Virus record (IMG/VR): IMGVR_UViG_3300025122_000008
Location: 34,426-98,425 of that record
DNA from: a virus
DNA: 64,000 nt
Strand: one strand, 5' to 3'
The position numbers were made by a program, and so were the translations under genes. The notes beneath the pieces are model-generated. The model was not told the origin of the DNA, did not search any database, and saw only the letters and a program-made list of their open reading frames with translations. This document shows, one piece after another, positions 1-64,000 of this stretch (the stretch's first letter is position 1; each line of letters opens with the position of its first letter).

Positions 1-1
1 A

Positions 2-1705
2 CTCGGCCGTTCTAATCTCTGGAATGACGGCGACCCGGCTACCGAGCCAGCTGGAGGCCTACCGGGCGCTAGCTCCTCATGGCCGAAGATGGACCTCCCA
101 ACGGGATACACAGACGCGTTCCTTAGTATTCAGCCGGGAGCGGATCCTGATGCAGACGCTACGGGAGTTTATTTGGACAAGCCATCATTTTGGACTGGCC
201 GGAGCCCATTCCCCGGCCCGACTCCGCCGGCGACCGGCGTTTATAATGACGCCATCTCCGCTACTTTGGGTGAGACCACGAACCTTGCCGCGGCAACTCC
301 GGGCATCATTGCGTTCTCTCAATTCGCCCAATTTGACTCCATGAAAGACGACCTAAGGACCCTTATTGTAAATTTGCAACGTACCCCCGCGGAGTTGTTC
401 GAAGGTGTGGGTTGTTATTCTGAAACAGTTGCTTATAAAATAGAGAAGTATAGGGTCCACCCCTCCACAGGAAATCGTACGAACGTTCAGACATTTTATA
501 TCCCCTGTATGCCGAATCCTGCAGATGATAGTTGTAGCTTCAGGTATATTGATACACAAGTAATTTATGGGTTTGAATATGTATATGACATACACCCAAT
601 AAAGATTGTTGTTGGGACAGTGTATGGTTACGCTGACGTAAATGTTTCTACGACAGCCACTAAGGGTAATGGGCGCGCCCTAGGAAACGCATTGGGATTT
701 TATGAAGACCTCGCGGGCCCGGGCGGCATGCCCGGGCCACACAACGCGAACCGTTGGTCGACGTGGATGGATGATTATTTACGTGATAATGAAGACACCT
801 CCGACGCTTCCATGCACCGGGGCTCTTTTGTATTAGCACATCCATCCCTGGACGGCATACTCTGTGGTTTGGGTGAGAATGAAATCCCCTTCACCGAGTC
901 CTACAAGTCCGGAATCAGACTGAACGAGCAGGACGTACAGCCCTTTATCAAAGAACGAGTTTCGCTACAACTCCGGCCCGGCGACGGTGTCGACAAGAAC
1001 GAGGACGGCGGTGCGATTGCCGAGGCCCTAGGCGCCTGGAAGCCCGCGGTGCCGTACGTGATGACCGAGGCCGAGGAGACCTGGTGTATCTTCAACGACG
1101 CTATGGACGTGGATGAAGAGTGCTTCGTTGCCGGTACGAAGGTAGCCGCTATTATCGATGGACAAATTCAACTTGTTAATATTGAAGATCTTCAATCTGG
1201 AGATTTGGTGATGTCTTATAATCTTGTTAGCAGGAGCACAGAAGCAAAATCGATTGTACGAACCAGTTCCCCGATTCACAGTGATATTGTCGAGTTTGGA
1301 TTCTCAAACGGAACCACAACCCAACACACTTATGATCATCCATATTATGTAGAAAATAAGGGCTGGTCTTCATATACACCGGAAAAGACTATCGAAACAT
1401 ATAAAAATCCTGAACTTGAGAATACTTCAAGAATTGAGATTGGAGATCGGTGTAGACTGATTAGTGGAGAACTTGTAACGTTAGTGGCCATAACAGAAGT
1501 GTTTAGCGGCCCAACACAAACCTACAATATTGTGGTTGAGGACAATCACAATTACTTTGCCGATGAAATTTTAGTGCACAACAAGACGGTGGAAGGCACC
1601 CCAGGCCCAGGACCGGGCGATCCGGACGATCCTCCAATGGGCGGTGAACAGGGGCCCGAGGACGACGACACCGACCCCGATGACCAGCGGATGCTTGAGG
1701 ACTAA
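2..1705 (+). CDS. Putative virion structural protein (5'-partial) with a C-proximal Hint domain
   Basis: The frame is open from position 2, so the ATG at 89 is probably internal. FN3-like segment FRYIDTQVIYGFEYVYDI; Hint domain CFVAGT...HPYY...YNIVVEDNHNYFADEILVHN; sits in a cluster of baseplate-like genes. Confidence 0.6.
   Translation, partial: LGRSNLWNDGDPATEPAGGLPGASSSWPKMDLPTGYTDAFLSIQPGADPDADATGVYLDKPSFWTGRSPFPGPTPPATGVYNDAISATLGETTNLAAATPGIIAFSQFAQFDSMKDDLRTLIVNLQRTPAELFEGVGCYSETVAYKIEKYRVHPSTGNRTNVQTFYIPCMPNPADDSCSFRYIDTQVIYGFEYVYDIHPIKIVVGTVYGYADVNVSTTATKGNGRALGNALGFYEDLAGPGGMPGPHNANRWSTWMDDYLRDNEDTSDASMHRGSFVLAHPSLDGILCGLGENEIPFTESYKSGIRLNEQDVQPFIKERVSLQLRPGDGVDKNEDGGAIAEALGAWKPAVPYVMTEAEETWCIFNDAMDVDEECFVAGTKVAAIIDGQIQLVNIEDLQSGDLVMSYNLVSRSTEAKSIVRTSSPIHSDIVEFGFSNGTTTQHTYDHPYYVENKGWSSYTPEKTIETYKNPELENTSRIEIGDRCRLISGELVTLVAITEVFSGPTQTYNIVVEDNHNYFADEILVHNKTVEGTPGPGPGDPDDPPMGGEQGPEDDDTDPDDQRMLED
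1121..1582 (+). other. Hint (intein-like, BIL/PT-HINT type) autoprocessing domain without homing endonuclease
   Basis: Starts at Cys (TGC 1121, CFVAGTKV), block B TYDHPYY, block F/G TYNIVVEDNHNYFADEILVHN ending 1582; +1 residue is Lys; about 154 aa. Confidence 0.9.
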
Positions 1706-1746
1706 GAGGTATCGATAATGATTATTATAAATAGGAGAAATAAATA

Positions 1747-3069
1747 ATGGATCCACACCATGCCTACCGCGAGCCCGGAAATTTAGGGTGGTGGCTCGAC
1801 ATTACAGAGACGGGGCTAAATGGTGCAGTCGCGAATCGATTTTCTGTACCATTGCCGTTTGACAAGGGCCAAATCACCCTGTGGAACTTCGAGGACGAGA
1901 TGAATTATGTTCTGCAGAATTTTCTTCCTGATCTTGAAGTAACCGAGCGCTCGTATAGTTACTCCCTGGTGCCGAAAAGGCTCCATGCCGGCACATCCGC
2001 TCAAGACACGCGCATGTTAATTCTACATTATATCAGGTGCACCGCGGCCGACCCCGAGGACCCCGAGGACGACGACACATACAAGAAATTTAGTGTTAAA
2101 TTTATTAATGGTCCTCATGGTCTAAACGGGGTCAACGAGATGGAATGGGATCCTAGCTTGATCCCCGATGTTGGCGCGCCGCTAGTAGATATCCCAGACG
2201 AGTACTATGTTACCTCAAAAATGAAAATGTATGCTCGAACTAACGTTGGTGCGTTTTCACCATTTTACAGTACATCTGTCATGGTACAGGATAAACCACC
2301 GATGTCTCCTGACGCTGAATTTGTTCCCTATAGAAATATTAACAATAGGATGCTTATTATATTGAGCGGCCAAACCGGAGTCAAAGAAGAGGTGCCAGTT
2401 CTTATTTTGGATGCCGATAATCAAAAATTTAATAATGTGTATATATCACAAGGCAAAAGTGCAAATGATTTTACCCAGACAATGGAATTTTCAAGCGATG
2501 ACCCTGTCTATACGTATCAATTGTTTAGAACGACGGTGCCACCAACCACATACTCAGATTTTAGTGAAAACTTGTTGTCTGAATATACAGAATTTGCCGG
2601 CGACGAAACACCAGCTACATTGGCAACCTATGTGGATCATATTCTGCCGAATACAAAATATTATTATTGCTTTAGATCTGTGGATATACATGGTAATATA
2701 TCTAATCCAACTGCAATATATCAGGTGGAGATGATTGATAACAATGGGCAGATATATCCAGATATTCGTTTGTATGGTGGTTGCGCAGATATTAATCAAA
2801 AAGATTTAGCAAAACCTGGAAGACGATTTATTTATATTGCACCCTCGACGAGTCAAACTAACCTGGAAGGAGATACCGACATCAACCTGCCGTTGGGCAA
2901 CTCGCTGCCACTAAACCCATTGGTGGCACCTAGTAATAATATTCTTGGTACTCCCGGAGAAGACCCGGTATGGGATAAAATCTTCAAGATTAGATTGACT
3001 AGTAAAAAAACGGGTCGAAAGACGGATCTTAATTTGATCTTTAAAAATACAGGGGTAATAGATCCTTAG
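1747..3069 (+). CDS. Putative virion structural protein with FN3-like C-terminal domain
   Basis: SD AGGAG upstream; FN3-like signature YVDHILPNTKYYYCFRSVDIHGNISNPT; structural gene context. Confidence 0.55.
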   Translation: MDPHHAYREPGNLGWWLDITETGLNGAVANRFSVPLPFDKGQITLWNFEDEMNYVLQNFLPDLEVTERSYSYSLVPKRLHAGTSAQDTRMLILHYIRCTAADPEDPEDDDTYKKFSVKFINGPHGLNGVNEMEWDPSLIPDVGAPLVDIPDEYYVTSKMKMYARTNVGAFSPFYSTSVMVQDKPPMSPDAEFVPYRNINNRMLIILSGQTGVKEEVPVLILDADNQKFNNVYISQGKSANDFTQTMEFSSDDPVYTYQLFRTTVPPTTYSDFSENLLSEYTEFAGDETPATLATYVDHILPNTKYYYCFRSVDIHGNISNPTAIYQVEMIDNNGQIYPDIRLYGGCADINQKDLAKPGRRFIYIAPSTSQTNLEGDTDINLPLGNSLPLNPLVAPSNNILGTPGEDPVWDKIFKIRLTSKKTGRKTDLNLIFKNTGVIDP

Positions 3070-3088
3070 GGAAACTTATCGATTTTAT

Positions 3089-3099
3089 TACTATTTATA
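3089..3099 (+). promoter_or_regulatory. Putative late promoter box (TACTATTTATA)
   Basis: Same CTA(T/A)TTA core recurs upstream of many structural genes; followed by SD GAGGA. Confidence 0.6.
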
Positions 3100-3115
3100 G
3101 AAAGAGGAAACTTTT

Positions 3116-4057
3116 ATGGGATTTTTAGACAATTCGGGAGATATTATTTTAGATGCCGTTTTAACGGACGAGGGCAGAAAACGATTAGCAAAGGGGGATT
3201 GTAGTTTCAATATTTCTAAGTTTGCTCTCGGAGATGATGAAATTAATTATACACTATACAATAAGAACCACCCTAGCGGTTCTCAATATTATGATTTGGA
3301 GATCCTTCAGACTCCAGTACTTGAGGCATTTACCAACAACACCTCTACTATGAATTCTAGACTTGTTTCAATACCCAGAAATAATGTTTATTATCTTCCC
3401 ATAATGAAATTGTATAATCGTTCCAATTTTTCGCAACATGCTAATGGAAGTTATAATGTTTTGGTTGATATGGCCACGGTTGATTATGCAAAAGAAAGCA
3501 ATAGCGTTAAATATGCTGGCCAATTGGGTTCTGGTCTTCTAAACGGATATCAGCCGGGCGCAACGGAGAATGCAGTTGCGATTGATCAAGGAATAGACAA
3601 TGCCCTTCACCCCCGAACGGTGGCCATACCAAATGATTTAAGAGAGACCGCTTTTATAGTTCAAATGGATAATCGGTTAATTTCGTTGGTTTCGGCAGCT
3701 AGCGCGAACCAACAGACCTATTCTTTTATCGATGATGACCAAATAGCAATGTATTATGTACAATCGCCTAGCGATCTTATAGGATTTTTAGGAACGGATG
3801 CAACCACTGATTCAACAATATTGGGCTCCCGGGGAGCAAGATTTTCATTTAGACTTAAGGCCAGCAACGAAGTAGCCAGCTCTTATAGTCTGTTCGAGAG
3901 AATCGGAAGACAAACCGCTTCTGGTGCCAATATCGCAAACGCCGATGGGACCGCCATAACTCAGTATTGGTCAATAGATACTAATGTGCGCATCACCGGG
4001 ATTACCACTGGGTATCGTATAGATATTCCCGTTAAACTAGTTAAGTATTATACTTAG
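3116..4057 (+). CDS. Putative baseplate/virion structural protein
   Basis: N-terminus DAVLTDEGRKRLAKG...ISKFALGD resembles tail-collar/baseplate-wedge N-termini (LTxxGxxxLA...ITxxAxGD); late box upstream. Confidence 0.55.
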   Translation: MGFLDNSGDIILDAVLTDEGRKRLAKGDCSFNISKFALGDDEINYTLYNKNHPSGSQYYDLEILQTPVLEAFTNNTSTMNSRLVSIPRNNVYYLPIMKLYNRSNFSQHANGSYNVLVDMATVDYAKESNSVKYAGQLGSGLLNGYQPGATENAVAIDQGIDNALHPRTVAIPNDLRETAFIVQMDNRLISLVSAASANQQTYSFIDDDQIAMYYVQSPSDLIGFLGTDATTDSTILGSRGARFSFRLKASNEVASSYSLFERIGRQTASGANIANADGTAITQYWSIDTNVRITGITTGYRIDIPVKLVKYYT

Positions 4058-4070
4058 GAAGGAATAGAAA

Positions 4071-5150
4071 ATGACTACGACTACATTTAAAGAATTGGGC
4101 CCGGGCGATATTGTTTCTAGCCGCACCCTACTACACGAGAGTGTTCCCCTCACCGGCACGATCATGTCAGGGACGTATACAGACTCAGCAGGTACCGAAT
4201 ACAATGTTAAGACATTTGCGCATGGAATGTTTCAATCTATGTACGATTATCCCTATCTAAGTTCATCTGCAAATCATGTTGTAGATTTAACGGTGGGATA
4301 CTCAAGTCAAGCTGGATCTTTAACCCTTTCTTCCTCTACAAATGTTCAAAATTCAAAGAAGTGCAACATATACAACCAGATGGCGCAAGTTTTAGTAGGG
4401 CACGATATAACAGGGGGAATTAGAAGATTTGATCAAGATGGCCTGTTAGAATCTGGTGTAAAGATTGATAATGCGTTCTTTGTCAATTTCACGCGACTTT
4501 TATCAAAAGATGAGATTAAAAAAGGCTCTTTCCAGATGACAGTTTATACTGGCAGCGTTGTGAATGCTCCAACTGGAGGTTTGACGCTTTATGATGCATC
4601 GGTCGACAGATACCTGGTTAATTCACCCGCAGGCGAATACACCTTACTACACACCTCTTCTGATGGAGGCGCCAATAGCGATGATGTTCCGGTCGGACTT
4701 CTCTATTATCAGGCTGGAATTGCGGTTTTAACCTCCAGCATATTTACTTTTGAAGAAAGTCAGGGTGAAAGCGCGAAATATTTTGGAGACGTCTTGTCTT
4801 CTTCGTGGAGCGTAAGCGGCTCCTTCACTGGTTCCTCCATTGATAACGCATGCGACGGATTTAGAAACAGATTAAAGAACATACAGTTTAACAACACCAC
4901 CGAATTGAACTCTACAATTTACTTCTGCAGGGTACACCACAACGAGTTTAACTATAGCTCTAATCCCACATATTTAAGTGCTAGCACCATTAGGGTTAAG
5001 AATGTGGCAGGAGATATTCCAATATCATATATTACTACGGTTGGGCTGTATTCTGCCGACAACGAGTTGATGGCAACAGCTAAGCTATCTGAGCCCTTAA
5101 GAAAAGATTCTAACAACGAATTTACTTTGCGTGTTAGATTGGATTATTAA
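4071..5150 (+). CDS. Putative baseplate wedge/fibre-attachment protein
   Basis: C-terminal ITTVGLYSADNELMATAKLSEPLRK...FTLRVRLDY resembles the tail-collar (DUF3751-like) I-x-E/T-x-GL motif; Ser/Thr/Gly-rich. Confidence 0.55.
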   Translation: MTTTTFKELGPGDIVSSRTLLHESVPLTGTIMSGTYTDSAGTEYNVKTFAHGMFQSMYDYPYLSSSANHVVDLTVGYSSQAGSLTLSSSTNVQNSKKCNIYNQMAQVLVGHDITGGIRRFDQDGLLESGVKIDNAFFVNFTRLLSKDEIKKGSFQMTVYTGSVVNAPTGGLTLYDASVDRYLVNSPAGEYTLLHTSSDGGANSDDVPVGLLYYQAGIAVLTSSIFTFEESQGESAKYFGDVLSSSWSVSGSFTGSSIDNACDGFRNRLKNIQFNNTTELNSTIYFCRVHHNEFNYSSNPTYLSASTIRVKNVAGDIPISYITTVGLYSADNELMATAKLSEPLRKDSNNEFTLRVRLDY

Positions 5151-5158
5151 GGAATGAG

Positions 5159-6595
5159 ATGCCATTTTATAAGTTTGACCCAACAGATAAATTTATAAAC
5201 ACCGTTGTAACCTACCCCTCCGTAGAATTTGTAATATACGATCAGGCGGTACATTATAATAAAGAGATTGCCGTGTCGGGCGCCCGGGCACCATCTGTAC
5301 GACATGTACCAGCCGGCAATATAAGTCTTTACGAATACAATATCGATCGAGAGACGGGAAGTTATGGGGAGTTCCTGGCTTCGAATGGTGTGGTTAATAC
5401 CGGATTGGTGCAGCCATGGTCAGTAAAAGATGGCACTAGAATTTCTTTTAAAACAGTAAGCATAACGGGATACAATGGCCTACAGCCGGGAGACGTTGTA
5501 AGCGGCTCTTATCCAATGTCGGCTACGATAAGTAAAGAATATTACCCAACAAGCTTTGCTAGAAAAAATGCGGCTGTAATTTTTGACGCCCCAACCTGGG
5601 GGGCGTCAGTCATAGGCTTTGCCGATTCTGGTTCTCAAAACAATAACCCATCCTCGATAACTGGTGCGTATCATGTTGATAGTAACGATAATGGCATTAG
5701 ATCTGTTGCTAACGTATCACATCTTTTTGCTCTTCGCAATACAATGGAAAGATATCGACACGTAAGTCCTCATTATACTGTTTCTTCTTCTGTTGTCGGA
5801 GGTGGTAGGGACTTGACAGCTTCATCGGGCGATGTCGATCCCGACGGCAACGTCATCGCGCGCCCAAGTCCAGACCCAGCGCCCCCCATTAATGTGGGCT
5901 TAGTATCTGTTCCTTCCATTTTTTATGGATCAGGCATCAAAAAAGGATCAGTAAAACTACAGTTTTATATTACGGGCGCACTACATGGCACTCTAGAGGA
6001 TTCTGATAGAAACGGGGAACTAATACAGACCGGCCCAACTGGAAGCCCATATTCTGGTAGTGTTGCTGGCGTTGTACTTTACAACGAGGGCATTATGGTA
6101 CTAACGGGTGGTTGGGATTTATCTGACGGTGCACATAGTGAGAAGTACTGGACCACGACAGCCGGCGTCGACACCGCCGCGGCTCCTTCGTGGGCACTCT
6201 TCGGTCAATCTCTTTCTGGTACCATTACGGCGCCCTCATCCTCCTTCACCATGTATTTTTCTGGCACAACCAAAACCCAGACCTTGACGATGTTTGCAAA
6301 CGCCAATAAAGGAGAATTAAATCATTCTAACAACCCCACCAATATACGATATGGAAATATGCGATCTGGTTCGGTGGGATATTTTGGATATACACAATCA
6401 GACAAACAAATAATTAAAAATATTGTCAGTTCATCGTATAATGATCCTACTGGAAGTTTTAAAAAGACGACCTATATTTCTAAAATGGGCATATACGATT
6501 ATAATAAAAATCTTATTGCAATTGCCAAGGTTGCAACTCCGGTTAAAAAAACGGAAGAAAGAGACTTTACTTTTAAATTAAAGTTAGATATTTAA
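5159..6595 (+). CDS. Putative baseplate wedge/fibre-attachment protein, paralogue of 4071-5150
   Basis: Shares IKKGS, G-x-x-x-Y-x-x-GI-x-VLT, E-x-N-x-S-x-NPT and YIxxxGxY...AK...PxxK...FT.x.xLD motifs with the preceding gene. Confidence 0.55.
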   Translation: MPFYKFDPTDKFINTVVTYPSVEFVIYDQAVHYNKEIAVSGARAPSVRHVPAGNISLYEYNIDRETGSYGEFLASNGVVNTGLVQPWSVKDGTRISFKTVSITGYNGLQPGDVVSGSYPMSATISKEYYPTSFARKNAAVIFDAPTWGASVIGFADSGSQNNNPSSITGAYHVDSNDNGIRSVANVSHLFALRNTMERYRHVSPHYTVSSSVVGGGRDLTASSGDVDPDGNVIARPSPDPAPPINVGLVSVPSIFYGSGIKKGSVKLQFYITGALHGTLEDSDRNGELIQTGPTGSPYSGSVAGVVLYNEGIMVLTGGWDLSDGAHSEKYWTTTAGVDTAAAPSWALFGQSLSGTITAPSSSFTMYFSGTTKTQTLTMFANANKGELNHSNNPTNIRYGNMRSGSVGYFGYTQSDKQIIKNIVSSSYNDPTGSFKKTTYISKMGIYDYNKNLIAIAKVATPVKKTEERDFTFKLKLDI

Positions 6596-7128
6596 TGATT
6601 ATTGGTTTTGATATTAGTACTAGTATTATAGGCATATCCTGTATTGACAAAGAGGGGCGAATAGTATTTTGCGATCATTGCGATTTGCGAAAACATCAAG
6701 GATTGTTTGCGAAAGCAGATGTTTTTAAAAAATTTTTAGACGACCATAGATATTTACAGGCAGTAGTACGAGAGGCGTGGATAGAACAGCCGTTTACTTT
6801 TTTTAGGAGCGGAGGCTCTAGTGCTAAAACAATGGCTATCTTACAAAAGTTTAATGGAATGGCATCTTTGCTTATTCGAGATACTTTTGGAATGGAACCA
6901 CAATACGTGGGTGCCTCTCGCGCAAGAAAATTAAATAATATAAAGATTCCAAGAGGAACAAAAGCAAAAGAAAAAGTATTAAATTATATCCTTGACACGG
7001 TAGATGGTTTTCATGTAGAATATACTAAGCATGGGAATCCGAAACCGGGCTATGGCGATAGAGCCGATAGTTTAGTGGTGGCCCGTGCTGGATTGAGTTT
7101 ATGGAATCAGAAAAATTTAGAATCTTAA
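6595..7128 (+). CDS. RuvC-like Holliday junction resolvase
   Basis: IIGFDISTSIIG (catalytic D), WIEQPF (E), DRADSLVVA (DxxD). Confidence 0.8.
   Translation: MIIGFDISTSIIGISCIDKEGRIVFCDHCDLRKHQGLFAKADVFKKFLDDHRYLQAVVREAWIEQPFTFFRSGGSSAKTMAILQKFNGMASLLIRDTFGMEPQYVGASRARKLNNIKIPRGTKAKEKVLNYILDTVDGFHVEYTKHGNPKPGYGDRADSLVVARAGLSLWNQKNLES
6992..7021 (+). promoter_or_regulatory. sigma70-type promoter upstream of primase
   Basis: TTGACA (6992-6997), 18 nt spacer, TAGAAT (7016-7021). Confidence 0.5.
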
Positions 7129-8027
7129 AGAGTGTTTTAGGTTCAAATCGCAGATCAAATCAAGAATATCTTTTTTATTGTCCCTATTGTGAACACCACA
7201 AGCCTAAATTATCCGTTAATCTAGAAAAGAACGTTTATAAATGCTGGGTTTGTGACACGAAGGGTCGTAATTTATACCACATAATACGTAAATTTGGAGA
7301 GTATAAACATAAACAAGAGTGGTTACAGCTTGAATCAGAAATAGATTATGTCGATCTTGAAGATTTTTTTACAAAGGCCAAAAAGATAGAACAAGTAATT
7401 TCTTTACCAAATGAATATATTTCGTTGGCAAATAGTAATCTTGCCGCAACAGGATTTATGGCGAGGAAGTATTTAAAAGAGAGAGGTATAACAAAACGGG
7501 ATATTATTTGGTGGAAAATGGGATATTGCCCTTCCGGCGAATATGAAAATAGAATTATCATTCCCTCGTTTAATGAAAATGGAGAAGTTAATTATTTTGT
7601 ATCAAGGTCATATGATAACAGTTATCCGAAATATAAAAATCCTCCCGTCAATCGAGATGTTGTCTTTAATGATCTTTTTATTGACTGGACCACAGATGTA
7701 ATTTTGGTGGAGGGTATATTTGATGCAATTGTGGCAGGCCGCAATAGTGTTCCTTTGTTGGGTTCTACTCTGCGGGTGGATTCTAGTCTCTTCCGAAAAA
7801 TTGTCCAGAAAGACGCCTCCGTCTACATTGCCCTCGACCCAGACGCCGAAAAAAAAGCACTAGAAATTATTAAAAACTTCTTGACATATGATGTCGAGTT
7901 GTATAAGATAGACTTATATCCCTATAAAGATTTGGGAGAGATGCCAAGAGAAGAGTTTAGGACGCGCAAAGCCTCCGCAGTAAGAATGAATTTCGATAAT
8001 CTTCTTCAACAATCTATATTGGCCTAA
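7101..8027 (+). CDS. DNA primase (DnaG/gp61-like)
   Basis: Zn finger CPYC...CWVC, YLKERGI, RIIIP, KYKNP, TOPRIM LVEGIFDA and ALDPD. Confidence 0.9.
   Translation: MESEKFRILKSVLGSNRRSNQEYLFYCPYCEHHKPKLSVNLEKNVYKCWVCDTKGRNLYHIIRKFGEYKHKQEWLQLESEIDYVDLEDFFTKAKKIEQVISLPNEYISLANSNLAATGFMARKYLKERGITKRDIIWWKMGYCPSGEYENRIIIPSFNENGEVNYFVSRSYDNSYPKYKNPPVNRDVVFNDLFIDWTTDVILVEGIFDAIVAGRNSVPLLGSTLRVDSSLFRKIVQKDASVYIALDPDAEKKALEIIKNFLTYDVELYKIDLYPYKDLGEMPREEFRTRKASAVRMNFDNLLQQSILA
7881..7909 (+). promoter_or_regulatory. sigma70-type promoter upstream of the Mre11-Rad50 fusion
   Basis: TTGACA (7881-7886), 17 nt spacer, TAAGAT (7904-7909). Confidence 0.5.
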
Positions 8028-8039
8028 AGGAAAACCTAT

Positions 8040-11000
8040 ATGTATAAAATTGCACACTGTGCAGACGTTCATATTAAAAATTTAAAATATCATTTCGAAT
8101 ATAGAAAAATATTCGATCAAATGTATGAATCATTAAGAGAAGAAGAAGTAGACTTCATTTATGTTGGAGGCGACATTGCACACACAAAGACACAAATATC
8201 CCCAGAATTTGTTGAGATGTGTTCAAAATTTTTATCATCTTTGGCGGATATTGCGCCAACCTATGTGATACTGGGGAATCACGATGGTAATTTACGAAAT
8301 TCTTCTAGACAGGATGCGATTACTCCAATCGTCGATGCACTACAACATCCGAGACTACACCTTCTGAAAAATTCCGGTGAGGTTTTGTTGGCACCCGATC
8401 TTTCTATGAACGTTCTTTCTGTTTTCGATGAAGAAAATTGGGTAAAGCCATCCGATCCGAATAAAATTAATATAGCCGTATACCACGGTTCAATTGCCGG
8501 CGTACAGACAGACATTGGTTGGATAATGGATCATGGTGATCACGATGTTTCTATTTTTGAAGATCATGATTATGCCATGCTTGGTGACATACACAAAACA
8601 AATCAAATATTAGACACTGAGGGGAAGGTGCGCTATAGCGGTTCTATAGTACAACAGAACCATGGCGAGACTAATGATAAAGGTTTCTTGATTTGGGAAA
8701 TTGTTGATAAAGACGACTTTACTGTGAAGCACATAAAGTTGCTTAATCCAAAGCCCTTTGTTACTATTGAATTAACTCCCAAGGGCAGAATGCCGCGCGG
8801 ATTAACGATTCCCGCGGGGGCACGAATTAGGCTTGTTAGTAACAACAACCTTCCCTTGAATGTTATGAAAAAGGCGGTTTCGGTTGCAAAACATAGGTTC
8901 AATCCAGAAAGCATCACCTTTCTCAATAGGGCGGCCGGCCAACGTGGTAGCATCGATGTCAGTGGAAATGGATTTTTTAAAGAAAATCTTAGAGACATCT
9001 CGGTGCAAGAGAGACTGATGAAAGAATATCTTAGCGATTTCGAAGCCTCTACGGAGATGATGGAACGCGTTAATCATTTAAATAAAAAATACAACTCGTT
9101 GGTTGAAGCCGAGGAAGATGTTGCAAGAAATATCAACTGGAAACTAAACAGCTTTGAGTGGGATAATTTGTTTAACTATGGCGAAGACAATAAAATTAAT
9201 TTTGAAAAATTGAGCGGCATAGTTGGGATCTTTGGAAAAAATTATTCAGGTAAATCTAGTATTATTGATGGGCTACTTTATTCAATATTTAACACTACAT
9301 CTAAAAACGAAAGAAAAAATTTAAATGTAATAAACCAACATAAGGCCGCATGTAGTACCAAAGTGGAACTTCAAATAGGAGACAAAATTTATACTATCAA
9401 TAGGCGGTCCGAAAAATATGTCAAGAAACTAAAGGGTGAGGTTACTGACGAGGCACGCACTGATTTGGATTTTGATTATTATGATCCGGTTCTAGATGAA
9501 AGTCATAGTCTTAACGATACCAGCAGAATAAAAACTGATGCCGCTATCCGTAAACATTTTGGTACGATAGAAGATTTTCTTTTAACATCGATGGCATCAC
9601 AATTAGATTCCCTTTCTTTTATTAAGGAGGGCTCCACCCGTCGAAAAGAAATTTTAGCAAAATTTTTGGATTTAGAGGTTTTTGAAAAGAAATATAAATT
9701 TGCTAAAGAAGATAGTGCCGATCTTAAGGGTGTGTTGCGCAGGGTAGGTGACCGGAATTTCGAAGAAGAAATCGCTGAAGTCGCTAGAGATATAAAAAAG
9801 ACCAATAGTCAATTATCCGAACAGGAAGATAAGTGCGAAAATATACAAGAAGAAATTAAGGAAAAAGAGAGACAGCTAGAAGAAATAGAGAAATTATTGG
9901 ACCTGATTCCCGTGGATGCGGTTAATATTATTGAGGTTGAACAAAAAAGGCTAGATCTTAATTCAAAACTAGGAGCGCTCACGGAAGAAAATGAACAGCG
10001 CACCAAAGAAATACAGGAGCTGAGGACTCTGGTTCGGAATGTGAATGAGTTTATCAATGAATTTGATATTGATGAGTTGAATAAAAAATATGAGTTAATA
10101 GTTTTAAAGCAAGAAAAGTTAGATGCGATTGTCAACGAGGCCAAGTTTTTGCAAAAAGATTTTAATATTAAAAACCTTAAGCTTAGGTTATTGGACGAGG
10201 TACCATGCGGAGATGAATATTCACAATGTAAGTTTATTCGAGACGCCCACAAGGCAAAAAGAGAAGTGGCTCCCCTGCAGGCTAAAATAGTAGAAAATAT
10301 TGAATGTGCCAAAGAATTCAAGATCGATCTTGGCAATCTAAATCCGAAAGAGGTATCACAAAATAGGCTTAAGCATGGTACTCTAATTGATCAGCGTTCT
10401 GTTGCAGAAAATAAAATTAAGGATTTAGAATTATTGTATGCGCGCACCAAGAATAAAATTATATCTTTTATGAGTGATATAACATCTCTTCAAAGTAAAA
10501 TAGAAAAGTATGAAGACTATTCCGAGAGCATCGAAAATTTTGAGTGTCTAACTGCACAACGGCAAGATATTTTGGAGGCTGTTGGTTCATTGGCCACAGA
10601 GAATAAAAACTGTCAAGGCATGGTTTTAGAATATTATAAGCTCAAAGGCTCATATGAACAAAAGGTTAGCAATCTAATAGAACAACAAAAAGAATTTAAA
10701 GATATTCAACAAGAATATGCTGCTTATGATTTATATATGAGATGCATGCATTCAAATGGTATTGCTTATGATATTATAAAAAAACAGCTGCCATTTATTA
10801 ATGAAGAGGTTGCAAAGGTATTAGCAAATATAGTAAATTTTGAGATTTTTTTTGAAGATGATGGCAAGCGCCTCAACATATTTATTAAACACCCCAAACA
10901 CGAACCCCGCCCCCTAGAGATGGGTTCTGGAGCAGAAAAGACCATAGCAGCTATGGCCATTAGACTGGCCTTGTTGAGCGTTTCTAATTTGCCAAAGGGG

Positions 11001-11195
11001 GATATTTTTATCTTAGATGAACCCGGGACTGCCCTGGATGCTGACAATATGGAAGGTTTTGTACGTATACTTGAACTGATTAAGTCGTATTTTAAAACTG
11101 TTATATTAATTTCGCATCTTGATAGTTTAAAGGACTGTGTTGACACACAAATCATAATAGAGAAAATAGATACATATGCTCATGTAGAAGTATAA
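8040..11195 (+). CDS. Fused SbcD/Mre11 (gp47) nuclease and SbcC/Rad50 (gp46) ATPase
   Basis: Metallophosphoesterase motifs ADVH, GGDIAH, GNHD, LGDIH; then Walker A GKNYSGKSS, long coiled coil, signature GSGAE, Walker B FILDE, H-loop LISH in one 1051-aa frame. Confidence 0.9.
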   Translation: MYKIAHCADVHIKNLKYHFEYRKIFDQMYESLREEEVDFIYVGGDIAHTKTQISPEFVEMCSKFLSSLADIAPTYVILGNHDGNLRNSSRQDAITPIVDALQHPRLHLLKNSGEVLLAPDLSMNVLSVFDEENWVKPSDPNKINIAVYHGSIAGVQTDIGWIMDHGDHDVSIFEDHDYAMLGDIHKTNQILDTEGKVRYSGSIVQQNHGETNDKGFLIWEIVDKDDFTVKHIKLLNPKPFVTIELTPKGRMPRGLTIPAGARIRLVSNNNLPLNVMKKAVSVAKHRFNPESITFLNRAAGQRGSIDVSGNGFFKENLRDISVQERLMKEYLSDFEASTEMMERVNHLNKKYNSLVEAEEDVARNINWKLNSFEWDNLFNYGEDNKINFEKLSGIVGIFGKNYSGKSSIIDGLLYSIFNTTSKNERKNLNVINQHKAACSTKVELQIGDKIYTINRRSEKYVKKLKGEVTDEARTDLDFDYYDPVLDESHSLNDTSRIKTDAAIRKHFGTIEDFLLTSMASQLDSLSFIKEGSTRRKEILAKFLDLEVFEKKYKFAKEDSADLKGVLRRVGDRNFEEEIAEVARDIKKTNSQLSEQEDKCENIQEEIKEKERQLEEIEKLLDLIPVDAVNIIEVEQKRLDLNSKLGALTEENEQRTKEIQELRTLVRNVNEFINEFDIDELNKKYELIVLKQEKLDAIVNEAKFLQKDFNIKNLKLRLLDEVPCGDEYSQCKFIRDAHKAKREVAPLQAKIVENIECAKEFKIDLGNLNPKEVSQNRLKHGTLIDQRSVAENKIKDLELLYARTKNKIISFMSDITSLQSKIEKYEDYSESIENFECLTAQRQDILEAVGSLATENKNCQGMVLEYYKLKGSYEQKVSNLIEQQKEFKDIQQEYAAYDLYMRCMHSNGIAYDIIKKQLPFINEEVAKVLANIVNFEIFFEDDGKRLNIFIKHPKHEPRPLEMGSGAEKTIAAMAIRLALLSVSNLPKGDIFILDEPGTALDADNMEGFVRILELIKSYFKTVILISHLDSLKDCVDTQIIIEKIDTYAHVEV

Positions 11196-11246
11196 TTCGA
11201 GATACTTTGTGTTTCCGTTCTAATTAGAACGGAGGGTTTATAAACC

Positions 11247-11432
11247 ATGAGACATATAGTCGATAAAGGATTAGAAAAATTAGTATCGCGCAAGCTTCTA
11301 GCCTGGGCCACAGCAACGGGTCTGTTGCTATTCTCGGATCTTACTTCACCAGATTGGGTTATGATTACGTGTGTATACATTGGCGGCCAAACGGTTGTTG
11401 ATACAGTGGCGCGTCTTAAGGGGCTTAAATGA
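11247..11432 (+). CDS. Small two-TM membrane protein, holin-like
   Basis: 61 aa, SRKLLAW start, two hydrophobic stretches, basic C-terminus; SD GGAGG and late box TCTAATTA at 11219-11226. Confidence 0.55.
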   Translation: MRHIVDKGLEKLVSRKLLAWATATGLLLFSDLTSPDWVMITCVYIGGQTVVDTVARLKGLK

Positions 11433-11845
11433 GCCTGCTTTTGTTAAAAAATAAAATTAAAAAATGCTGGGTGTGGCTTAAACACCATTGGTATGTTCCT
11501 TTGGTTGTTATGGGGCTTATAATTGCGTTGTTAATCTGGGCTCTTACCAAAAATGGCGCTTTTGTGGCAAGCCTTATGGACGTATTGGAAAATTCTCGCA
11601 AGTCACATCAAAAAGAAGTAGAAAAATTAAATGAAATTCACAATCGAGAATCAGAAGAGAGAAAACGTATATTAGAGGAATATAATAAAAATATCGATAT
11701 TTTAAAAAAAGAGTATGCTGATAAGGATCGAGAACTAGATAGTGAAAAAAAGAAAGAAATTAAAAAACTGGTCGAAGAGGGCTATAATGACCCTGAAAAA
11801 TTATCTCGCGAATTGGCTAAGTTATATGGGCTTGAGTATGGTTAG
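11429..11845 (+). CDS. N-terminally anchored coiled-coil membrane protein (i-spanin-like)
   Basis: TM WYVPLVVMGLIIALLIWAL followed by a charged coiled coil; ATGA overlap with the preceding gene. Confidence 0.45.
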   Translation: MSLLLLKNKIKKCWVWLKHHWYVPLVVMGLIIALLIWALTKNGAFVASLMDVLENSRKSHQKEVEKLNEIHNRESEERKRILEEYNKNIDILKKEYADKDRELDSEKKKEIKKLVEEGYNDPEKLSRELAKLYGLEYG

Positions 11846-12299
11846 AAAAATATTATCTTTAATTTTAATTTCTCTTTTGGCTTTTCCTCCGATAGCAATT
11901 GCCGAGGGATCAGAAGAGGCAACATATGAAGTGACGTCATTAAAGGCCGGCGAACCGGCCCCATTTGATGGCGTGTTGCTATCATCGGCGGCCGCAGCTA
12001 AAATAGCAGTGGATAAAAAATTTGAAGACGCAGAGTGTGATCTTCGTATCGACTATGAGCTTCGCATACAAGAGCAGCGCTATAGCCTACAATTGGACTT
12101 TAAAGATGTTGAGATTCATTCGTGGAAAGATAAATATGAGTCTATGATGATTCTTAAGACTGCGGAGAATGATTATTTAATGGAGTTGGTTTTAAAGCAG
12201 AAGCCTGCCAAAGATCCATTCTTGGTTGCCTTAGGATTTGGAATTGGTACCCTGACTTCTTTGGGGATATTTGCTTTATCAACCGAAATAGCTAGGTGA
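11838..12299 (+). CDS. Exported coiled-coil protein with signal peptide and C-terminal hydrophobic segment (possible lysis accessory)
   Basis: Likely start ATG 11838 (MVRKILSLILISLLAFPPIAIA, AxA cleavage site), KAGEPAPFDGVLL, coiled coil, C-terminal FLVALGFGIGTLTSLGIFAL. Confidence 0.5.
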   Translation: MVRKILSLILISLLAFPPIAIAEGSEEATYEVTSLKAGEPAPFDGVLLSSAAAAKIAVDKKFEDAECDLRIDYELRIQEQRYSLQLDFKDVEIHSWKDKYESMMILKTAENDYLMELVLKQKPAKDPFLVALGFGIGTLTSLGIFALSTEIAR

Positions 12300-12306
12300 C
12301 CAACAG

Positions 12307-13878
12307 GTGCCTAAATTAATACCAGAAGCTACTAGTCGAGCGAAGCTCCTTTCTTTTATAAGAAACCACAGGCACGCGGCCGGAATCGTATCCGGTGCTG
12401 CGGGTTCTGGTGATGAAATTCAATTTAACGAGGGTGGCCAACTCGGAGGCTCCACACAGTTTGTTTTTGACAAAACCACTGGTAAGGTTGGTATAGGTCT
12501 AACAGATCCTGATTGCTTCCTAGAGATTATGGCTGAGACCGGAAATCAGTTAAAACTATCTGAGAATGGCACCGACAATGTTACTTTTGATCATAGGCTC
12601 GGTAAATTTACGATATCGGTTGACGGCGGCGGGGGCGACCCCATGGTGGTTCAAGCAGGACAAGTGGGCGTTGTAGACGGGGGCAACCAACTTACACCTA
12701 CGGCAATGTTTCATGCTTCGTCTTCTACTGATAGCGCTCTCTTGCGTCTAGAAGCTGCGGACTGTAGTAAGCCCATATTGTTTGCCACCGGTTCTATACG
12801 TGGTGTTGGCATTAACACAGCCTCTCCCAATCACGCCCTAACGGTGAGTGGTGCAATATCTGCTTCTATTGATATTTCGGCTTCCTCTTTCTATGGTGAC
12901 GGGTCCGGTATTACGGGCCTTACAGTTACATCAGTTTCGGGCACCACTGCACAATTAACAACGGGCATAATCAATTCCGGATACTTAAATGTTTCTGGAG
13001 TGGTTACTCTTGAAAACGATATCACCGGTGCCAAAGGCTATGTTAATTTTAAGAATGGCCATTTTTCTATTACAGGATCCCCCGAGATTGCAGGCGCCGT
13101 TTATATAAAGACAGGCAACTCACTATCATTTAACGGCTTAACGAATACTGCCAAAATTACTAACAATGGTACAAACCTTGATATTAATTCGCCGGGCCTT
13201 ATTAATCTCAATGCCGGTAGCCCGGCAGTTGTTTCAAGTTCCGATTCACTACAAATAGTTGGTAACTCTATCTTCGGGGGCGCCCTAGACGTAAGCGGCG
13301 TTGTGAAGGCGGCGTCTGGTGTCCGGTCCGCTGGACTGCTTTCCGGATCGAATTCGCTGCAAATAGTTGGCGATTCCATCTTCGGTGGGAAGCTTAACAT
13401 CTCGGGAGGCCTCGGTTTAGGAAAGGTCCCTAAGATTACATTAGATACTCATTTCACAGGGGCCCTGAACCCAATTAATCTTGAAAACGATACCGGTGGT
13501 GGCGACGTGATATATTTTGGTACCTCCTCCGCAGGCTTAACAGCGGGCGCCCTCTATTATCTTAATAGTGATGGCGGGTGGTCGTCTGCATCGGCCGGAG
13601 CGACGGGGAGCGGCCATAATCAACTTCTTGGGATTTCAATAGGCGCCAAGGCAATTGCCAATGGAATGCTGCTTCGTGGATTTTTTGATATGAGTACCTA
13701 TTATTCAGGGACCTTTGTAAAAGGGGGTCCGGTTTATATACTTTCCGGAAGCAAGGGGTACGTGAGTGACCAAGCCCCGTCAGCTAGCGATGCTTTTGTG
13801 AGGGCCGTGGGCTTTAGCACCGATACGGCGAATGTAATTTATTTTAATCCGGACCCTACATATGTTGAGATCGCATAA
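12307..13878 (+). CDS. Fibre-like virion protein
   Basis: IQFNEGG, GKVGIG and GVGINT fibre repeats; carries the AKITNNGTNLDINSPGLINLNAG module also found in 26150-28945; C-terminal globular domain. Confidence 0.65.
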   Translation: MPKLIPEATSRAKLLSFIRNHRHAAGIVSGAAGSGDEIQFNEGGQLGGSTQFVFDKTTGKVGIGLTDPDCFLEIMAETGNQLKLSENGTDNVTFDHRLGKFTISVDGGGGDPMVVQAGQVGVVDGGNQLTPTAMFHASSSTDSALLRLEAADCSKPILFATGSIRGVGINTASPNHALTVSGAISASIDISASSFYGDGSGITGLTVTSVSGTTAQLTTGIINSGYLNVSGVVTLENDITGAKGYVNFKNGHFSITGSPEIAGAVYIKTGNSLSFNGLTNTAKITNNGTNLDINSPGLINLNAGSPAVVSSSDSLQIVGNSIFGGALDVSGVVKAASGVRSAGLLSGSNSLQIVGDSIFGGKLNISGGLGLGKVPKITLDTHFTGALNPINLENDTGGGDVIYFGTSSAGLTAGALYYLNSDGGWSSASAGATGSGHNQLLGISIGAKAIANGMLLRGFFDMSTYYSGTFVKGGPVYILSGSKGYVSDQAPSASDAFVRAVGFSTDTANVIYFNPDPTYVEIA

Positions 13879-14699
13879 TGGCCCAGGCCATCGCAAGTAT
13901 ATCAGGAGTAAGTATGGCGAATATTAAAAGTATTGCTGGCGTTGACTATAGCGGCTGGGAAGAAACATATTCGATCGACTTTGCTGACTATGATAGTGAT
14001 GGAAATATGAGTGATGATGACACTATCAGTATTAATGGTGTTACGTGGACTGCCGACGTCGTCAACGGCACAATTGAGGTTAAACCGGATCACGGCCTTC
14101 TTATAGTTGCGGGCTCTAGTAGCGATATGTTCGGCGGCACCTTTGCTGTTCCTCGCTTCTCGGCCGATGTGAGTGATCTGGTGCCCAACTTAAGTGCACG
14201 TGATGTTGTGTGCATGCAATGGGTTCAGAGTTACCCCGAAGCCCTCCCCGCGGCTAATTATGAAGCAGCCGGCTCGCAATTTTGGAACGGTTCCACGGGG
14301 GGAGGCTGGAGAGGGATGGGCTTACGAATGCTGTACAACGGTGGTCAAAAATGGTGCCCGATGCGGGGAACCACCAATGAATTGAAAACTAGTGTAGCAG
14401 CTGACGATGAATATAATGCATTTGAGGTGGTATGGTATTTTACTGGCCAGGCTAGCGTAATGTCTTCTCCGGCTGTTGATGTAACGACACTATCGGATCC
14501 CTTGGTTATGAACTCACAACGCGCTTATTCCAACTATATGGGCTCGGTCACCCCCACGGCGACCGAGGCAAGTGTTGCGGGCGCAGAGATTACAATTGCT
14601 AATGCGAAAGTGATGTTCTATGCCATGAAGGTTAGCTCGGGGAATGATTTTTCAGGCCTTACTACAAAATTTAGAATGTTTAGGGCCCGCGTAGGGTAG
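13878..14699 (+). CDS. Putative fibre-associated or receptor-binding protein
   Basis: Translationally coupled (TAATG) to the fibre gene; N-terminal ISGV...IAGV repeat; beta-rich composition. Confidence 0.4.
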   Translation: MAQAIASISGVSMANIKSIAGVDYSGWEETYSIDFADYDSDGNMSDDDTISINGVTWTADVVNGTIEVKPDHGLLIVAGSSSDMFGGTFAVPRFSADVSDLVPNLSARDVVCMQWVQSYPEALPAANYEAAGSQFWNGSTGGGWRGMGLRMLYNGGQKWCPMRGTTNELKTSVAADDEYNAFEVVWYFTGQASVMSSPAVDVTTLSDPLVMNSQRAYSNYMGSVTPTATEASVAGAEITIANAKVMFYAMKVSSGNDFSGLTTKFRMFRARVG

Positions 14700-14717
14700 T
14701 TAAATCTTGGAAATATA

Positions 14718-15107
14718 ATGAAAAAAAACAAACAAGAATATATTGCTAAATTAGAAAAAGCCATCTCGCAAAAATATGGGGATGACGCAATAAACAATCC
14801 GCGGCGTTTTTGGGACGAAGAGAAAGAAAAAAAATACATAGCGCAATCTCAAGAAGAGCAAAGGAAGTTTGCCAAATTATCTGAAACACAAGACAAAGTA
14901 GAAACAGGCGGATTTTTAGTAAACAAAAAACTACTTAGTAGAGATACAAACAGGCTTTGTCCCGTTTGCAGTAAATATTCATTTGACGTGCGCGACGATT
15001 TATATTTAAATAAGTTTGAATGTTGTTGGAGATGTCACATTCAATGGGTAGAGGGTAGAGAAGAAAGATGGGCAACAGGATGGCGCCCAAATAAAGAGGA
15101 TAAATAA
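14718..15107 (+). CDS. Hypothetical protein with Cys-rich putative Zn site
   Basis: CPVC...CCWRC; two genes upstream of terminase. Confidence 0.55.
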   Translation: MKKNKQEYIAKLEKAISQKYGDDAINNPRRFWDEEKEKKYIAQSQEEQRKFAKLSETQDKVETGGFLVNKKLLSRDTNRLCPVCSKYSFDVRDDLYLNKFECCWRCHIQWVEGREERWATGWRPNKEDK

Positions 15108-15649
15108 TGGCGACAACACTAGAAATTATTAGAGGAATTGCGCAGGCCGCGGCCAATGCATATGATGGTTCTCACGAGGAATCACTAAGCGCAGATGGCA
15201 AGGCAAGAAAGGTTGGTCTACACCGAGAAGAGGGGCACCTCATTAATGATCGTCGTGTCATAGACGGGTTTAACGTAAGATTTAGTGGCCCGATCCTAAC
15301 AATTACATATCAATCGGAAATTAGACTTAAAGAAGTAGCTCAGCCGGGCTTTGAAAATGAAGTGGTGGGGATGATTAGGAAGGTTGCCTCCTTTTTAAAG
15401 AAGGAGTACAAAAGTATTACCGGCGACACCCTATCTCTGACTAAGGTCGGTGAGCCAGCCGTATTGGTACAAAAAATTTCCAATTTCCGATCGGACGTTC
15501 AAGCCTCATGTAATTATAAAATTGGTGGCATGGGCGATGTAGAGGAAAACAAAATGCCCTCAGAAGATCGTCTGGACAAAGCAGTCCGAGACTGGCTAGC
15601 CCTGGGCCCAGGCAAAAAGCGGCCTTCAAACGACACTCGCAAAGGGTAG
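15107..15649 (+). CDS. Hypothetical protein
   Basis: 180-aa ORF with SD GAGGA, coupled to the preceding gene. Confidence 0.6.
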   Translation: MATTLEIIRGIAQAAANAYDGSHEESLSADGKARKVGLHREEGHLINDRRVIDGFNVRFSGPILTITYQSEIRLKEVAQPGFENEVVGMIRKVASFLKKEYKSITGDTLSLTKVGEPAVLVQKISNFRSDVQASCNYKIGGMGDVEENKMPSEDRLDKAVRDWLALGPGKKRPSNDTRKG

Positions 15650-15661
15650 TAATAGCGTGTT

Positions 15662-17248
15662 ATGGGGTATAGTCCTACTAAACAGGAGATAGTCAAGGAG
15701 GTAGTTAAATCTGGCAAAAGTCCAGTTTATTTTATTACAAATTATTGTAAGATATCGCATCCCCAACAAGGTTTAATCCCATTTAAAACTTATGATTTCC
15801 AGGACAACCTTTTAAAAGATTTTAACGATCATCGATTTAATATAGTATTAAAGGCGCGCCAATTAGGTATATCCACAATTACTGCAGCCTATATCGTGTG
15901 GCTGATGTTGTTCCATCGTGACAAAAATATTCTAGTTGTTGCAACTAAATTACAAACCGCAACAAATCTGGTAAGAAAAGTTAAAAAAATAATGAAATCT
16001 CTTCCCCCATGGGTGAAGATATCTCAAATTAGCATAGACAATAGGACTTCTTTTGAGCTTACAAACGGATCTCAGATTAAGGCATCTTCGACCTCGTCAG
16101 ATGCTGGTCGTTCAGAGGCCTTATCGTTATTAGTAGTAGACGAAGCCGCACACGTTGAGAATCTTGAAGAAATATGGACCGCTTTGTATCCGACTTTATC
16201 TACCGGTGGTCGATGTATCGCTCTTTCTACCCCCAATGGGGTTGGCAATTGGTTTCACAAGGCATGTGTTGAGGCCGAAGCAGGTATAAATAATTTTTAT
16301 ATGACGACGCTTATGTGGGATATGCATCCCGATAGGGATCAAGCTTGGTATGAAAGAGAAACAAGAAATATGTCCCAGCGCCAGATTGCGCAGGAGCTAG
16401 AATGTAACTTCAACGTTTCTGGAGAAACAGTAATACATGCAGATGATCTATCTTATTATCTTAATAATGTGAATGAGCCAAAATATCGTACCGGCTTTGA
16501 TCGTAATTATTGGATATGGGAGGAGTATAAAGACGAGTCGTCTTATTTAATTGCTGCTGATATTGCACGTGGAGATGGTCAAGACAATTCAGCATTTCAC
16601 GTATTCAAGTTGGATACCCTGGAAATAGTTGCAGAATATATTGGTAAACCAAATCCAGACGATTTTTCTGATATATTATTTGATGCTGGAAAAGAATATG
16701 GCACCTGTATGATTGTCGCAGAAAATAATAACATAGGGTTTGCTGTACTTAATAAGTTAAAAGATAAGGAGTATAATAATATATATCATTCTACGAAAAC
16801 TTCTCATGATTACGTTGATCCAATCCAAGCACAGTGGATGTCTAATATTGTCCCGGGTTTTACAACCTCTTCTAAAACAAGGCCGCTGGTGATTGCCAAG
16901 ATGGAAGAGTTTATGCGGAACAAACTAGTTAAGATTAATTCTAATCGATTGCTTTCTGAAATGAAAACGTTTATATGGCACCACGGAAGGGCCCAGGCGA
17001 TGAGATCTTATAATGATGATTTGATTATGTCGTTTGCAATTGGGTGCTGGGTACGAGATACAGTGCTTATAGAAAATCAAAGATTAACCGAATATAATAG
17101 AAATGCTCTTTTGTCAATATCGACCTCTTCAAAGAAAATGAACACAACAATACCTGGAATGATCGGGTATAAAAAACATACCGAAGGCCCGCGCCAGCAG
17201 GAAGCGGCACAGTTTAATGAACAATATGCTGCGATTATTAAAGGATAG
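15662..17248 (+). CDS. Terminase large subunit (T4 gp17-like)
   Basis: YDFQ adenine-binding motif, KARQLGIST Walker A, LLVVDEAAH Walker B, STPNG coupling motif, QELEC, nuclease ADIARG...DNS and DDLIMS. Confidence 0.95.
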   Translation: MGYSPTKQEIVKEVVKSGKSPVYFITNYCKISHPQQGLIPFKTYDFQDNLLKDFNDHRFNIVLKARQLGISTITAAYIVWLMLFHRDKNILVVATKLQTATNLVRKVKKIMKSLPPWVKISQISIDNRTSFELTNGSQIKASSTSSDAGRSEALSLLVVDEAAHVENLEEIWTALYPTLSTGGRCIALSTPNGVGNWFHKACVEAEAGINNFYMTTLMWDMHPDRDQAWYERETRNMSQRQIAQELECNFNVSGETVIHADDLSYYLNNVNEPKYRTGFDRNYWIWEEYKDESSYLIAADIARGDGQDNSAFHVFKLDTLEIVAEYIGKPNPDDFSDILFDAGKEYGTCMIVAENNNIGFAVLNKLKDKEYNNIYHSTKTSHDYVDPIQAQWMSNIVPGFTTSSKTRPLVIAKMEEFMRNKLVKINSNRLLSEMKTFIWHHGRAQAMRSYNDDLIMSFAIGCWVRDTVLIENQRLTEYNRNALLSISTSSKKMNTTIPGMIGYKKHTEGPRQQEAAQFNEQYAAIIKG

Positions 17249-17252
17249 ATAG

Positions 17253-19259
17253 ATGCCACCAGATAAAAAGATAGATCACAGAAACAATCCGAGAAACCCG
17301 GCATCACCTCTTTTTAAGAGACTAACGAGGCTTTTTACGGGCCCCCTCATTAATTATCGGGCCCAATTTACGAGAGAAGAACGACGATCTGCGTTAGATA
17401 AATATAAATATAGATTTAGAAGTTTAAGCGGCCAGCAGTTCAAACGTTCCGCAGACAATTTATCTCGTAATTATAATATGTTAACTTCCGCGGCAATGCG
17501 GAATCAAAACAGAAACGAAAGATATATTGATTTTGATCAGATGGAATATATGCCAGAGATTGCGTCTGCACTAGATATTTACGCAGACGAGATGACAACC
17601 TCTAACGGATACAATCCACTTCTTAAGATTGAATGTAGAAATGAAGAAATTAAAACAATTTTGCATGGTCTTTTTTATGATGCGCTAAATGTTGAGTTTA
17701 ATGCGTTCGGCTGGGCGAGAACCATGTCTAAATATGGCGACTTCTTTTTGTATTTAGATGTAGATGAAATATTAGGTGTAAAATCGGTTATTGGATTACC
17801 TTCTGGAGAAGTAGAGAGGCTGGAAGGGCAGGATCCTACAAACCCAAATTACGTACAGTATCAATGGAATTCTGCTGGGATGACTTTTGAAAATTGGCAA
17901 GTTGGCCACTTTAGAATTCTTGGTAATGATAAGCACGCCCCATATGGTACTTCTGTTTTAGACCCTGCTCGACGTATTTGGCGTCAATTGGTTTTAATTG
18001 AAGATGCTATGCTGGCTTATCGTGTTGTTCGTGCGCCAGAACGACGAATGTTTAAAATCGATGTGGGCAATATTCCGCCCCAAGAGGTGGAACAATATAT
18101 GGAAAAGGTTAAGACCTCTTTGAAAAGAAATTCTTTGGTTGATGCATCGACCGGTCGAGTAGATTTGCGATATAATCCGTTATCTGTTGAAGAAGATTAT
18201 TTTATTCCAATTCGTGGTGGTGTAGGATCCGATATTACAACTTTGGCGGGGGCATCTCAACTCAATGATATTGACGATGTAAAGTATATCCGAGATAAAT
18301 TATTCTCGGCCATCAAGATACCTCAAGAGTATTTGTCAATGACAGAGGGATCCGGCCAAGGAGAAACCACGTTAGCACAAAAAGATGTACGATTTGCGCG
18401 CACCATACAGAGACTTCAGAGGGCCTTTGTTTCAGAGCTTGAAAAAATTGCTGTTGTACACTTATTTACGTTGGGCTATCGTGGTCAGGATTTAATTTCT
18501 TTTAAGTTGGCCCTAAATAATCCCTCTAAACTAGCAGAATTGCAAGAGATTGAACATCTTCGTAGCAAATTTGATTTGGCCAACAATGTTGTTGAGGGCA
18601 TGTTTAGTAAGTATTGGATCTCAAAAAACATACTTCGCATGTCCGATGAAGAATTTTTACGAAATCAACGAGAGGCGTTCTATGATCGCAAATATCAAGT
18701 GGCCCTCGATGCGGTGACCGAAGAGGGCGCTGCGGAAGCTGCCGGTGGTGGACTTGGCGCTGCGGATCTGGGTGGAGGCGACCTAGGCCTTGAGGGCGGC
18801 GCCGACGCCGGTCTTGATTTGGGCGGAGAAGAAGGTGCTGGCGAACTAGGCGGAGAAGAAGGTGCCGGCGAACTAGGCGGAGAAGCTGCCGCTGGTGAAG
18901 AGTCAACCCTATTGGCGGCTCCTGCGCGCGTCGAGGATCGACCCACAATAGCCAGTCTTGAGCCGCAGGCTAAGGGTAAGAAATATTATAGAAGAAAGGA
19001 AGATACCAGAAAAACAAACAAGAAGGGCCCTACTAGCAGAAAAGTACGCCCGCGCGCGAAGACTTCCACTCGCGATGTTTTCCCAGGTAACAAGCTTTTG
19101 AACATCAACGCACTTTATGAGGATTATGAATCTATTTATATTAATAAGTCTGATGATCAAGAGGTGAAACTGTTTGAGAACACCAAAGATATTCGTAAAT
19201 TGATAACAGAGTTGGAAATAAAAGAAGCGGAGACAGATAACGGTGAAGACAAAGCATAA
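17253..19259 (+). CDS. Portal protein (T4 gp20-like) with acidic Gly-rich C-terminal extension
   Basis: PEIASALDIYADE, LIEDAMLAYRVVRAPERRMFKIDVGNIP, EEDYFIP, DVRFARTIQRLQ. Confidence 0.95.
   Translation: MPPDKKIDHRNNPRNPASPLFKRLTRLFTGPLINYRAQFTREERRSALDKYKYRFRSLSGQQFKRSADNLSRNYNMLTSAAMRNQNRNERYIDFDQMEYMPEIASALDIYADEMTTSNGYNPLLKIECRNEEIKTILHGLFYDALNVEFNAFGWARTMSKYGDFFLYLDVDEILGVKSVIGLPSGEVERLEGQDPTNPNYVQYQWNSAGMTFENWQVGHFRILGNDKHAPYGTSVLDPARRIWRQLVLIEDAMLAYRVVRAPERRMFKIDVGNIPPQEVEQYMEKVKTSLKRNSLVDASTGRVDLRYNPLSVEEDYFIPIRGGVGSDITTLAGASQLNDIDDVKYIRDKLFSAIKIPQEYLSMTEGSGQGETTLAQKDVRFARTIQRLQRAFVSELEKIAVVHLFTLGYRGQDLISFKLALNNPSKLAELQEIEHLRSKFDLANNVVEGMFSKYWISKNILRMSDEEFLRNQREAFYDRKYQVALDAVTEEGAAEAAGGGLGAADLGGGDLGLEGGADAGLDLGGEEGAGELGGEEGAGELGGEAAAGEESTLLAAPARVEDRPTIASLEPQAKGKKYYRRKEDTRKTNKKGPTSRKVRPRAKTSTRDVFPGNKLLNINALYEDYESIYINKSDDQEVKLFENTKDIRKLITELEIKEAETDNGEDKA
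18822..18885 (+). repeat. 27-bp tandem repeat (about 2.4 copies) encoding GGEEGAGEL in the portal tail
   Basis: GGCGGAGAAGAAGGTGC(T/C)GGCGAACTA at 18822 and 18849, partial copy at 18876. Confidence 0.85.
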
Positions 19260-20067
19260 TAAAAAAAGAAATACTGCAATTCTGTATGAACTGGTAACCA
19301 GGGAATTAACTGATTCTATTGTTAAAAAAGACAATGATAGATATAAATTTACTTTATCTGTTCTAAAAGAGTCTTTCGGAGAAAAAACCATACTTGGTCG
19401 TGAACTTCGATGCTATCGCGACGTTTTAGAAACAAGGGACGTTGAAAAATATACAGCAGAGAGAATAATACACGAAACGAGGGGTGTTCATGGGCGCCTA
19501 AATTCTAAGAAAATATTTGATTCTCAAACAAAAGTTATTAATAAAATTAACAAAGCCCTGTCAAAGGATATATGGAGCACCTTTATTCCTAATTTTAAAA
19601 CCCTTGCAACAATATCAGCGGTTTTTAATTCAAATACTTCTGCAAAGCAAAGAGTGCTGCACGAAGATATTTTAATAAAAATTATGAGTTCGGCTGAGAA
19701 ATTAGAAGAGGGAATATTACAGCCGATGGATGATATAATTTATCATTCGTTCGTAAAAAAGTTTAATGATAAATACTCGTTACTTCTTAAAGAACAGAAA
19801 AATTTACTCAACAGATATATAGCATCTTTTTCTGATAATGGGTTAGAGCTGAATCTGTATCTTAATGAAGAGATAGGTCGTTTAAAAAATATTATGACCG
19901 ACGCACTTCAAACACAAGAGGTCAAGTCGGACGAGACTATGATTGAAAAAACAAAAAAAGTTTTAAGCATATTAGAGAGCTTTAAAGAGATTTTCCCAAC
20001 TAAAGAGACGATTGAAAAAGTATTACAAATTCAACAGCTAGCCGGGGAAATATGCTCCGATGATTAA
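19243..20067 (+). CDS. Hypothetical head-module protein
   Basis: 274-aa helical ORF (KHNKKRNT start) after the portal; late box TCTATTTATA at 19131-19140 inside the portal gene. Confidence 0.6.
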   Translation: MKTKHNKKRNTAILYELVTRELTDSIVKKDNDRYKFTLSVLKESFGEKTILGRELRCYRDVLETRDVEKYTAERIIHETRGVHGRLNSKKIFDSQTKVINKINKALSKDIWSTFIPNFKTLATISAVFNSNTSAKQRVLHEDILIKIMSSAEKLEEGILQPMDDIIYHSFVKKFNDKYSLLLKEQKNLLNRYIASFSDNGLELNLYLNEEIGRLKNIMTDALQTQEVKSDETMIEKTKKVLSILESFKEIFPTKETIEKVLQIQQLAGEICSDD

Positions 20068-20566
20068 TATTAATATTGGGGGCCCCCAGGCGACAAAAAG
20101 TTTCAGGGCCAGAAAAACTCTTGATGGTAATTTAATGATTATGGATCATGATATTATCGATATTGTACTGTTACCAGAGAGTAGTAAAATCTTAACATTT
20201 CCTAAAAGTCGATCAGTCGAAGATGCCTATAATACTCAGGCCAGGTTTTTTGATTTTTTATCCGACAAGGGAGTAGTCGATCGAGAGACAGTTCAGGGTG
20301 GAAACATCTTTCGTTCTTTGGAGGCTCTTTTACCCGAGGGCAAAGGGGCGAATTCGCTACAAGCGGCCGTTTATGTAATATCGGAGTTTCTACGGGAAGA
20401 ACTGGACGCCTTAAATAAGGCCGAAGAATACGAAAAAGAATTAGAAAATTATTTTGTGGATCCCACCGATAGGGACTCTACAGAGTTGGGCGAGGTACCA
20501 CAACATGCAGAGAAGGGTGCGATGATACCTGGGTATTACTATATCCCATTGCGATACAGATTATAG
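20060..20566 (+). CDS. Hypothetical protein
   Basis: 168-aa ORF overlapping both neighbours in the head module. Confidence 0.6.
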   Translation: MININIGGPQATKSFRARKTLDGNLMIMDHDIIDIVLLPESSKILTFPKSRSVEDAYNTQARFFDFLSDKGVVDRETVQGGNIFRSLEALLPEGKGANSLQAAVYVISEFLREELDALNKAEEYEKELENYFVDPTDRDSTELGEVPQHAEKGAMIPGYYYIPLRYRL

Positions 20567-20898
20567 TGGAGATGCAAGTGATAATGTGGCCAACATTAGA
20601 GAGTCTCGCAATCTTTATATTGTGTGCTTATGGCCTTACACAGCTTCTTTGTTTTTCAAAACTTTTAGATAAGATTAGGCCCAAACATTATTTCTTTTCT
20701 TGCCCCATGTGTATAGGATTTTGGGTTGGTGCGTTTCTATGGGGCGTTAATAGTTATACTGAACTATTTATGTTTGATGGCAATAATCTCTTAACTGGGT
20801 TTTTGCTTGGATGCCTGAGTTCGGGTACATCATATGCTTTAAATGTGATTATCTGTGATGACGGAATACAAATAGGAAGAGGAGAACATCATGACTAA
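20566..20898 (+). CDS. Small membrane protein, DUF1360-like
   Basis: Three hydrophobic segments with FSCPMCIGFWVG (CxxCxxxW motif). Confidence 0.6.
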   Translation: MEMQVIMWPTLESLAIFILCAYGLTQLLCFSKLLDKIRPKHYFFSCPMCIGFWVGAFLWGVNSYTELFMFDGNNLLTGFLLGCLSSGTSYALNVIICDDGIQIGRGEHHD

Positions 20899-20941
20899 AT
20901 GGATGCTACAGCCAGTAAGACGATGCTGCAAAGGCAGTTGA
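20891..20941 (+). CDS. Possible 16-aa peptide MTKWMLQPVRRCCKGS
   Basis: ATG 20891 preceded by SD GAGGAG, overlaps the upstream stop, ends TGA 20939-20941; absent from the ORF track. Confidence 0.35.
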   Translation: MTKWMLQPVRRCCKGS

Positions 20942-20964
20942 CTACTTTACTAAAGGAATAAAAA

Positions 20965-21384
20965 ATGAGCAAATATTCAAGCTTTAAAGAATTTCAATTG
21001 ATAACCGAGAACTGGCGTAAGTATTTCTTGCACGAGACAGTATTGCGCGAGGCCGGCGGAGGCGCAGGCGCTATTCCACACTTTTCGCCTCTTAGTGCAA
21101 CGAAGCCAGGGGAGCGTATTCCGGTACCGGGATCTCAGCGACCCTATGAACAGCGGGATATCGATGGGAATGTTGCCGCTATAGCGGAGGCATTCGCAGA
21201 TGTTGATGAGCGCTTCGAGGCTCTCGTTGCCGTCGTCGCGAAACCCGACGCGGATGGCTACCGAGGCGCCCCACCGGAGTTGTGGGAGTTGCGCAATGCA
21301 ATAGAACTTGCAAGCGCCCGCTTCGCGAGCTTGCAAAATCGTATTGGAGAGGACCCTCGGGCCCCTCGCCTAGAAGAGGAATAA
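20965..21384 (+). CDS. Hypothetical protein with LITENWRKY...ETVLRE leader (putative internal head protein)
   Basis: Leader shared with 55671-56630 and 21389-21856; lies two genes upstream of the prohead protease. Confidence 0.55.
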   Translation: MSKYSSFKEFQLITENWRKYFLHETVLREAGGGAGAIPHFSPLSATKPGERIPVPGSQRPYEQRDIDGNVAAIAEAFADVDERFEALVAVVAKPDADGYRGAPPELWELRNAIELASARFASLQNRIGEDPRAPRLEEE

Positions 21385-21460
21385 AACCATGGCACGTTAT
21401 AAAAAAAATGTAAAAAGAATAGACCCAAGATACTTCTTGAACGAGACAGTATTGCGGGAA
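21022..21460 (+). repeat. 30-bp direct repeat at 21022-21051 and 21431-21460 encoding YFL(H/N)ETVLRE
   Basis: TATTTCTTGCACGAGACAGTATTGCGCGAG versus TACTTCTTGAACGAGACAGTATTGCGGGAA, 26/30 identical. Confidence 0.8.
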
Positions 21461-21856
21461 GGGGATGAGGCTGCACTTGCCCAAGCCGGCGAGGAAGCAC
21501 TCGCAGATATGGGTGAAGAGGGAATCCTTGCCCAGCTGGGGCAACTGCCTCCAGAAACGCAGGCAGAAATCCAGGCAGCTGCAGCAGCTACGGCAGAAGA
21601 AGCCTCACAAATGAACGAATCCGGGGAACTTGATGATTCATATCTCGCCGGCCCTCGGGGAAGCGCAATGGCCACCGGCGGCGTTGCCGGCGCAGGACTT
21701 GGCGCCGCTGCCGGAGCAGTAACTTCATCTCTTATGAGTCTTGCCACCGCCAATGCGGTGGGAACTGTGCTTGGCGCCGCTGCCTTTGGCGCCTCCGGTG
21801 GAATTATCGCAGCTGCCGTCTATATTCTGGCTAAGAGGATGCTCCAAGGGAAATAA
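21389..21856 (+). CDS. Hypothetical protein with C-terminal glycine-zipper hydrophobic hairpin (putative internal head protein)
   Basis: YFLNETVLRE leader; GGVAGAGLGAAAGAV...GTVLGAAAFGASGGIIAAAVYIL. Confidence 0.55.
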   Translation: MARYKKNVKRIDPRYFLNETVLREGDEAALAQAGEEALADMGEEGILAQLGQLPPETQAEIQAAAAATAEEASQMNESGELDDSYLAGPRGSAMATGGVAGAGLGAAAGAVTSSLMSLATANAVGTVLGAAAFGASGGIIAAAVYILAKRMLQGK

Positions 21857-21859
21857 ACA

Positions 21860-22459
21860 ATGGCACAACTTCTCCGAGAATACTATGAACTATGCGAAGG
21901 CGGCGTCTGTCAGGATCTTCTGACGGAGGATGAAAAACGCTTTGTTCGTGATGGTGGTATGATGTTATCGGGGATGATGCAGATGGCAGAGACCCAAAAC
22001 GGCAATGGTCGCGTGTATCCTCAAGCAATATTGGAGAGAGAAGTTAAAAATTATAAAAAATTAGTAAAAGATAAGCGCGCCTTGGGCGAACTTGATCATC
22101 CGGAAGATTCCGTTATTAATCTTAGAAATGTTTCTCATCAAATTACTGATATCTGGATGGACGACAATAAAGTTATGGGCAAAATGAAGGTATTGGACAC
22201 GCCTTCCGGCGGCATCCTTCGTTCACTGGTTGATTCCGGTGTTTCTATAGGCATTTCTTCAAGGGGACTCGGTTCGGTTACCGAGAACGCCGGCAAGACC
22301 ATTGTCGAGGACGACTTTCAGTTGATTTGTTTTGATATGGTTTCTGAACCATCAACCCCGGGCGCATTTATGATGAGAGAGAACAAAAATAGAATTGAAG
22401 AAATTTTTACCAAGGCGGATCGAATTAATCGTGCTTTAAACGAAGTATTAGAGGAATAA
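21860..22459 (+). CDS. Prohead core protease (T4 gp21-like)
   Basis: NGNGRVYP, ALGELDHP, VSH, LDTPSG, GISSRGLGS, FDMVSEPS. Confidence 0.95.
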   Translation: MAQLLREYYELCEGGVCQDLLTEDEKRFVRDGGMMLSGMMQMAETQNGNGRVYPQAILEREVKNYKKLVKDKRALGELDHPEDSVINLRNVSHQITDIWMDDNKVMGKMKVLDTPSGGILRSLVDSGVSIGISSRGLGSVTENAGKTIVEDDFQLICFDMVSEPSTPGAFMMRENKNRIEEIFTKADRINRALNEVLEE

Positions 22460-22462
22460 GAG

Positions 22463-24973
22463 ATGAGTTCAGCTATGATTTTAACCGAGTCACAAATTAA
22501 GGAAGCCATAAGAGAGGAGTTCGCCAAAAGCGGCGTAATTCTCACCGAGGAAGAGCTTAACGAACTGTTTGGAATGTTCGGTAAGAGTAAGTTAATTAAA
22601 CAAATTAAAAAGTTAGATCCCGACGGCAAAGCCATGGATAAGCTGGGATACGATGCGGAAGAGGTTTTTGCCGGCCGCGCTGGCTCGGGCACGATTAAAG
22701 CAATATTGGCCGATCTTAAAAGTGAGGTTGGAGAACCCGAGGAAGAGGATGATCGCGGCTTCGTTAAAAAAGGCCTCGCGCGTATGCGCGGCGCTCTTGA
22801 TATCTTAGATCCGCGAAGTGAAGCTGGAACTCTCCTTGGTGGCGATGAAGTTTTCGACATGAAGAAGCGTCGACAATTGATGGGCGATGCTAAAGCGGCC
22901 CTTAAAGATACACTGAGTAAACTGAGGAAGGTCGACCCTGAGGGCTCCAACCAATTAAAGAAATTGCGCATGGCGTTGGAAAAGAATGGTTTTCCAAATA
23001 TGCGCGGCAATGGCAATTTCAAGACAGCTGCGACTGATATTGATATTGCTTATGATCAAATTATAAAAGATTTCGAAGAAAAGAAAATTGATTGTACGAC
23101 AGCTAATGTTCGCATCGCGGTGTTGCGCTATATAGTTATTTATTACCAAGATTTCCGAATGGGGGATCAATATTATTACCGAAACGAGGCGTTGACGCCC
23201 GAAGATTTGATACTTTTGACGGAAGAAGAACAAGAACAGCTTGGTGTGAAACAGGGTGCGGCCGCCAAGGGTTATGAAACCGCATATGGTATGAAGTTTC
23301 CTAAAGTCCTCGCTGCTGTGGGCGTCGGCGCATTGGCCGCAGGCTTTTTAGCGGACTCAGACTTTTTCCAGAATCTTTTAGAAAGATTCAAAGATGTGGA
23401 CGAAATCACGGATACCAAGATAATCAAAGATACGGTCATCGAAGTCTCCGGCCTAGGCGAAATTGAGAGCGGCGAAGGTATCATCAAAGTTGTTCGTCGG
23501 CTTGGTGGCGAATCGATGAAAAACTTTGGCCGTTCAGGTGGACCCGGAATGGCTGAGCTGGGCGATCCCAAATATAGTTTAGTGGTCAAGTTACTTGGTG
23601 CTGCCATGATGTCCAAGCAGGGCCCGGGCGCCCTTCAGCAAGCAATTCAGCAAAACGCTGATCCTGTAAAATTATTTATTAGCGGGCCCGCCTCGGGGAC
23701 CGGCCGCGCCGGAGAAGAACTATTTGGACTCAACAAAGGCGTTTTTGAGGAGAATCTATCAAAGGTTATCGAGGACAAGACAGAAACTTTTCTAAAGGTC
23801 CCAGCAAAAACTCTTAAAAATAAATTTTTGAGCGGATTGGGTGAATTTGCCGGTCCGGTTCTTAAGGCCCTCGGCCTCAGCGCTCTAGCCGGCGCCGGAG
23901 CTTCCGCGGCGATGCGTTATAGTGGTAAAGGTGAGGGAAGATTCGCTTTGGGCTCGCGCATGTCCTTCCTTAAGAAAAAAGTTGATGAGATGGAAGACGT
24001 CCCCTGCAAGGAGACGGAAGAACCCAAGTGCCCTGATGGATCTGATCCTCCCTGTAAGGATGAGCCCCCGCCACCACCGGGCGAATGCAGCGACGAAGAA
24101 AAAGAACAAGGTAAAGTTTGGAACCCGGGTACCGGCAAGTGCGAATGTCCCGAAGATCAAGCCTTCAACGACGAGACCGGCAAGTGTGAAGAGAAGAAGC
24201 CCGACTGTGATCCTGACACTCAAATGGTCGACCCCGATACGGGCGAGTGCATTGATATACCCAAGTGTCCCGACGGCACCGTTTATAATCCCGCGACCGG
24301 CAAATGCCGTCGCCCCAGACAGTTGGTTCAGCCGCAACGTTTAGAGATTACGATATACAGTGAGATAGTCGGAAAACCTGGCCGACCTTCGGTAGAAAAG
24401 GTTGTTCGCGAATTCGGCGCCGCAAATGGATACAAGATCGATGATGAGAACTTAGAAGATACATTAGGAAAGATTGAGCAATGGGTTGAGTGGACGAATT
24501 TGCGGGCTTATGGTTTGCCTCGAAACGCGAAGGCCCAGCCCGTGAACCCGAAGGCGCTTCTAGGTCTAAAGGAAGACAATCCGCTAAACGAGTTGTCACC
24601 CGCTCCAGGCTCGGAAGGGGAAGAGACAGAAAAAGATCCGCAGAATAGTTTCATGCCTCGTTCAAAGAGTGATGTTCGTGATGGAAAAATCTTAATCTTT
24701 GTTAAGAAAAATGGAAAAGGAAAAATAAGAAGAAGTTTGCGCAATTTCCTTTTTACTAATATTTTTATGAGCCAAGGCCAAGATACTCCATTTGATAGAC
24801 CGCTAGATCGCAAGGATGCAAAAGCGCTGGCAATTGCTATAGGTGACTTTGTTTTTGATGAACTTCAGCAACAAGGTGGAGAAGTTGTGCAACAACAACA
24901 GCAACAAGAGGCGAAGCAATTGTCCGAATCGTTACAGCTTAATCGATGGAAGGTGTTAGCGGGTATAAAATGA
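22463..24973 (+). CDS. Large head-module protein with two hydrophobic segments and Cys-rich repeats
   Basis: N-terminal LTESQIKEAIREE/LTEEELNE, hydrophobic VLAAVGVGALAAGFLA and VLKALGLSALAGAGASAAM, four C-x(n)-TG(K/E)C repeats, C-terminal LNRWKVLAGIK. Confidence 0.6.
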   Translation: MSSAMILTESQIKEAIREEFAKSGVILTEEELNELFGMFGKSKLIKQIKKLDPDGKAMDKLGYDAEEVFAGRAGSGTIKAILADLKSEVGEPEEEDDRGFVKKGLARMRGALDILDPRSEAGTLLGGDEVFDMKKRRQLMGDAKAALKDTLSKLRKVDPEGSNQLKKLRMALEKNGFPNMRGNGNFKTAATDIDIAYDQIIKDFEEKKIDCTTANVRIAVLRYIVIYYQDFRMGDQYYYRNEALTPEDLILLTEEEQEQLGVKQGAAAKGYETAYGMKFPKVLAAVGVGALAAGFLADSDFFQNLLERFKDVDEITDTKIIKDTVIEVSGLGEIESGEGIIKVVRRLGGESMKNFGRSGGPGMAELGDPKYSLVVKLLGAAMMSKQGPGALQQAIQQNADPVKLFISGPASGTGRAGEELFGLNKGVFEENLSKVIEDKTETFLKVPAKTLKNKFLSGLGEFAGPVLKALGLSALAGAGASAAMRYSGKGEGRFALGSRMSFLKKKVDEMEDVPCKETEEPKCPDGSDPPCKDEPPPPPGECSDEEKEQGKVWNPGTGKCECPEDQAFNDETGKCEEKKPDCDPDTQMVDPDTGECIDIPKCPDGTVYNPATGKCRRPRQLVQPQRLEITIYSEIVGKPGRPSVEKVVREFGAANGYKIDDENLEDTLGKIEQWVEWTNLRAYGLPRNAKAQPVNPKALLGLKEDNPLNELSPAPGSEGEETEKDPQNSFMPRSKSDVRDGKILIFVKKNGKGKIRRSLRNFLFTNIFMSQGQDTPFDRPLDRKDAKALAIAIGDFVFDELQQQGGEVVQQQQQQEAKQLSESLQLNRWKVLAGIK

Positions 24974-25428
24974 ACAAGACGGAATTAAAAAAACTTTTAA
25001 AACCACTCATAAAAGAATGCATAAAGGAGGTGATGTTTGAAGATGGCGTTCTTTCAAAGGTAGTTTCGGAGGTGGCTCAAGGTATATCAGCCCCTCGGCT
25101 TGTTGAATCACAAAGTTCTGTAACAAAGATACAAAAAGATGAACAGAGTCAGCAGACAAATCTAATGAAAAGATCTACAGAACAGACAAAAAATAAATTT
25201 AATAAACGTCGACAAAAATTAATGACGGCCATCGGAAAAGATGCCTATAACGGCATTGATCTTTTCGAGGGTACTGCGCCGCTATCCTCAGGAGGAAACA
25301 CCAGCAATGCAGTAACCCCGCAGGGGCCCTTGGCTAATATCTCTTCCGGCGATCCCGGGGTCGATATTAATAATTTGTTAGGAAACGTGGGGGCACACTG
25401 GAAAGCTCATATGGATTCTGGAAGTTAG
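24970..25428 (+). CDS. Hypothetical head-module protein
   Basis: Likely start ATG 24970 (ATAA overlap), MNKTELKKLLKPLIKECIKE leader. Confidence 0.6.
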   Translation: MNKTELKKLLKPLIKECIKEVMFEDGVLSKVVSEVAQGISAPRLVESQSSVTKIQKDEQSQQTNLMKRSTEQTKNKFNKRRQKLMTAIGKDAYNGIDLFEGTAPLSSGGNTSNAVTPQGPLANISSGDPGVDINNLLGNVGAHWKAHMDSGS

Positions 25429-25437
25429 AGGTGAAAA

Positions 25438-25653
25438 GTGGCAATTAATGTATCAGTTCATCGTAAACACAATGAGAGTACGGAACGCTTAATTAGACGA
25501 TTTATTAAAAAAGTTAAGCGAGAGGGCGTTTTAACGAAATATAGAGAACGTTGTTCTTATTATATAAAACCGGCCGTCAAAAGAAAGATAAAATCAGAAA
25601 AAGCTCGTCGAGAGCGTGAGCGCGTAGAAAGAAAGCGCAATAAAAGGAAATAG
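25438..25653 (+). CDS. rpsU: Ribosomal protein bS21
   Basis: 71 aa, highly basic: V...NESTERLIRRFIKKVKREGVL...RER..YYIKPAVKRKIK; SD GAGGTG. Confidence 0.9.
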   Translation: MAINVSVHRKHNESTERLIRRFIKKVKREGVLTKYRERCSYYIKPAVKRKIKSEKARRERERVERKRNKRK

Positions 25654-25696
25654 TTATAATTTGAGACTATTTAAAACAGTTTGGAGTTAGGTACAT

Positions 25697-26143
25697 ATGA
25701 CACAACAATATAAAGTAGGATTACACAACGTTGGATCTTATCAGGTTTCTGGTAAACCATTCGCCACAGGGTCTATAGATTGTCGCACCGGTGTTACAGG
25801 AGTTGGACAGATTGATTTCCCACAGGTGACCTCGTGGGTAATGATATCCAATCACGATAGCGGCAATCGTAATGTCAGGGTGGGATTTTCAAGCAAGGGG
25901 GTGTTGGGTTCGAATACAGAACAGGGGAACAGATTTATAGAAGTTCCCTCCACTAGCGGATCGGGCCCCGTTCGACTTGATTTAAAATTAACTCAGCTTT
26001 TTGTTAGTGGTTCCGATAACGTTTCTGTTGTTGCTGGCCTTACATTTATCAGTACGGGATCTATTAATAACATAGCTATCTCCCCGGCAGCCGATGAAGG
26101 GTCTCACGTTGGTAAGAACTGGTCCGGATCTACGGGAATATAA
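25697..26143 (+). CDS. Putative virion structural or decoration protein
   Basis: Late box ACTATTTA at 25666-25673; beta-rich with TGS/SGS motifs. Confidence 0.5.
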   Translation: MTQQYKVGLHNVGSYQVSGKPFATGSIDCRTGVTGVGQIDFPQVTSWVMISNHDSGNRNVRVGFSSKGVLGSNTEQGNRFIEVPSTSGSGPVRLDLKLTQLFVSGSDNVSVVAGLTFISTGSINNIAISPAADEGSHVGKNWSGSTGI

Positions 26144-26149
26144 TCGATC

Positions 26150-28945
26150 ATGGCCGGTTGGGCATTCGTCAATGTCGATCTTGCTTCGGGTAGCGGGCCT
26201 ACTGGTTCTGTACAGTATCACGTTGAGGGAAGAGGAGTTTCCGGTAGTGAACAATTTATGTTTCACACCGCTTCGGTGCATGGTTATGCAGCAAATACCT
26301 TAGTTTTAACCGGAGCCCTTGTTGTATCTGGTGCGATTAGCGCCAGTAGTTATACAATAAAAGACATCACACATATTGATGTATCTGGTTCAACCAGATT
26401 TGGTGATGATGCCGGCGACTCTCACATATTCACCGGTAGCCTATATGTGTCAAACACATCATCTCTTTCTTCGATAGCCGTATCGAGTTCTATTTCCGGC
26501 TCAAGCACCCTGCAGGCCGTCGGAGCCACCACTTTGGGAGGCACATTAGGTGTTAGCGGTAATGTTGGCATCGGAACTGCCACCCCGGGCGGCCCACTTC
26601 ATGTATATAAAGCGGCTGCCAACCAAGACCACACACCCATGGAATTACTGAGACTGGAGCAGCAAGATGAAGGCGTTGACATGGCCGCTGGACACGGACC
26701 TGCCATTACTTTTTACGTTGGAGAAACTGCCGGCTCGGATCACGGCGGCAGTGTGGCGGTTGTTAGAGAAGAGCAAGGCGATGCGGATTCTGCTGCTGCC
26801 ATGTCCTTTTATACTGCGGCCGATGATAGTGCCCCAACAGAAAAAATGCGAGTTACCAGTACTGGCAAAGTCGGCATCGGAACGACAAGTCCGACCGACA
26901 CACTTACTGTCGTTGGTACGGTTTCTGGCTCCTCAACTTTACAGGCAGTCGGAGCCACCACTTTGGGAGGTGCCCTGAATGTTTCTGGAGCCAGCACACT
27001 CAAGGGGGCCATTTCTGGCGCATCCACATTGCAAGCTGTTGGTGCTACTGTTTTGGGAGGCGCCCTGAATGTTTCTGGCGCTGTTACGATGGCTGGTGGG
27101 CAATCTCTCATCTATGGCAACGCAAACGCCAAAATTACCAACAATGGTACTAACCTTGATATTAATTCCCCCGGCCTTATTAACCTTAACGCTGGTAACC
27201 CGGCCATTGTTTCAAGCTCTGATGGGCTGCAAATAGTTAGTGACTCCATCTTTGGTGGAAGACTGAAGGTTTCTGGAGCCAGCACACTCAAGGGGGCCAT
27301 TTCTGGCGCATCCACATTGCAAGCTGTTGGTGCTACTGTTTTGGGAGGCGCCCTGAATGTTTCTGGCGCTGTTACGATGGCTGGCGGGAATGCACTCATT
27401 TATGGCAATGCAAACGCCAAAATTACCAACAATGGCACCAATCTAGATATTAATTCACCAGGCCTCATTAACCTTAACGCTGGTAACCCGGCCATTGTTT
27501 CAAGCTCTGATGGGCTACAAATAGTTAGCGATTCCATCTTCGGCGGAAAACTGCAGGTAAGCGGCGCCCAGTCCTGGGCTGCAAAGGTTTCAAGTTCAGC
27601 CGGCGCAGAAATTGTGGGTAACTCGATATTCGTCGGTAATCTCGCCACTTCGGGTACCTTCACATCGAAGGGCGATACACAATTGGCTGCAGCAGGCGTT
27701 GGCACGACTGTCAACGGCGACCTCACGGTCGCTCAACCGGCTACTTTCCAAGATAGTATTAGCGGCTCTTCAACCTTACAAATGGTTGGTGCTTCCATCT
27801 TTGGTAACAACCTTAGTGTTTCGGGTACCTTCACATCGAAGGGCGATACACAATTGGCTGCAGCCGGCGTTGGCACTACTGTCAACGGTGACCTCACGGT
27901 CGATCAAGGGGCTACTTTCAGTTCCACTTTGACACTCGCCGGCAAACTTTCGAGTTCTGCTGCGATGGAAGTTGTTGGTGCTACTGTTTTGGGAGGTGCC
28001 CTGAATGTTTCTGGCACTGTTACGATGGCTGGTGGGCAATCTCTCATCTATGGCAACGCAAACGCCAAAATTACCAACAATGGTACTAACCTTGATATTA
28101 ATTCCCCCGGCCTTATTAACCTTAACGCTGGTAACCCGGCCATTGTTTCAAGCTCTGATGGGCTACAAATAGTTAGCGATTCTATCTTCGGCGGAAAGCT
28201 CAACGTAAGTGGCGCAATGGTCGTGGCAGGCATTTCCGGCTCAAGCACCCTGCAGGCCGTCGGAGCCACCACTTTGGGAGGTGCCCTAAATGTTTCTGGA
28301 GCCAGCACATTCAAGGGGGCCATTTCTGGCGCATCCACATTGCAAGCTGTTGGTGCTACTGTTTTGGGAGGTGCCCTAAATGTTTCTGGCACTGTTACGA
28401 TGGCTGGTGGGCAATCTCTCATCTATGGCAACGCAAACGCCAAAATTACCAACAATGGCACCAATCTAGATATTAATTCACCAGGCCTCATTAACCTTAA
28501 CGCTGGTAACCCGGCCATTGTTTCAAGCTCTGATGGGCTACAAATAGTTAGCGATTCTATCTTCGGCGGAAATCTGGACGTCAGTGGCGGGATGTCCATT
28601 GGTGCTTCGTCTGCCAATCAAGTGAATGTCAAGGCTGCGATCGCTTTCGCTGGCCCCGAGGCACATAAGTTAGGTACGATTACAGCAGCTGCCGAACTCA
28701 CCGCATCGACATCGAGGTCTTATCAGATTGTTAGTGGCGGGGCGAGCGCTGTTACAGTTATTTTGCCCTCCGCTAGTAACTACAACTACACGTATATGAT
28801 TAAGCGCCACTCGCTTATGAGTGGGAATGTTGTGATTGAAGGCGGTGGATCCGAGAAGGTTGATGGAAGTGCAAATAAAACTTTGTCTTCTGCTGGGGAC
28901 GCTGTGTTCTTGATCTCTGATGGTACTCGGTGGAATACCTTCTAG
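26150..28945 (+). CDS. Long fibre protein built from internal repeats
   Basis: GSVQY N-terminal motif, GNVGIGT and GKVGIGT repeats, multiple near-identical modules, C-terminal VTVILPSA...IKR...DG...LISDGTRW domain. Confidence 0.75.
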   Translation: MAGWAFVNVDLASGSGPTGSVQYHVEGRGVSGSEQFMFHTASVHGYAANTLVLTGALVVSGAISASSYTIKDITHIDVSGSTRFGDDAGDSHIFTGSLYVSNTSSLSSIAVSSSISGSSTLQAVGATTLGGTLGVSGNVGIGTATPGGPLHVYKAAANQDHTPMELLRLEQQDEGVDMAAGHGPAITFYVGETAGSDHGGSVAVVREEQGDADSAAAMSFYTAADDSAPTEKMRVTSTGKVGIGTTSPTDTLTVVGTVSGSSTLQAVGATTLGGALNVSGASTLKGAISGASTLQAVGATVLGGALNVSGAVTMAGGQSLIYGNANAKITNNGTNLDINSPGLINLNAGNPAIVSSSDGLQIVSDSIFGGRLKVSGASTLKGAISGASTLQAVGATVLGGALNVSGAVTMAGGNALIYGNANAKITNNGTNLDINSPGLINLNAGNPAIVSSSDGLQIVSDSIFGGKLQVSGAQSWAAKVSSSAGAEIVGNSIFVGNLATSGTFTSKGDTQLAAAGVGTTVNGDLTVAQPATFQDSISGSSTLQMVGASIFGNNLSVSGTFTSKGDTQLAAAGVGTTVNGDLTVDQGATFSSTLTLAGKLSSSAAMEVVGATVLGGALNVSGTVTMAGGQSLIYGNANAKITNNGTNLDINSPGLINLNAGNPAIVSSSDGLQIVSDSIFGGKLNVSGAMVVAGISGSSTLQAVGATTLGGALNVSGASTFKGAISGASTLQAVGATVLGGALNVSGTVTMAGGQSLIYGNANAKITNNGTNLDINSPGLINLNAGNPAIVSSSDGLQIVSDSIFGGNLDVSGGMSIGASSANQVNVKAAIAFAGPEAHKLGTITAAAELTASTSRSYQIVSGGASAVTVILPSASNYNYTYMIKRHSLMSGNVVIEGGGSEKVDGSANKTLSSAGDAVFLISDGTRWNTF
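26981..28571 (+). repeat. Intragenic repeat array in the fibre gene
   Basis: 288-bp tandem unit (26981 and 27269); AKITNNGTNLDINSPG module at 27128, 27416, 28064, 28439; SGTFTSKGDTQLAAAG module at 27650 and 27821. Confidence 0.9.
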
Positions 28946-29058
28946 GAGGCCGGCCAGTATTGCATTGCGGTTTCACAAGAGAGTTATGCAAAAATTGTCT
29001 TTTCTTAATGTACATAACTAATTAACATGACTAATTACATGTGGATAGGAGTATATAT

Positions 29059-30093
29059 ATGTCTTCGTTGTTAAAGCAAGCTATTATAGACGCATCAGCC
29101 TTGAAGGAGGCCGCGCTTAAAAATGCGGAGAGTACAGTTCTAGAAAAGTATTCTTTAGAAGTAAAAGAGGCGCTTTCAACACTTTTGGAACAAGAGGAAG
29201 ATCTTGGCCTAGGTGCTCCCGCCGATACTTCTCCCACAGCCGACGCTTCTTTTATGGACGACGTTCCTCTTGGCCACGAAGACCCAGAGATAGACGGGCC
29301 CGCCGAAGATGAAGTTATTGAAATCGATTTTGATGATTTAAAGGCGCGCCTTCACACGGATGAAGAAGCCGGCGCCGAACCAGAAGCCTCTGAACTATTG
29401 GGATCCGAAGAAACTGCCGAAGAAATTTTTGGGGGTATGGAAGAACCAGAGTTAGCCGCGCCCGCGGGAGCCGAAGAGCCCCTAGCAGAGGAAGTAGAAA
29501 TTAGTGATCAGCTCATCGATGCTATAGCCGAAGAGCTTACAGTCGATGTTGCCGCGAGACTGCAAGGCTGGTCGTCAGCTAACAGCGCCCAGACTCTGGA
29601 ACAAGAAGAAGAGGCGGCCCTAGAAGAAGAGGCTGCATCACAAGAATCGGAAGAAGTTGCCGAAGAGAAAGAAAAAAACTTAAAACTTTATGAGATTCAA
29701 GTATCGGAATTACAGTCCGAATTGGATGATTTACGTTCTTTGCTTGGAGAAGCAAAGAATCAATTAAATATTTTGATTTTGGAGAATGCCAAACTCCTTT
29801 ATCAGAATAAGGCTTTGAATAGCACCTCCTTGAATGAGCGACAAAAAACAAAGATTGTCGAGGCTGTTCGTAACGCCAACACGGTAGAAGAAATGAAAAT
29901 GTTGTTTGAAACACTTCAAAGCGCAGTGGGGGCTCATCGCGAGCGCCGACCTGAATCACTTCGCGAAGCGGTTAGCAACAAACCAACAACTTCGATGCTT
30001 CTAAGTGGGCACCATGCTTCAAATAGAAGTGATCGTACCTCTACCGTTGATCCAAATATGGATCGAATGTTACGTTTGGCAGGTTTAAAATAA
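29059..30093 (+). CDS. Prohead scaffold/core protein (gp22-like)
   Basis: Directly upstream of the MCP; acidic, coiled coil, NAKLLY, C-terminal RMLRLAGLK; start ATG 29059 after SD AGGAG; late boxes ACTAATTA at 29017 and 29030. Confidence 0.8.
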   Translation: MSSLLKQAIIDASALKEAALKNAESTVLEKYSLEVKEALSTLLEQEEDLGLGAPADTSPTADASFMDDVPLGHEDPEIDGPAEDEVIEIDFDDLKARLHTDEEAGAEPEASELLGSEETAEEIFGGMEEPELAAPAGAEEPLAEEVEISDQLIDAIAEELTVDVAARLQGWSSANSAQTLEQEEEAALEEEAASQESEEVAEEKEKNLKLYEIQVSELQSELDDLRSLLGEAKNQLNILILENAKLLYQNKALNSTSLNERQKTKIVEAVRNANTVEEMKMLFETLQSAVGAHRERRPESLREAVSNKPTTSMLLSGHHASNRSDRTSTVDPNMDRMLRLAGLK

Positions 30094-30139
30094 CTATTTT
30101 ATGATTTTATTTATTTACTATTAGGAGGTTAAATATAAA

Positions 30140-31978
30140 ATGTCTATTGTTGAAAAACTAACTGAAGGCATCGTTAATCGCGATCTCTCCCGAGAGGGCT
30201 CTGCACTTATTTCCAAGTGGGAAAAGACAGGGCTTCTTGAGGGGATCCACGGAGACCATCTTCGCAACGGAATGGCTTGCTTGCTTGAAAATCAAGCGAA
30301 AGAGCTTCTTCGTGAGTCATCCAGCATGCAAGCTGGTGACGTTGAGGGTTTCGCAGCGGTTGCCTTTCCCCTAGTTCGCCGTGTATTCGGCAACTTAATT
30401 GCTAATGATCTAGTGAGCGTTCAGCCCATGAGTTTACCCTCAGGACTGATCTTCTTCCTGGATTTTCTCTATTCCCCCGACAGCGCCGGCGCTAGCGGTA
30501 ATGAAACCCATCGTTTGGGTAACGTTGCTAATAAGTCGATTTTCGGTGGCGGTAGGGTCGGTGGCGAGATCACCGGAGGTGTGGACCTTTCTACTGGGAA
30601 CAACCCAGAAGCAGGCCCGTATGCCCTAAACAACGGCTACGCATCACCGACGGCGTCTCTATCTTCCCTTGTCGGCTCCGATTTTTCGATTATTGCTTCC
30701 GGTACTTGGGGCGATCTGAATACGACTGGAAACCTGAACATCTCTGTTGCCGATAGTACTCATCTTTTGGGTAGTCTAGCTGGCTGGGATGCAGATTTTG
30801 TTTCTGGATCCACTACAGTTGTTGTTGCACAGGTTTCAGCCAGTGAATTCACTGCTGAGGGCGCCGCTCTCAACGTTGATGATTTGGTTGCGATCGCAGT
30901 TTCTGGCGGTGGTGTAGGTGGTGTAGGTGTCCTCGGATGCTCCGGCAACGACGCCGGTACCAACGGTGCTCGTTTGATTCGTCGCTTGACGCAGTATAGT
31001 TCTGCTTCATTGAAGGGTCCCGTGGGTGATCGTAGCTCAACTAGTCTTTTGATGACGTTCGCCTCGCGAGACGGCGCCGTGTCGGTCACACAGCTTAAGC
31101 TTCAGGTTACTGGAAACTCTGATTCCACCTGGACACAGCCCGAGACTGACGACTTCGATGCCGGTACTGGACTTGGTTCCCTTAAGGGTGGAACCGAGTG
31201 GGGCTTGGAGGCTGAGGCTGCCATTCCCGAGATCGACATCAAGGTCGATTCGATTGCCGTTACCGCGGTTACCAAGAAGCTCAAGGCTAAGTGGACTCCG
31301 GAATTGGGACAAGATCTCAATGCCTACCACAACCTTGATGCCGAGGTCGAGTTGACTCAGATTTTGTCTGAGCAAATTGCTCTTGAAATCGATCGCGAGA
31401 TTCTAGAAGACCTCGTACGTGGTTCTACAGCGGGTACCCGCTATTGGTCACGTGCTGCCGGTCGATTCTTGAATCGAGAGACTGGTGTCGAGATTGGTGC
31501 TAGCACCGTTACTCCCGACTTCACCGGTAACGTTAGTGAGTGGTATGAGACTCTCATTGAGACCCTCAATGATGTTTCTGCACAGATCCATCGTAAGACT
31601 CTTCGCGGTGGTGCCAACTTCGTCGTCTGCGGACCCGAAGTTGCCAACATTCTTGAGTTTACGGCTGGCTTCCGTGCCAATGTGACCGCTGATAGCGATC
31701 GCGGTACGATTGGTGCAGTTAAGACTGGTAGTCTCTCCAAGAAGTGGGACGTCTATGTTGACCCCTATTTCCCGCGTAGCCTCGTGCTGGTGGGTCGTAG
31801 AGGCGGCAGCTTCCTAGAGAGCGGATATGTATACGCTCCCTATGTGCCACTGCAGACCACCCCGACTATCTTCGGCGTTGAAGATTTCGTGCCCCGTAAG
31901 GGAGTCATGACCCGATATGCCAAGAAGATGGTTCGTCCAGATATGTATGGACTAGTTGTCGTTCGCGATCTAGTTTAA
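30140..31978 (+). CDS. Major capsid protein (T4 gp23-like)
   Basis: LLENQ, PLVRRVF, VSVQPMSLPSGLIF, KKLKAKWTPELGQDLNAYH, EIDREI, YAPYVPL, PRKGVMTRY. Confidence 0.97.
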   Translation: MSIVEKLTEGIVNRDLSREGSALISKWEKTGLLEGIHGDHLRNGMACLLENQAKELLRESSSMQAGDVEGFAAVAFPLVRRVFGNLIANDLVSVQPMSLPSGLIFFLDFLYSPDSAGASGNETHRLGNVANKSIFGGGRVGGEITGGVDLSTGNNPEAGPYALNNGYASPTASLSSLVGSDFSIIASGTWGDLNTTGNLNISVADSTHLLGSLAGWDADFVSGSTTVVVAQVSASEFTAEGAALNVDDLVAIAVSGGGVGGVGVLGCSGNDAGTNGARLIRRLTQYSSASLKGPVGDRSSTSLLMTFASRDGAVSVTQLKLQVTGNSDSTWTQPETDDFDAGTGLGSLKGGTEWGLEAEAAIPEIDIKVDSIAVTAVTKKLKAKWTPELGQDLNAYHNLDAEVELTQILSEQIALEIDREILEDLVRGSTAGTRYWSRAAGRFLNRETGVEIGASTVTPDFTGNVSEWYETLIETLNDVSAQIHRKTLRGGANFVVCGPEVANILEFTAGFRANVTADSDRGTIGAVKTGSLSKKWDVYVDPYFPRSLVLVGRRGGSFLESGYVYAPYVPLQTTPTIFGVEDFVPRKGVMTRYAKKMVRPDMYGLVVVRDLV

Positions 31979-32002
31979 TTTCTGACGAAGGTCAAAAATA
32001 AA

Positions 32003-32040
32003 GAAAGCCCCGCCTCTTTGAGGTGGGGCTTTCTATTTAT
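32003..32040 (+). terminator. Intrinsic terminator after the MCP
   Basis: GAAAGCCCCGCCTC-TTT-GAGGTGGGGCTTTC followed by TATTTAT; its 3' end overlaps late box CTATTTATA (32033-32041). Confidence 0.8.
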
Positions 32041-32066
32041 AGTAGAAATCTTTTTGAGGTATATAC

Positions 32067-33329
32067 ATGGCCCTTCCTACACTTAGTCCTTCATCTACGA
32101 GTAATTCTAATATATTAACGTCCACCGGTAGTGCATCATTGGTGGCCGCGTCCCTTCCCTTTGGTATTTATGAGAGCGCTGCATTTCAAGCAGGCGCCTC
32201 CGATCAGGTTGCTTATACTTATAAAAAATTAGGAGGGGATGTATTAGATATTGAGTTAACGCCGGGCAATGTATATGCGGCATATGAAGAGGCTTGTTTA
32301 GAATATTCTTATATTCTTAACGTTCATCAAGCAAAGAACTCACTTTCAAGCTTTTTAGGACACACGACAGCTTCTTTCGATCAGGATGGACAAATTGAGG
32401 ATGGTCATACGTTATCGGGCTCAAAAATAGAATTAAGATATCCAAAATATGATTATGGACACGCCAGAAGAGTAAGTCAGCGGGTCGCGACTGAATCTAA
32501 TATTGGAGGCACCGAATATATTTATTCTGGATCTTTAGCGACAGTGAACAATAAGTCTGATTATGACTTACAAACAATTATTTCAGAGTCGGCTGGCTCT
32601 GACACGGATGCATTTTATTATGGGAAAGTGGGTAACAAAAAAATTACAATTCGGAGAGTATATTATAAAACACCAAATGCAATGTGGCGTTTTTATGGTT
32701 ATTACGGGGGTTTTAGTGCAGTTGGAAACCTCAGGACATACGGGCAATATGCCGACGATTCAACTTTTGATATAGTTCCAACTTGGCAGAATAAGTTGCA
32801 ATCTATGGCCTACGAAGACGCTTTAAACGTAAGGGTATCTCACTGGACGTATGAGCTTAAAAATAATATGCTGAGGCTTCACCCCACGCCCACCGACAAT
32901 AGTCCAGATAAATTTTGGTTTCAGTTTACAGTAGATGTTGATCCATGGGAAGACTCCGACGGGGATCGACTTGTGGGGGTAAAGGGTATTAATAATATGA
33001 ACACCCTTCCCTTTCAAAACATATCGTATGACAGCATTAACTCCATAGGAAAGCAATGGATACGTCGATTTGCTTTATCGTTGAGTAAAGAGATGTTGGG
33101 ACAAATTAGGGGCAAATTTAGTACTATTCCGATCCCGGGCGAATCTGTTACCCTGAACCACAGTGAATTACTAGCCCAGGCCAAAGCAGAACAAGACGCC
33201 CTCAGAGAGGAACTTAAGACAACTCTCGATGAGATGACTTATGCCAAATTGGCAGAAACCGATGCTGCATTGGGAGATAGTAGCGAAAAAGTATTGGGCG
33301 ATATACCTACTGGCATCTATGTAGGATAG
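32067..33329 (+). CDS. Neck/head-tail adaptor (gp13-like)
   Basis: KLGGDVLDIELT; QWIRRFALSLSKEMLGQIRGKF..IPG..VTLN; position after the MCP. Confidence 0.8.
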   Translation: MALPTLSPSSTSNSNILTSTGSASLVAASLPFGIYESAAFQAGASDQVAYTYKKLGGDVLDIELTPGNVYAAYEEACLEYSYILNVHQAKNSLSSFLGHTTASFDQDGQIEDGHTLSGSKIELRYPKYDYGHARRVSQRVATESNIGGTEYIYSGSLATVNNKSDYDLQTIISESAGSDTDAFYYGKVGNKKITIRRVYYKTPNAMWRFYGYYGGFSAVGNLRTYGQYADDSTFDIVPTWQNKLQSMAYEDALNVRVSHWTYELKNNMLRLHPTPTDNSPDKFWFQFTVDVDPWEDSDGDRLVGVKGINNMNTLPFQNISYDSINSIGKQWIRRFALSLSKEMLGQIRGKFSTIPIPGESVTLNHSELLAQAKAEQDALREELKTTLDEMTYAKLAETDAALGDSSEKVLGDIPTGIYVG

Positions 33330-33333
33330 AAAA

Positions 33334-33840
33334 ATGAGCAACCCGGACAATAAATGGAATCAGCCTGCGCAGCCGCCTCCTCCCATGTTTTTTGGGAAGA
33401 AAGAGCGCGATTTGGTGAAACAGGTAAATGACGAATTGGTTGAGAGGGTTGTTGGCCAAACAGTCTTGTACTATCCTATTGATTTGGGTGCTACCAATTT
33501 TCATTCTCTTTATGGAGAGGCGATTAATAAAACATTTTTATCCCCTGTGCGTGTTTATGCATACGTTGTTGTTGAAAACAATCAAACAAATGATAAATAT
33601 AGTTATGATTATCTTAACAGTTTAAATATTCATTTTCATCGCCGGCGCCTGGTAGAAGACCAGGATCTCTACGTGCGCACGGGTGATTTTGTACAATACG
33701 GCGACAAATTATACGAGATAACAAAAACATATAATGATACTCGCTATTATTTTGGCCAGGTGGATTATAAGTTTCAAATATCGGCTGATTGTGTTCGTGC
33801 TCGCCGCGGCACTTTTCGAGGTTTAAACGATGGTAACTAG
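33334..33840 (+). CDS. Head closure/neck protein (gp14-like)
   Basis: ELVERVVGQTVLYY, LYGE, GDFVQY...YEI; synteny between gp13-like and gp15-like genes. Confidence 0.7.
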   Translation: MSNPDNKWNQPAQPPPPMFFGKKERDLVKQVNDELVERVVGQTVLYYPIDLGATNFHSLYGEAINKTFLSPVRVYAYVVVENNQTNDKYSYDYLNSLNIHFHRRRLVEDQDLYVRTGDFVQYGDKLYEITKTYNDTRYYFGQVDYKFQISADCVRARRGTFRGLNDGN

Positions 33841-34771
33841 AAAAACGCAAAGACAATTACAAAACAAGCATGCTGATCGCTTTGACTATATGAACAGTGC
33901 TGAGACTGAAGCAAAAGTTCATGAAATAATAATGCAGCCATCAACTTTGGAGACAATTGATTATGCTTTTTATGATTTTGTTAATGAAGTTTTAAATCTG
34001 TCAACGACCACCAACGAAGGATTTAAGAAAGTGCCTATTATTTGGGCGTCCACAGAACGAGCTTTTCAGCTTAAGAACGATAAAGAGTTAAGAGATTCTG
34101 ATGATGGCCTTATTTTGCCTCTTATGGTTATAGAGCGAAAAAGCGTTGTTAAAGATGCTGCGAAGAGGGGCCTTCCGTGGGCGAATATTATGCCCGTTAA
34201 CGACGAAAAGGGGGGCACGATTACGATTGCCAGACAACTCAACCAGAAAAAAACCTCCCAGTTCCAAAATAACTTGGCCGGCAGAAAATTTAGTAATGGT
34301 CGCGTTAACTCTTCGATGCATGCAACGAATAAACGAAACATGAAGGCAGGTAAAAATGTTTTTGAGACTATCACCATACCTTTGCCTACGTGGGTGACGG
34401 TATCGTACGAGGTTAGTCTGAGGACGGAGTATCAACAGCAAATGAACGATCTTGTTCAGCCATGGGTTACTATTTCGGGCAATAGTACAATGCCGCCTCG
34501 CATTGAAAAAGATAATCACAAATTTGAGGTATTTATTGATGCCTCGTACGCCAACAATAGCAACACGGGTAATATGGAGATGGCACAACGGAATTATGAA
34601 ACCACTATAACCGCAAATGTGTTGGGATATTTAATTGGCGAAGGGCCCAACCAGGAACGTCCAAAGATAGTAAAGCGTCAAAATGCTGTTGAATTTCGTT
34701 TTGCCAGAGAGCACGTTATAATGGGGGACCCCCACGAAGATATTGATAGCAGAGGATTTTATAGAGAATAA
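33830..34771 (+). CDS. Tail terminator/sheath stabiliser (gp15-like)
   Basis: KVPIIWASTER, LPLMVIER, P..VTVSYEVSL...QMNDLVQ. Confidence 0.7.
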   Translation: MVTRKTQRQLQNKHADRFDYMNSAETEAKVHEIIMQPSTLETIDYAFYDFVNEVLNLSTTTNEGFKKVPIIWASTERAFQLKNDKELRDSDDGLILPLMVIERKSVVKDAAKRGLPWANIMPVNDEKGGTITIARQLNQKKTSQFQNNLAGRKFSNGRVNSSMHATNKRNMKAGKNVFETITIPLPTWVTVSYEVSLRTEYQQQMNDLVQPWVTISGNSTMPPRIEKDNHKFEVFIDASYANNSNTGNMEMAQRNYETTITANVLGYLIGEGPNQERPKIVKRQNAVEFRFAREHVIMGDPHEDIDSRGFYRE

Positions 34772-34854
34772 GACCTTTGGCTTCATCTTGTACTATTTAG
34801 TAATGATAAAATAACTCAAGTTATTGATAACATGTTATAAGGAGAGCAACCAGC

Positions 34855-37800
34855 ATGGCGGTTAAGAAGTTTAGATTTGTTTCCCCAGGAGTTTTTATCA
34901 ATGAAATTGATAATTCTCAACTACCTGCCTCCCCTGCAGGAATTGGACCCGTAGTAATTGGTCGGTCGCCAAGCGGTCCCGGACTACGGCCAGTAACAGT
35001 TAGTTCCTTTTCGGAGTTTGTTAATATTTTCGGTTCCCCCGTCCCCGGTGGTTCCGGTGCAGACGTTTGGAGAGATGGAAATACCGTAGGACCGACTTAC
35101 GGCATGTACGCATCCCAGGCCTATTTAAGAAACAGCGCTCCTCTGACCTTTGTGCGTCTTATGGGTGCTCAATCTGCCACCAAGACCTCTACCGGTGGTC
35201 CTGGCAACCTAGGCGGCACTGCTGGTTGGCGTGTTAGCTCCGCAAATAGTACCTCGGGCGAGGGCGCCTATGGCCTCTTCGTTTTCGATTCGGCTTCTAC
35301 CGGCAATATGGTCACGCCGTCCGGTCATAGTACACGACTCTACACCACCGGTGCTTTAGCGGCTATATTTTATGCTGATTCTTCTCCCGCGGACTCGAAC
35401 TCATCTAGTTTTGCCCTTTCGGGCGCTTTGGCCGCGACGTCTTCTCAGCAGGGTGTCTGTGCACCGTGTATTATGGTTGAGTCGTCCGCGACCGATTATG
35501 AATTCAAGTTGGCGATCGCCAATGCCAAGGGCACTCAAACTATCACTTCCTCATTTAACTTTAATACTGATTCTCCAAGATATATTAGAAAGGTGTTTAA
35601 CACCAATCCGCAGCTATCGAATGCGCAGACTACGGAAACACCCTATAAATATTGGCTAGGTGAAACATTTGACCGACACCTCAAGAATACTATTACGAAT
35701 GCCACCGTCCTTTATGGCGCCATTCTACCGCTTGTTAATGCTAAGTATACAGGAACTCAAGCCGGTGATTTTCGAATGCCCCTACAAAATGCGCAAACCC
35801 CATGGGTTATTGCTCAAGATATTAGCACCGATTATGGCAGTTTCAATCCCAACAACATGCAAAAGCTGTTTAAATTTCACGCACTTGATGAGCCCGGAGC
35901 TTGGACAAGTAGAAATCTTAAGATTTCGATCGAGGACGTTAAGGCATCTACAAACGACTTTGATGGATTTGGGTCTTTCACGGTTATTGTGAGAAAATTA
36001 GAAGACTCGGATAATGTAGTGCAAGTTGTAGAGCAATTTGAAAATTGCAATTTAAATCCCGATTCACTAAATTACGTCGGCCGAGTTGTAGGAGATCGTT
36101 ATTCCACCTGGGACGATTCCGAACGCCGATACCAAGTATATGGACAATATGATAATAGGTCTCGTTATATTCGCATACAAGTGAATACAGATGTGGATAA
36201 TGGCAATTTAGCTTATAAGGAATATATGCCCTTTGGGTTCCAAGGAATGGTTAAATATGCCGACGCTGTCCTGTCGGGCGCCGCTCCAGACGTTCAGCCC
36301 GGCGGTGTGGTCCAGGACCCGCTCAATACAATGTTGGGGGTAAGCTCATCTGCTTATGTTCCACCCGGTTCTTCTATGCACGGAGGAGTAGGGGGAACTG
36401 GTACCGCAACTGCAGTAGACTGCATTGATACAACTGGTCTCCTGGCCGATCGATACAACGATGCTTCGTTTACAATATCGATCTCAACGGCGGCAGGCGG
36501 CCTAGGTGGCACTGCTATTACAATTTTACTTGATGCTAGTGAGTCCACCGGCGGCTCCGGCGGGGCAAATCAAATCATGATTGGCACCGATGATGGCATT
36601 ACCGATGCAGCCAGAGCGGCTCTCATTATCAGCGCCATTAATGCAGTTACCGATTCCAAAGTCAATTATGCAACATCGGGAAATGGTCAAGCTGGCTATG
36701 ATATTGGTGTAACTGCAGCCGAAGGCTCAAGCAATACCCAAATTACGCTGACGATGGATACCGCCGGCGCAGCGGGCAATATTACTAGCGCGCTAGCTAG
36801 TGTATCAGGCGTCGACATCATTGATGTGACGGCTTTTACCGGAGGGAGTGGACCTGAGCAGCTCATGCTGAGCGGCACGTGGTGTGCTAGCAGCTCTTAC
36901 ATTGGCGCCGGATTCCCCGAACTTTCTGCTTCAATTAAATTCCCAACATCGGTATACAGAGTAAGTGCCTCGGATGGAGGTCTCGGCAATTACGCTGATG
37001 CTTATTTTGGATTCCAAGTTGGACGAACAGCCGGTAGCACCAGATTTGATGAGTCATATTTAGACCTTTTGGGGCCTATAGGTGGCATTACGACAGATCA
37101 GCATAATGCTAGTGCAACTGGTTGCGAGCTTGGGGATGCCTTCTCGCTAGACGACCTACAGTTCGTTGGTAGTGGAGACCTGAAAAATGCTGCATGGGTT
37201 TCTGGATCGCGTAAGTCTAATTTATCTCTGACTGCACTCAGTTCCTCCTGGAAGCAAGTACTTACTGACGGTTTCGATCGATTTACGGTACCGTTGAATG
37301 CCGGCTTCGATGGATTTAATATTCGAGAGCCAGAGCCCTTCAACAATACGGATCTAGAGGATAGTACTACAGAGTTTAATTATTATGCAAACTATTCTGT
37401 GAAGAGGGCAATTGATGCAGTTGCTGACCCCGAACGGGTTGATATGAATCTCGCTTCTGTTCCTGGCGTATGGCACGAGGGCACCACAAACCATTTAATT
37501 ACCACATGTGAGGATCGTGCTGATGCCCTAGCCGTTATTGATCTTAAGGGTGATTATAAAGCACATACAGAGAATACTGAAAGCTTTGCAGATAGAGTGG
37601 GTTCTGTTACCACTACGGTTGATAATTTAACCAGCAGGGGCCTTAACTCTAGCTATGCATGCGCATATTATCCCTGGATTCAGATTAGAGACAGCATTAA
37701 TGGAAACCTAGTTTGGGTGCCGCCGTCTGTTGCTGCACTAGGAACATTTTCAAGCTCCCAGAGGAAGAGTCAGGTATGGTTTGCACCAGCCGGCTTTAAT

Positions 37801-38295
37801 CGAGGTGGCTTGACCGAAGGCGCAGCTGGATTGCCTGTGGTTAACGTAGTCGAGCAGCTTAATCGGAAGGAAAGAGATAACCTATATGAGGCAAATATTA
37901 ATCCGATCGCTAAGTTCCCCGCAGAGGGCATAGTTATTTTTGGACAGAAGACTTTACAAGTAACTCCGTCTGCACTCGGTCGAATTAATGTTCGTAGATT
38001 GTTAATTTTTGTTAAAAAGAGAATCTCTCAAATGGCTAACCAGCTATTATTTGAGCCCAACGTACAGCAAACGTGGGATAGATTTGTTGGCATGGTTAAC
38101 CCCTTCCTGGATGAGGTAAAGACCAACTTTGGGCTTTCTGATTATTTGATGGTCCTTGATGAGTCTACGACTACTCCAGATTTGATTGATAGAAACATTT
38201 TGTACGCAAAGATTTTCTTGAAGCCCACGCGTGCAATAGAGTTTATTGCTCTTGATTTCAATATTACTAGAACAGGAGCATCGTTTGTTGATTAA
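34855..38295 (+). CDS. Contractile tail sheath protein (gp18-like) with large insertions
   Basis: FVSPGVFINEID, YYPWI, WVPPS, WFAPAGFNRG, LYEANINPI, GQKTL, RINVRRL, KPTRAIEFI; late box at 34792-34799. Confidence 0.95.
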   Translation: MAVKKFRFVSPGVFINEIDNSQLPASPAGIGPVVIGRSPSGPGLRPVTVSSFSEFVNIFGSPVPGGSGADVWRDGNTVGPTYGMYASQAYLRNSAPLTFVRLMGAQSATKTSTGGPGNLGGTAGWRVSSANSTSGEGAYGLFVFDSASTGNMVTPSGHSTRLYTTGALAAIFYADSSPADSNSSSFALSGALAATSSQQGVCAPCIMVESSATDYEFKLAIANAKGTQTITSSFNFNTDSPRYIRKVFNTNPQLSNAQTTETPYKYWLGETFDRHLKNTITNATVLYGAILPLVNAKYTGTQAGDFRMPLQNAQTPWVIAQDISTDYGSFNPNNMQKLFKFHALDEPGAWTSRNLKISIEDVKASTNDFDGFGSFTVIVRKLEDSDNVVQVVEQFENCNLNPDSLNYVGRVVGDRYSTWDDSERRYQVYGQYDNRSRYIRIQVNTDVDNGNLAYKEYMPFGFQGMVKYADAVLSGAAPDVQPGGVVQDPLNTMLGVSSSAYVPPGSSMHGGVGGTGTATAVDCIDTTGLLADRYNDASFTISISTAAGGLGGTAITILLDASESTGGSGGANQIMIGTDDGITDAARAALIISAINAVTDSKVNYATSGNGQAGYDIGVTAAEGSSNTQITLTMDTAGAAGNITSALASVSGVDIIDVTAFTGGSGPEQLMLSGTWCASSSYIGAGFPELSASIKFPTSVYRVSASDGGLGNYADAYFGFQVGRTAGSTRFDESYLDLLGPIGGITTDQHNASATGCELGDAFSLDDLQFVGSGDLKNAAWVSGSRKSNLSLTALSSSWKQVLTDGFDRFTVPLNAGFDGFNIREPEPFNNTDLEDSTTEFNYYANYSVKRAIDAVADPERVDMNLASVPGVWHEGTTNHLITTCEDRADALAVIDLKGDYKAHTENTESFADRVGSVTTTVDNLTSRGLNSSYACAYYPWIQIRDSINGNLVWVPPSVAALGTFSSSQRKSQVWFAPAGFNRGGLTEGAAGLPVVNVVEQLNRKERDNLYEANINPIAKFPAEGIVIFGQKTLQVTPSALGRINVRRLLIFVKKRISQMANQLLFEPNVQQTWDRFVGMVNPFLDEVKTNFGLSDYLMVLDESTTTPDLIDRNILYAKIFLKPTRAIEFIALDFNITRTGASFVD

Positions 38296-38300
38296 TAAAA

Positions 38301-38328
38301 GGGGTGATTTCGATCACCCCACTATTTA
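38301..38328 (+). terminator. Hairpin (terminator-like) abutting a late promoter box between sheath and tube
   Basis: GGGGTGAT-TTCG-ATCACCCC (UUCG loop) immediately followed by ACTATTTA. Confidence 0.65.
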
Positions 38329-38349
38329 ATTTTGAGGAGATAAAGAAGA

Positions 38350-38907
38350 ATGGCATTTTGGAACCTAGCATCGTCAGAGCCGAAGAGACAACATAGATTT
38401 TTGGTTAATTTTTCTGCCCTGATCACTGGGGACGGTAAAACATATCAGCAGTATTTGGCAAAAACTTGTACAATTCCGGGTTATGCGGTTACCTCAACAG
38501 AGCACAAATTTTTAGGAAATACATATTACTACCCAGGCACTGTTAGCTGGGATGAAGTGACGGTTCAGATAGTTAATGCTATTGATCCTGATGGTCAAGA
38601 TCTACTGATGAACGCTTTGGCGGCTTCTGGCTATCTCGCTCCCAATGAGCAATATGATGCTTATCAGGGGGCCAACCAGGCGGTCGGTACTGTTAACAAG
38701 GTAAACGCCCATGATGCGATTGGAGATGTTATTATCCGTCAATTAGACGGAGAAGGACAAACGGTTGGTACATGGGTTTTAAATAATTCCTTTATAACTG
38801 CTGCAAAGTTTGGTAATCTAGACTATAGTGGAGATGATATTCTAAATGTTGATATTACCATTCGTTATGACTGGGCATCATATGATTCTTCTCCTCCGTT
38901 AATTTAA
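38350..38907 (+). CDS. Tail tube protein (gp19-like)
   Basis: EPKRQHRF, YYPGTVSWDEVTV, QLDGEG..VGTWVL, FGNLDY, ITIRYDWA; follows the sheath. Confidence 0.9.
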   Translation: MAFWNLASSEPKRQHRFLVNFSALITGDGKTYQQYLAKTCTIPGYAVTSTEHKFLGNTYYYPGTVSWDEVTVQIVNAIDPDGQDLLMNALAASGYLAPNEQYDAYQGANQAVGTVNKVNAHDAIGDVIIRQLDGEGQTVGTWVLNNSFITAAKFGNLDYSGDDILNVDITIRYDWASYDSSPPLI

Positions 38908-38926
38908 TATAGAAATGAGGTGTTAA

Positions 38927-39781
38927 GTGAGTTCAAGAAGAAATCAAGATCGGGTGGGCGCCCCGAATCCCGATACTTCTCCCCATCCTGCTTTAGCAAC
39001 AACTGAAAAAGATAGTATATTTTCTTTTGTTGTGCCCACGGAGTTTGTTGAGCTTCCGAGCGGTGGAGAGTTTTATCCCGAAAGTCATCCTTTATGTGGA
39101 AAGACTACATTAGAAATAAGACATATGACGGCAAAAGAGGAAGATATACTAACTTCCGAAAGTTTGCTCCGAAGGGGCGTGGCTATTGATAGGCTACTAC
39201 AGTCTCTTATACTTGACCGGTCGGTTATTGTACATGATCTTTTAATAGGTGATAAAAATGCATTAATTATTGCAGCACGCATTACCGGCTTCGGAGAGAA
39301 GTTTACAACCAAGGTTAGGTGTACATCTTGCAAGGAGACCCAGGATACCGATTTTGATCTTGGGAAATTAACGATTCGTAATCCGGAAATTCCCGATAAT
39401 GTTGAGCAATCTGAAGAGAACACGTTTTTTGTGAAACTTCCGCTTTCAGGTATTACTGTGGAGCTTCGGCTAATGACTGGCCGGCACGAACAGCAATATA
39501 TTAATAGTAGTCAAAAACGTAAGAAGAAGAAAATGCAGGAGACCACTTCGACTGATTTGTTAAAATTGCTCGTTATTTCCGCAGACGGACATGACGACGT
39601 CGTTTCGATTAATAAGTTTATCAGTATATTACCACTCCGTGATTCATTATATATCAAGGACACTTATGAGAAGATAAGTCCAGATGTGGATTTAACCCAG
39701 GATTTCGAATGCGAAACGTGTGGGCACGAGGGGGGTGTCGGCGTTCCATTAAACGCCGACTTTTTTTGGCCTCAGCGATAA
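38927..39781 (+). CDS. Baseplate hub/tail assembly chaperone (T4 gp26-like)
   Basis: VELPSGG..Y, IRHMTAKEEDIL, GDKNALIIAARI, two CxxC pairs, terminal FFWP. Confidence 0.85.
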   Translation: MSSRRNQDRVGAPNPDTSPHPALATTEKDSIFSFVVPTEFVELPSGGEFYPESHPLCGKTTLEIRHMTAKEEDILTSESLLRRGVAIDRLLQSLILDRSVIVHDLLIGDKNALIIAARITGFGEKFTTKVRCTSCKETQDTDFDLGKLTIRNPEIPDNVEQSEENTFFVKLPLSGITVELRLMTGRHEQQYINSSQKRKKKKMQETTSTDLLKLLVISADGHDDVVSINKFISILPLRDSLYIKDTYEKISPDVDLTQDFECETCGHEGGVGVPLNADFFWPQR

Positions 39782-39965
39782 CTATTTAGAAATGGTTTAT
39801 GAGGAGCTGTTTGCTTTAAAGCACTACGGCGGCTGGAGTTTTTTTGAAGCTTATAATCTTCCAATTCAATTAAGAAATTGGTTCGTTAAAAGAATCATTA
39901 AAGAATTTGAAAAACAAAAAGAAGCCCAAGAGGGCGCAGAAAAGAAGCATAAACTCGGTTCTTGA
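39762..39965 (+). CDS. gp51-like tail chaperone C-terminal segment (in +1 frame; ATG at 39792 or reached by frameshift)
   Basis: FFGLSDNYLEMVYEELFALKHYGGWSFFEAYNLPIQLRNWFVKRIIKEFEKQKE...; resembles the W-S-x-x-E-x-x-x-L/M-P-x-x-x-R motif of gp51/gpT-type chaperones; missing from the ORF track. Confidence 0.7.
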   Translation, partial: FFGLSDNYLEMVYEELFALKHYGGWSFFEAYNLPIQLRNWFVKRIIKEFEKQKEAQEGAEKKHKLGS

Positions 39966-40015
39966 TGTGTTTTGTTATAAATTTACTAATTATAATAGTC
40001 ACCTGAGGAATTAAT

Positions 40016-40387
40016 ATGTTAACAGAATCGCAGTCTAGAATAATACGTTTAAATGTGGGCAAAAAGCAAATATTAAACGAGAGTTTTCTTTCCACGTTCG
40101 CCGGTCTTACAAAAATGTTGTTAAGTTATATTATGGGCGACACTGCAATCCCCGTAAAGGTTAAAGAAAATCAAAGGTCCGGTACAGATCCTCAAGTAAA
40201 AATTTCCGGAACCCCTGCTCAGGTTGACGCCTTTACTTCAGCACTTAGAGGTGAGAAGGATTATATGATCACCTACATGGAGCACGGGGTTAGTGACGAG
40301 AAAACTTTAAACTCTCGGCATAAATTAAATAGAGCGGTTGAAACGTTTGAAGTTGAAACGGGACTTAGGTGGCCGTTTAAAAACTAG
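40016..40387 (+). CDS. Hypothetical protein
   Basis: Late box ACTAATTA at 39985-39992, SD GAGGA; MLTE...ILNE motifs. Confidence 0.6.
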   Translation: MLTESQSRIIRLNVGKKQILNESFLSTFAGLTKMLLSYIMGDTAIPVKVKENQRSGTDPQVKISGTPAQVDAFTSALRGEKDYMITYMEHGVSDEKTLNSRHKLNRAVETFEVETGLRWPFKN

Positions 40388-40396
40388 GTTTAAACC

Positions 40397-42694
40397 ATGG
40401 CAGGCCCCCGAGACGAACAAGCTGTTTTGGCCGCCCAGGCGGCGGAACAAAGGTATCAAGATACACTTGACGCCACTGAGTCCAAATTATCCAAACTGCA
40501 TGGCGCCGTTGGCGACCTGAAAGATCAACGAGAGGCCATGTATAAAGTCGTCGACGCCGAAGTAGAAATGCAGCAAGCCTATATTAAGCTACTCAATGAT
40601 GAAATTCAACTGGAAGAGCAGAGATTAGAAGTTACAAGAAAACAACTAGCGGCCGGTACAGCGACTCAGGCTGACTACGACGCCCAGGCAGCATCCCTTG
40701 AGGACATGCGCCAGGGCCACCATAATCTCATAGAGGCCACAGAAAAGACAATAAAAGACAATAAAAAACTCTCCGCGAGTCTGCAAGAGATGAATGCTGC
40801 CGGCAAGGGCTTTGCCGAAACGATGTTTGGCATGAACAATGGTTTGATGAACTTTGCTGAAAAACTCGACGAAGCCGCTAAGGCAGCCGGCGGGGGTCCC
40901 AAGGGTATGTTGACCGCTCTCAAAGCCCTTACTCAGGGCGCCCTTAAGTCCATATTTTCATTTAAGAACTTGGGTGCTCAGGTCTTGAAAGTTGGAGAGC
41001 TTCTCATGGCCGGCGCCGTCGGTTTTGTTAGGGCGATGGTAAAATTAGCCCTTGCACAAGACGAAGCAGTTTCCGGATTCATGAAGGCGACCGGCGCTGG
41101 CATGGAATTTAGCCGAGCCATAACAGATGCCCAAAGGGATGTTGCCCTATACGGGGTCGACGCAGCCGAGGCAGGCAAAGCTGCAACTGCCTTATACCAA
41201 GGATTCTCAGATTTTACCCAAATAAACAAAGCTGAGGCTAAAAATCTCATTAAGACGGTTTCGTTGCTAGCAGAACTTGGAGTTTCAGCAGAAACATCGG
41301 CTAAAATATTAGACGTTGCAACCAGATCTTTGGGCCTCAACGTAGCTCAATCAGAAGAGCTTCTACGGGATATTAAAGCCACATCTGATGCAATCGGGCT
41401 ACCTGCTGGACAGTTGGCTGCCGATTTTGCCGCGTCAGCGCCGCAACTTACCAAGTATGGTGGCCAAATGATGGACGTTTTTACTGGCCTTGCAGAGCAA
41501 GCTAAGAAAACAGGCATTGAAATTAATAAATTGCTGGGCTTTACTGCGCAGTTTGATACATTTGAAGGCGCCGGTAAAGCGGTAGGTCGCTTAAACGCTA
41601 TTTTGGGTGGCCCGTACTTGAATTCAATTGACATGTTAAACGCAACCGACGAAGAACGCATTGAAATCTTGCAACGATTAACTGATCAGGCCGGCTTACA
41701 ATTTGATCAGCTAGGCAGATATGAACAAATGGCAATTGCATCAGCTATGGGCACCGACGTTGATACCGCAAGAAGAATGTTTGGTCAATCACAGGCTGTT
41801 TTTGAGAAGCAAGCCCTTGCACAAGAGCGACTAGCCGAACAGGCTGCAAAGGCACAAACAATAATTGATCAACTAAAAGCAGCATTTAATGCAGCGCTTA
41901 TCAATATGCGCCCGTTTATTGAAGACATAATTCTTCCAATAATCTACGGATTAAGAGATATGGCAGGAGGTGGTGAAAAGTTTACAGAAGTATTGGGAAG
42001 ACTATATAATCAAGTACAAAAGTTTTTGACCGTCGTCGGGGCGCTAGCCATTATTGCCGGCGTAATGCTTCTATTTACTGGCGCTGGGGCTGTCTTCGGC
42101 GTTCCTATGATAATGACCGGCCTCAAAATGTTGGGTGTTGGTATGGCAATGAAATATGCTGCCGGCGGCGCAGAGAAATTGGGCACGATGGCAAAAGAAA
42201 AAGTAGAAAGTGCCCAGACGGCCGGCGCCGGCCGGGCCTCCGCGGCACGAATGGACATTGTAGGCGCCGCGGCCGAAAACAACGTACCTGGCTTCGCTCA
42301 GGGTGGTGTTATGACCAGGACTGACCAACTCTTTATGAAGTATGAAACGTTACCCGGAGTCCATAAAGTGCTTTTGGGTGGTGGACTTGCTCTCGCGCAT
42401 GCAATGTGGAAGCAAAAGCGAGGAGGCTCTCTGGGGGTTGTAGGAGAACATGGACCTGAACTCATAGAGGCCCCTACAGGCTCTCGTGTAACGCCAGCAG
42501 GCACCACAGAACGGCTTGTACGGGCCATAGAGGGCCTGAACAGCAAACTGGATGCCATGCAGCGCACACCCGCGACGGGAGGCAGCAGTGGGCCTATTAT
42601 TCTACAAGTCGAAGGCCGCGAATTCGCCAGAGTAGTTGGCGAATCCTTGGACAGTCCAGAACTTAGAAGAAAGCTTTTGATGGGCTATACTTAA
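40397..42694 (+). CDS. Tape measure protein
   Basis: Ala/Gln-rich helical 765 aa, hydrophobic stretch near the C-terminus, FAQGG...VGEHGPE and LQVEGREFAR motifs; follows the tail chaperones. Confidence 0.85.
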   Translation: MAGPRDEQAVLAAQAAEQRYQDTLDATESKLSKLHGAVGDLKDQREAMYKVVDAEVEMQQAYIKLLNDEIQLEEQRLEVTRKQLAAGTATQADYDAQAASLEDMRQGHHNLIEATEKTIKDNKKLSASLQEMNAAGKGFAETMFGMNNGLMNFAEKLDEAAKAAGGGPKGMLTALKALTQGALKSIFSFKNLGAQVLKVGELLMAGAVGFVRAMVKLALAQDEAVSGFMKATGAGMEFSRAITDAQRDVALYGVDAAEAGKAATALYQGFSDFTQINKAEAKNLIKTVSLLAELGVSAETSAKILDVATRSLGLNVAQSEELLRDIKATSDAIGLPAGQLAADFAASAPQLTKYGGQMMDVFTGLAEQAKKTGIEINKLLGFTAQFDTFEGAGKAVGRLNAILGGPYLNSIDMLNATDEERIEILQRLTDQAGLQFDQLGRYEQMAIASAMGTDVDTARRMFGQSQAVFEKQALAQERLAEQAAKAQTIIDQLKAAFNAALINMRPFIEDIILPIIYGLRDMAGGGEKFTEVLGRLYNQVQKFLTVVGALAIIAGVMLLFTGAGAVFGVPMIMTGLKMLGVGMAMKYAAGGAEKLGTMAKEKVESAQTAGAGRASAARMDIVGAAAENNVPGFAQGGVMTRTDQLFMKYETLPGVHKVLLGGGLALAHAMWKQKRGGSLGVVGEHGPELIEAPTGSRVTPAGTTERLVRAIEGLNSKLDAMQRTPATGGSSGPIILQVEGREFARVVGESLDSPELRRKLLMGYT

Positions 42695-42730
42695 TTTTAA
42701 AATTTAACTATATATTCTAAGGGTAACATT

Positions 42731-43873
42731 ATGGCAGGACCACAAATAGACCAAAGAGAAACTGGAAATCCGGGCCTTATAGCCGATCCAGGAAATCCGC
42801 TCTGGAAGGTTAAATTTAAACATATTGCAACGGGGCAAAGTGTTGCATTTAATGCGTGGGTAACTGATTTTTCCGACGCTTTCCAGTCTTCATGGAACGA
42901 GGAAACTGCATATGGGCGAATGGACCCCTTGGTAACTTTTCAAAACACACGAAGAACTATTACGCTTGCCCTCGATGTAGTTGCGGCAAACAAACCAGAG
43001 GCAGTAAACAATACTGCTAAAATGGACAAGTTGATACGTTTTTTATACCCAGTATATACAGAATCTGGTGAAACTTTTGCGAATACCCTTAAGTCGTCTC
43101 CATTGATGGAAATACAGTGGACAAACCTTATTGCTTCTGGATATTATCAAGACCGCGGAGTTGTTGGATATATTAGTGGTATGACGTACACCCCTACTTT
43201 CGAAGCTGGTCTTTTTATTAATAGTCCTGAGGGTCAATTGCATCTCTATCCCCAACAACTTAAACTTAATGTCACTTTTAATGTTATACACACCCACTTG
43301 ATGGGCTGGAGTGCTGGGAATGGTGGCTATATTTTTGGCGGCGATGAAGGCGGCGACACTTATTTTCCCCACGGCGCCGGCGAGGAAATATCTGCCCCTG
43401 TCGATGGAACCCAGCTTCCCTGCGCCGATGGTCCGTGGATTCCGGACTCGGCAATTAATAATTCAGAAGCCGGCCGAACAGAACGATTAATGAGAGAAGA
43501 GCAGGCAGCGAATCAAAACATTTTGCAGCAGGCCGGAAGACCAGGCTCACCCCAACGCCGGGCCACTCGGCAGTCACTCCAGAGAAATCAAGGTTGGAAC
43601 TATAATGCTGGATGTCCCGAAAATAATACGCGAACCCCCTCTCCGGCCGAACAACGCGCTGCTGCTGCCAATACGCGCCAAGCCTTAGCCGCTCAAAGGG
43701 GCGCCGATCGACGCGCCAATCAAGAAAACCGCCGGAACCTTCGAGAACAGCGCAGAGCCGGCGAGATTCCCCGCGAGGCTTTTCGTGAAAATATGGGAGA
43801 ATTGCGCTCTCGGCGCCGTGAACAAAGAGCTAGCCGTCAAGACCTTCGACGTGAATTACTGGGGCTTGACTAA
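42731..43873 (+). CDS. Tube-initiator/baseplate protein (gp48/gp54-like) with Arg-rich C-terminal extension
   Basis: FSDAFQSSWNEETAYGRMDP..FQNTRRTITL, LYP, GYISGMTY; follows the TMP; late-like box ACTATATA at 42707. Confidence 0.7.
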   Translation: MAGPQIDQRETGNPGLIADPGNPLWKVKFKHIATGQSVAFNAWVTDFSDAFQSSWNEETAYGRMDPLVTFQNTRRTITLALDVVAANKPEAVNNTAKMDKLIRFLYPVYTESGETFANTLKSSPLMEIQWTNLIASGYYQDRGVVGYISGMTYTPTFEAGLFINSPEGQLHLYPQQLKLNVTFNVIHTHLMGWSAGNGGYIFGGDEGGDTYFPHGAGEEISAPVDGTQLPCADGPWIPDSAINNSEAGRTERLMREEQAANQNILQQAGRPGSPQRRATRQSLQRNQGWNYNAGCPENNTRTPSPAEQRAAAANTRQALAAQRGADRRANQENRRNLREQRRAGEIPREAFRENMGELRSRRREQRASRQDLRRELLGLD

Positions 43874-43875
43874 AT

Positions 43876-44214
43876 ATGACTTCGCGTTACGACGACAGAA
43901 TTATCTTTAAAAATCAAAATCCTCACTATAAAAACTTTTTTAAAGAGAGGGGAGTTAATTTAATAAGGCACTACGGGACGTCTATAATTAACTATCCGGA
44001 AGTTAGTGAGATAGCAACTTTGAACACGATTCAACATATTTGGACCGTTGGAGATCGATTTTATAAAATTGCCGGTGACTATTATAAAAATCCAAAGTAT
44101 TGGTGGGTAATAGCGTGGTATAATCAAACCCCCACAGAGGCACATTTGAAGCTTGGTGACTTGGTATATATTCCAATGCCCCTTGAGCGCGCCCTAAACA
44201 TTTTCGGGGTTTAG
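43876..44214 (+). CDS. LysM-type baseplate wedge protein (gp53-like)
   Basis: HIWTVGDRFYKIAGDYYKNPKYWWVIAWYN...GDLVYIP. Confidence 0.85.
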   Translation: MTSRYDDRIIFKNQNPHYKNFFKERGVNLIRHYGTSIINYPEVSEIATLNTIQHIWTVGDRFYKIAGDYYKNPKYWWVIAWYNQTPTEAHLKLGDLVYIPMPLERALNIFGV

Positions 44215-44231
44215 CCGGTGAGATATTTAAT

Positions 44232-47200
44232 ATGGGAATAGAAAAATATTCTGGCTGGAATACGCTCAAGATGAACGACCTCAGAAAATGGGGTTGGCGG
44301 TTTTTTGGTAAGGGCAACCATTTTGACACTAAAGACATCGACAAGCGCTTCCCTAATGCACGGAAATTTCCTCCAACAATATATGGCGGCAAGGATGCGT
44401 TAAAGGCTTTTGGTCGGAGCGGTGACGAAGCGATGATGTCGCAATTTAGTCATTGGACGCAGTGGCCACGGCCCAAATGGCCGGCTGAGTGGTTTGAAGC
44501 TTGGCGCTTCTGGCGCGCCGTCAAATACGCGATCGGAGAAGCCATGAGCACCGATGGCCTTCAATTTGGATCAGAATATAATCATAATTGGTATGGCTTC
44601 GGCAGTGTCGCGGATGTTAAGGCGAGCCAAAAAAATATAATTCCAACTGCCGCCTATAATGTCAGCACTATTACCGATTATGGCAACGCCGTCGTCGATC
44701 TCGCGAAGACGGGGATATGGGAGGATTTAAAGTATTGGGGATTCGGTACGCCACAACTCTACGCCGGCCGGTGTAGGGGAAAGGACCACCCGCTGATATA
44801 TGTTCCAAACCCCAATAACTACAGCAAAACTTGGTGGGGGCACCTGAAGTTTCCGCGGTACGAGTTCGTTCTCAGCGACGAGCCCACCTGGGCCGACCGG
44901 GCCAACGACGCGCACCTGGAAACTCAGGCCGGCCGGTGGACCGCCGGGAAACAGCTGGGTCACGACGATAGGCCCCTTATACGGGTCTTTCTCGGTAATG
45001 ACAATGGGCCCCCGGGAGTCGGCGGCGGGTGTCCCGGGCCATCACAATTACTAGATACGGGCACAATAGACCGCGAACTCGCAGCACTTTTTTTAGTTTT
45101 TGGCTGGTGGGCCAAATACGGGAGTACCCAGACCCGCGCGATTAAGATTCGTTACGCGGGCTCCGGAGAAGTGCTTTTTGATAATTGGGACGGCGTCCTC
45201 GGCGGTACATATCGCGGTACCGAGGGGACTATCCACGTTAGTGGGACGCAGATGTCGATAAATGTTATCGAGCGCGCCGTCGAGGCGAAGATGCATGCCA
45301 CGGAAAACGGCAGGATTACTGCTGAAGATGTAGCCGCGGTCCGCGATTTTGTGAAAATTCAACTTTTAGGAGACAAGGCCACTGCAGAATGGCTCGATTC
45401 TTTTCCGTTTTTAGGAGAAGATCGCGACTGGACGCCACCAGTAGAAAAACCAAAAGCTGTTCCCAAAGTAAAACTCAAAAAGGGGGCGTCGGCCTGGGAC
45501 CAGCAGTGTTTCTTGGTCGAGAACATGAAAAGAATCTCAGCTGCTGCCGGCCGGCGATCTTATAGTGATTTTGGAATATTAGATGGCGCCCCAGGTAATA
45601 TTGTTTCTGCACTACACAAGGGGCCCTTCGAAGATGACAGCGCAATGCACATGCTGAATCTGTCTCCTTCGGTTTATGCACATATGGTACCCTATATGAA
45701 ACTTTATCGCGTGGTATATGATAAAGACGACCCCTCGGGTGCTCCGATTGGCGAAGATCCAATGCCATTTGAAAGTTTCACAAAACGAGAAGATATCGAT
45801 AATATCTTCGAAGGCCGCGAATCCCGACAGGCGGGAGCCGGAGTTAAAAGTTTTGAATGGAAGTTGGATGGTGTACAGCCAGAGGAGGTTGATAATAATA
45901 TTTCGGCAACCCTAGAGGTACATTTTCAGAGTATGTACGATCTTTTTAGACACAATATAGATCCATCACAAACTACGTCCGACGATGTATCATCCCAAGC
46001 TGGTCTGGAAAAACCGGGATTTTTAGATTTGATTATCGCTCCGGAGACAAAGACGGGTCTTTTGTCAGAGTCGCCTCCCGAAAACCCACCCCCTGCCACC
46101 GGAGGTTGCGATGCGGCCAGTAAAATATATGAAGGGGCTTTATATCGAATTAAAATAGTAGTAGGATGGAGTGTGCCCGATGGTTTGGAGAACATTCCTA
46201 ATGTTAAAAATCCCGAAGCCCTTGCAGAAGCCATAGAACAACAAAGAAAAACATTATTTTTACAACTGGCGCGCCATAGTATAGACTTTCAACAGGATGG
46301 TACAGTAAAATTAAGAGTGGAATATCAAGCCGCGCTGGATGGAATATTGAGATCATCTTTCTCGGATATTTTTTCCGGGGAGGAGGAACTTAAGGATATT
46401 TTTGAGGATCCCGATGGTGAAGCAGCGCAACTGAGAGCGGACTATAGAGATCGTTCAATTACCGCTGAGGACAAAAAGATCTTTGAGGAATACCTAGATC
46501 AACAGATATCCTTAGAAAGAGAAGATCGATTAATTAAATATCGGCGGGTTTTAAAACAATTGTATGAAAGCGGCAACATAAACAGAATAAGGGTGCCAAT
46601 GAAGTCGCTCCTTAGAAAGCCATGGCGAGATTTGACTCCTGTCGAGCGTGCCAAAAGGGCCCGCAATCAACAATCTGATGATCCTCGTAAGGCCGGCTTC
46701 CAGATTACTGTTGCCGGCGCAACTGAAGACGCATCTCCCCTTTATACCATTTTAGAAGACGCAGAAAATGGCGATGCAGCCTTAGGAAAGGATGGGATTG
46801 CTCGGATCGGCAGTAGTTTAAATACGATTAAGAATGCTACGCCGGCTGATAATGTTGATATACACTATTTTTATCTTGGCGATCTCATTACCTCGGTACT
46901 GGAATTACCTCAGATAGTTAAACAAAATGGTAAAACGTTTCAACTTGTAATGGGGAGTATTGAATTTATTGATCCGCTTGTTGCTTATCAGGTGCTTAAC
47001 ATAAAAGATATTGCAGAATGCGGGGGGTTAAGAACCTCATATGCTGCCGAGATGTTTAAGTATATCAATCCCCTGGGCAGCGATAGCACCACAATTATAG
47101 AACATATAGATATGGCCAGCATTCCCATATCAGTTGATGCATTCAATCAGTGGTTTTTCAACAAGGTTGTTAAAAAGTCTCTTACAAAATATTACCTAGA

Positions 47201-48401
47201 TCAATTTATAAAAGACGTATTATCCAGTCTCGTAGGGCGCGCCCTTAGCAGCCGATGTTTTCGAGACATCCCCCAGGTGCCTCTTAGATTTGCTACAAAT
47301 GATTTTTTCCTCAAGGGCCAAGTCCTCGGTGAAAGAAACTCTCTATCTTGGTTTAGAGAAAGGATAAAGAAAAACCCACGGCTAGCCTCGCAACTCCCAA
47401 CGTTGGAAGGGGGCCAGTCGATCTCGGCTCGCCTGCGCCGACACCACAATCGCATGACACCAAAATCAACATTGTTTATTTATTCTACCGACTCTCTTCC
47501 ACAGATGAACAAAAGCGGGAACTGGCACACAGATTACGACGAGGGTATATATCATTTTTATTTAGGCTCCGCAGCAGGTTTGGTCAAAAATATTAGTTTT
47601 AATCGCGAGGATATGCCCGGCTTTAGGGAGGCAAAGATACAAAAAGAGGGTACCTTAGGCGCAAACCAATTACGAGAACTTTATAGCGTTAATCTGAAAT
47701 TGATAGGTAATACATTATTAAAAAATGGACAATTTATCTATATAAACCCCTCTGCAATTGGTGCCGGTAGTCCTTCTGCCCAGGGATCCGTTCCAAATTT
47801 GGCGAGGCTTCTTGGACTAGGAGGCTATTTTTTGGTTACTAGCGTAAATCATAGAATTAGCGAGGCTGGTTTTGAAGTTGATGTTAAGGCGCTACACCAG
47901 GCGGTCAGGGTTGGACAGACGCAGACGGTGCCCCTTGTCACATATCAGGCACCCGGAGATCCTCAACCCGATCACCCAGATGATTTGCCATTTGTTCAGT
48001 TTGCTGAAACATATCACGGCGCCGCCATGTCGGCACTTGATCTTCCGCCGGGCGATGACCTTCCTTCACCAATCGAGGCGCGCCGACGAGGAGAAGAATT
48101 GGGATTCACCGAAGCGCAACATGAACTGGTTGTAGAGGCGCGCATGGCCGCGAGAACAGTTCGAAGCCGCGCCGAAGACCGTATTGATGGCCGTGACTCC
48201 CGCAGGCTGGAGAGGGATACTGTACAGGAATATTTCGATTCAATGCATGTATATACCGAGGATGAGAATGGTGAGCCGATCGAGGTGGAGACGGGCCCCA
48301 TGGGCCACTTCCAGTCCGGCTACGTCTATGATGAGCCAACCGGCATGCTTTACGACCCCAGTGGTAATCCCGTGGGTCCAAATGAGCCCCCGGTAGAGTA
48401 A
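44232..48401 (+). CDS. Large baseplate hub-like protein (gp27/gpD-like core with extensions)
   Basis: Position after the LysM gene; GVKSFEW, YFYLGDLI, LVKNISF, NLKLIGNTLLKNGQFIYI...GGYFLVTSVNHRISEAGFEVDV hub-type C-terminal signature. Confidence 0.65.
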   Translation: MGIEKYSGWNTLKMNDLRKWGWRFFGKGNHFDTKDIDKRFPNARKFPPTIYGGKDALKAFGRSGDEAMMSQFSHWTQWPRPKWPAEWFEAWRFWRAVKYAIGEAMSTDGLQFGSEYNHNWYGFGSVADVKASQKNIIPTAAYNVSTITDYGNAVVDLAKTGIWEDLKYWGFGTPQLYAGRCRGKDHPLIYVPNPNNYSKTWWGHLKFPRYEFVLSDEPTWADRANDAHLETQAGRWTAGKQLGHDDRPLIRVFLGNDNGPPGVGGGCPGPSQLLDTGTIDRELAALFLVFGWWAKYGSTQTRAIKIRYAGSGEVLFDNWDGVLGGTYRGTEGTIHVSGTQMSINVIERAVEAKMHATENGRITAEDVAAVRDFVKIQLLGDKATAEWLDSFPFLGEDRDWTPPVEKPKAVPKVKLKKGASAWDQQCFLVENMKRISAAAGRRSYSDFGILDGAPGNIVSALHKGPFEDDSAMHMLNLSPSVYAHMVPYMKLYRVVYDKDDPSGAPIGEDPMPFESFTKREDIDNIFEGRESRQAGAGVKSFEWKLDGVQPEEVDNNISATLEVHFQSMYDLFRHNIDPSQTTSDDVSSQAGLEKPGFLDLIIAPETKTGLLSESPPENPPPATGGCDAASKIYEGALYRIKIVVGWSVPDGLENIPNVKNPEALAEAIEQQRKTLFLQLARHSIDFQQDGTVKLRVEYQAALDGILRSSFSDIFSGEEELKDIFEDPDGEAAQLRADYRDRSITAEDKKIFEEYLDQQISLEREDRLIKYRRVLKQLYESGNINRIRVPMKSLLRKPWRDLTPVERAKRARNQQSDDPRKAGFQITVAGATEDASPLYTILEDAENGDAALGKDGIARIGSSLNTIKNATPADNVDIHYFYLGDLITSVLELPQIVKQNGKTFQLVMGSIEFIDPLVAYQVLNIKDIAECGGLRTSYAAEMFKYINPLGSDSTTIIEHIDMASIPISVDAFNQWFFNKVVKKSLTKYYLDQFIKDVLSSLVGRALSSRCFRDIPQVPLRFATNDFFLKGQVLGERNSLSWFRERIKKNPRLASQLPTLEGGQSISARLRRHHNRMTPKSTLFIYSTDSLPQMNKSGNWHTDYDEGIYHFYLGSAAGLVKNISFNREDMPGFREAKIQKEGTLGANQLRELYSVNLKLIGNTLLKNGQFIYINPSAIGAGSPSAQGSVPNLARLLGLGGYFLVTSVNHRISEAGFEVDVKALHQAVRVGQTQTVPLVTYQAPGDPQPDHPDDLPFVQFAETYHGAAMSALDLPPGDDLPSPIEARRRGEELGFTEAQHELVVEARMAARTVRSRAEDRIDGRDSRRLERDTVQEYFDSMHVYTEDENGEPIEVETGPMGHFQSGYVYDEPTGMLYDPSGNPVGPNEPPVE

Positions 48402-48406
48402 AAAAG

Positions 48407-49774
48407 ATGGCTAGAACATTCCACTACACAAGAGAAGATATTAGAAATCCGGAAGGTGCTAATAATTTATCTGCTTTGGCCATGTACTATCAGAGATCAC
48501 TTTATCGAGAGGTAATATACCCAGGTGTTGTAAGCCCTGTCCCAATTGATACGTGGTATGACAAAGGATTGTATGGGAAAGTAGATCGTTTTCAAAACAC
48601 CATTCTCCTTAAAAATGAAAAAATAGAGCCAGTTATGACCGTAAAAAAAGATAGGATATACGCGGCTGATAATGTTGTTGCCTCCTTTGAAGCTTTTTCT
48701 GGTCACATGGCACGTGCCAACTTCAACGGAAGACTGAATAACACAACGGATGGCAATCTTGCTGCGATTAGTGCTGCTGCCGGCTGGACATGCCCGAAGA
48801 AAGCGTATGCGGCGTATGTTGAAAATCTATTTCAGGGGTTTATGAGATACTATGTTGAGAAACGACATGATCAAATAGAAGGTTTTAAAACTTTTATACC
48901 AATAATAACTTCGTTTCTTAAAATGTCTGCTAACATTTTACCGGTAACCATGACAAATGTTATTCTTACAGATTTGGTGAGCCCAATGGTTTCTGGTCTT
49001 TCTATTAAGATAGCAGACTTCGACGCCGGCGATGATAAAATTAAATATGAAAAATTTATATCTAATCCGAACTTTGATTTTTATGTAAGTTCCGCAAAAA
49101 AATTTGGACTTATAGTCAATAAGTATATGCCATGGATTTTAACTGCTGATTTGTTCACCGAGGCGTCTTTGATGGCAATAGAAATTGGCTCTGAGGATAA
49201 GATTATGAAACTTTATGAGGAGAGGTTCCCTAATGACACCGTGCTGAACGAAGCGCGCTACGCCGGCCTCGTTCCTACCGAGGCTACGTTTTTCAGTGAC
49301 TATTACGATTTGGCCTGCCTAGAAGATATCCCCAATCTTAAGAAAATTTTTGTTAATTTTTATAACCGCTACATAGAGATTCAACCGCTCTTGGAGAAAA
49401 AAGTATTCAAGGGTCCAGCTTGTGGATATAAAACAAACGTCACGCTGCATGAGCGAGTTCCAACCAGTATGAGTGAATTAGATGCCCTCATGACGGATTT
49501 TGATTGGATTGATTTGTATATAAATTTACGAGAGATAGAATCTGAGGGGACTCCTCTCAAAACTAACTTTTTGCGCCGAATTGCTCGCGAGAAATATAAG
49601 ATTATTCCGCGAAAAAACCACACTCCCCTAGAAAATGCAGCATTATATGTCAATTCGGTTTACAGAAAGTATCTTTACAGCCAAAGTTATCTGACAAATT
49701 TATATTATTCCTTGACTAATGCCGGCCCCGGTGCTACTATGAGCATAGGAAATAACTATTCTGCCAATCAATAG
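48407..49774 (+). CDS. Hypothetical protein
   Basis: 455-aa ORF closing the tail/baseplate module. Confidence 0.6.
   Translation: MARTFHYTREDIRNPEGANNLSALAMYYQRSLYREVIYPGVVSPVPIDTWYDKGLYGKVDRFQNTILLKNEKIEPVMTVKKDRIYAADNVVASFEAFSGHMARANFNGRLNNTTDGNLAAISAAAGWTCPKKAYAAYVENLFQGFMRYYVEKRHDQIEGFKTFIPIITSFLKMSANILPVTMTNVILTDLVSPMVSGLSIKIADFDAGDDKIKYEKFISNPNFDFYVSSAKKFGLIVNKYMPWILTADLFTEASLMAIEIGSEDKIMKLYEERFPNDTVLNEARYAGLVPTEATFFSDYYDLACLEDIPNLKKIFVNFYNRYIEIQPLLEKKVFKGPACGYKTNVTLHERVPTSMSELDALMTDFDWIDLYINLREIESEGTPLKTNFLRRIAREKYKIIPRKNHTPLENAALYVNSVYRKYLYSQSYLTNLYYSLTNAGPGATMSIGNNYSANQ
49712..49740 (+). promoter_or_regulatory. sigma70-type promoter with extended -10
   Basis: TTGACT, 17 nt spacer, TG-C-TACTAT; upstream of the polymerase-like gene. 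Confidence 0.65.
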
Positions 49775-49783
49775 GGGGCCTTT

Positions 49784-50971
49784 TTGTATTTTCAAACGTT
49801 GGACAGCAAGGGCAAGTGTGTTGGATACTATGCTGATAATAAATTAATCTTTGACGAGGTACCACATAATGCGGCAAAAACATGGTGCTATTCTCCGTCC
49901 CTACAAAACCGTGATATAGAGTATGCTCGTATCTACGCTAGTGGTGCCACGCTTACGGAAGCATGCCCAGAGAGTTTTAGGCCAGAATGGGATGAAGTGG
50001 TGAAAAAGGCTGGAGCGTACTCCAAATCTTTTAATATAGCCAAACTAAATTTGAACGACGTGTGTATCTATGACCTGGTGCCAGAGTATTTTCTTTATAA
50101 ATTTTGTAAAGCAAAGGACCAGATAACTAAACACGTTATTGAGAACAACATAAAACCAAAAAATTATAATTTTATGGCCAGTCTTATACAAATGCTGTTC
50201 GACATTGGTTCACATCAAATGAATATTGATATAGAGCCGATTATGACAAAACTTGTATCAGTAAAGGGTAGAAATTTTATAAAAAAATTACAAGAAATTA
50301 ATTGGATTTGTCATTATAATCCTTTTGGCACCGTAACCGGGCGACTGACAACGATGCCCAATACATTTCCCATATTGACCCTCCCCAAAGAGTTTAGAAA
50401 TTGTCTTCATCCAACCAATGACTGGTTTTTAGAATTGGACTACAATGCGGCCGAGGTTCGTACTCTCTTGGGGCTCTCCGGGGTGGAACAACCAAGCGGC
50501 GACATTCACGAGTGGAATATTGAACATATTTATAATAATAAAATTTCACGACCGGCGGCCAAACAAAAGATTTTTGAGTGGCTATACTCCGCGCGCCCAA
50601 ATAAGCGCGCTGAGCAGTACTATAATAAAAAGCTGGTTAAAGAAAAATACTGGGACGGTTATAATGTAACTACCGAATTTGATCGGTGTATAAAAAATGT
50701 TGACGATCATCATGCTTTGAACTATATTGTTCAAAGTACAACCAGCGACTTAGTGCTTTCTAGAGCAATTAAAATTCATAATTTTTTGAAGAATAGAGGC
50801 AGTCGAATTGCTTTTATGCTGCATGATTCTATTATAGTAGATTTAAAACATGATGAAAGACACATGATACCAGAATTGATGAGTATGTTCGGTGACACTG
50901 ACTTTGGGGAGTATAAAGTTAACGTAGCATTGGGCAAAAGTTTTGGAAATATAAAAAAATTGAATTTATGA
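49784..50971 (+). CDS. Short family-A DNA polymerase-like protein
   Basis: GTVTGRLT, motif A LELDYNAAEVR, DIH, motif B RPAAKQKIFEWLY, ALNYIVQSTTSD, motif C LHDSIIVD; TTG start; 395 aa. Confidence 0.8.
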   Translation: MYFQTLDSKGKCVGYYADNKLIFDEVPHNAAKTWCYSPSLQNRDIEYARIYASGATLTEACPESFRPEWDEVVKKAGAYSKSFNIAKLNLNDVCIYDLVPEYFLYKFCKAKDQITKHVIENNIKPKNYNFMASLIQMLFDIGSHQMNIDIEPIMTKLVSVKGRNFIKKLQEINWICHYNPFGTVTGRLTTMPNTFPILTLPKEFRNCLHPTNDWFLELDYNAAEVRTLLGLSGVEQPSGDIHEWNIEHIYNNKISRPAAKQKIFEWLYSARPNKRAEQYYNKKLVKEKYWDGYNVTTEFDRCIKNVDDHHALNYIVQSTTSDLVLSRAIKIHNFLKNRGSRIAFMLHDSIIVDLKHDERHMIPELMSMFGDTDFGEYKVNVALGKSFGNIKKLNL

Positions 50972-50990
50972 TGTATCGGAAAGAAGAATA

Positions 50991-51848
50991 ATGAATATAA
51001 TGGGCCTGGGTCGTGCAGGGTGTGCGGTCGTAGATTGTTTTTCTAAATTCTCTCAATATGAGGTGTATAAATTTGATAATGACCTAGAGGGCGATCGATG
51101 TTTTAACATCCCCAAACAAAATTCTCATGAAGATTATGAAAAAAATTTTCCAAACTTTAAGAAAGACTTACAAGAAATAGAGGGAGACGTCATATTCGTA
51201 TTATGCGGCGCCGGCATGATTACTGGCTGTGTACTTTCACTTCTACAACAATTGATGCCCCGCCCAATAACCATACTTTATATTGAACCGGATTTGGAGC
51301 TTTTGAGCGAAACGGAAACCATGCAAGAGCAAATTGTAAAAAACGTTTTGCAGGAGTACGCACGTTCTGGTATGTTTGAAATGATGTATCTCGTTTCTAA
51401 TTCGAAAATTGAAAAAAGCGTAGGAGAGATTCCAATAATTAGCTATTATGATACTATAAATCAAGCGATAGTAAACACCATGCACATGATAAATGTGTTT
51501 AAAAATTCGGAACCCATTCTGGGCACTTTTACCGAGCCCCATGAAATTGCAAGGATATCTACTTTCGGTGTTTTAGATATAGAAGAAAATGAAGAAAAAT
51601 GGTTTTATGACTTGCAAGTTCCGAGAGATGTGGTATACTATTATGGAATCAATGATGAAGACTTGAAGACCGATGGGGCTTTGTTCGGAAAAATAAAGTC
51701 CTACGTAAAGGAAAAGGTCGAGGAAAAAGTTAACATATCATATGGGGTATACAGAACAAACTACGAAAAAAAATATTGTTATTGCATTAAATATAGTTCT
51801 GTGGTACAATCATATATAAGTGAAATAGACGATCAGGATATTGGCTGA
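50991..51848 (+). CDS. Divergent tubulin/FtsZ-fold protein
   Basis: N-terminal IMGLGRAGCAVVD, degenerate T4 loop LCGAGMITG, YIEPD, LVSNSKI, YDTINQAI. Confidence 0.6.
   Translation: MNIMGLGRAGCAVVDCFSKFSQYEVYKFDNDLEGDRCFNIPKQNSHEDYEKNFPNFKKDLQEIEGDVIFVLCGAGMITGCVLSLLQQLMPRPITILYIEPDLELLSETETMQEQIVKNVLQEYARSGMFEMMYLVSNSKIEKSVGEIPIISYYDTINQAIVNTMHMINVFKNSEPILGTFTEPHEIARISTFGVLDIEENEEKWFYDLQVPRDVVYYYGINDEDLKTDGALFGKIKSYVKEKVEEKVNISYGVYRTNYEKKYCYCIKYSSVVQSYISEIDDQDIG
51782..51810 (+). promoter_or_regulatory. sigma70-type promoter for the SSB gene
   Basis: TTGCAT, 17 nt spacer, TG-G-TACAAT. Confidence 0.55.
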
Positions 51849-51882
51849 TCGTACTCTAGCCTAACAACAAGGAGAAAATATT

Positions 51883-52677
51883 ATGGCTATTAATTTAGAT
51901 AAAATGCGAGAGAAGCTCGCAACTGTTCGTGGTGAAAACCGCGATAAAGACAACTTTTGGCGCCCAGATGATGGCGATCAGGACATTCGGATTGTTCCGA
52001 CTGCTGACGGCGATCCCTTTAAGGAGAAGTGGTTCCATTATAACCTGGGAAATACCCCCGGATTTTTATGTCCTAAGCGTAATTATGGGGAAGAATGCCC
52101 CGTGTGCGAATTCGCCTCTCAACTGTGGCGCGACGGCGTAGAAAACAATGACGATGGCAGTAAGAAGGTGGCAAAGAGCCTTTTTGTACGTCCTCGTTTC
52201 TTCTCGCCGGTTATGGTTCGCGGAGAAGAGGACAGGGGAGTAAGGATCTGGGGCTATGGTAAGATGGCATATGAAAACCTTCTTAGCCTCGTTTTGAATC
52301 CGGAATATGGTGACATTACTGACGCCGAAACAGGAACGGACTTAACCCTTACTTATGGCAAACCTCCCGGCGCCTCGTTCCCGCAGACGAAGCTTGTTCC
52401 TCGTCGTCGAAGCTCGGAACTTTGTGAAGATATGACGCCAGAACGTTGTGTGGAATTGCTAGAAAGTATTCCGGATTTTGATGGTTTGTTTGAGCGAAAG
52501 ACGACCGAAGAAGTCGCAACGTTGCTTGATACCTTCATGAATTCGGACCTAATTGATGTGGAGGCTGTTTCCTCTGAGACTGAAAAGTTTGGTACTAAGA
52601 CTACCACAACTGACACCACAGAGGCCACTGCTCCAAATGCTGTCGACGCGGCATTTGCGGAATTGGGCGCGCTGTAG
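51883..52677 (+). CDS. Single-stranded DNA-binding protein (T4 gp32-like)
   Basis: FWRP, IRIVP, FHY...CPKRNYGEECPVCE Zn site, IWGYGK, DITDAETGTDL, acidic tail ending AFAELGAL; SD AAGGAG. Confidence 0.85.
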   Translation: MAINLDKMREKLATVRGENRDKDNFWRPDDGDQDIRIVPTADGDPFKEKWFHYNLGNTPGFLCPKRNYGEECPVCEFASQLWRDGVENNDDGSKKVAKSLFVRPRFFSPVMVRGEEDRGVRIWGYGKMAYENLLSLVLNPEYGDITDAETGTDLTLTYGKPPGASFPQTKLVPRRRSSELCEDMTPERCVELLESIPDFDGLFERKTTEEVATLLDTFMNSDLIDVEAVSSETEKFGTKTTTTDTTEATAPNAVDAAFAELGAL

Positions 52678-52744
52678 CGTAGTTTTCCAATCCCCACAGG
52701 GAGGCACAGGGTTATCAGGTGTCTCAAAAAATAAAAAATATAGG

Positions 52745-52773
52745 TTGACATACGCGCCCTTAACGGGTATGAT
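52745..52773 (+). promoter_or_regulatory. Strong sigma70-type promoter
   Basis: TTGACA, 17 nt spacer, TATGAT, with an A-rich UP-like tract upstream (52726-52740). Confidence 0.8.
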
Positions 52774-52802
52774 TAAGATATAACCGATTGGAACCCCCCA
52801 CA

Positions 52803-54404
52803 ATGAGTGATAAATCTATGGACACCACCCCCGATGTAGAAAAATTGTTTGATATGATTTTTCCCTCCCTCGGATACACCTCTGAGTATGCTATAGGAGA
52901 TGTTTTTGACAACTCAGCGGATGCTGGCGCTGCCGAGATAGTATTGACTATCGTAGAGGCCGCTGAGACCGCCCAGATCGATAGCCTGGTGTTTGCAGAC
53001 AACGGGAAGGGCATGGGCCAGGAGATCCTCCAACAAGCATGCCGTTTCGCTGGTACGGCCGAGCACTCGCCTGAGGATTTAGGCAAGTATGGAATGGGCG
53101 GAACAGCAGCTTCATTTTTTCTAGCCAAAACGAAGTGCATTCTTACTAAGACAACAGATGGAGAGCTGCTCGGAGCGCAGGTAGATATCAATAACCGCAG
53201 CGCTCTCACTTTTCAGAATATTGCAGAGTTTATTAATATTAGCGAAGACTGTGAAAAGATATTTTATAAGTTTTTGCCGGGCGGGGAAGACCAAGAATCC
53301 GGTACGGTGATTTATCTGACGAATATCCGTAACGAGCGGCTAGAGGTTGAGACCGCCGTCCTTATGAAGAATCGTCTTGTAAAATTTTTGAGCGAAAGCT
53401 TTCGGCCCCTTATCGATGCGGGTATGAAGATTATCATTGAAGTACTTAAGAAAGGGGGGAAAGGCCTTAAGACGTCAGATGTCGTTGGAGGGTACGATCC
53501 CCTTTATCGTGATCATCCAGACTGCGTAGTCGAAAGCGGGTCGGAAGAAGTTGAATTCAAAGACTCTTCCATCGCTTTTAATTATTCTCTTTTGAAGCCT
53601 CGGGAATGTTCCCGGGTTGATAGAGAACGCGGCCGCCGTAATAAAGGGGGCGATGAGAGCAAGGCCATGGTGCTGGGGACTGGAGGTTATTTAATTCGCG
53701 GGCGCCGTCAAATTGTTGGCGCCTCCACTCTTTCGGGATTGTGGGGTCGAGATCCTCAGCTGTGCAACGCACGATTTGAGGTGATTTTTACTAGCGAACT
53801 AGATGATCATTTTGGTGCGACTGCACAAAAAAATAAAACCAACCTAAGTGCCGAGTTGAAAGCGGTCCTGAGACCAGTTGTCCAGAAGCTTAAGCGTCGT
53901 ACGCGATTGCGCTGGAGCACTCCTTCCAAGAAGAACACTCAGAAGGTTGCAGCTGTTGAAGCTCGCGAAATCAAAAAGATTGTAGATCCTAAAAACGCTG
54001 GGAGCATAGGAATTCCGAAGAGAAAACCTACTCCAAATCCTGCTGGAGGCCGCGGGCCCGATAAGGGCAAACGCTCGGCTAAGAAAAACTCCGGCACTGG
54101 CACCAACAAGCCCTATAAGAAAATACTTACGCGCCATGTTAGTGCTCCGATGCCGGGTTCTCACCCCTGGTGGTATGACTTCGATAATAATGGAGAAATA
54201 GTTATTTGTATTAATGACGCACATCCGTATATTAAAGAATTTTATACACGAGCCAGTGATGAAACTCAAACGGCGCTGCTAAGAAACTGGTTCGCTGGTT
54301 CGCTGGCAGAGCATAAATTTTATGAAACTGAGACAGCTGATCATCTTAGCTCGTATAAGAATGAATATGCTAACAGTTTGATGGCCATTTGCGTGGCCAA
54401 GTAA
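52803..54404 (+). CDS. GHKL (MORC/HATPase_c_3-like) ATPase
   Basis: AIGDVFDNSADA (N box), DNGKGM (G1), GKYGMG (G2), SGTVIYL; S5-like domain with TAQKN; C-terminal INDAHPY. Confidence 0.85.
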   Translation: MSDKSMDTTPDVEKLFDMIFPSLGYTSEYAIGDVFDNSADAGAAEIVLTIVEAAETAQIDSLVFADNGKGMGQEILQQACRFAGTAEHSPEDLGKYGMGGTAASFFLAKTKCILTKTTDGELLGAQVDINNRSALTFQNIAEFINISEDCEKIFYKFLPGGEDQESGTVIYLTNIRNERLEVETAVLMKNRLVKFLSESFRPLIDAGMKIIIEVLKKGGKGLKTSDVVGGYDPLYRDHPDCVVESGSEEVEFKDSSIAFNYSLLKPRECSRVDRERGRRNKGGDESKAMVLGTGGYLIRGRRQIVGASTLSGLWGRDPQLCNARFEVIFTSELDDHFGATAQKNKTNLSAELKAVLRPVVQKLKRRTRLRWSTPSKKNTQKVAAVEAREIKKIVDPKNAGSIGIPKRKPTPNPAGGRGPDKGKRSAKKNSGTGTNKPYKKILTRHVSAPMPGSHPWWYDFDNNGEIVICINDAHPYIKEFYTRASDETQTALLRNWFAGSLAEHKFYETETADHLSSYKNEYANSLMAICVAK

Positions 54405-54414
54405 GGAGAAGAAC

Positions 54415-54540
54415 GTGGAATTATTACCCGCATTTGCATTTTTTCTGGGGGCCGGCTATCTTGTTTATCGCTTGGCGCGCCTGGACGCTCAGATTGAACA
54501 CTTGAAGAAAAGAATAGAGGATCTTAATGGCTCGGAGTAA
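54415..54540 (+). CDS. Small single-TM coiled-coil protein (41 aa)
   Basis: GTG after SD AAGGAG; MELLPAFAFFLGAGYLVYRLARLDAQIEHLKKRIEDLNGSE; overlaps the recA start; not in the ORF track. Confidence 0.55.
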   Translation: MELLPAFAFFLGAGYLVYRLARLDAQIEHLKKRIEDLNGSE

Positions 54541-55642
54541 ATCAACCGCCGGAAAGGTTTCCATAGGAGACCTTCGAACTCTTATTAACAAAACCTCTGG
54601 CATGGAGGTGGCCTATAATCTTAATGATGAAAACCCCACCGAAGTAAAGGAGTGGATTCCTACCGGGTCACGATGGCTTAATAGCATTATTCGTCGAGGA
54701 CAATTGGCCGGAATTCCAATTGGAAAAATCTCAGAAATTGCTGGCCTAGAGGCAACAGGCAAATCATTTATGGCAGCACAAATAGCCGGGAATGCGCAGA
54801 AGATGGGCATGGCCGTGGTGTATATGGATGCAGAGTCGGCTATCGACCCCTCGTTCTTAGAACGCGCAGGCTGTGATCTAGATGAACTTATCTATGTTCA
54901 GGTCCAATCTGTTGAGCAAGTACTTGAAACTATTGAGAGTATTCTTAATAGCGGAGCGGAGAGAACCTTGTTTATCTGGGATTCACTCGCCCTTACACCG
55001 TCCATTTCTGATGTAGAGGGCGATTTCAACCCTCAATCATCCATGGCAGTGAAGGCTCGCATTCTTGCGAAAGGAATGTCAAAGCTTACTATCCCCATAG
55101 CGAACAGTCAATCTAGCTTTCTTGTATTAAACCAGCTTAAAACAAATATTACTCGGTTTCCAGCCGAGGCTATGACAACTCCGTATGTCACTCCGGGCGG
55201 GAAGGCAATGATTTATGCCTATTCACTCAGAATCTGGCTCACGGGTCGCAAGGCTAAGGCAAGTTTTGTACTTGACGACAACGGTTTCCGTATCGGATCC
55301 GAGGTTAAGGTGAAGCTGGAGAAGTCTCGATTCGGAACGCAGGGACGTAATTGTGCCTTTAAGATTCTATGGGGTGAAGAGGTTGGAATTCAGGATGAAG
55401 AGTCTTGGTTCGAAGCCATCAAGGGCTCCGAAAGGATTAAGAGGGCAGGCGCTTGGTATTCTCTCGTATATGAAGATGGCACTGAAGAAAAGTTCATGGG
55501 CTCTCATTGGGTAGGTAAACTTCAAGATGAAAAGTTCCGAAATCGCGTATTAGAGATCATGGATGAAGAAATTATCATGAAGTTTGATAAGCGCATCGGA
55601 GAAGCGGAAGAATTTTATACGCTGGATGGAGAAGAAGAATAA
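54527..55642 (+). CDS. recA: RecA/UvsX-like recombinase
   Basis: IPTGS, GIPIGKISEIAGLEATGKS, DAESA, IWDS, LNQL, TPGGKA, VKLEKSR, GAWY. Confidence 0.93.
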   Translation: MARSKSTAGKVSIGDLRTLINKTSGMEVAYNLNDENPTEVKEWIPTGSRWLNSIIRRGQLAGIPIGKISEIAGLEATGKSFMAAQIAGNAQKMGMAVVYMDAESAIDPSFLERAGCDLDELIYVQVQSVEQVLETIESILNSGAERTLFIWDSLALTPSISDVEGDFNPQSSMAVKARILAKGMSKLTIPIANSQSSFLVLNQLKTNITRFPAEAMTTPYVTPGGKAMIYAYSLRIWLTGRKAKASFVLDDNGFRIGSEVKVKLEKSRFGTQGRNCAFKILWGEEVGIQDEESWFEAIKGSERIKRAGAWYSLVYEDGTEEKFMGSHWVGKLQDEKFRNRVLEIMDEEIIMKFDKRIGEAEEFYTLDGEEE

Positions 55643-55647
55643 CCGAG

Positions 55648-55657
55648 ACTATTTATA
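55648..55657 (+). promoter_or_regulatory. Putative late promoter box ACTATTTATA inside the replication module
   Basis: Matches the structural-gene box; followed by SD GGAG. Confidence 0.6.
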
Positions 55658-55670
55658 GTGGAGTACCCCT

Positions 55671-56630
55671 ATGAAACTTGTAATGGAAAACTGGCGTAGA
55701 TACTTGAATGAACAAGACGAACCTATGTCAATGAAAAATCTTCTGGGTGCCAAGTACACACAGTTTGTTCAATGGCTCGGGAACAATATCCAAGACCCAA
55801 AAACGCAGGCTCTTATTGGCGCTGGCTTAGAGGATGGCGATCCGAGCGATGATAAATTTGGATTTGAAAATGTTGCGATTCCTGTTGCAAAACTCAAACC
55901 CACTCAAAATGAGATTGATATTAATAAATCTTTGGCCTATCCACTCGTTAAGGACCCGGCCCAATTTATAGAAAAAGTTGCAAGCAATGGTCCATTTACA
56001 GTAGTCGAACGAATTGTGACTTTTAACGGGCAATATGTTATCGACGGCCACCATCGATGGTCAACAGTATATGCTTGCAATAAAAATGCATCAATTGAGG
56101 CAGTAAACATAACAATTGCGGACGTCGACCCCCTTGATGCCCTAAAGGCCGTCCAAATGGCCATCGGACTTCAGGCAAAGAAAATTCCCATCCAAAGTGT
56201 GGAGGGGTCAAATTTGTTGGACATAGATGAAACGCAACTTAAACAGTGGATCATGAAAAATGTTCCTATAAAAACATCACAAACAATATGGAAGGCCGGT
56301 AAAGGATTTATTGAAAAACTCAAACAAGAAGGTGGCACCGCTCAAAGTCACCCATCGGGCAAAGAATCACCACACGGCGCGCAGGATTCTGAAATAACCG
56401 AACGGCTGTTATCTGAAATTTCACAAAATAGATTTCACAAAATGGTGGTTACACAAATCTTGCCGGCATATATCTGGTCAAATGTAGCCTCAATGCGACA
56501 AACTTCACAACCCGTCCCCGGCGCCGGCTCGCGCGACTTTATGCCCCAGACTGGTGGCATTGCATGGAAAGAGCCACTTGCGCAGGGGCAAGTTGACGTT
56601 AAACCGCCGTTCGCCAAGGTAGCTGAATAA
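55671..56630 (+). CDS. ParB/Srx-fold protein with MKLVMENWRRYLNE leader
   Basis: LKPTQNEID...YVIDGHHRW ParB-N-like motif; leader shared with 20965-21384. Confidence 0.7.
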   Translation: MKLVMENWRRYLNEQDEPMSMKNLLGAKYTQFVQWLGNNIQDPKTQALIGAGLEDGDPSDDKFGFENVAIPVAKLKPTQNEIDINKSLAYPLVKDPAQFIEKVASNGPFTVVERIVTFNGQYVIDGHHRWSTVYACNKNASIEAVNITIADVDPLDALKAVQMAIGLQAKKIPIQSVEGSNLLDIDETQLKQWIMKNVPIKTSQTIWKAGKGFIEKLKQEGGTAQSHPSGKESPHGAQDSEITERLLSEISQNRFHKMVVTQILPAYIWSNVASMRQTSQPVPGAGSRDFMPQTGGIAWKEPLAQGQVDVKPPFAKVAE

Positions 56631-56645
56631 ACTCTAACTAAACCC

Positions 56646-56674
56646 TTGACACCGAAGCTCCTATAGGTTATACT
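56646..56674 (+). promoter_or_regulatory. sigma70-type promoter
   Basis: TTGACA (56646-56651), 17 nt spacer, TATACT (56669-56674). Confidence 0.75.
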
Positions 56675-56687
56675 TATAGGAGCTTTT
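56655..56687 (+). terminator. 13-bp inverted repeat (terminator-like) overlapping the promoter
   Basis: AAGCTCCTATAGG-TTATA-CTTATAGGAGCTT-TT. Confidence 0.65.
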
Positions 56688-56702
56688 ACTATTGGAGTTC
56701 AG

Positions 56703-57089
56703 TTGAAGAAAACAAAACGCTATATATCTCTCGCACAAAAAGTTGCAGAACAATCAGACTATGGAAAATTTAGACATGGCGCTGTTCTTGTTAGGGGAAG
56801 CTCAGTAAGAAACATGGCGTGTAATAAACACCGTCATTGTCACTTTGGAAAAAGATTTCGTGAAGTTAACACAGGAAATGCTACATTGCATGCAGAGCTT
56901 GGTGTCATTCTTGGAATGGATCGCTCAGTTACGCAAGGGGCTACTGTCTACGCCGCACGAGTAAACAAGGAGGGTCATCCTCGTATGAGCAGACCGTGCC
57001 CTATGTGCGAAAATGCGATGCGACACGTGGGAATAAAGAGAGTTGTGTATACTGATCGCAATGGAAGAATAGAAAGTATGAGACTATGA
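56703..57089 (+). CDS. Zn-dependent cytidine/dCMP deaminase-family protein
   Basis: HGAVLV, LHAE, SRPCPMC, GIKRVVY. Confidence 0.85.
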   Translation: MKKTKRYISLAQKVAEQSDYGKFRHGAVLVRGSSVRNMACNKHRHCHFGKRFREVNTGNATLHAELGVILGMDRSVTQGATVYAARVNKEGHPRMSRPCPMCENAMRHVGIKRVVYTDRNGRIESMRL

Positions 57090-58066
57090 AAAGAGTAATG
57101 ATAGTGGATGCCCTGAACATGTATTTTAGGGCTTACATCGTGGACCCGAGCCTGTCTACAAATGGACAGCCCATAGGAGGCGTTAAGGGCTTCTTAAAGA
57201 TACTACAGAAGCTTTCACGCGACCTTAAACCCGACATGATAGCCGTCTGTTGGGATGGCCCCGGAGGATCCCTTAAACGACGACAGATAGTTAAAGAATA
57301 TAAGCAGGGCCGCAAGCCGATTCGCCTCAATCGAGAGACAGATCTAACTGAGAATGAAGAGTTGGAAAATAAAATTTGGCAACAGACGCGGCTATTAGAA
57401 TATCTCAATCAACTACCCGTCGTGCAGTACATGTTTCCAGAAGTTGAGGCCGATGATGTAATAGCATACGTAGCCCAATCTGCGCAGTTTGCCGGGTGGC
57501 AAAAGATTATTGTTTCTAGTGATAAAGATTTTTTACAGCTCTGCGACGGTGAAACAATTCTCTTTCGACCTATTCAAAAAAAGGTTCATAATCGTAATAA
57601 TGTAGTAGAAGAATACGGCATTCATCCTAAAAACTTTGCGGCCGCCCGGGCAATCGCCGGCGACAAATCAGATAATCTTAAAGGGGTCGGCGGTGCGGGT
57701 CTTCCGACCATTAAAAAGAGACTTCCGTTCCTTGGAGAAAATAAAAATTTTTCTTTAAAGGAGATTGTTGAGTATTGTCGAGAGTTTAAGCCAGATGACA
57801 AGAGGCGCCCAAAATTTTACGAAGCCATAACAGACAATGAGGAGATAATTAGATTAAACTATCGCCTCATGCAACTGTATAATCCTAGCATATCTAAACT
57901 AACCCAAAAGAAAATTGATTATGGGTTCAAAAATTTTGCTTATGATTATAATAGAACTGAATTTATTAAAATGATGAATGAGGACGGATTTGGTGTGTTT
58001 AGCTGGGTCGATCTTTATGCAATCATGAATCGCATTTCGGCCGATAAGCCACTTAAAAATGCATAG
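57086..58066 (+). CDS. 5'-3' exonuclease/RNase H (FEN family)
   Basis: IVDALN, WDG, YKQGR, EADDVI, SSDKDFLQL, GDKSDNLKGVGG. Confidence 0.92.
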   Translation: MKRVMIVDALNMYFRAYIVDPSLSTNGQPIGGVKGFLKILQKLSRDLKPDMIAVCWDGPGGSLKRRQIVKEYKQGRKPIRLNRETDLTENEELENKIWQQTRLLEYLNQLPVVQYMFPEVEADDVIAYVAQSAQFAGWQKIIVSSDKDFLQLCDGETILFRPIQKKVHNRNNVVEEYGIHPKNFAAARAIAGDKSDNLKGVGGAGLPTIKKRLPFLGENKNFSLKEIVEYCREFKPDDKRRPKFYEAITDNEEIIRLNYRLMQLYNPSISKLTQKKIDYGFKNFAYDYNRTEFIKMMNEDGFGVFSWVDLYAIMNRISADKPLKNA

Positions 58067-58084
58067 AATATTTTAGAGGCAGGA

Positions 58085-59440
58085 ATGGAATTACAAGAAA
58101 AAATTACTTTTTCAAAATATGGGAAATCGTTTCAAGAACAACTATGTGCGGTTATACTAGACGACAGACCCTTCGCAGATCAAATCGAAGAAGTATTAGA
58201 CATTAGCTTTTTAGAGTTACGATATCTGAAGCTCTTTGTAAAAAAGATCTTTCAATATAGAAAGAAATATGGCGTACACCCCTCGCGACAGATATTGGGC
58301 ACCATTCTAAGATCAAATATAGACGACGAAAACGAACTTACTCAACAACAAGTAAGAGAATATTACGCTCGTACAATGGTGACCCAGTCAGAAAATAGTG
58401 AATTCATCAAGGAGACGTCGCTGGATTTTTGTAAAAAACAAAATCTAAAATCCGCCATGATTAAGTCTATAGGTCTTCTTCAAAATTCTTCATTTGAAGA
58501 AATTTCAATGGTTATTAATGAATCGCTAAAGCTCGGTGTTGATAATAATTCTGGATATGATTGGAAGGCAGATTTTGAGGAGAGGTTTAAGCCGCGATTC
58601 CGAGAGCCAGTGGCCACTGGGTGGGTTTTAATTGATGATATTTGTAAAGGTGGTCTCGGGAAGAAGGAGCTTGGAGTGGTACTTGCCCCAACTGGTGCTG
58701 GAAAGTCAATGGCCTTGGTACATTTAGGAACTCAGGCTATTAAAGAGGGGCTAAACGTGATACACTACACCCTAGAATTGATGGATACAGTAGTGGCATC
58801 TAGGTACGACAGTTGTTTAACCAAAATTCCGATTAATGATCTGATTTCTTTCAAAGAAAAAATTTATGAAGACGTTCAAGATATTGATGGAAAACTAATT
58901 ATTAAGGAATATCCAACAAAGGCTGCTTCCACACGTACTTTAAAAACCCACCTCGAAAGGTTAAAAATGCGAGACATCGATATTGATATGATAATAGTGG
59001 ACTATGCAGACCTACTCAGACCAGTTTCTTCACAAAGAGAGAAAAGAAATGAGTTGGAATCGATTTATGAGGAGCTGCGCGGCCTAGCCCAGGAATACTC
59101 ATGTCCTATCTGGACAGCGTCTCAAACAAATAGGTCGGGATTAAATGCGGATGTGATTACCATGGAATCAATATCCGAGGCGTTTAATAAATGCTTCGTT
59201 TCAGATTTTATTTTTAGTATATCAAGAACCGTGGATGACAAACTGACAAATACGGGACGTCTTTTTATTGCAAAAAACAGAAATGGGCCCGACGGTATGG
59301 TTTTCCCGATGTTTATGGATACTAGCAACGTCACTTTAAAAGTGCTGGAGCCGGACGAATCACAAACCGAGGAAATCACACCGAAGGCACAAAAACAAAA
59401 ATTGGCAGAGAAATATAAAAAATTTAAAAGCGGGGGGTAG
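58085..59440 (+). CDS. Replicative helicase (DnaB/gp41-like)
   Basis: APTGAGKS, TLE, IIVDYADLL, TASQTNR, KNRNG. Confidence 0.92.
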   Translation: MELQEKITFSKYGKSFQEQLCAVILDDRPFADQIEEVLDISFLELRYLKLFVKKIFQYRKKYGVHPSRQILGTILRSNIDDENELTQQQVREYYARTMVTQSENSEFIKETSLDFCKKQNLKSAMIKSIGLLQNSSFEEISMVINESLKLGVDNNSGYDWKADFEERFKPRFREPVATGWVLIDDICKGGLGKKELGVVLAPTGAGKSMALVHLGTQAIKEGLNVIHYTLELMDTVVASRYDSCLTKIPINDLISFKEKIYEDVQDIDGKLIIKEYPTKAASTRTLKTHLERLKMRDIDIDMIIVDYADLLRPVSSQREKRNELESIYEELRGLAQEYSCPIWTASQTNRSGLNADVITMESISEAFNKCFVSDFIFSISRTVDDKLTNTGRLFIAKNRNGPDGMVFPMFMDTSNVTLKVLEPDESQTEEITPKAQKQKLAEKYKKFKSGG

Positions 59441-59445
59441 ATAAA

Positions 59446-61857
59446 ATGTACACTGAAGGACAGGCAAAAGAGGCCAGTTTAAAATATTTTAACGATGATG
59501 AACTAGCAACAAACGTTTTTTTGACAAAATATTGTCTCAAAGATGGAAAAGGCAATTTTGTAGAAAAAACCCCCGATGATATGCACGGCCGCCTGGCTAA
59601 AGAATTTGCTCGTATTGAAAAAAAGTTTAAAGGAAGCCTTCTATCTGAGAAAGAAATATATGATTATTTAAAAGATTTTAAATATATTGTACCTCAAGGC
59701 TCTCCCATGATGGGGATAGGAAATGACTATGTTAATGTATCTCTATCTAACTGCGTGGTTATCGATAATCCAGAAGACAACATTTCGTCTATTATAGATA
59801 CCGGCAAAGACCTCGCTAATCTTTTTAAGCGGCGTTGCGGTGTTGGCCTTGATATCAGTGGCCTACGTCCGACTGGCGGCATTGTTAATAATTCGGCTCG
59901 CACTACTACTGGGGCTTGGAGTTTCGCTGATCTCTACTCTTACATCTGCCGGATGATTGGACAGAATGGCCGCCGCGGAGCGTTGATGATTTCGATGGAC
60001 GTGCGTCATCCCGACATTGAGCAGTTTGTGACGATGAAACACGACCTAACTAAAGTAACGGGGGCGAACGTATCCGTAAAGATAAGCGATAGCTTCATGG
60101 AGGCTGTTGAGAGCAACGATACGTTTACTTTACAGTTCCCCGTCGATGCTGAACACCCTGAATACACATCCGAGATTGATGCTAGTGCTCTCTGGAATAC
60201 CATTATCGAGTCGGCCACCAAAACCGCAGAGCCCGGGCTCCTAATGTGGGACAACATCACTAAGAATTTACCGGCTCATTCATATGCAGCCTTCGAGACC
60301 AAGACCACCAATCCTTGCGGGGAGATCCCCCTCTCAGCGTATGACTCGTGCAGGCTCATCTCTTTGAATTTGAAAAGTCTCGTGAAAAATTCTTTTGAAA
60401 AAAATGCAGATTTTGACTTTAATAAGCTGAAAGAAGTTTCAGCGGTAGGAATGCGCTTATCTGATGACTTGGTAGAACTGGAGTTAGAAAAGCTACAAAA
60501 TATACGCAAGTGTGCGGACACCGATGATGAAAAAAGTCTTTGGACTAAACTTTATGGCGCTGCATTCAACGGCCGCCGAACTGGTCTAGGTACTCACGGC
60601 TTGGCCGATGCGATTGCTTGCCTTAATCTGGCATATGATAGTCCCGAAGCCATTGTAATCATTGAAAAAATCTATCGCACTTTACGGGACGCAGCCTACG
60701 AAGAGAGCGTCTACCTAGCCCAAGAGCGTGGCCACTTTCCGGCCTTTGACTGGAGTGTTGAGGAAAACAACGAGTTTATTCAACGGTTACCGACATTCCT
60801 CAAGGAGTTGATTGCCAAGCATGGGCGCCGCAATATATCAATTCTTACAAATGCACCAACTGGCTCTGTTTCTATTATGTCACAGACTTCATCCGGCCTT
60901 GAGCCGGTGTTTAGAAATTCTTATGTTAGACGTCGCAAACTTTCCCATGATGAGCAGGATCTTGACGAAGACCATATAGATGATATGGGAGACAGGTGGG
61001 TAGAATATGAAGTGCTTCACCACAATGTTCAAGCGTGGTTTGAGCAGCACCCTCTCAAAACTCTAGGACCTCTACCTGATTTTTTTGTAGAGTCCGACAG
61101 CATTGATTGGACGCGCCGAGTCGCCGTTCAGGCGGCTATTCAACAATATATAGACCACAGCATTAGTTCAACAATTAATCTTCCAAAGGGTACCTCTTCT
61201 CAGTTGGTGGGGAATCTGTATATGGAAGGCTGGCGCCGTGGGCTCAAGGGGATCACAGTTTATGTAGATGGATCACGTTCGGGTGTGCTTCTTGTCGGAA
61301 AAGACCTTGGATTTCCGCAACACAAAGCACCCAAGCGCCCCACAGAGTTACCCTGTAACATTCATCACACCACGATTCAGGGAGAGAGGTGGATTATTTT
61401 AGTTGGCCTTATGGATGAAAAGCCCTATGAAATTATGGGGGGTCTTTCAAATTTGATTGAGATTCCAACCAAAGATACCGAAGGCATATTGGTTAAGCAC
61501 TCTCGAAAGTCAATGAATTCTATATATGATTTAAAAATTGGGAGGAACGGCGACAGCATCGTTGTAAAAAATTTAGTTAAAGTTTTTGATAATCCCAACC
61601 ATTCTGCTTTCACTAGAATGATTTCGCTCGGGCTGCGCCATGGAGCGAATATTCAGTATGTTGTGGAACAGTTACAGAAGGATCGAGATAGCGATATGTT
61701 TAGTTTTGCTCGTTGTATTGCTCGTATTTTAAAGAACTATATTCCAGATGGTCAAACGGCAACAGAAAAGACTTGCGGCGAGTGTGGTACCGAAGGATTG
61801 GTTTACGTTGAGGGCTGTATCACTTGTAATAATTGTGGCTTTGCTAGATGCGGATAG
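59446..61857 (+). CDS. nrdJ: Class II (adenosylcobalamin-dependent) ribonucleotide reductase
   Basis: SLSNC, GRRGALM, TNPCGEIPL, APTGS, SISSTINLP, KGITVY; C-terminal domain with CxxC...EGC..CxxC; no NrdB gene nearby. Confidence 0.88.
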   Translation: MYTEGQAKEASLKYFNDDELATNVFLTKYCLKDGKGNFVEKTPDDMHGRLAKEFARIEKKFKGSLLSEKEIYDYLKDFKYIVPQGSPMMGIGNDYVNVSLSNCVVIDNPEDNISSIIDTGKDLANLFKRRCGVGLDISGLRPTGGIVNNSARTTTGAWSFADLYSYICRMIGQNGRRGALMISMDVRHPDIEQFVTMKHDLTKVTGANVSVKISDSFMEAVESNDTFTLQFPVDAEHPEYTSEIDASALWNTIIESATKTAEPGLLMWDNITKNLPAHSYAAFETKTTNPCGEIPLSAYDSCRLISLNLKSLVKNSFEKNADFDFNKLKEVSAVGMRLSDDLVELELEKLQNIRKCADTDDEKSLWTKLYGAAFNGRRTGLGTHGLADAIACLNLAYDSPEAIVIIEKIYRTLRDAAYEESVYLAQERGHFPAFDWSVEENNEFIQRLPTFLKELIAKHGRRNISILTNAPTGSVSIMSQTSSGLEPVFRNSYVRRRKLSHDEQDLDEDHIDDMGDRWVEYEVLHHNVQAWFEQHPLKTLGPLPDFFVESDSIDWTRRVAVQAAIQQYIDHSISSTINLPKGTSSQLVGNLYMEGWRRGLKGITVYVDGSRSGVLLVGKDLGFPQHKAPKRPTELPCNIHHTTIQGERWIILVGLMDEKPYEIMGGLSNLIEIPTKDTEGILVKHSRKSMNSIYDLKIGRNGDSIVVKNLVKVFDNPNHSAFTRMISLGLRHGANIQYVVEQLQKDRDSDMFSFARCIARILKNYIPDGQTATEKTCGECGTEGLVYVEGCITCNNCGFARCG

Positions 61858-61868
61858 CTAATTAGAAT

Positions 61869-62177
61869 ATGATAAATTTTACAGAAAAAGCAGTAGCTCA
61901 TCTTAAGTCGGTCTTAGAGGCGGGAGAGATGGTGCGTATAGGAGTAGTGGGCGGAGGCTGTTCGGGGATGTCCTATGCCCTAAACATTGAAACCGAAACT
62001 GATGAAGAAGACATTCGCTTGAACTATGAAGAGGTGGATATTTATTTAGATCCTTATAGTTCTGAAATTTTAAAAGATACTATTGTAGACTATATTACAA
62101 CACTACAGCAACAAGGATTTAAATTTATGAATCCGAATGCCAACACCACATGTGGGTGTGGTTCATCATTTAGTTAG
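61869..62177 (+). CDS. iscA: A-type Fe-S carrier (IscA/HesB family)
   Basis: GGGCSGMSY and NPNA..TCGCGSSF. Confidence 0.92.
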   Translation: MINFTEKAVAHLKSVLEAGEMVRIGVVGGGCSGMSYALNIETETDEEDIRLNYEEVDIYLDPYSSEILKDTIVDYITTLQQQGFKFMNPNANTTCGCGSSFS

Positions 62178-62189
62178 GGGAAACAAATT

Positions 62190-62564
62190 ATGGCTTATTC
62201 TAAAAAAGTATTAGACCACTTTGAAAGACCACAGAATGTGGGATCTCTGGACAAAAAGGACCCCCGAGTCGGTACTGGGGTAGTCGGCGCCCCGGAGTGT
62301 GGGGATGTGATGAAATTACAAATTAAGATAGACGAAAATAATTGTATTTGTGATGCAAAGTTTAAAACATTTGGTTGTGGCTCCGCCATTGCCGCCTCCT
62401 CTCTAGCAACCGAGTGGATTAAGGGAAAAACTTTAACGGAAGCCGCACAGATTAAAAATACAGATATCGTGGAAGAACTGGCGCTCCCTCCCGTTAAAAT
62501 ACATTGCTCGGTCCTGGCGGAAGAGGCAATCAAAGCCGCGATACAAGATTTGGAAAATAAATGA
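62190..62564 (+). CDS. iscU: Fe-S cluster scaffold IscU
   Basis: MAYSKKVLDHF, GAPECGDVMKLQI, FKTFGCGSAIA, LPPVKIHCS. Confidence 0.95.
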   Translation: MAYSKKVLDHFERPQNVGSLDKKDPRVGTGVVGAPECGDVMKLQIKIDENNCICDAKFKTFGCGSAIAASSLATEWIKGKTLTEAAQIKNTDIVEELALPPVKIHCSVLAEEAIKAAIQDLENK

Positions 62565-62836
62565 TATTTACACCGGTTAATAATTATGTATATGTTGAAA
62601 TAGTTGAGGAAAAGAAAAACGAAGTAGCGATATTATTACCCCACGACTACCAGCCCTCCGAGGAACCATTTGTCGTTGTACGCGTTGTAAAACAAAGTGA
62701 GACGTCAACCGGCATCTGGATGGAGGGCGCGTGTTTGGTGGTAGAAGCTCGAATGCTTCAACGTATACAATATTCTGGAAGTTCTTTTACGGTTATTAAG
62801 GAAAATTATATTATAGGTCTGCTCGATCTAGAATGA
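62561..62836 (+). CDS. GroES-like co-chaperonin
   Basis: PVNNYVYVE...ILLP...IKENYIIG, 91 aa. Confidence 0.65.
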   Translation: MIFTPVNNYVYVEIVEEKKNEVAILLPHDYQPSEEPFVVVRVVKQSETSTGIWMEGACLVVEARMLQRIQYSGSSFTVIKENYIIGLLDLE

Positions 62837-63558
62837 CGGCTCTATTAAAATTAAAAAAGGTTGTTGTCGGTTATACCTTACAGGCTCTTCGTTACGCCAA
62901 TATAAATAACGCAACTCTTCTAGTAAACGACGTACAAACACCAAATGAAATAACAAACAAGGAGGATTCACTAGAGTGGTATAGATTAAGCTTTGAATTG
63001 GGTATGCGAGGTTTGTTGTTGGCACCATCCCGCGTAGAAAACATTAGGATCGATGAGAATCTTGTCAAGATAACTACGGAGAACTATAATTTAATCAAGT
63101 GTTCCTTTGATGAACTCTATATTTTTAATTTAGAACGGGTGGAGGGTATACCCGCAGAGGAAAGTGTAGAACAGTACGTTGTATATGACTGGTTCGATAT
63201 AAAGCGAGGCGCCAAACAACCATCATGTAGAGTTTTAACCTCAAAAGATTTTGTTAGGGAACTGGTTTTTTATCCTTCGATTAGAAAAGACGGCAACAAT
63301 GGAATCTTTAAGGACTGCTATACAAAATCGTTTATAAAGCCGCGGCACCTGAAAGAGTTTGAGTATTCTGAGACGTCGGCCAGACTTAAAGCATTAAATC
63401 TGATGATGCGAAATGGCTTCTCGGGACCAGCCCGTCAAGTTGCCGAAAAGAATTATCATCTCAGTATAGTTTTAGAACACAGCAGGAGAGAACTTTATAA
63501 ATTTAAAAAGTCCTATTCCATAAATGATGACTTACCCGAGAACATATTTTTATTGTGA
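62833..63558 (+). CDS. Hypothetical protein (possible degenerate Rossmann-like N-terminus)
   Basis: 241-aa ORF with ATGA overlap; KVVVGYTLQALRYA at the N-terminus. Confidence 0.55.
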   Translation: MTALLKLKKVVVGYTLQALRYANINNATLLVNDVQTPNEITNKEDSLEWYRLSFELGMRGLLLAPSRVENIRIDENLVKITTENYNLIKCSFDELYIFNLERVEGIPAEESVEQYVVYDWFDIKRGAKQPSCRVLTSKDFVRELVFYPSIRKDGNNGIFKDCYTKSFIKPRHLKEFEYSETSARLKALNLMMRNGFSGPARQVAEKNYHLSIVLEHSRRELYKFKKSYSINDDLPENIFLL

Positions 63559-63567
63559 GATGCACCG

Positions 63568-64000
63568 GTGGAACTCGGAAAACTAGATAAAAACTCTTTT
63601 CACTTGGCTGGAATAATCCCAGTTGCAGGATCTACTACAGAGTTTAATATTCCGGGCCATGGTGTTTTGATGCCGGTATCTCCCGATCTGAACCTAATAG
63701 AACGTTCGGTTTTAGAGTGTGCTTATGCTGGCTGTGAATCAATTTGGATAGTTTGCAATGACGATATAGCACCAGTTGTTAAATATTATGTGGGGGATTG
63801 GGTAGAGGACCCGTCTTCAATCGAAGCAGGCCTTTATATTAAATATACCGAGAAGTCACGTTTATCTATTCCGATTTATTATGTCCCAATACATCCCAAA
63901 CATAGAGATAAGATAGATTGTTATGCGTGGTCTATACTTCATGGCGCCAACGTTGCATATTGGATATGTCGTCGGCTTGGTAGGTGGTTAATTCCCGACA
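63568..64000 (+). CDS. Nucleotidyltransferase-fold protein (3'-partial)
   Basis: GTG 63568; LAGIIPVAG...LMPV...IERSVLECAYAGCESIWIV resembles the N-terminus of sugar-phosphate nucleotidyltransferases; runs off the window. Confidence 0.6.
   Translation, partial: MELGKLDKNSFHLAGIIPVAGSTTEFNIPGHGVLMPVSPDLNLIERSVLECAYAGCESIWIVCNDDIAPVVKYYVGDWVEDPSSIEAGLYIKYTEKSRLSIPIYYVPIHPKHRDKIDCYAWSILHGANVAYWICRRLGRWLIPD

Follow-up and report, generated by a model that had tools for sequence, protein, structure and literature searches.

Short terminal peptides shared by unrelated proteins of an uncultured marine T4-like phage as candidate capsid-targeting tags

Genes and terminal peptides at the locus

The window analysed here is a stretch of 64,000 nucleotides (positions 34,426 to 98,425 of the IMG/VR record IMGVR_UViG_3300025122_000008) from an uncultured marine T4-like phage, in which the genes for a prohead protease, a scaffold and a major capsid protein are accompanied by several open reading frames with shared terminal peptides (Table 1). 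The same tag system was found in hundreds of relatives, and no nucleotide match to the region was found among GenBank phages. An earlier note had described these peptides; all those that it quoted were recovered at their positions, and the gene starts that it assigned to ORFs 24970 and 29059 are correct.

Table 1. Coordinates of the genes and sequence features discussed (positions in the window)
Feature	Position	Strand	Remarks
Conserved 16-codon micro-ORF	20891..20941	+	Upstream edge of the putative cargo slot before the protease
ORF 20965, 139 aa	20965..21384	+	First ~24 residues form a long-form ENWR leader; body near-orphan
ORF 21389, 155 aa	21389..21856	+	RIDPRYFLxET-type leader; C-terminal glycine-rich hydrophobic segment
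T4 gp21-type prohead serine protease (Peptidase_S77)	21860..22459	+	Pfam PF03420, E 1.4e-31; PHROG 207, E 2e-56
ORF 22463, 836 aa	22463..24973	+	Variable slot after the protease; diverged LKQIIxEE-type leader at residues 5-21
RWxxLAGIK tail of the 836-aa protein	24938..24970	+	C-terminal peptide of ORF 22463
ORF 24970, conserved 152-aa protein	24970..25428	+	After the protease in all relatives; N-terminus weakly leader-like
gp22-like scaffold	29059..30093	+	DRMxRLAG(I/L)K tail in the last 11 residues (30058-30090)
gp23-type major capsid protein	30140..31978	+	Pfam Gp23, E 8.5e-70
ORF 40016, 123 aa	40016..40387	+	Tail module; listed as tagged in the earlier note
CTATTTA promoter-like motif	55649..55655	+	22 nt before ORF 55671; same motif before structural genes
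ORF 55671, predicted ParB/Srx-fold protein, 319 aa	55671..56630	+	Short ENWR leader (helix 2-14), then linker, then body

The leader match proposed between ORFs 20965 and 55671 was borne out by an ENWR profile built from relatives only, which recovered both proteins among 353 six-frame ORFs (E 2.6e-4 and 1.6e-8, respectively; next match 0.73). Across the entire 98-kb contig, translated in six frames, NWR[KR][YF] occurs just twice, at the N-termini of these two ORFs. In ORF 20965 the leader has the long-form layout, with aromatic residues at positions 4 and 7, followed by ENWRK and then YFLHE. The second peptide reported, YFL(H/N)ETVLRE in ORFs 20965 and 21389, is common to the two at nine of its ten residues, while the best score among all 55 N-termini was 6 or 7 in each of 25 shuffles. 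Because 24 of the 25 bases under this patch agree, also at synonymous sites, it represents a recent copy rather than convergence. At the other terminus, a profile of the LAG(I/L)K tail, again derived from relatives only, found the scaffold (3e-6) and ORF 22463 (1.3e-4), in both cases at the last residues, in agreement with the C-terminal match described for this pair.

The helical leaders that were said to recur in ORFs 22463, 24970 and 40016 fared unequally. ORF 22463 matches the LKQIIxEE leader with E 2e-6 for the full profile and 0.035 for the relatives-only profile. ORF 24970 was the top match of an independent leader profile, at a weak E of 0.06; as a tagged protein it is doubtful, and its product is likely a core component. 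For ORF 40016 the leader profiles gave E values above 4, and it was rejected as a tagged protein.

That these resemblances are due to chance or to the ordinary paralogy of neighbouring genes is hardly credible as a general explanation, even though the tags are short and ORFs 20965 and 21389 are adjacent. Chance is countered by the relatives-only profiles, the shuffles and the six-frame controls, and paralogy by the lack of pairwise similarity among the bodies (E above 1). This explanation is refuted for the ENWR, YFLxETVLRE and LAG tags, and for ORF 40016 it still stands.

ORFs 20965, 21389 and 24970 had no match in Pfam or PHROG, and ORF 22463 had only incidental ones. The latter protein has Cys repeats, one hydrophobic segment and an L-S-E immediately before its scaffold-like tail; together with the glycine-rich hydrophobic tail of ORF 21389 and the predicted fold of ORF 55671, this agrees with the payload types named earlier. 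Hydrophobic segments such as those of ORFs 21389 and 22463 are unusual for soluble core proteins and count against packaging of these two products.

Leader families and the bodies they head

Three types of N-terminal leader were distinguished by comparison across relatives: ENWRxFLxE (in short and long forms), LKQIIxEE and RIDPRYFLxET. In 80 related contigs, no fewer than 20 unrelated protein bodies begin with one of them, almost always from residue 1. The leaders end in [LIV]-x-E, so that the L/I-x-E motif of T4 gp21 is indeed carried by the leader ends. Each complete genome has roughly 5-14 tagged genes. [LIV]-x-E is also a common tripeptide, which weakens the argument that it marks a cleavage site.

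A search of 80 related loci gave 48 significant matches to the ENWR leader, every one of them on the coding strand and 42 with a start within residue 12; the 46 tagged proteins fall into 20 unrelated body clusters. The tryptophan and the final glutamate are nearly invariant, and [LVI]-x-E lies at a fixed offset in ~70% of 101 instances of the leader. The leader of ORF 20965 is identical at 19 of 21 residues to that of a ParB-like protein from another phage and near-identical to those of three unrelated proteins; it recurs on four other bodies. When the leader of ORF 20965 was used alone as a query, a set of 5.8 billion proteins returned only 6 candidates in its length range, and a tblastn search of GenBank phages with a 24-aa leader gave no match.

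At least 58 instances of the LKQIIxEE leader were collected, some of them in tandem gene arrays. M1, E14 and E15 are invariant in this family, and I12-x-E14 is therefore fixed. The idea that it mimics the N-terminus of the scaffold was rejected, since scaffold N-termini ranked 104-837 of 1162. In relatives, the slot of ORF 21389 holds other bodies with the RIDPRYFLxET leader, which was also seen in a distant array (L027).

On the body of ORF 55671 the leaders are exchanged. Its structural model (pLDDT 91.9) has ParB/Srx proteins as its top six structural matches, with modest Z scores of 4.1-5.5, and Foldseek placed ParB N-domains first (E 7e-3); according to this model, the body has a ParB/Srx fold. 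The segment from D125 to S131, a loop of DGHHR type, is invariant in 82 sequences. Among 120 such bodies, 49 carry the ENWR leader, at least eight an LKQII-type leader and four an N-terminal copy of the scaffold tail, and an acidic linker always follows the leader. A paralogue with 33% identity to ORF 55671 and a near-identical leader is encoded directly after the protease in one relative (L007). The same tags thus head unrelated bodies and are swapped on one conserved body, which is the portability that had been proposed.

Such swapping, together with the 24 of 25 nucleotides common to ORFs 20965 and 21389, would also be expected if the conserved gene starts were mainly recombination linkers for cassette shuffling, with peptide conservation as a functionless by-product. 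We consider this improbable. Among the leaders of relatives, 35-44% of same-residue codon pairs differ, with third positions the most variable, while the residues are kept, and the leader remains ~67% identical where the body drops to 42%. These comparisons indicate that the leaders are under peptide-level selection; recombination accounts for the spread of the tags and not for their maintenance. We regard as very improbable the proposal that a modifying enzyme recognises the leader, in the manner of RiPP systems: a radical-SAM domain was found in only one of four complete leader-bearing genomes and in none of the proteins of the window's contig, and the tagged proteins are large and folded rather than short precursors. 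Being absent from three of the four complete genomes, a radical-SAM partner of the leaders was rejected.

Protease slots, scaffold tail and promoter motifs

The gene that was taken for a gp21-like protease is a true S77 gene with variable slots on either side in which the leaders cluster; this upholds the statement that tagged genes surround it. Of 75 loci, 34 have nothing between the micro-ORF and the protease and 28 have a filled gap, most of the inserted ORFs carrying a leader. Among leader-bearing contigs of at least 25 kb, S77 is encoded in 36 of 56, and in all seven that are complete; this co-occurrence is confounded by descent, because every tagged contig comes from a single group of phages with genomes of ~180-200 kb.

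The scaffold tail is found on all 16 scaffolds of the relatives. Of 34 matches to the tail motif in relatives, 23 lie at the extreme C-terminus, comprising the 16 scaffolds and seven other proteins from four body clusters, and all seven are encoded just after the protease. Two further non-scaffold proteins have the tail with short extensions. An [LIV]-x-E just before the tail was present in four of the seven non-scaffold proteins. Given a background of 0.29, this number is not significant, and the candidate was set aside as too weak. Among GenBank phages, the scaffold matches those of immuto phages only; the same tail is carried by the scaffolds of two cultured cousins of the clade, Flavobacterium phage immuto and Microcystis phage Mel-JY01, and by that of phage RM378, and is absent from those of T4 and S-SSM7. 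No paper on Mel-JY01 was found in the literature search, and no virion proteome appeared among the titles and abstracts listed for immuto. The gp23-type major capsid protein, whose L-x-E sites sit where T4 gp23 is cut, is the presumed partner of the tail.

As to the late promoters expected at tagged genes, ORF 55671 has the promoter-like motif of the structural genes although it lies among replication genes, but tagged genes of relatives almost never have one of their own. CTAWTTA precedes ORFs 55671 and 40016, and among relatives' genes with an apparent upstream gap, as defined by crude gene calls, a late-type motif of their own was found for 1 of 31 tagged genes versus 120 of 390 untagged ones. 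The evidence for CTAWTTA as a general mark of tagged genes is mixed. No T4-type TATAAATA promoters were found at tagged genes.

The rarity of this motif at tagged genes is one of several observations that would fit docking of the proteins, through their leaders, on a shared non-capsid partner (for instance the membrane, a chaperone, a host factor or a hub protein of the phage), with action in the cytoplasm and no packaging. Many of the tagged genes are grouped in arrays beside lysis-like and FtsZ-like genes, 6-12 kb upstream of the protease, ORF 55671 is located among replication genes, and the leaders are generic amphipathic helices. We judge this explanation unlikely, as it leaves unexplained why one of the interchangeable tags is the scaffold's own tail, why variable slots hug the protease gene and why the protease motif is the invariant end of the leader.

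A putative prohead address and its known counterparts

Sequence comparison across relatives characterises the tags as real, portable, interchangeable and terminal; they are conserved at the peptide level and show linkage to the gene for the protease. The interpretation that we favour, and hold to be fairly probable, is that these short peptides are T4-like capsid-targeting propeptides together with a mimic of the scaffold's tail. From this we infer the steps of binding to core or shell, cleavage, packaging and injection. The tags would be addresses for the assembling prohead, acting as the T4 capsid targeting sequence does. As an amphipathic helix, the N-terminal leader would hold its protein in the scaffolding core until the S77 protease cuts after the conserved [LIV]-x-E at the leader end, freeing the cargo inside the head, from where it may be injected together with the DNA. 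RMxxLAG(I/L)K, the scaffold's own tail, is probably the contact of the scaffold with the capsid shell, and additional core proteins whose genes directly follow that of the protease may copy it to be co-built with the scaffold. Recombination at the conserved leader DNA would move the tags from gene to gene.

In a more far-reaching version, which we advance tentatively and hold to be possible rather than probable, this abundant uncultured marine T4-like clade would use a combinatorial address code. At least three N-terminal leader families and the scaffold-tail copy, interchangeable and clipped by the protease, would load about a dozen fast-changing effectors per phage for co-injection from plug-and-play slots beside the protease gene, and the ParB/Srx-fold enzyme would recur as cargo across lineages under lineage-specific leaders. 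If the tags do load cargo, capsid targeting of the T4 kind would not be peculiar to the T-even phages but a general strategy, which abundant phages of the ocean would have greatly expanded. In that case the tags would make it possible to list, from the sequences of uncultured viruses alone, candidates for injected proteins, which are likely to serve in anti-defence or takeover. They would also point to the peptide that joins scaffold to shell in far-T4 heads and provide new short tags for packaging foreign proteins in phage capsids, and functional work would do well to begin with the recurring ParB/Srx-fold cargo.

Scaffold C-terminal coat-binding peptides and the cargo-loading peptides of the HK97 protease and of encapsulins bind to the inner side of an HK97-fold shell and can bring further proteins into it. 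They resemble the present tail in being a short terminal peptide of scaffold or cargo, whereas RMxxLAG(I/L)K is specific to a far-T4 clade, is reused at either terminus and binds the shell only putatively. In the giant phages phiKZ, 201phi2-1 and SPN3US, propeptides of head and inner-body proteins are cut after glutamate by gp21-like proteases (PMC9026906, PMC5694885). The likeness lies in the many head-internal proteins processed after a short x-x-E by a homologous protease, with cargo that is ejected; the differences are that the sources consulted do not describe those propeptides as one shared portable leader, that the cleavage motif is another and that these are jumbo phages with inner bodies. 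A literature search with the tag motif strings found no relevant paper, and the papers found that use the term 'capsid targeting sequence' all deal with T4, P1 or giant phages.

The underlying principle is already known from T4, and the present system looks like an enlarged form of its "load into head, then clip" signal. In T4 the capsid targeting sequence is carried by the internal proteins IPI, IPII, IPIII and Alt and is removed by gp21 (Mullaney and Black 1996, reviewed in PMC9026906, PMC3012670). The T4 propeptides are N-terminal, 10-19 residues long and cleaved at L/I-X-E, and residues 4 and 7 are determinants of targeting (PMC9026906). In both systems, proteins that are otherwise unrelated begin with a short peptide that ends in L/I-x-E, an S77 protease is encoded, and the (candidate) cargo genes are hypervariable between relatives. 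They differ in the leader sequences, with several interchangeable families in the present clade, in the number of tagged genes per complete genome (~5-14 versus four in T4), and in the extra tag copied from the scaffold C-terminus, a tail that T4 gp22 does not have. Packaging is established for T4 and predicted from sequence for the clade described here. The leaders have no overall similarity to the T4 capsid targeting sequence; the long ENWR leaders and those of T4 ipI and ipIII have in common an FKEF-like stretch and aromatic residues at positions 4 and 7.

Terminal tags in the window

The window makes up the right-hand part (64 kb) of a viral contig of 98 kb whose estimated completeness is 53%, and its source is an uncultured marine T4-like myovirus. 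Pfam matches in this region include the large terminase, a gp20-type portal, an S77 prohead protease and a gp23-type capsid protein, as well as RecA, a dCMP deaminase, a FEN-type exonuclease and a DnaB-like helicase. The capsid proteins nearest to that of the window come from Flavobacterium phage immuto, Microcystis phage Mel-JY01 and Rhodothermus phage RM378, with ~42-51% identity across the aligned portion. No DNA-level match to any GenBank phage was found.

An earlier note proposed that otherwise unrelated proteins of this phage share short terminal tags, and all the peptides it quoted were present where it had placed them (ORFs are named by their window start). The ENWR tag (ENWRxFLxE) common to 20965, upstream of the protease gene (21860-22459), and 55671, a 319-aa ParB/Srx-fold protein, was borne out: across all six frames of the contig its core was found at two places, each of them the start of an ORF, and a profile built from relatives only retrieved 55671 (E 1.6e-8) and 20965 (E 2.6e-4), with no other match below 0.7. 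The likeness of the C-termini of the gp22-like scaffold (29059) and of 22463, an 836-aa protein encoded downstream of the protease, likewise held with a relatives-only tail profile (E 3e-6 and 1.3e-4, respectively). The ten-residue stretch common to 20965 and its neighbour 21389 scored 9/10, compared to 6-7 in shuffles, and the underlying DNA is identical at 24 of 25 bases, indicating a recent intragenomic copy. Of the helical leaders proposed, the one on 22463 is a diverged member of the LKQIIxEE family, linked to the consensus by the L002 orthologue, that of 24970 (152 aa) gave a weak match (E 0.06), and 40016 (123 aa) failed the profile search and was rejected as a leader-bearing protein. 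These tags are the edge of a much larger set seen across relatives.

Leaders and scaffold tail in related phages

Relatives of the protease are encoded on at least 598 IMG/VR stretches, of which the best 80 (73-93% identity) were taken with their flanks. Among these, the ENWR leader gave 48 significant matches, all on the coding strand and nearly all at the extreme N-terminus, either in a short form that begins at residue 1 or in a long form with about ten residues added; most of the few exceptions contain a Met further in that is likely the true start. The LKQIIxEE leader is commoner (at least 58 instances), its M1, E14 and E15 never vary and its L8 and I12 hardly do, and it is often found on three or four successive small genes. 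The RIDPRYFLxET leader, the type present on 21389, occurs on differing bodies, both in the slot of 21389 and in a distant array. All three leaders terminate in [LIV]-x-E, after which comes an acidic stretch. The ENWR-tagged proteins (n = 46; 95-577 aa) fall into 20 body clusters unrelated by BLAST. Chance or paralogy is a very improbable source of the tags, as the tagged bodies lack similarity to one another.

Within the leaders, 35-44% of same-residue codon pairs differ, with third positions most variable; residues are thus kept while codons drift, which shows selection on the peptide. Although the DNA-identical patch in 20965 and 21389 shows that recombination spreads tags, this drift makes it improbable that they are purely recombination linkers. 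We also considered a RiPP-like leader, but pairing with a radical-SAM enzyme did not hold across complete genomes, three of four of which lack radical-SAM genes, so that this option appears hardly plausible. One LKQII-leader protein of 117 aa (L028:799-1152) also possesses a C-terminal module of ~35 residues that is conserved on its own and recurs, 76-92% identical, on many further contigs (including loci L238-L268); this suggests a second portable piece.

Leaders are also exchanged on one and the same body, that of 55671, for which 188 metagenome homologues were found. Their conserved body begins ~25 residues in, whereas the N-termini vary: ENWR in both forms (49/120), LKQII-type (at least eight), a copy of the scaffold tail (four), a MIKLxxLL-type leader and several other forms. 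The leader of 20965 is identical at 19 of 21 residues to that of one of these ParB-like homologues and was also found on three more unrelated proteins. In the short-form ENWR members of the family the leader is 67% identical, compared to down to 42% for the body. The confident structure model of 55671 (pLDDT 91.9) predicts the leader as a helix at residues 2-14, then a lower-confidence linker and the body, and its six top structural matches (SerK, SbnI, sulfiredoxin, KorB, PadC and Atu1540; Z 4.1-5.5) all have the ParB/Srx fold; these scores are modest, but the predicted assignment is coherent with the invariant DGHHRWS loop of the family. Some ParB/Srx-like homologues (P0091, P0096) open instead with a small common domain of ~45 residues, which also opens an unrelated protein adjoining a protease gene (L221:12809-13549) and may be another cargo adaptor.

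The core motif of the scaffold tail, RxxxLAG(I/L)K, was located at the extreme C-terminus in 23 of 34 matches, comprising 16 gp22-like scaffolds and seven other proteins. The latter belong to four unrelated clusters, each encoded immediately downstream of the protease, and several carry an N-terminal leader too. In immuto, Mel-JY01 and RM378 the scaffold ends with this motif, which the scaffolds of T4 and cyanophage S-SSM7 lack, indicating that the tail is old in this far-T4 branch; judging from these sequences, it was subsequently copied from the scaffold onto other proteins.

Gene slots and promoters

Tagged genes are concentrated less than 1 kb from the protease gene and, further upstream, in arrays at 6-12 kb. 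Of 75 loci, 34 have a micro-ORF directly adjoining the protease gene, and another 28 carry an insert of 250-1200 nt between the two; most ORFs in these inserts have leaders. In the window this slot is occupied by 20965 and 21389, and the slot downstream of the protease by 22463; in locus L007 the downstream slot holds a 55671 paralogue (33% identical) with a near-identical leader. Complete genomes carry 2-9 ENWR and 3-5 LKQII leaders. S77 is encoded on 36 of the 56 leader-bearing contigs of at least 25 kb, including all seven complete ones, and the leader-bearing contigs without it are fragments of 18-59%.

The micro-ORF has two adjacent cysteines and overlaps the stop of a Cys-rich membrane protein gene (20566-20898). 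Its last 14 residues are near-invariant in 76 of the 80 loci, and no element close to the protease is better conserved. It may encode a free-standing peptide or extend the membrane protein through a frameshift.

Features of the window near tagged and structural genes
Feature	Window position	Strand	Remarks
CTAWTTA motif	3091, 25667, 29018, 29031, 32033, 34793, 38322, 39986, 55649	+	upstream of structural genes
Two proteins, 274 aa and 168 aa	19243-20566	+	between portal and protease
Micro-ORF, 16 codons	20891-20941	+	conserved in 76/80 related loci
bS21 ribosomal protein homologue	25438-25653	+	Pfam E 1.9e-9
931-aa fibre-like protein, long internal repeats	26150-28945	+	between protease and scaffold

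The motif CTAWTTA lies 22-62 nt upstream of the genes for scaffold, tail sheath, tail tube and other structural proteins, and of its 18 copies on the plus strand 12 lie in intergenic DNA, which makes up 2.5% of the window; the motif is likely a late-promoter element. It also precedes 55671, a gene flanked by replication genes that have sigma-70-like promoters (upstream of 52788 and 56703). Among the tagged genes of relatives, 31 appear to have a gap upstream, and the motif was found at only one of these. Most tagged genes lie within operons, and the gene calls in relatives are crude; the promoter evidence on late timing is mixed.

The T4 precedent and neighbouring head genes

In T4, internal proteins have N-terminal propeptides of 10-19 residues that direct them to the core, with gp21 cleaving after L/I-X-E; residues 4 and 7 of this capsid targeting sequence (CTS) are determinants of targeting, and the sequence has been proposed to enable T4-like phages to package varied proteins (PMC9026906; PMC3012670). 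Aromatics occupy positions 4 and 7 in both the T4 internal-protein leaders examined and the long ENWR leaders. Taken as a whole, the leader sequences are not similar to the CTS. Because the leaders are terminal, end in the protease motif, are interchangeable with the scaffold tail, occupy slots beside the protease gene and co-occur with S77, they probably load cargo and are clipped in the manner of the CTS, with a mimic of the scaffold tail as an addition. In such a system the tags would bind the core or shell and be cut by the protease, and the cargo would be packaged and then injected. Docking of the proteins on a non-capsid partner seems a rather unlikely alternative. The principle is already known from T4. 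New here are the leader families themselves, how many leaders a genome carries, the way they are freely exchanged on a single body, the second use of the scaffold tail and the defined insertion slots; a literature search retrieved no publication on them.

The 274-aa and 168-aa proteins gave no family match and might be components of the core or receptors of the tags; both are conserved among the marine relatives that were compared, and the former has homologues in immuto and Mel-JY01. The very basic bS21 homologue lies in the head module between protease and scaffold, a position kept in relatives and in Mel-JY01, and both a ribosomal role and a head-internal protein are candidate readings. Finally, the location of the fibre-like gene is unusual for a fibre gene, and relatives carry one to several there.
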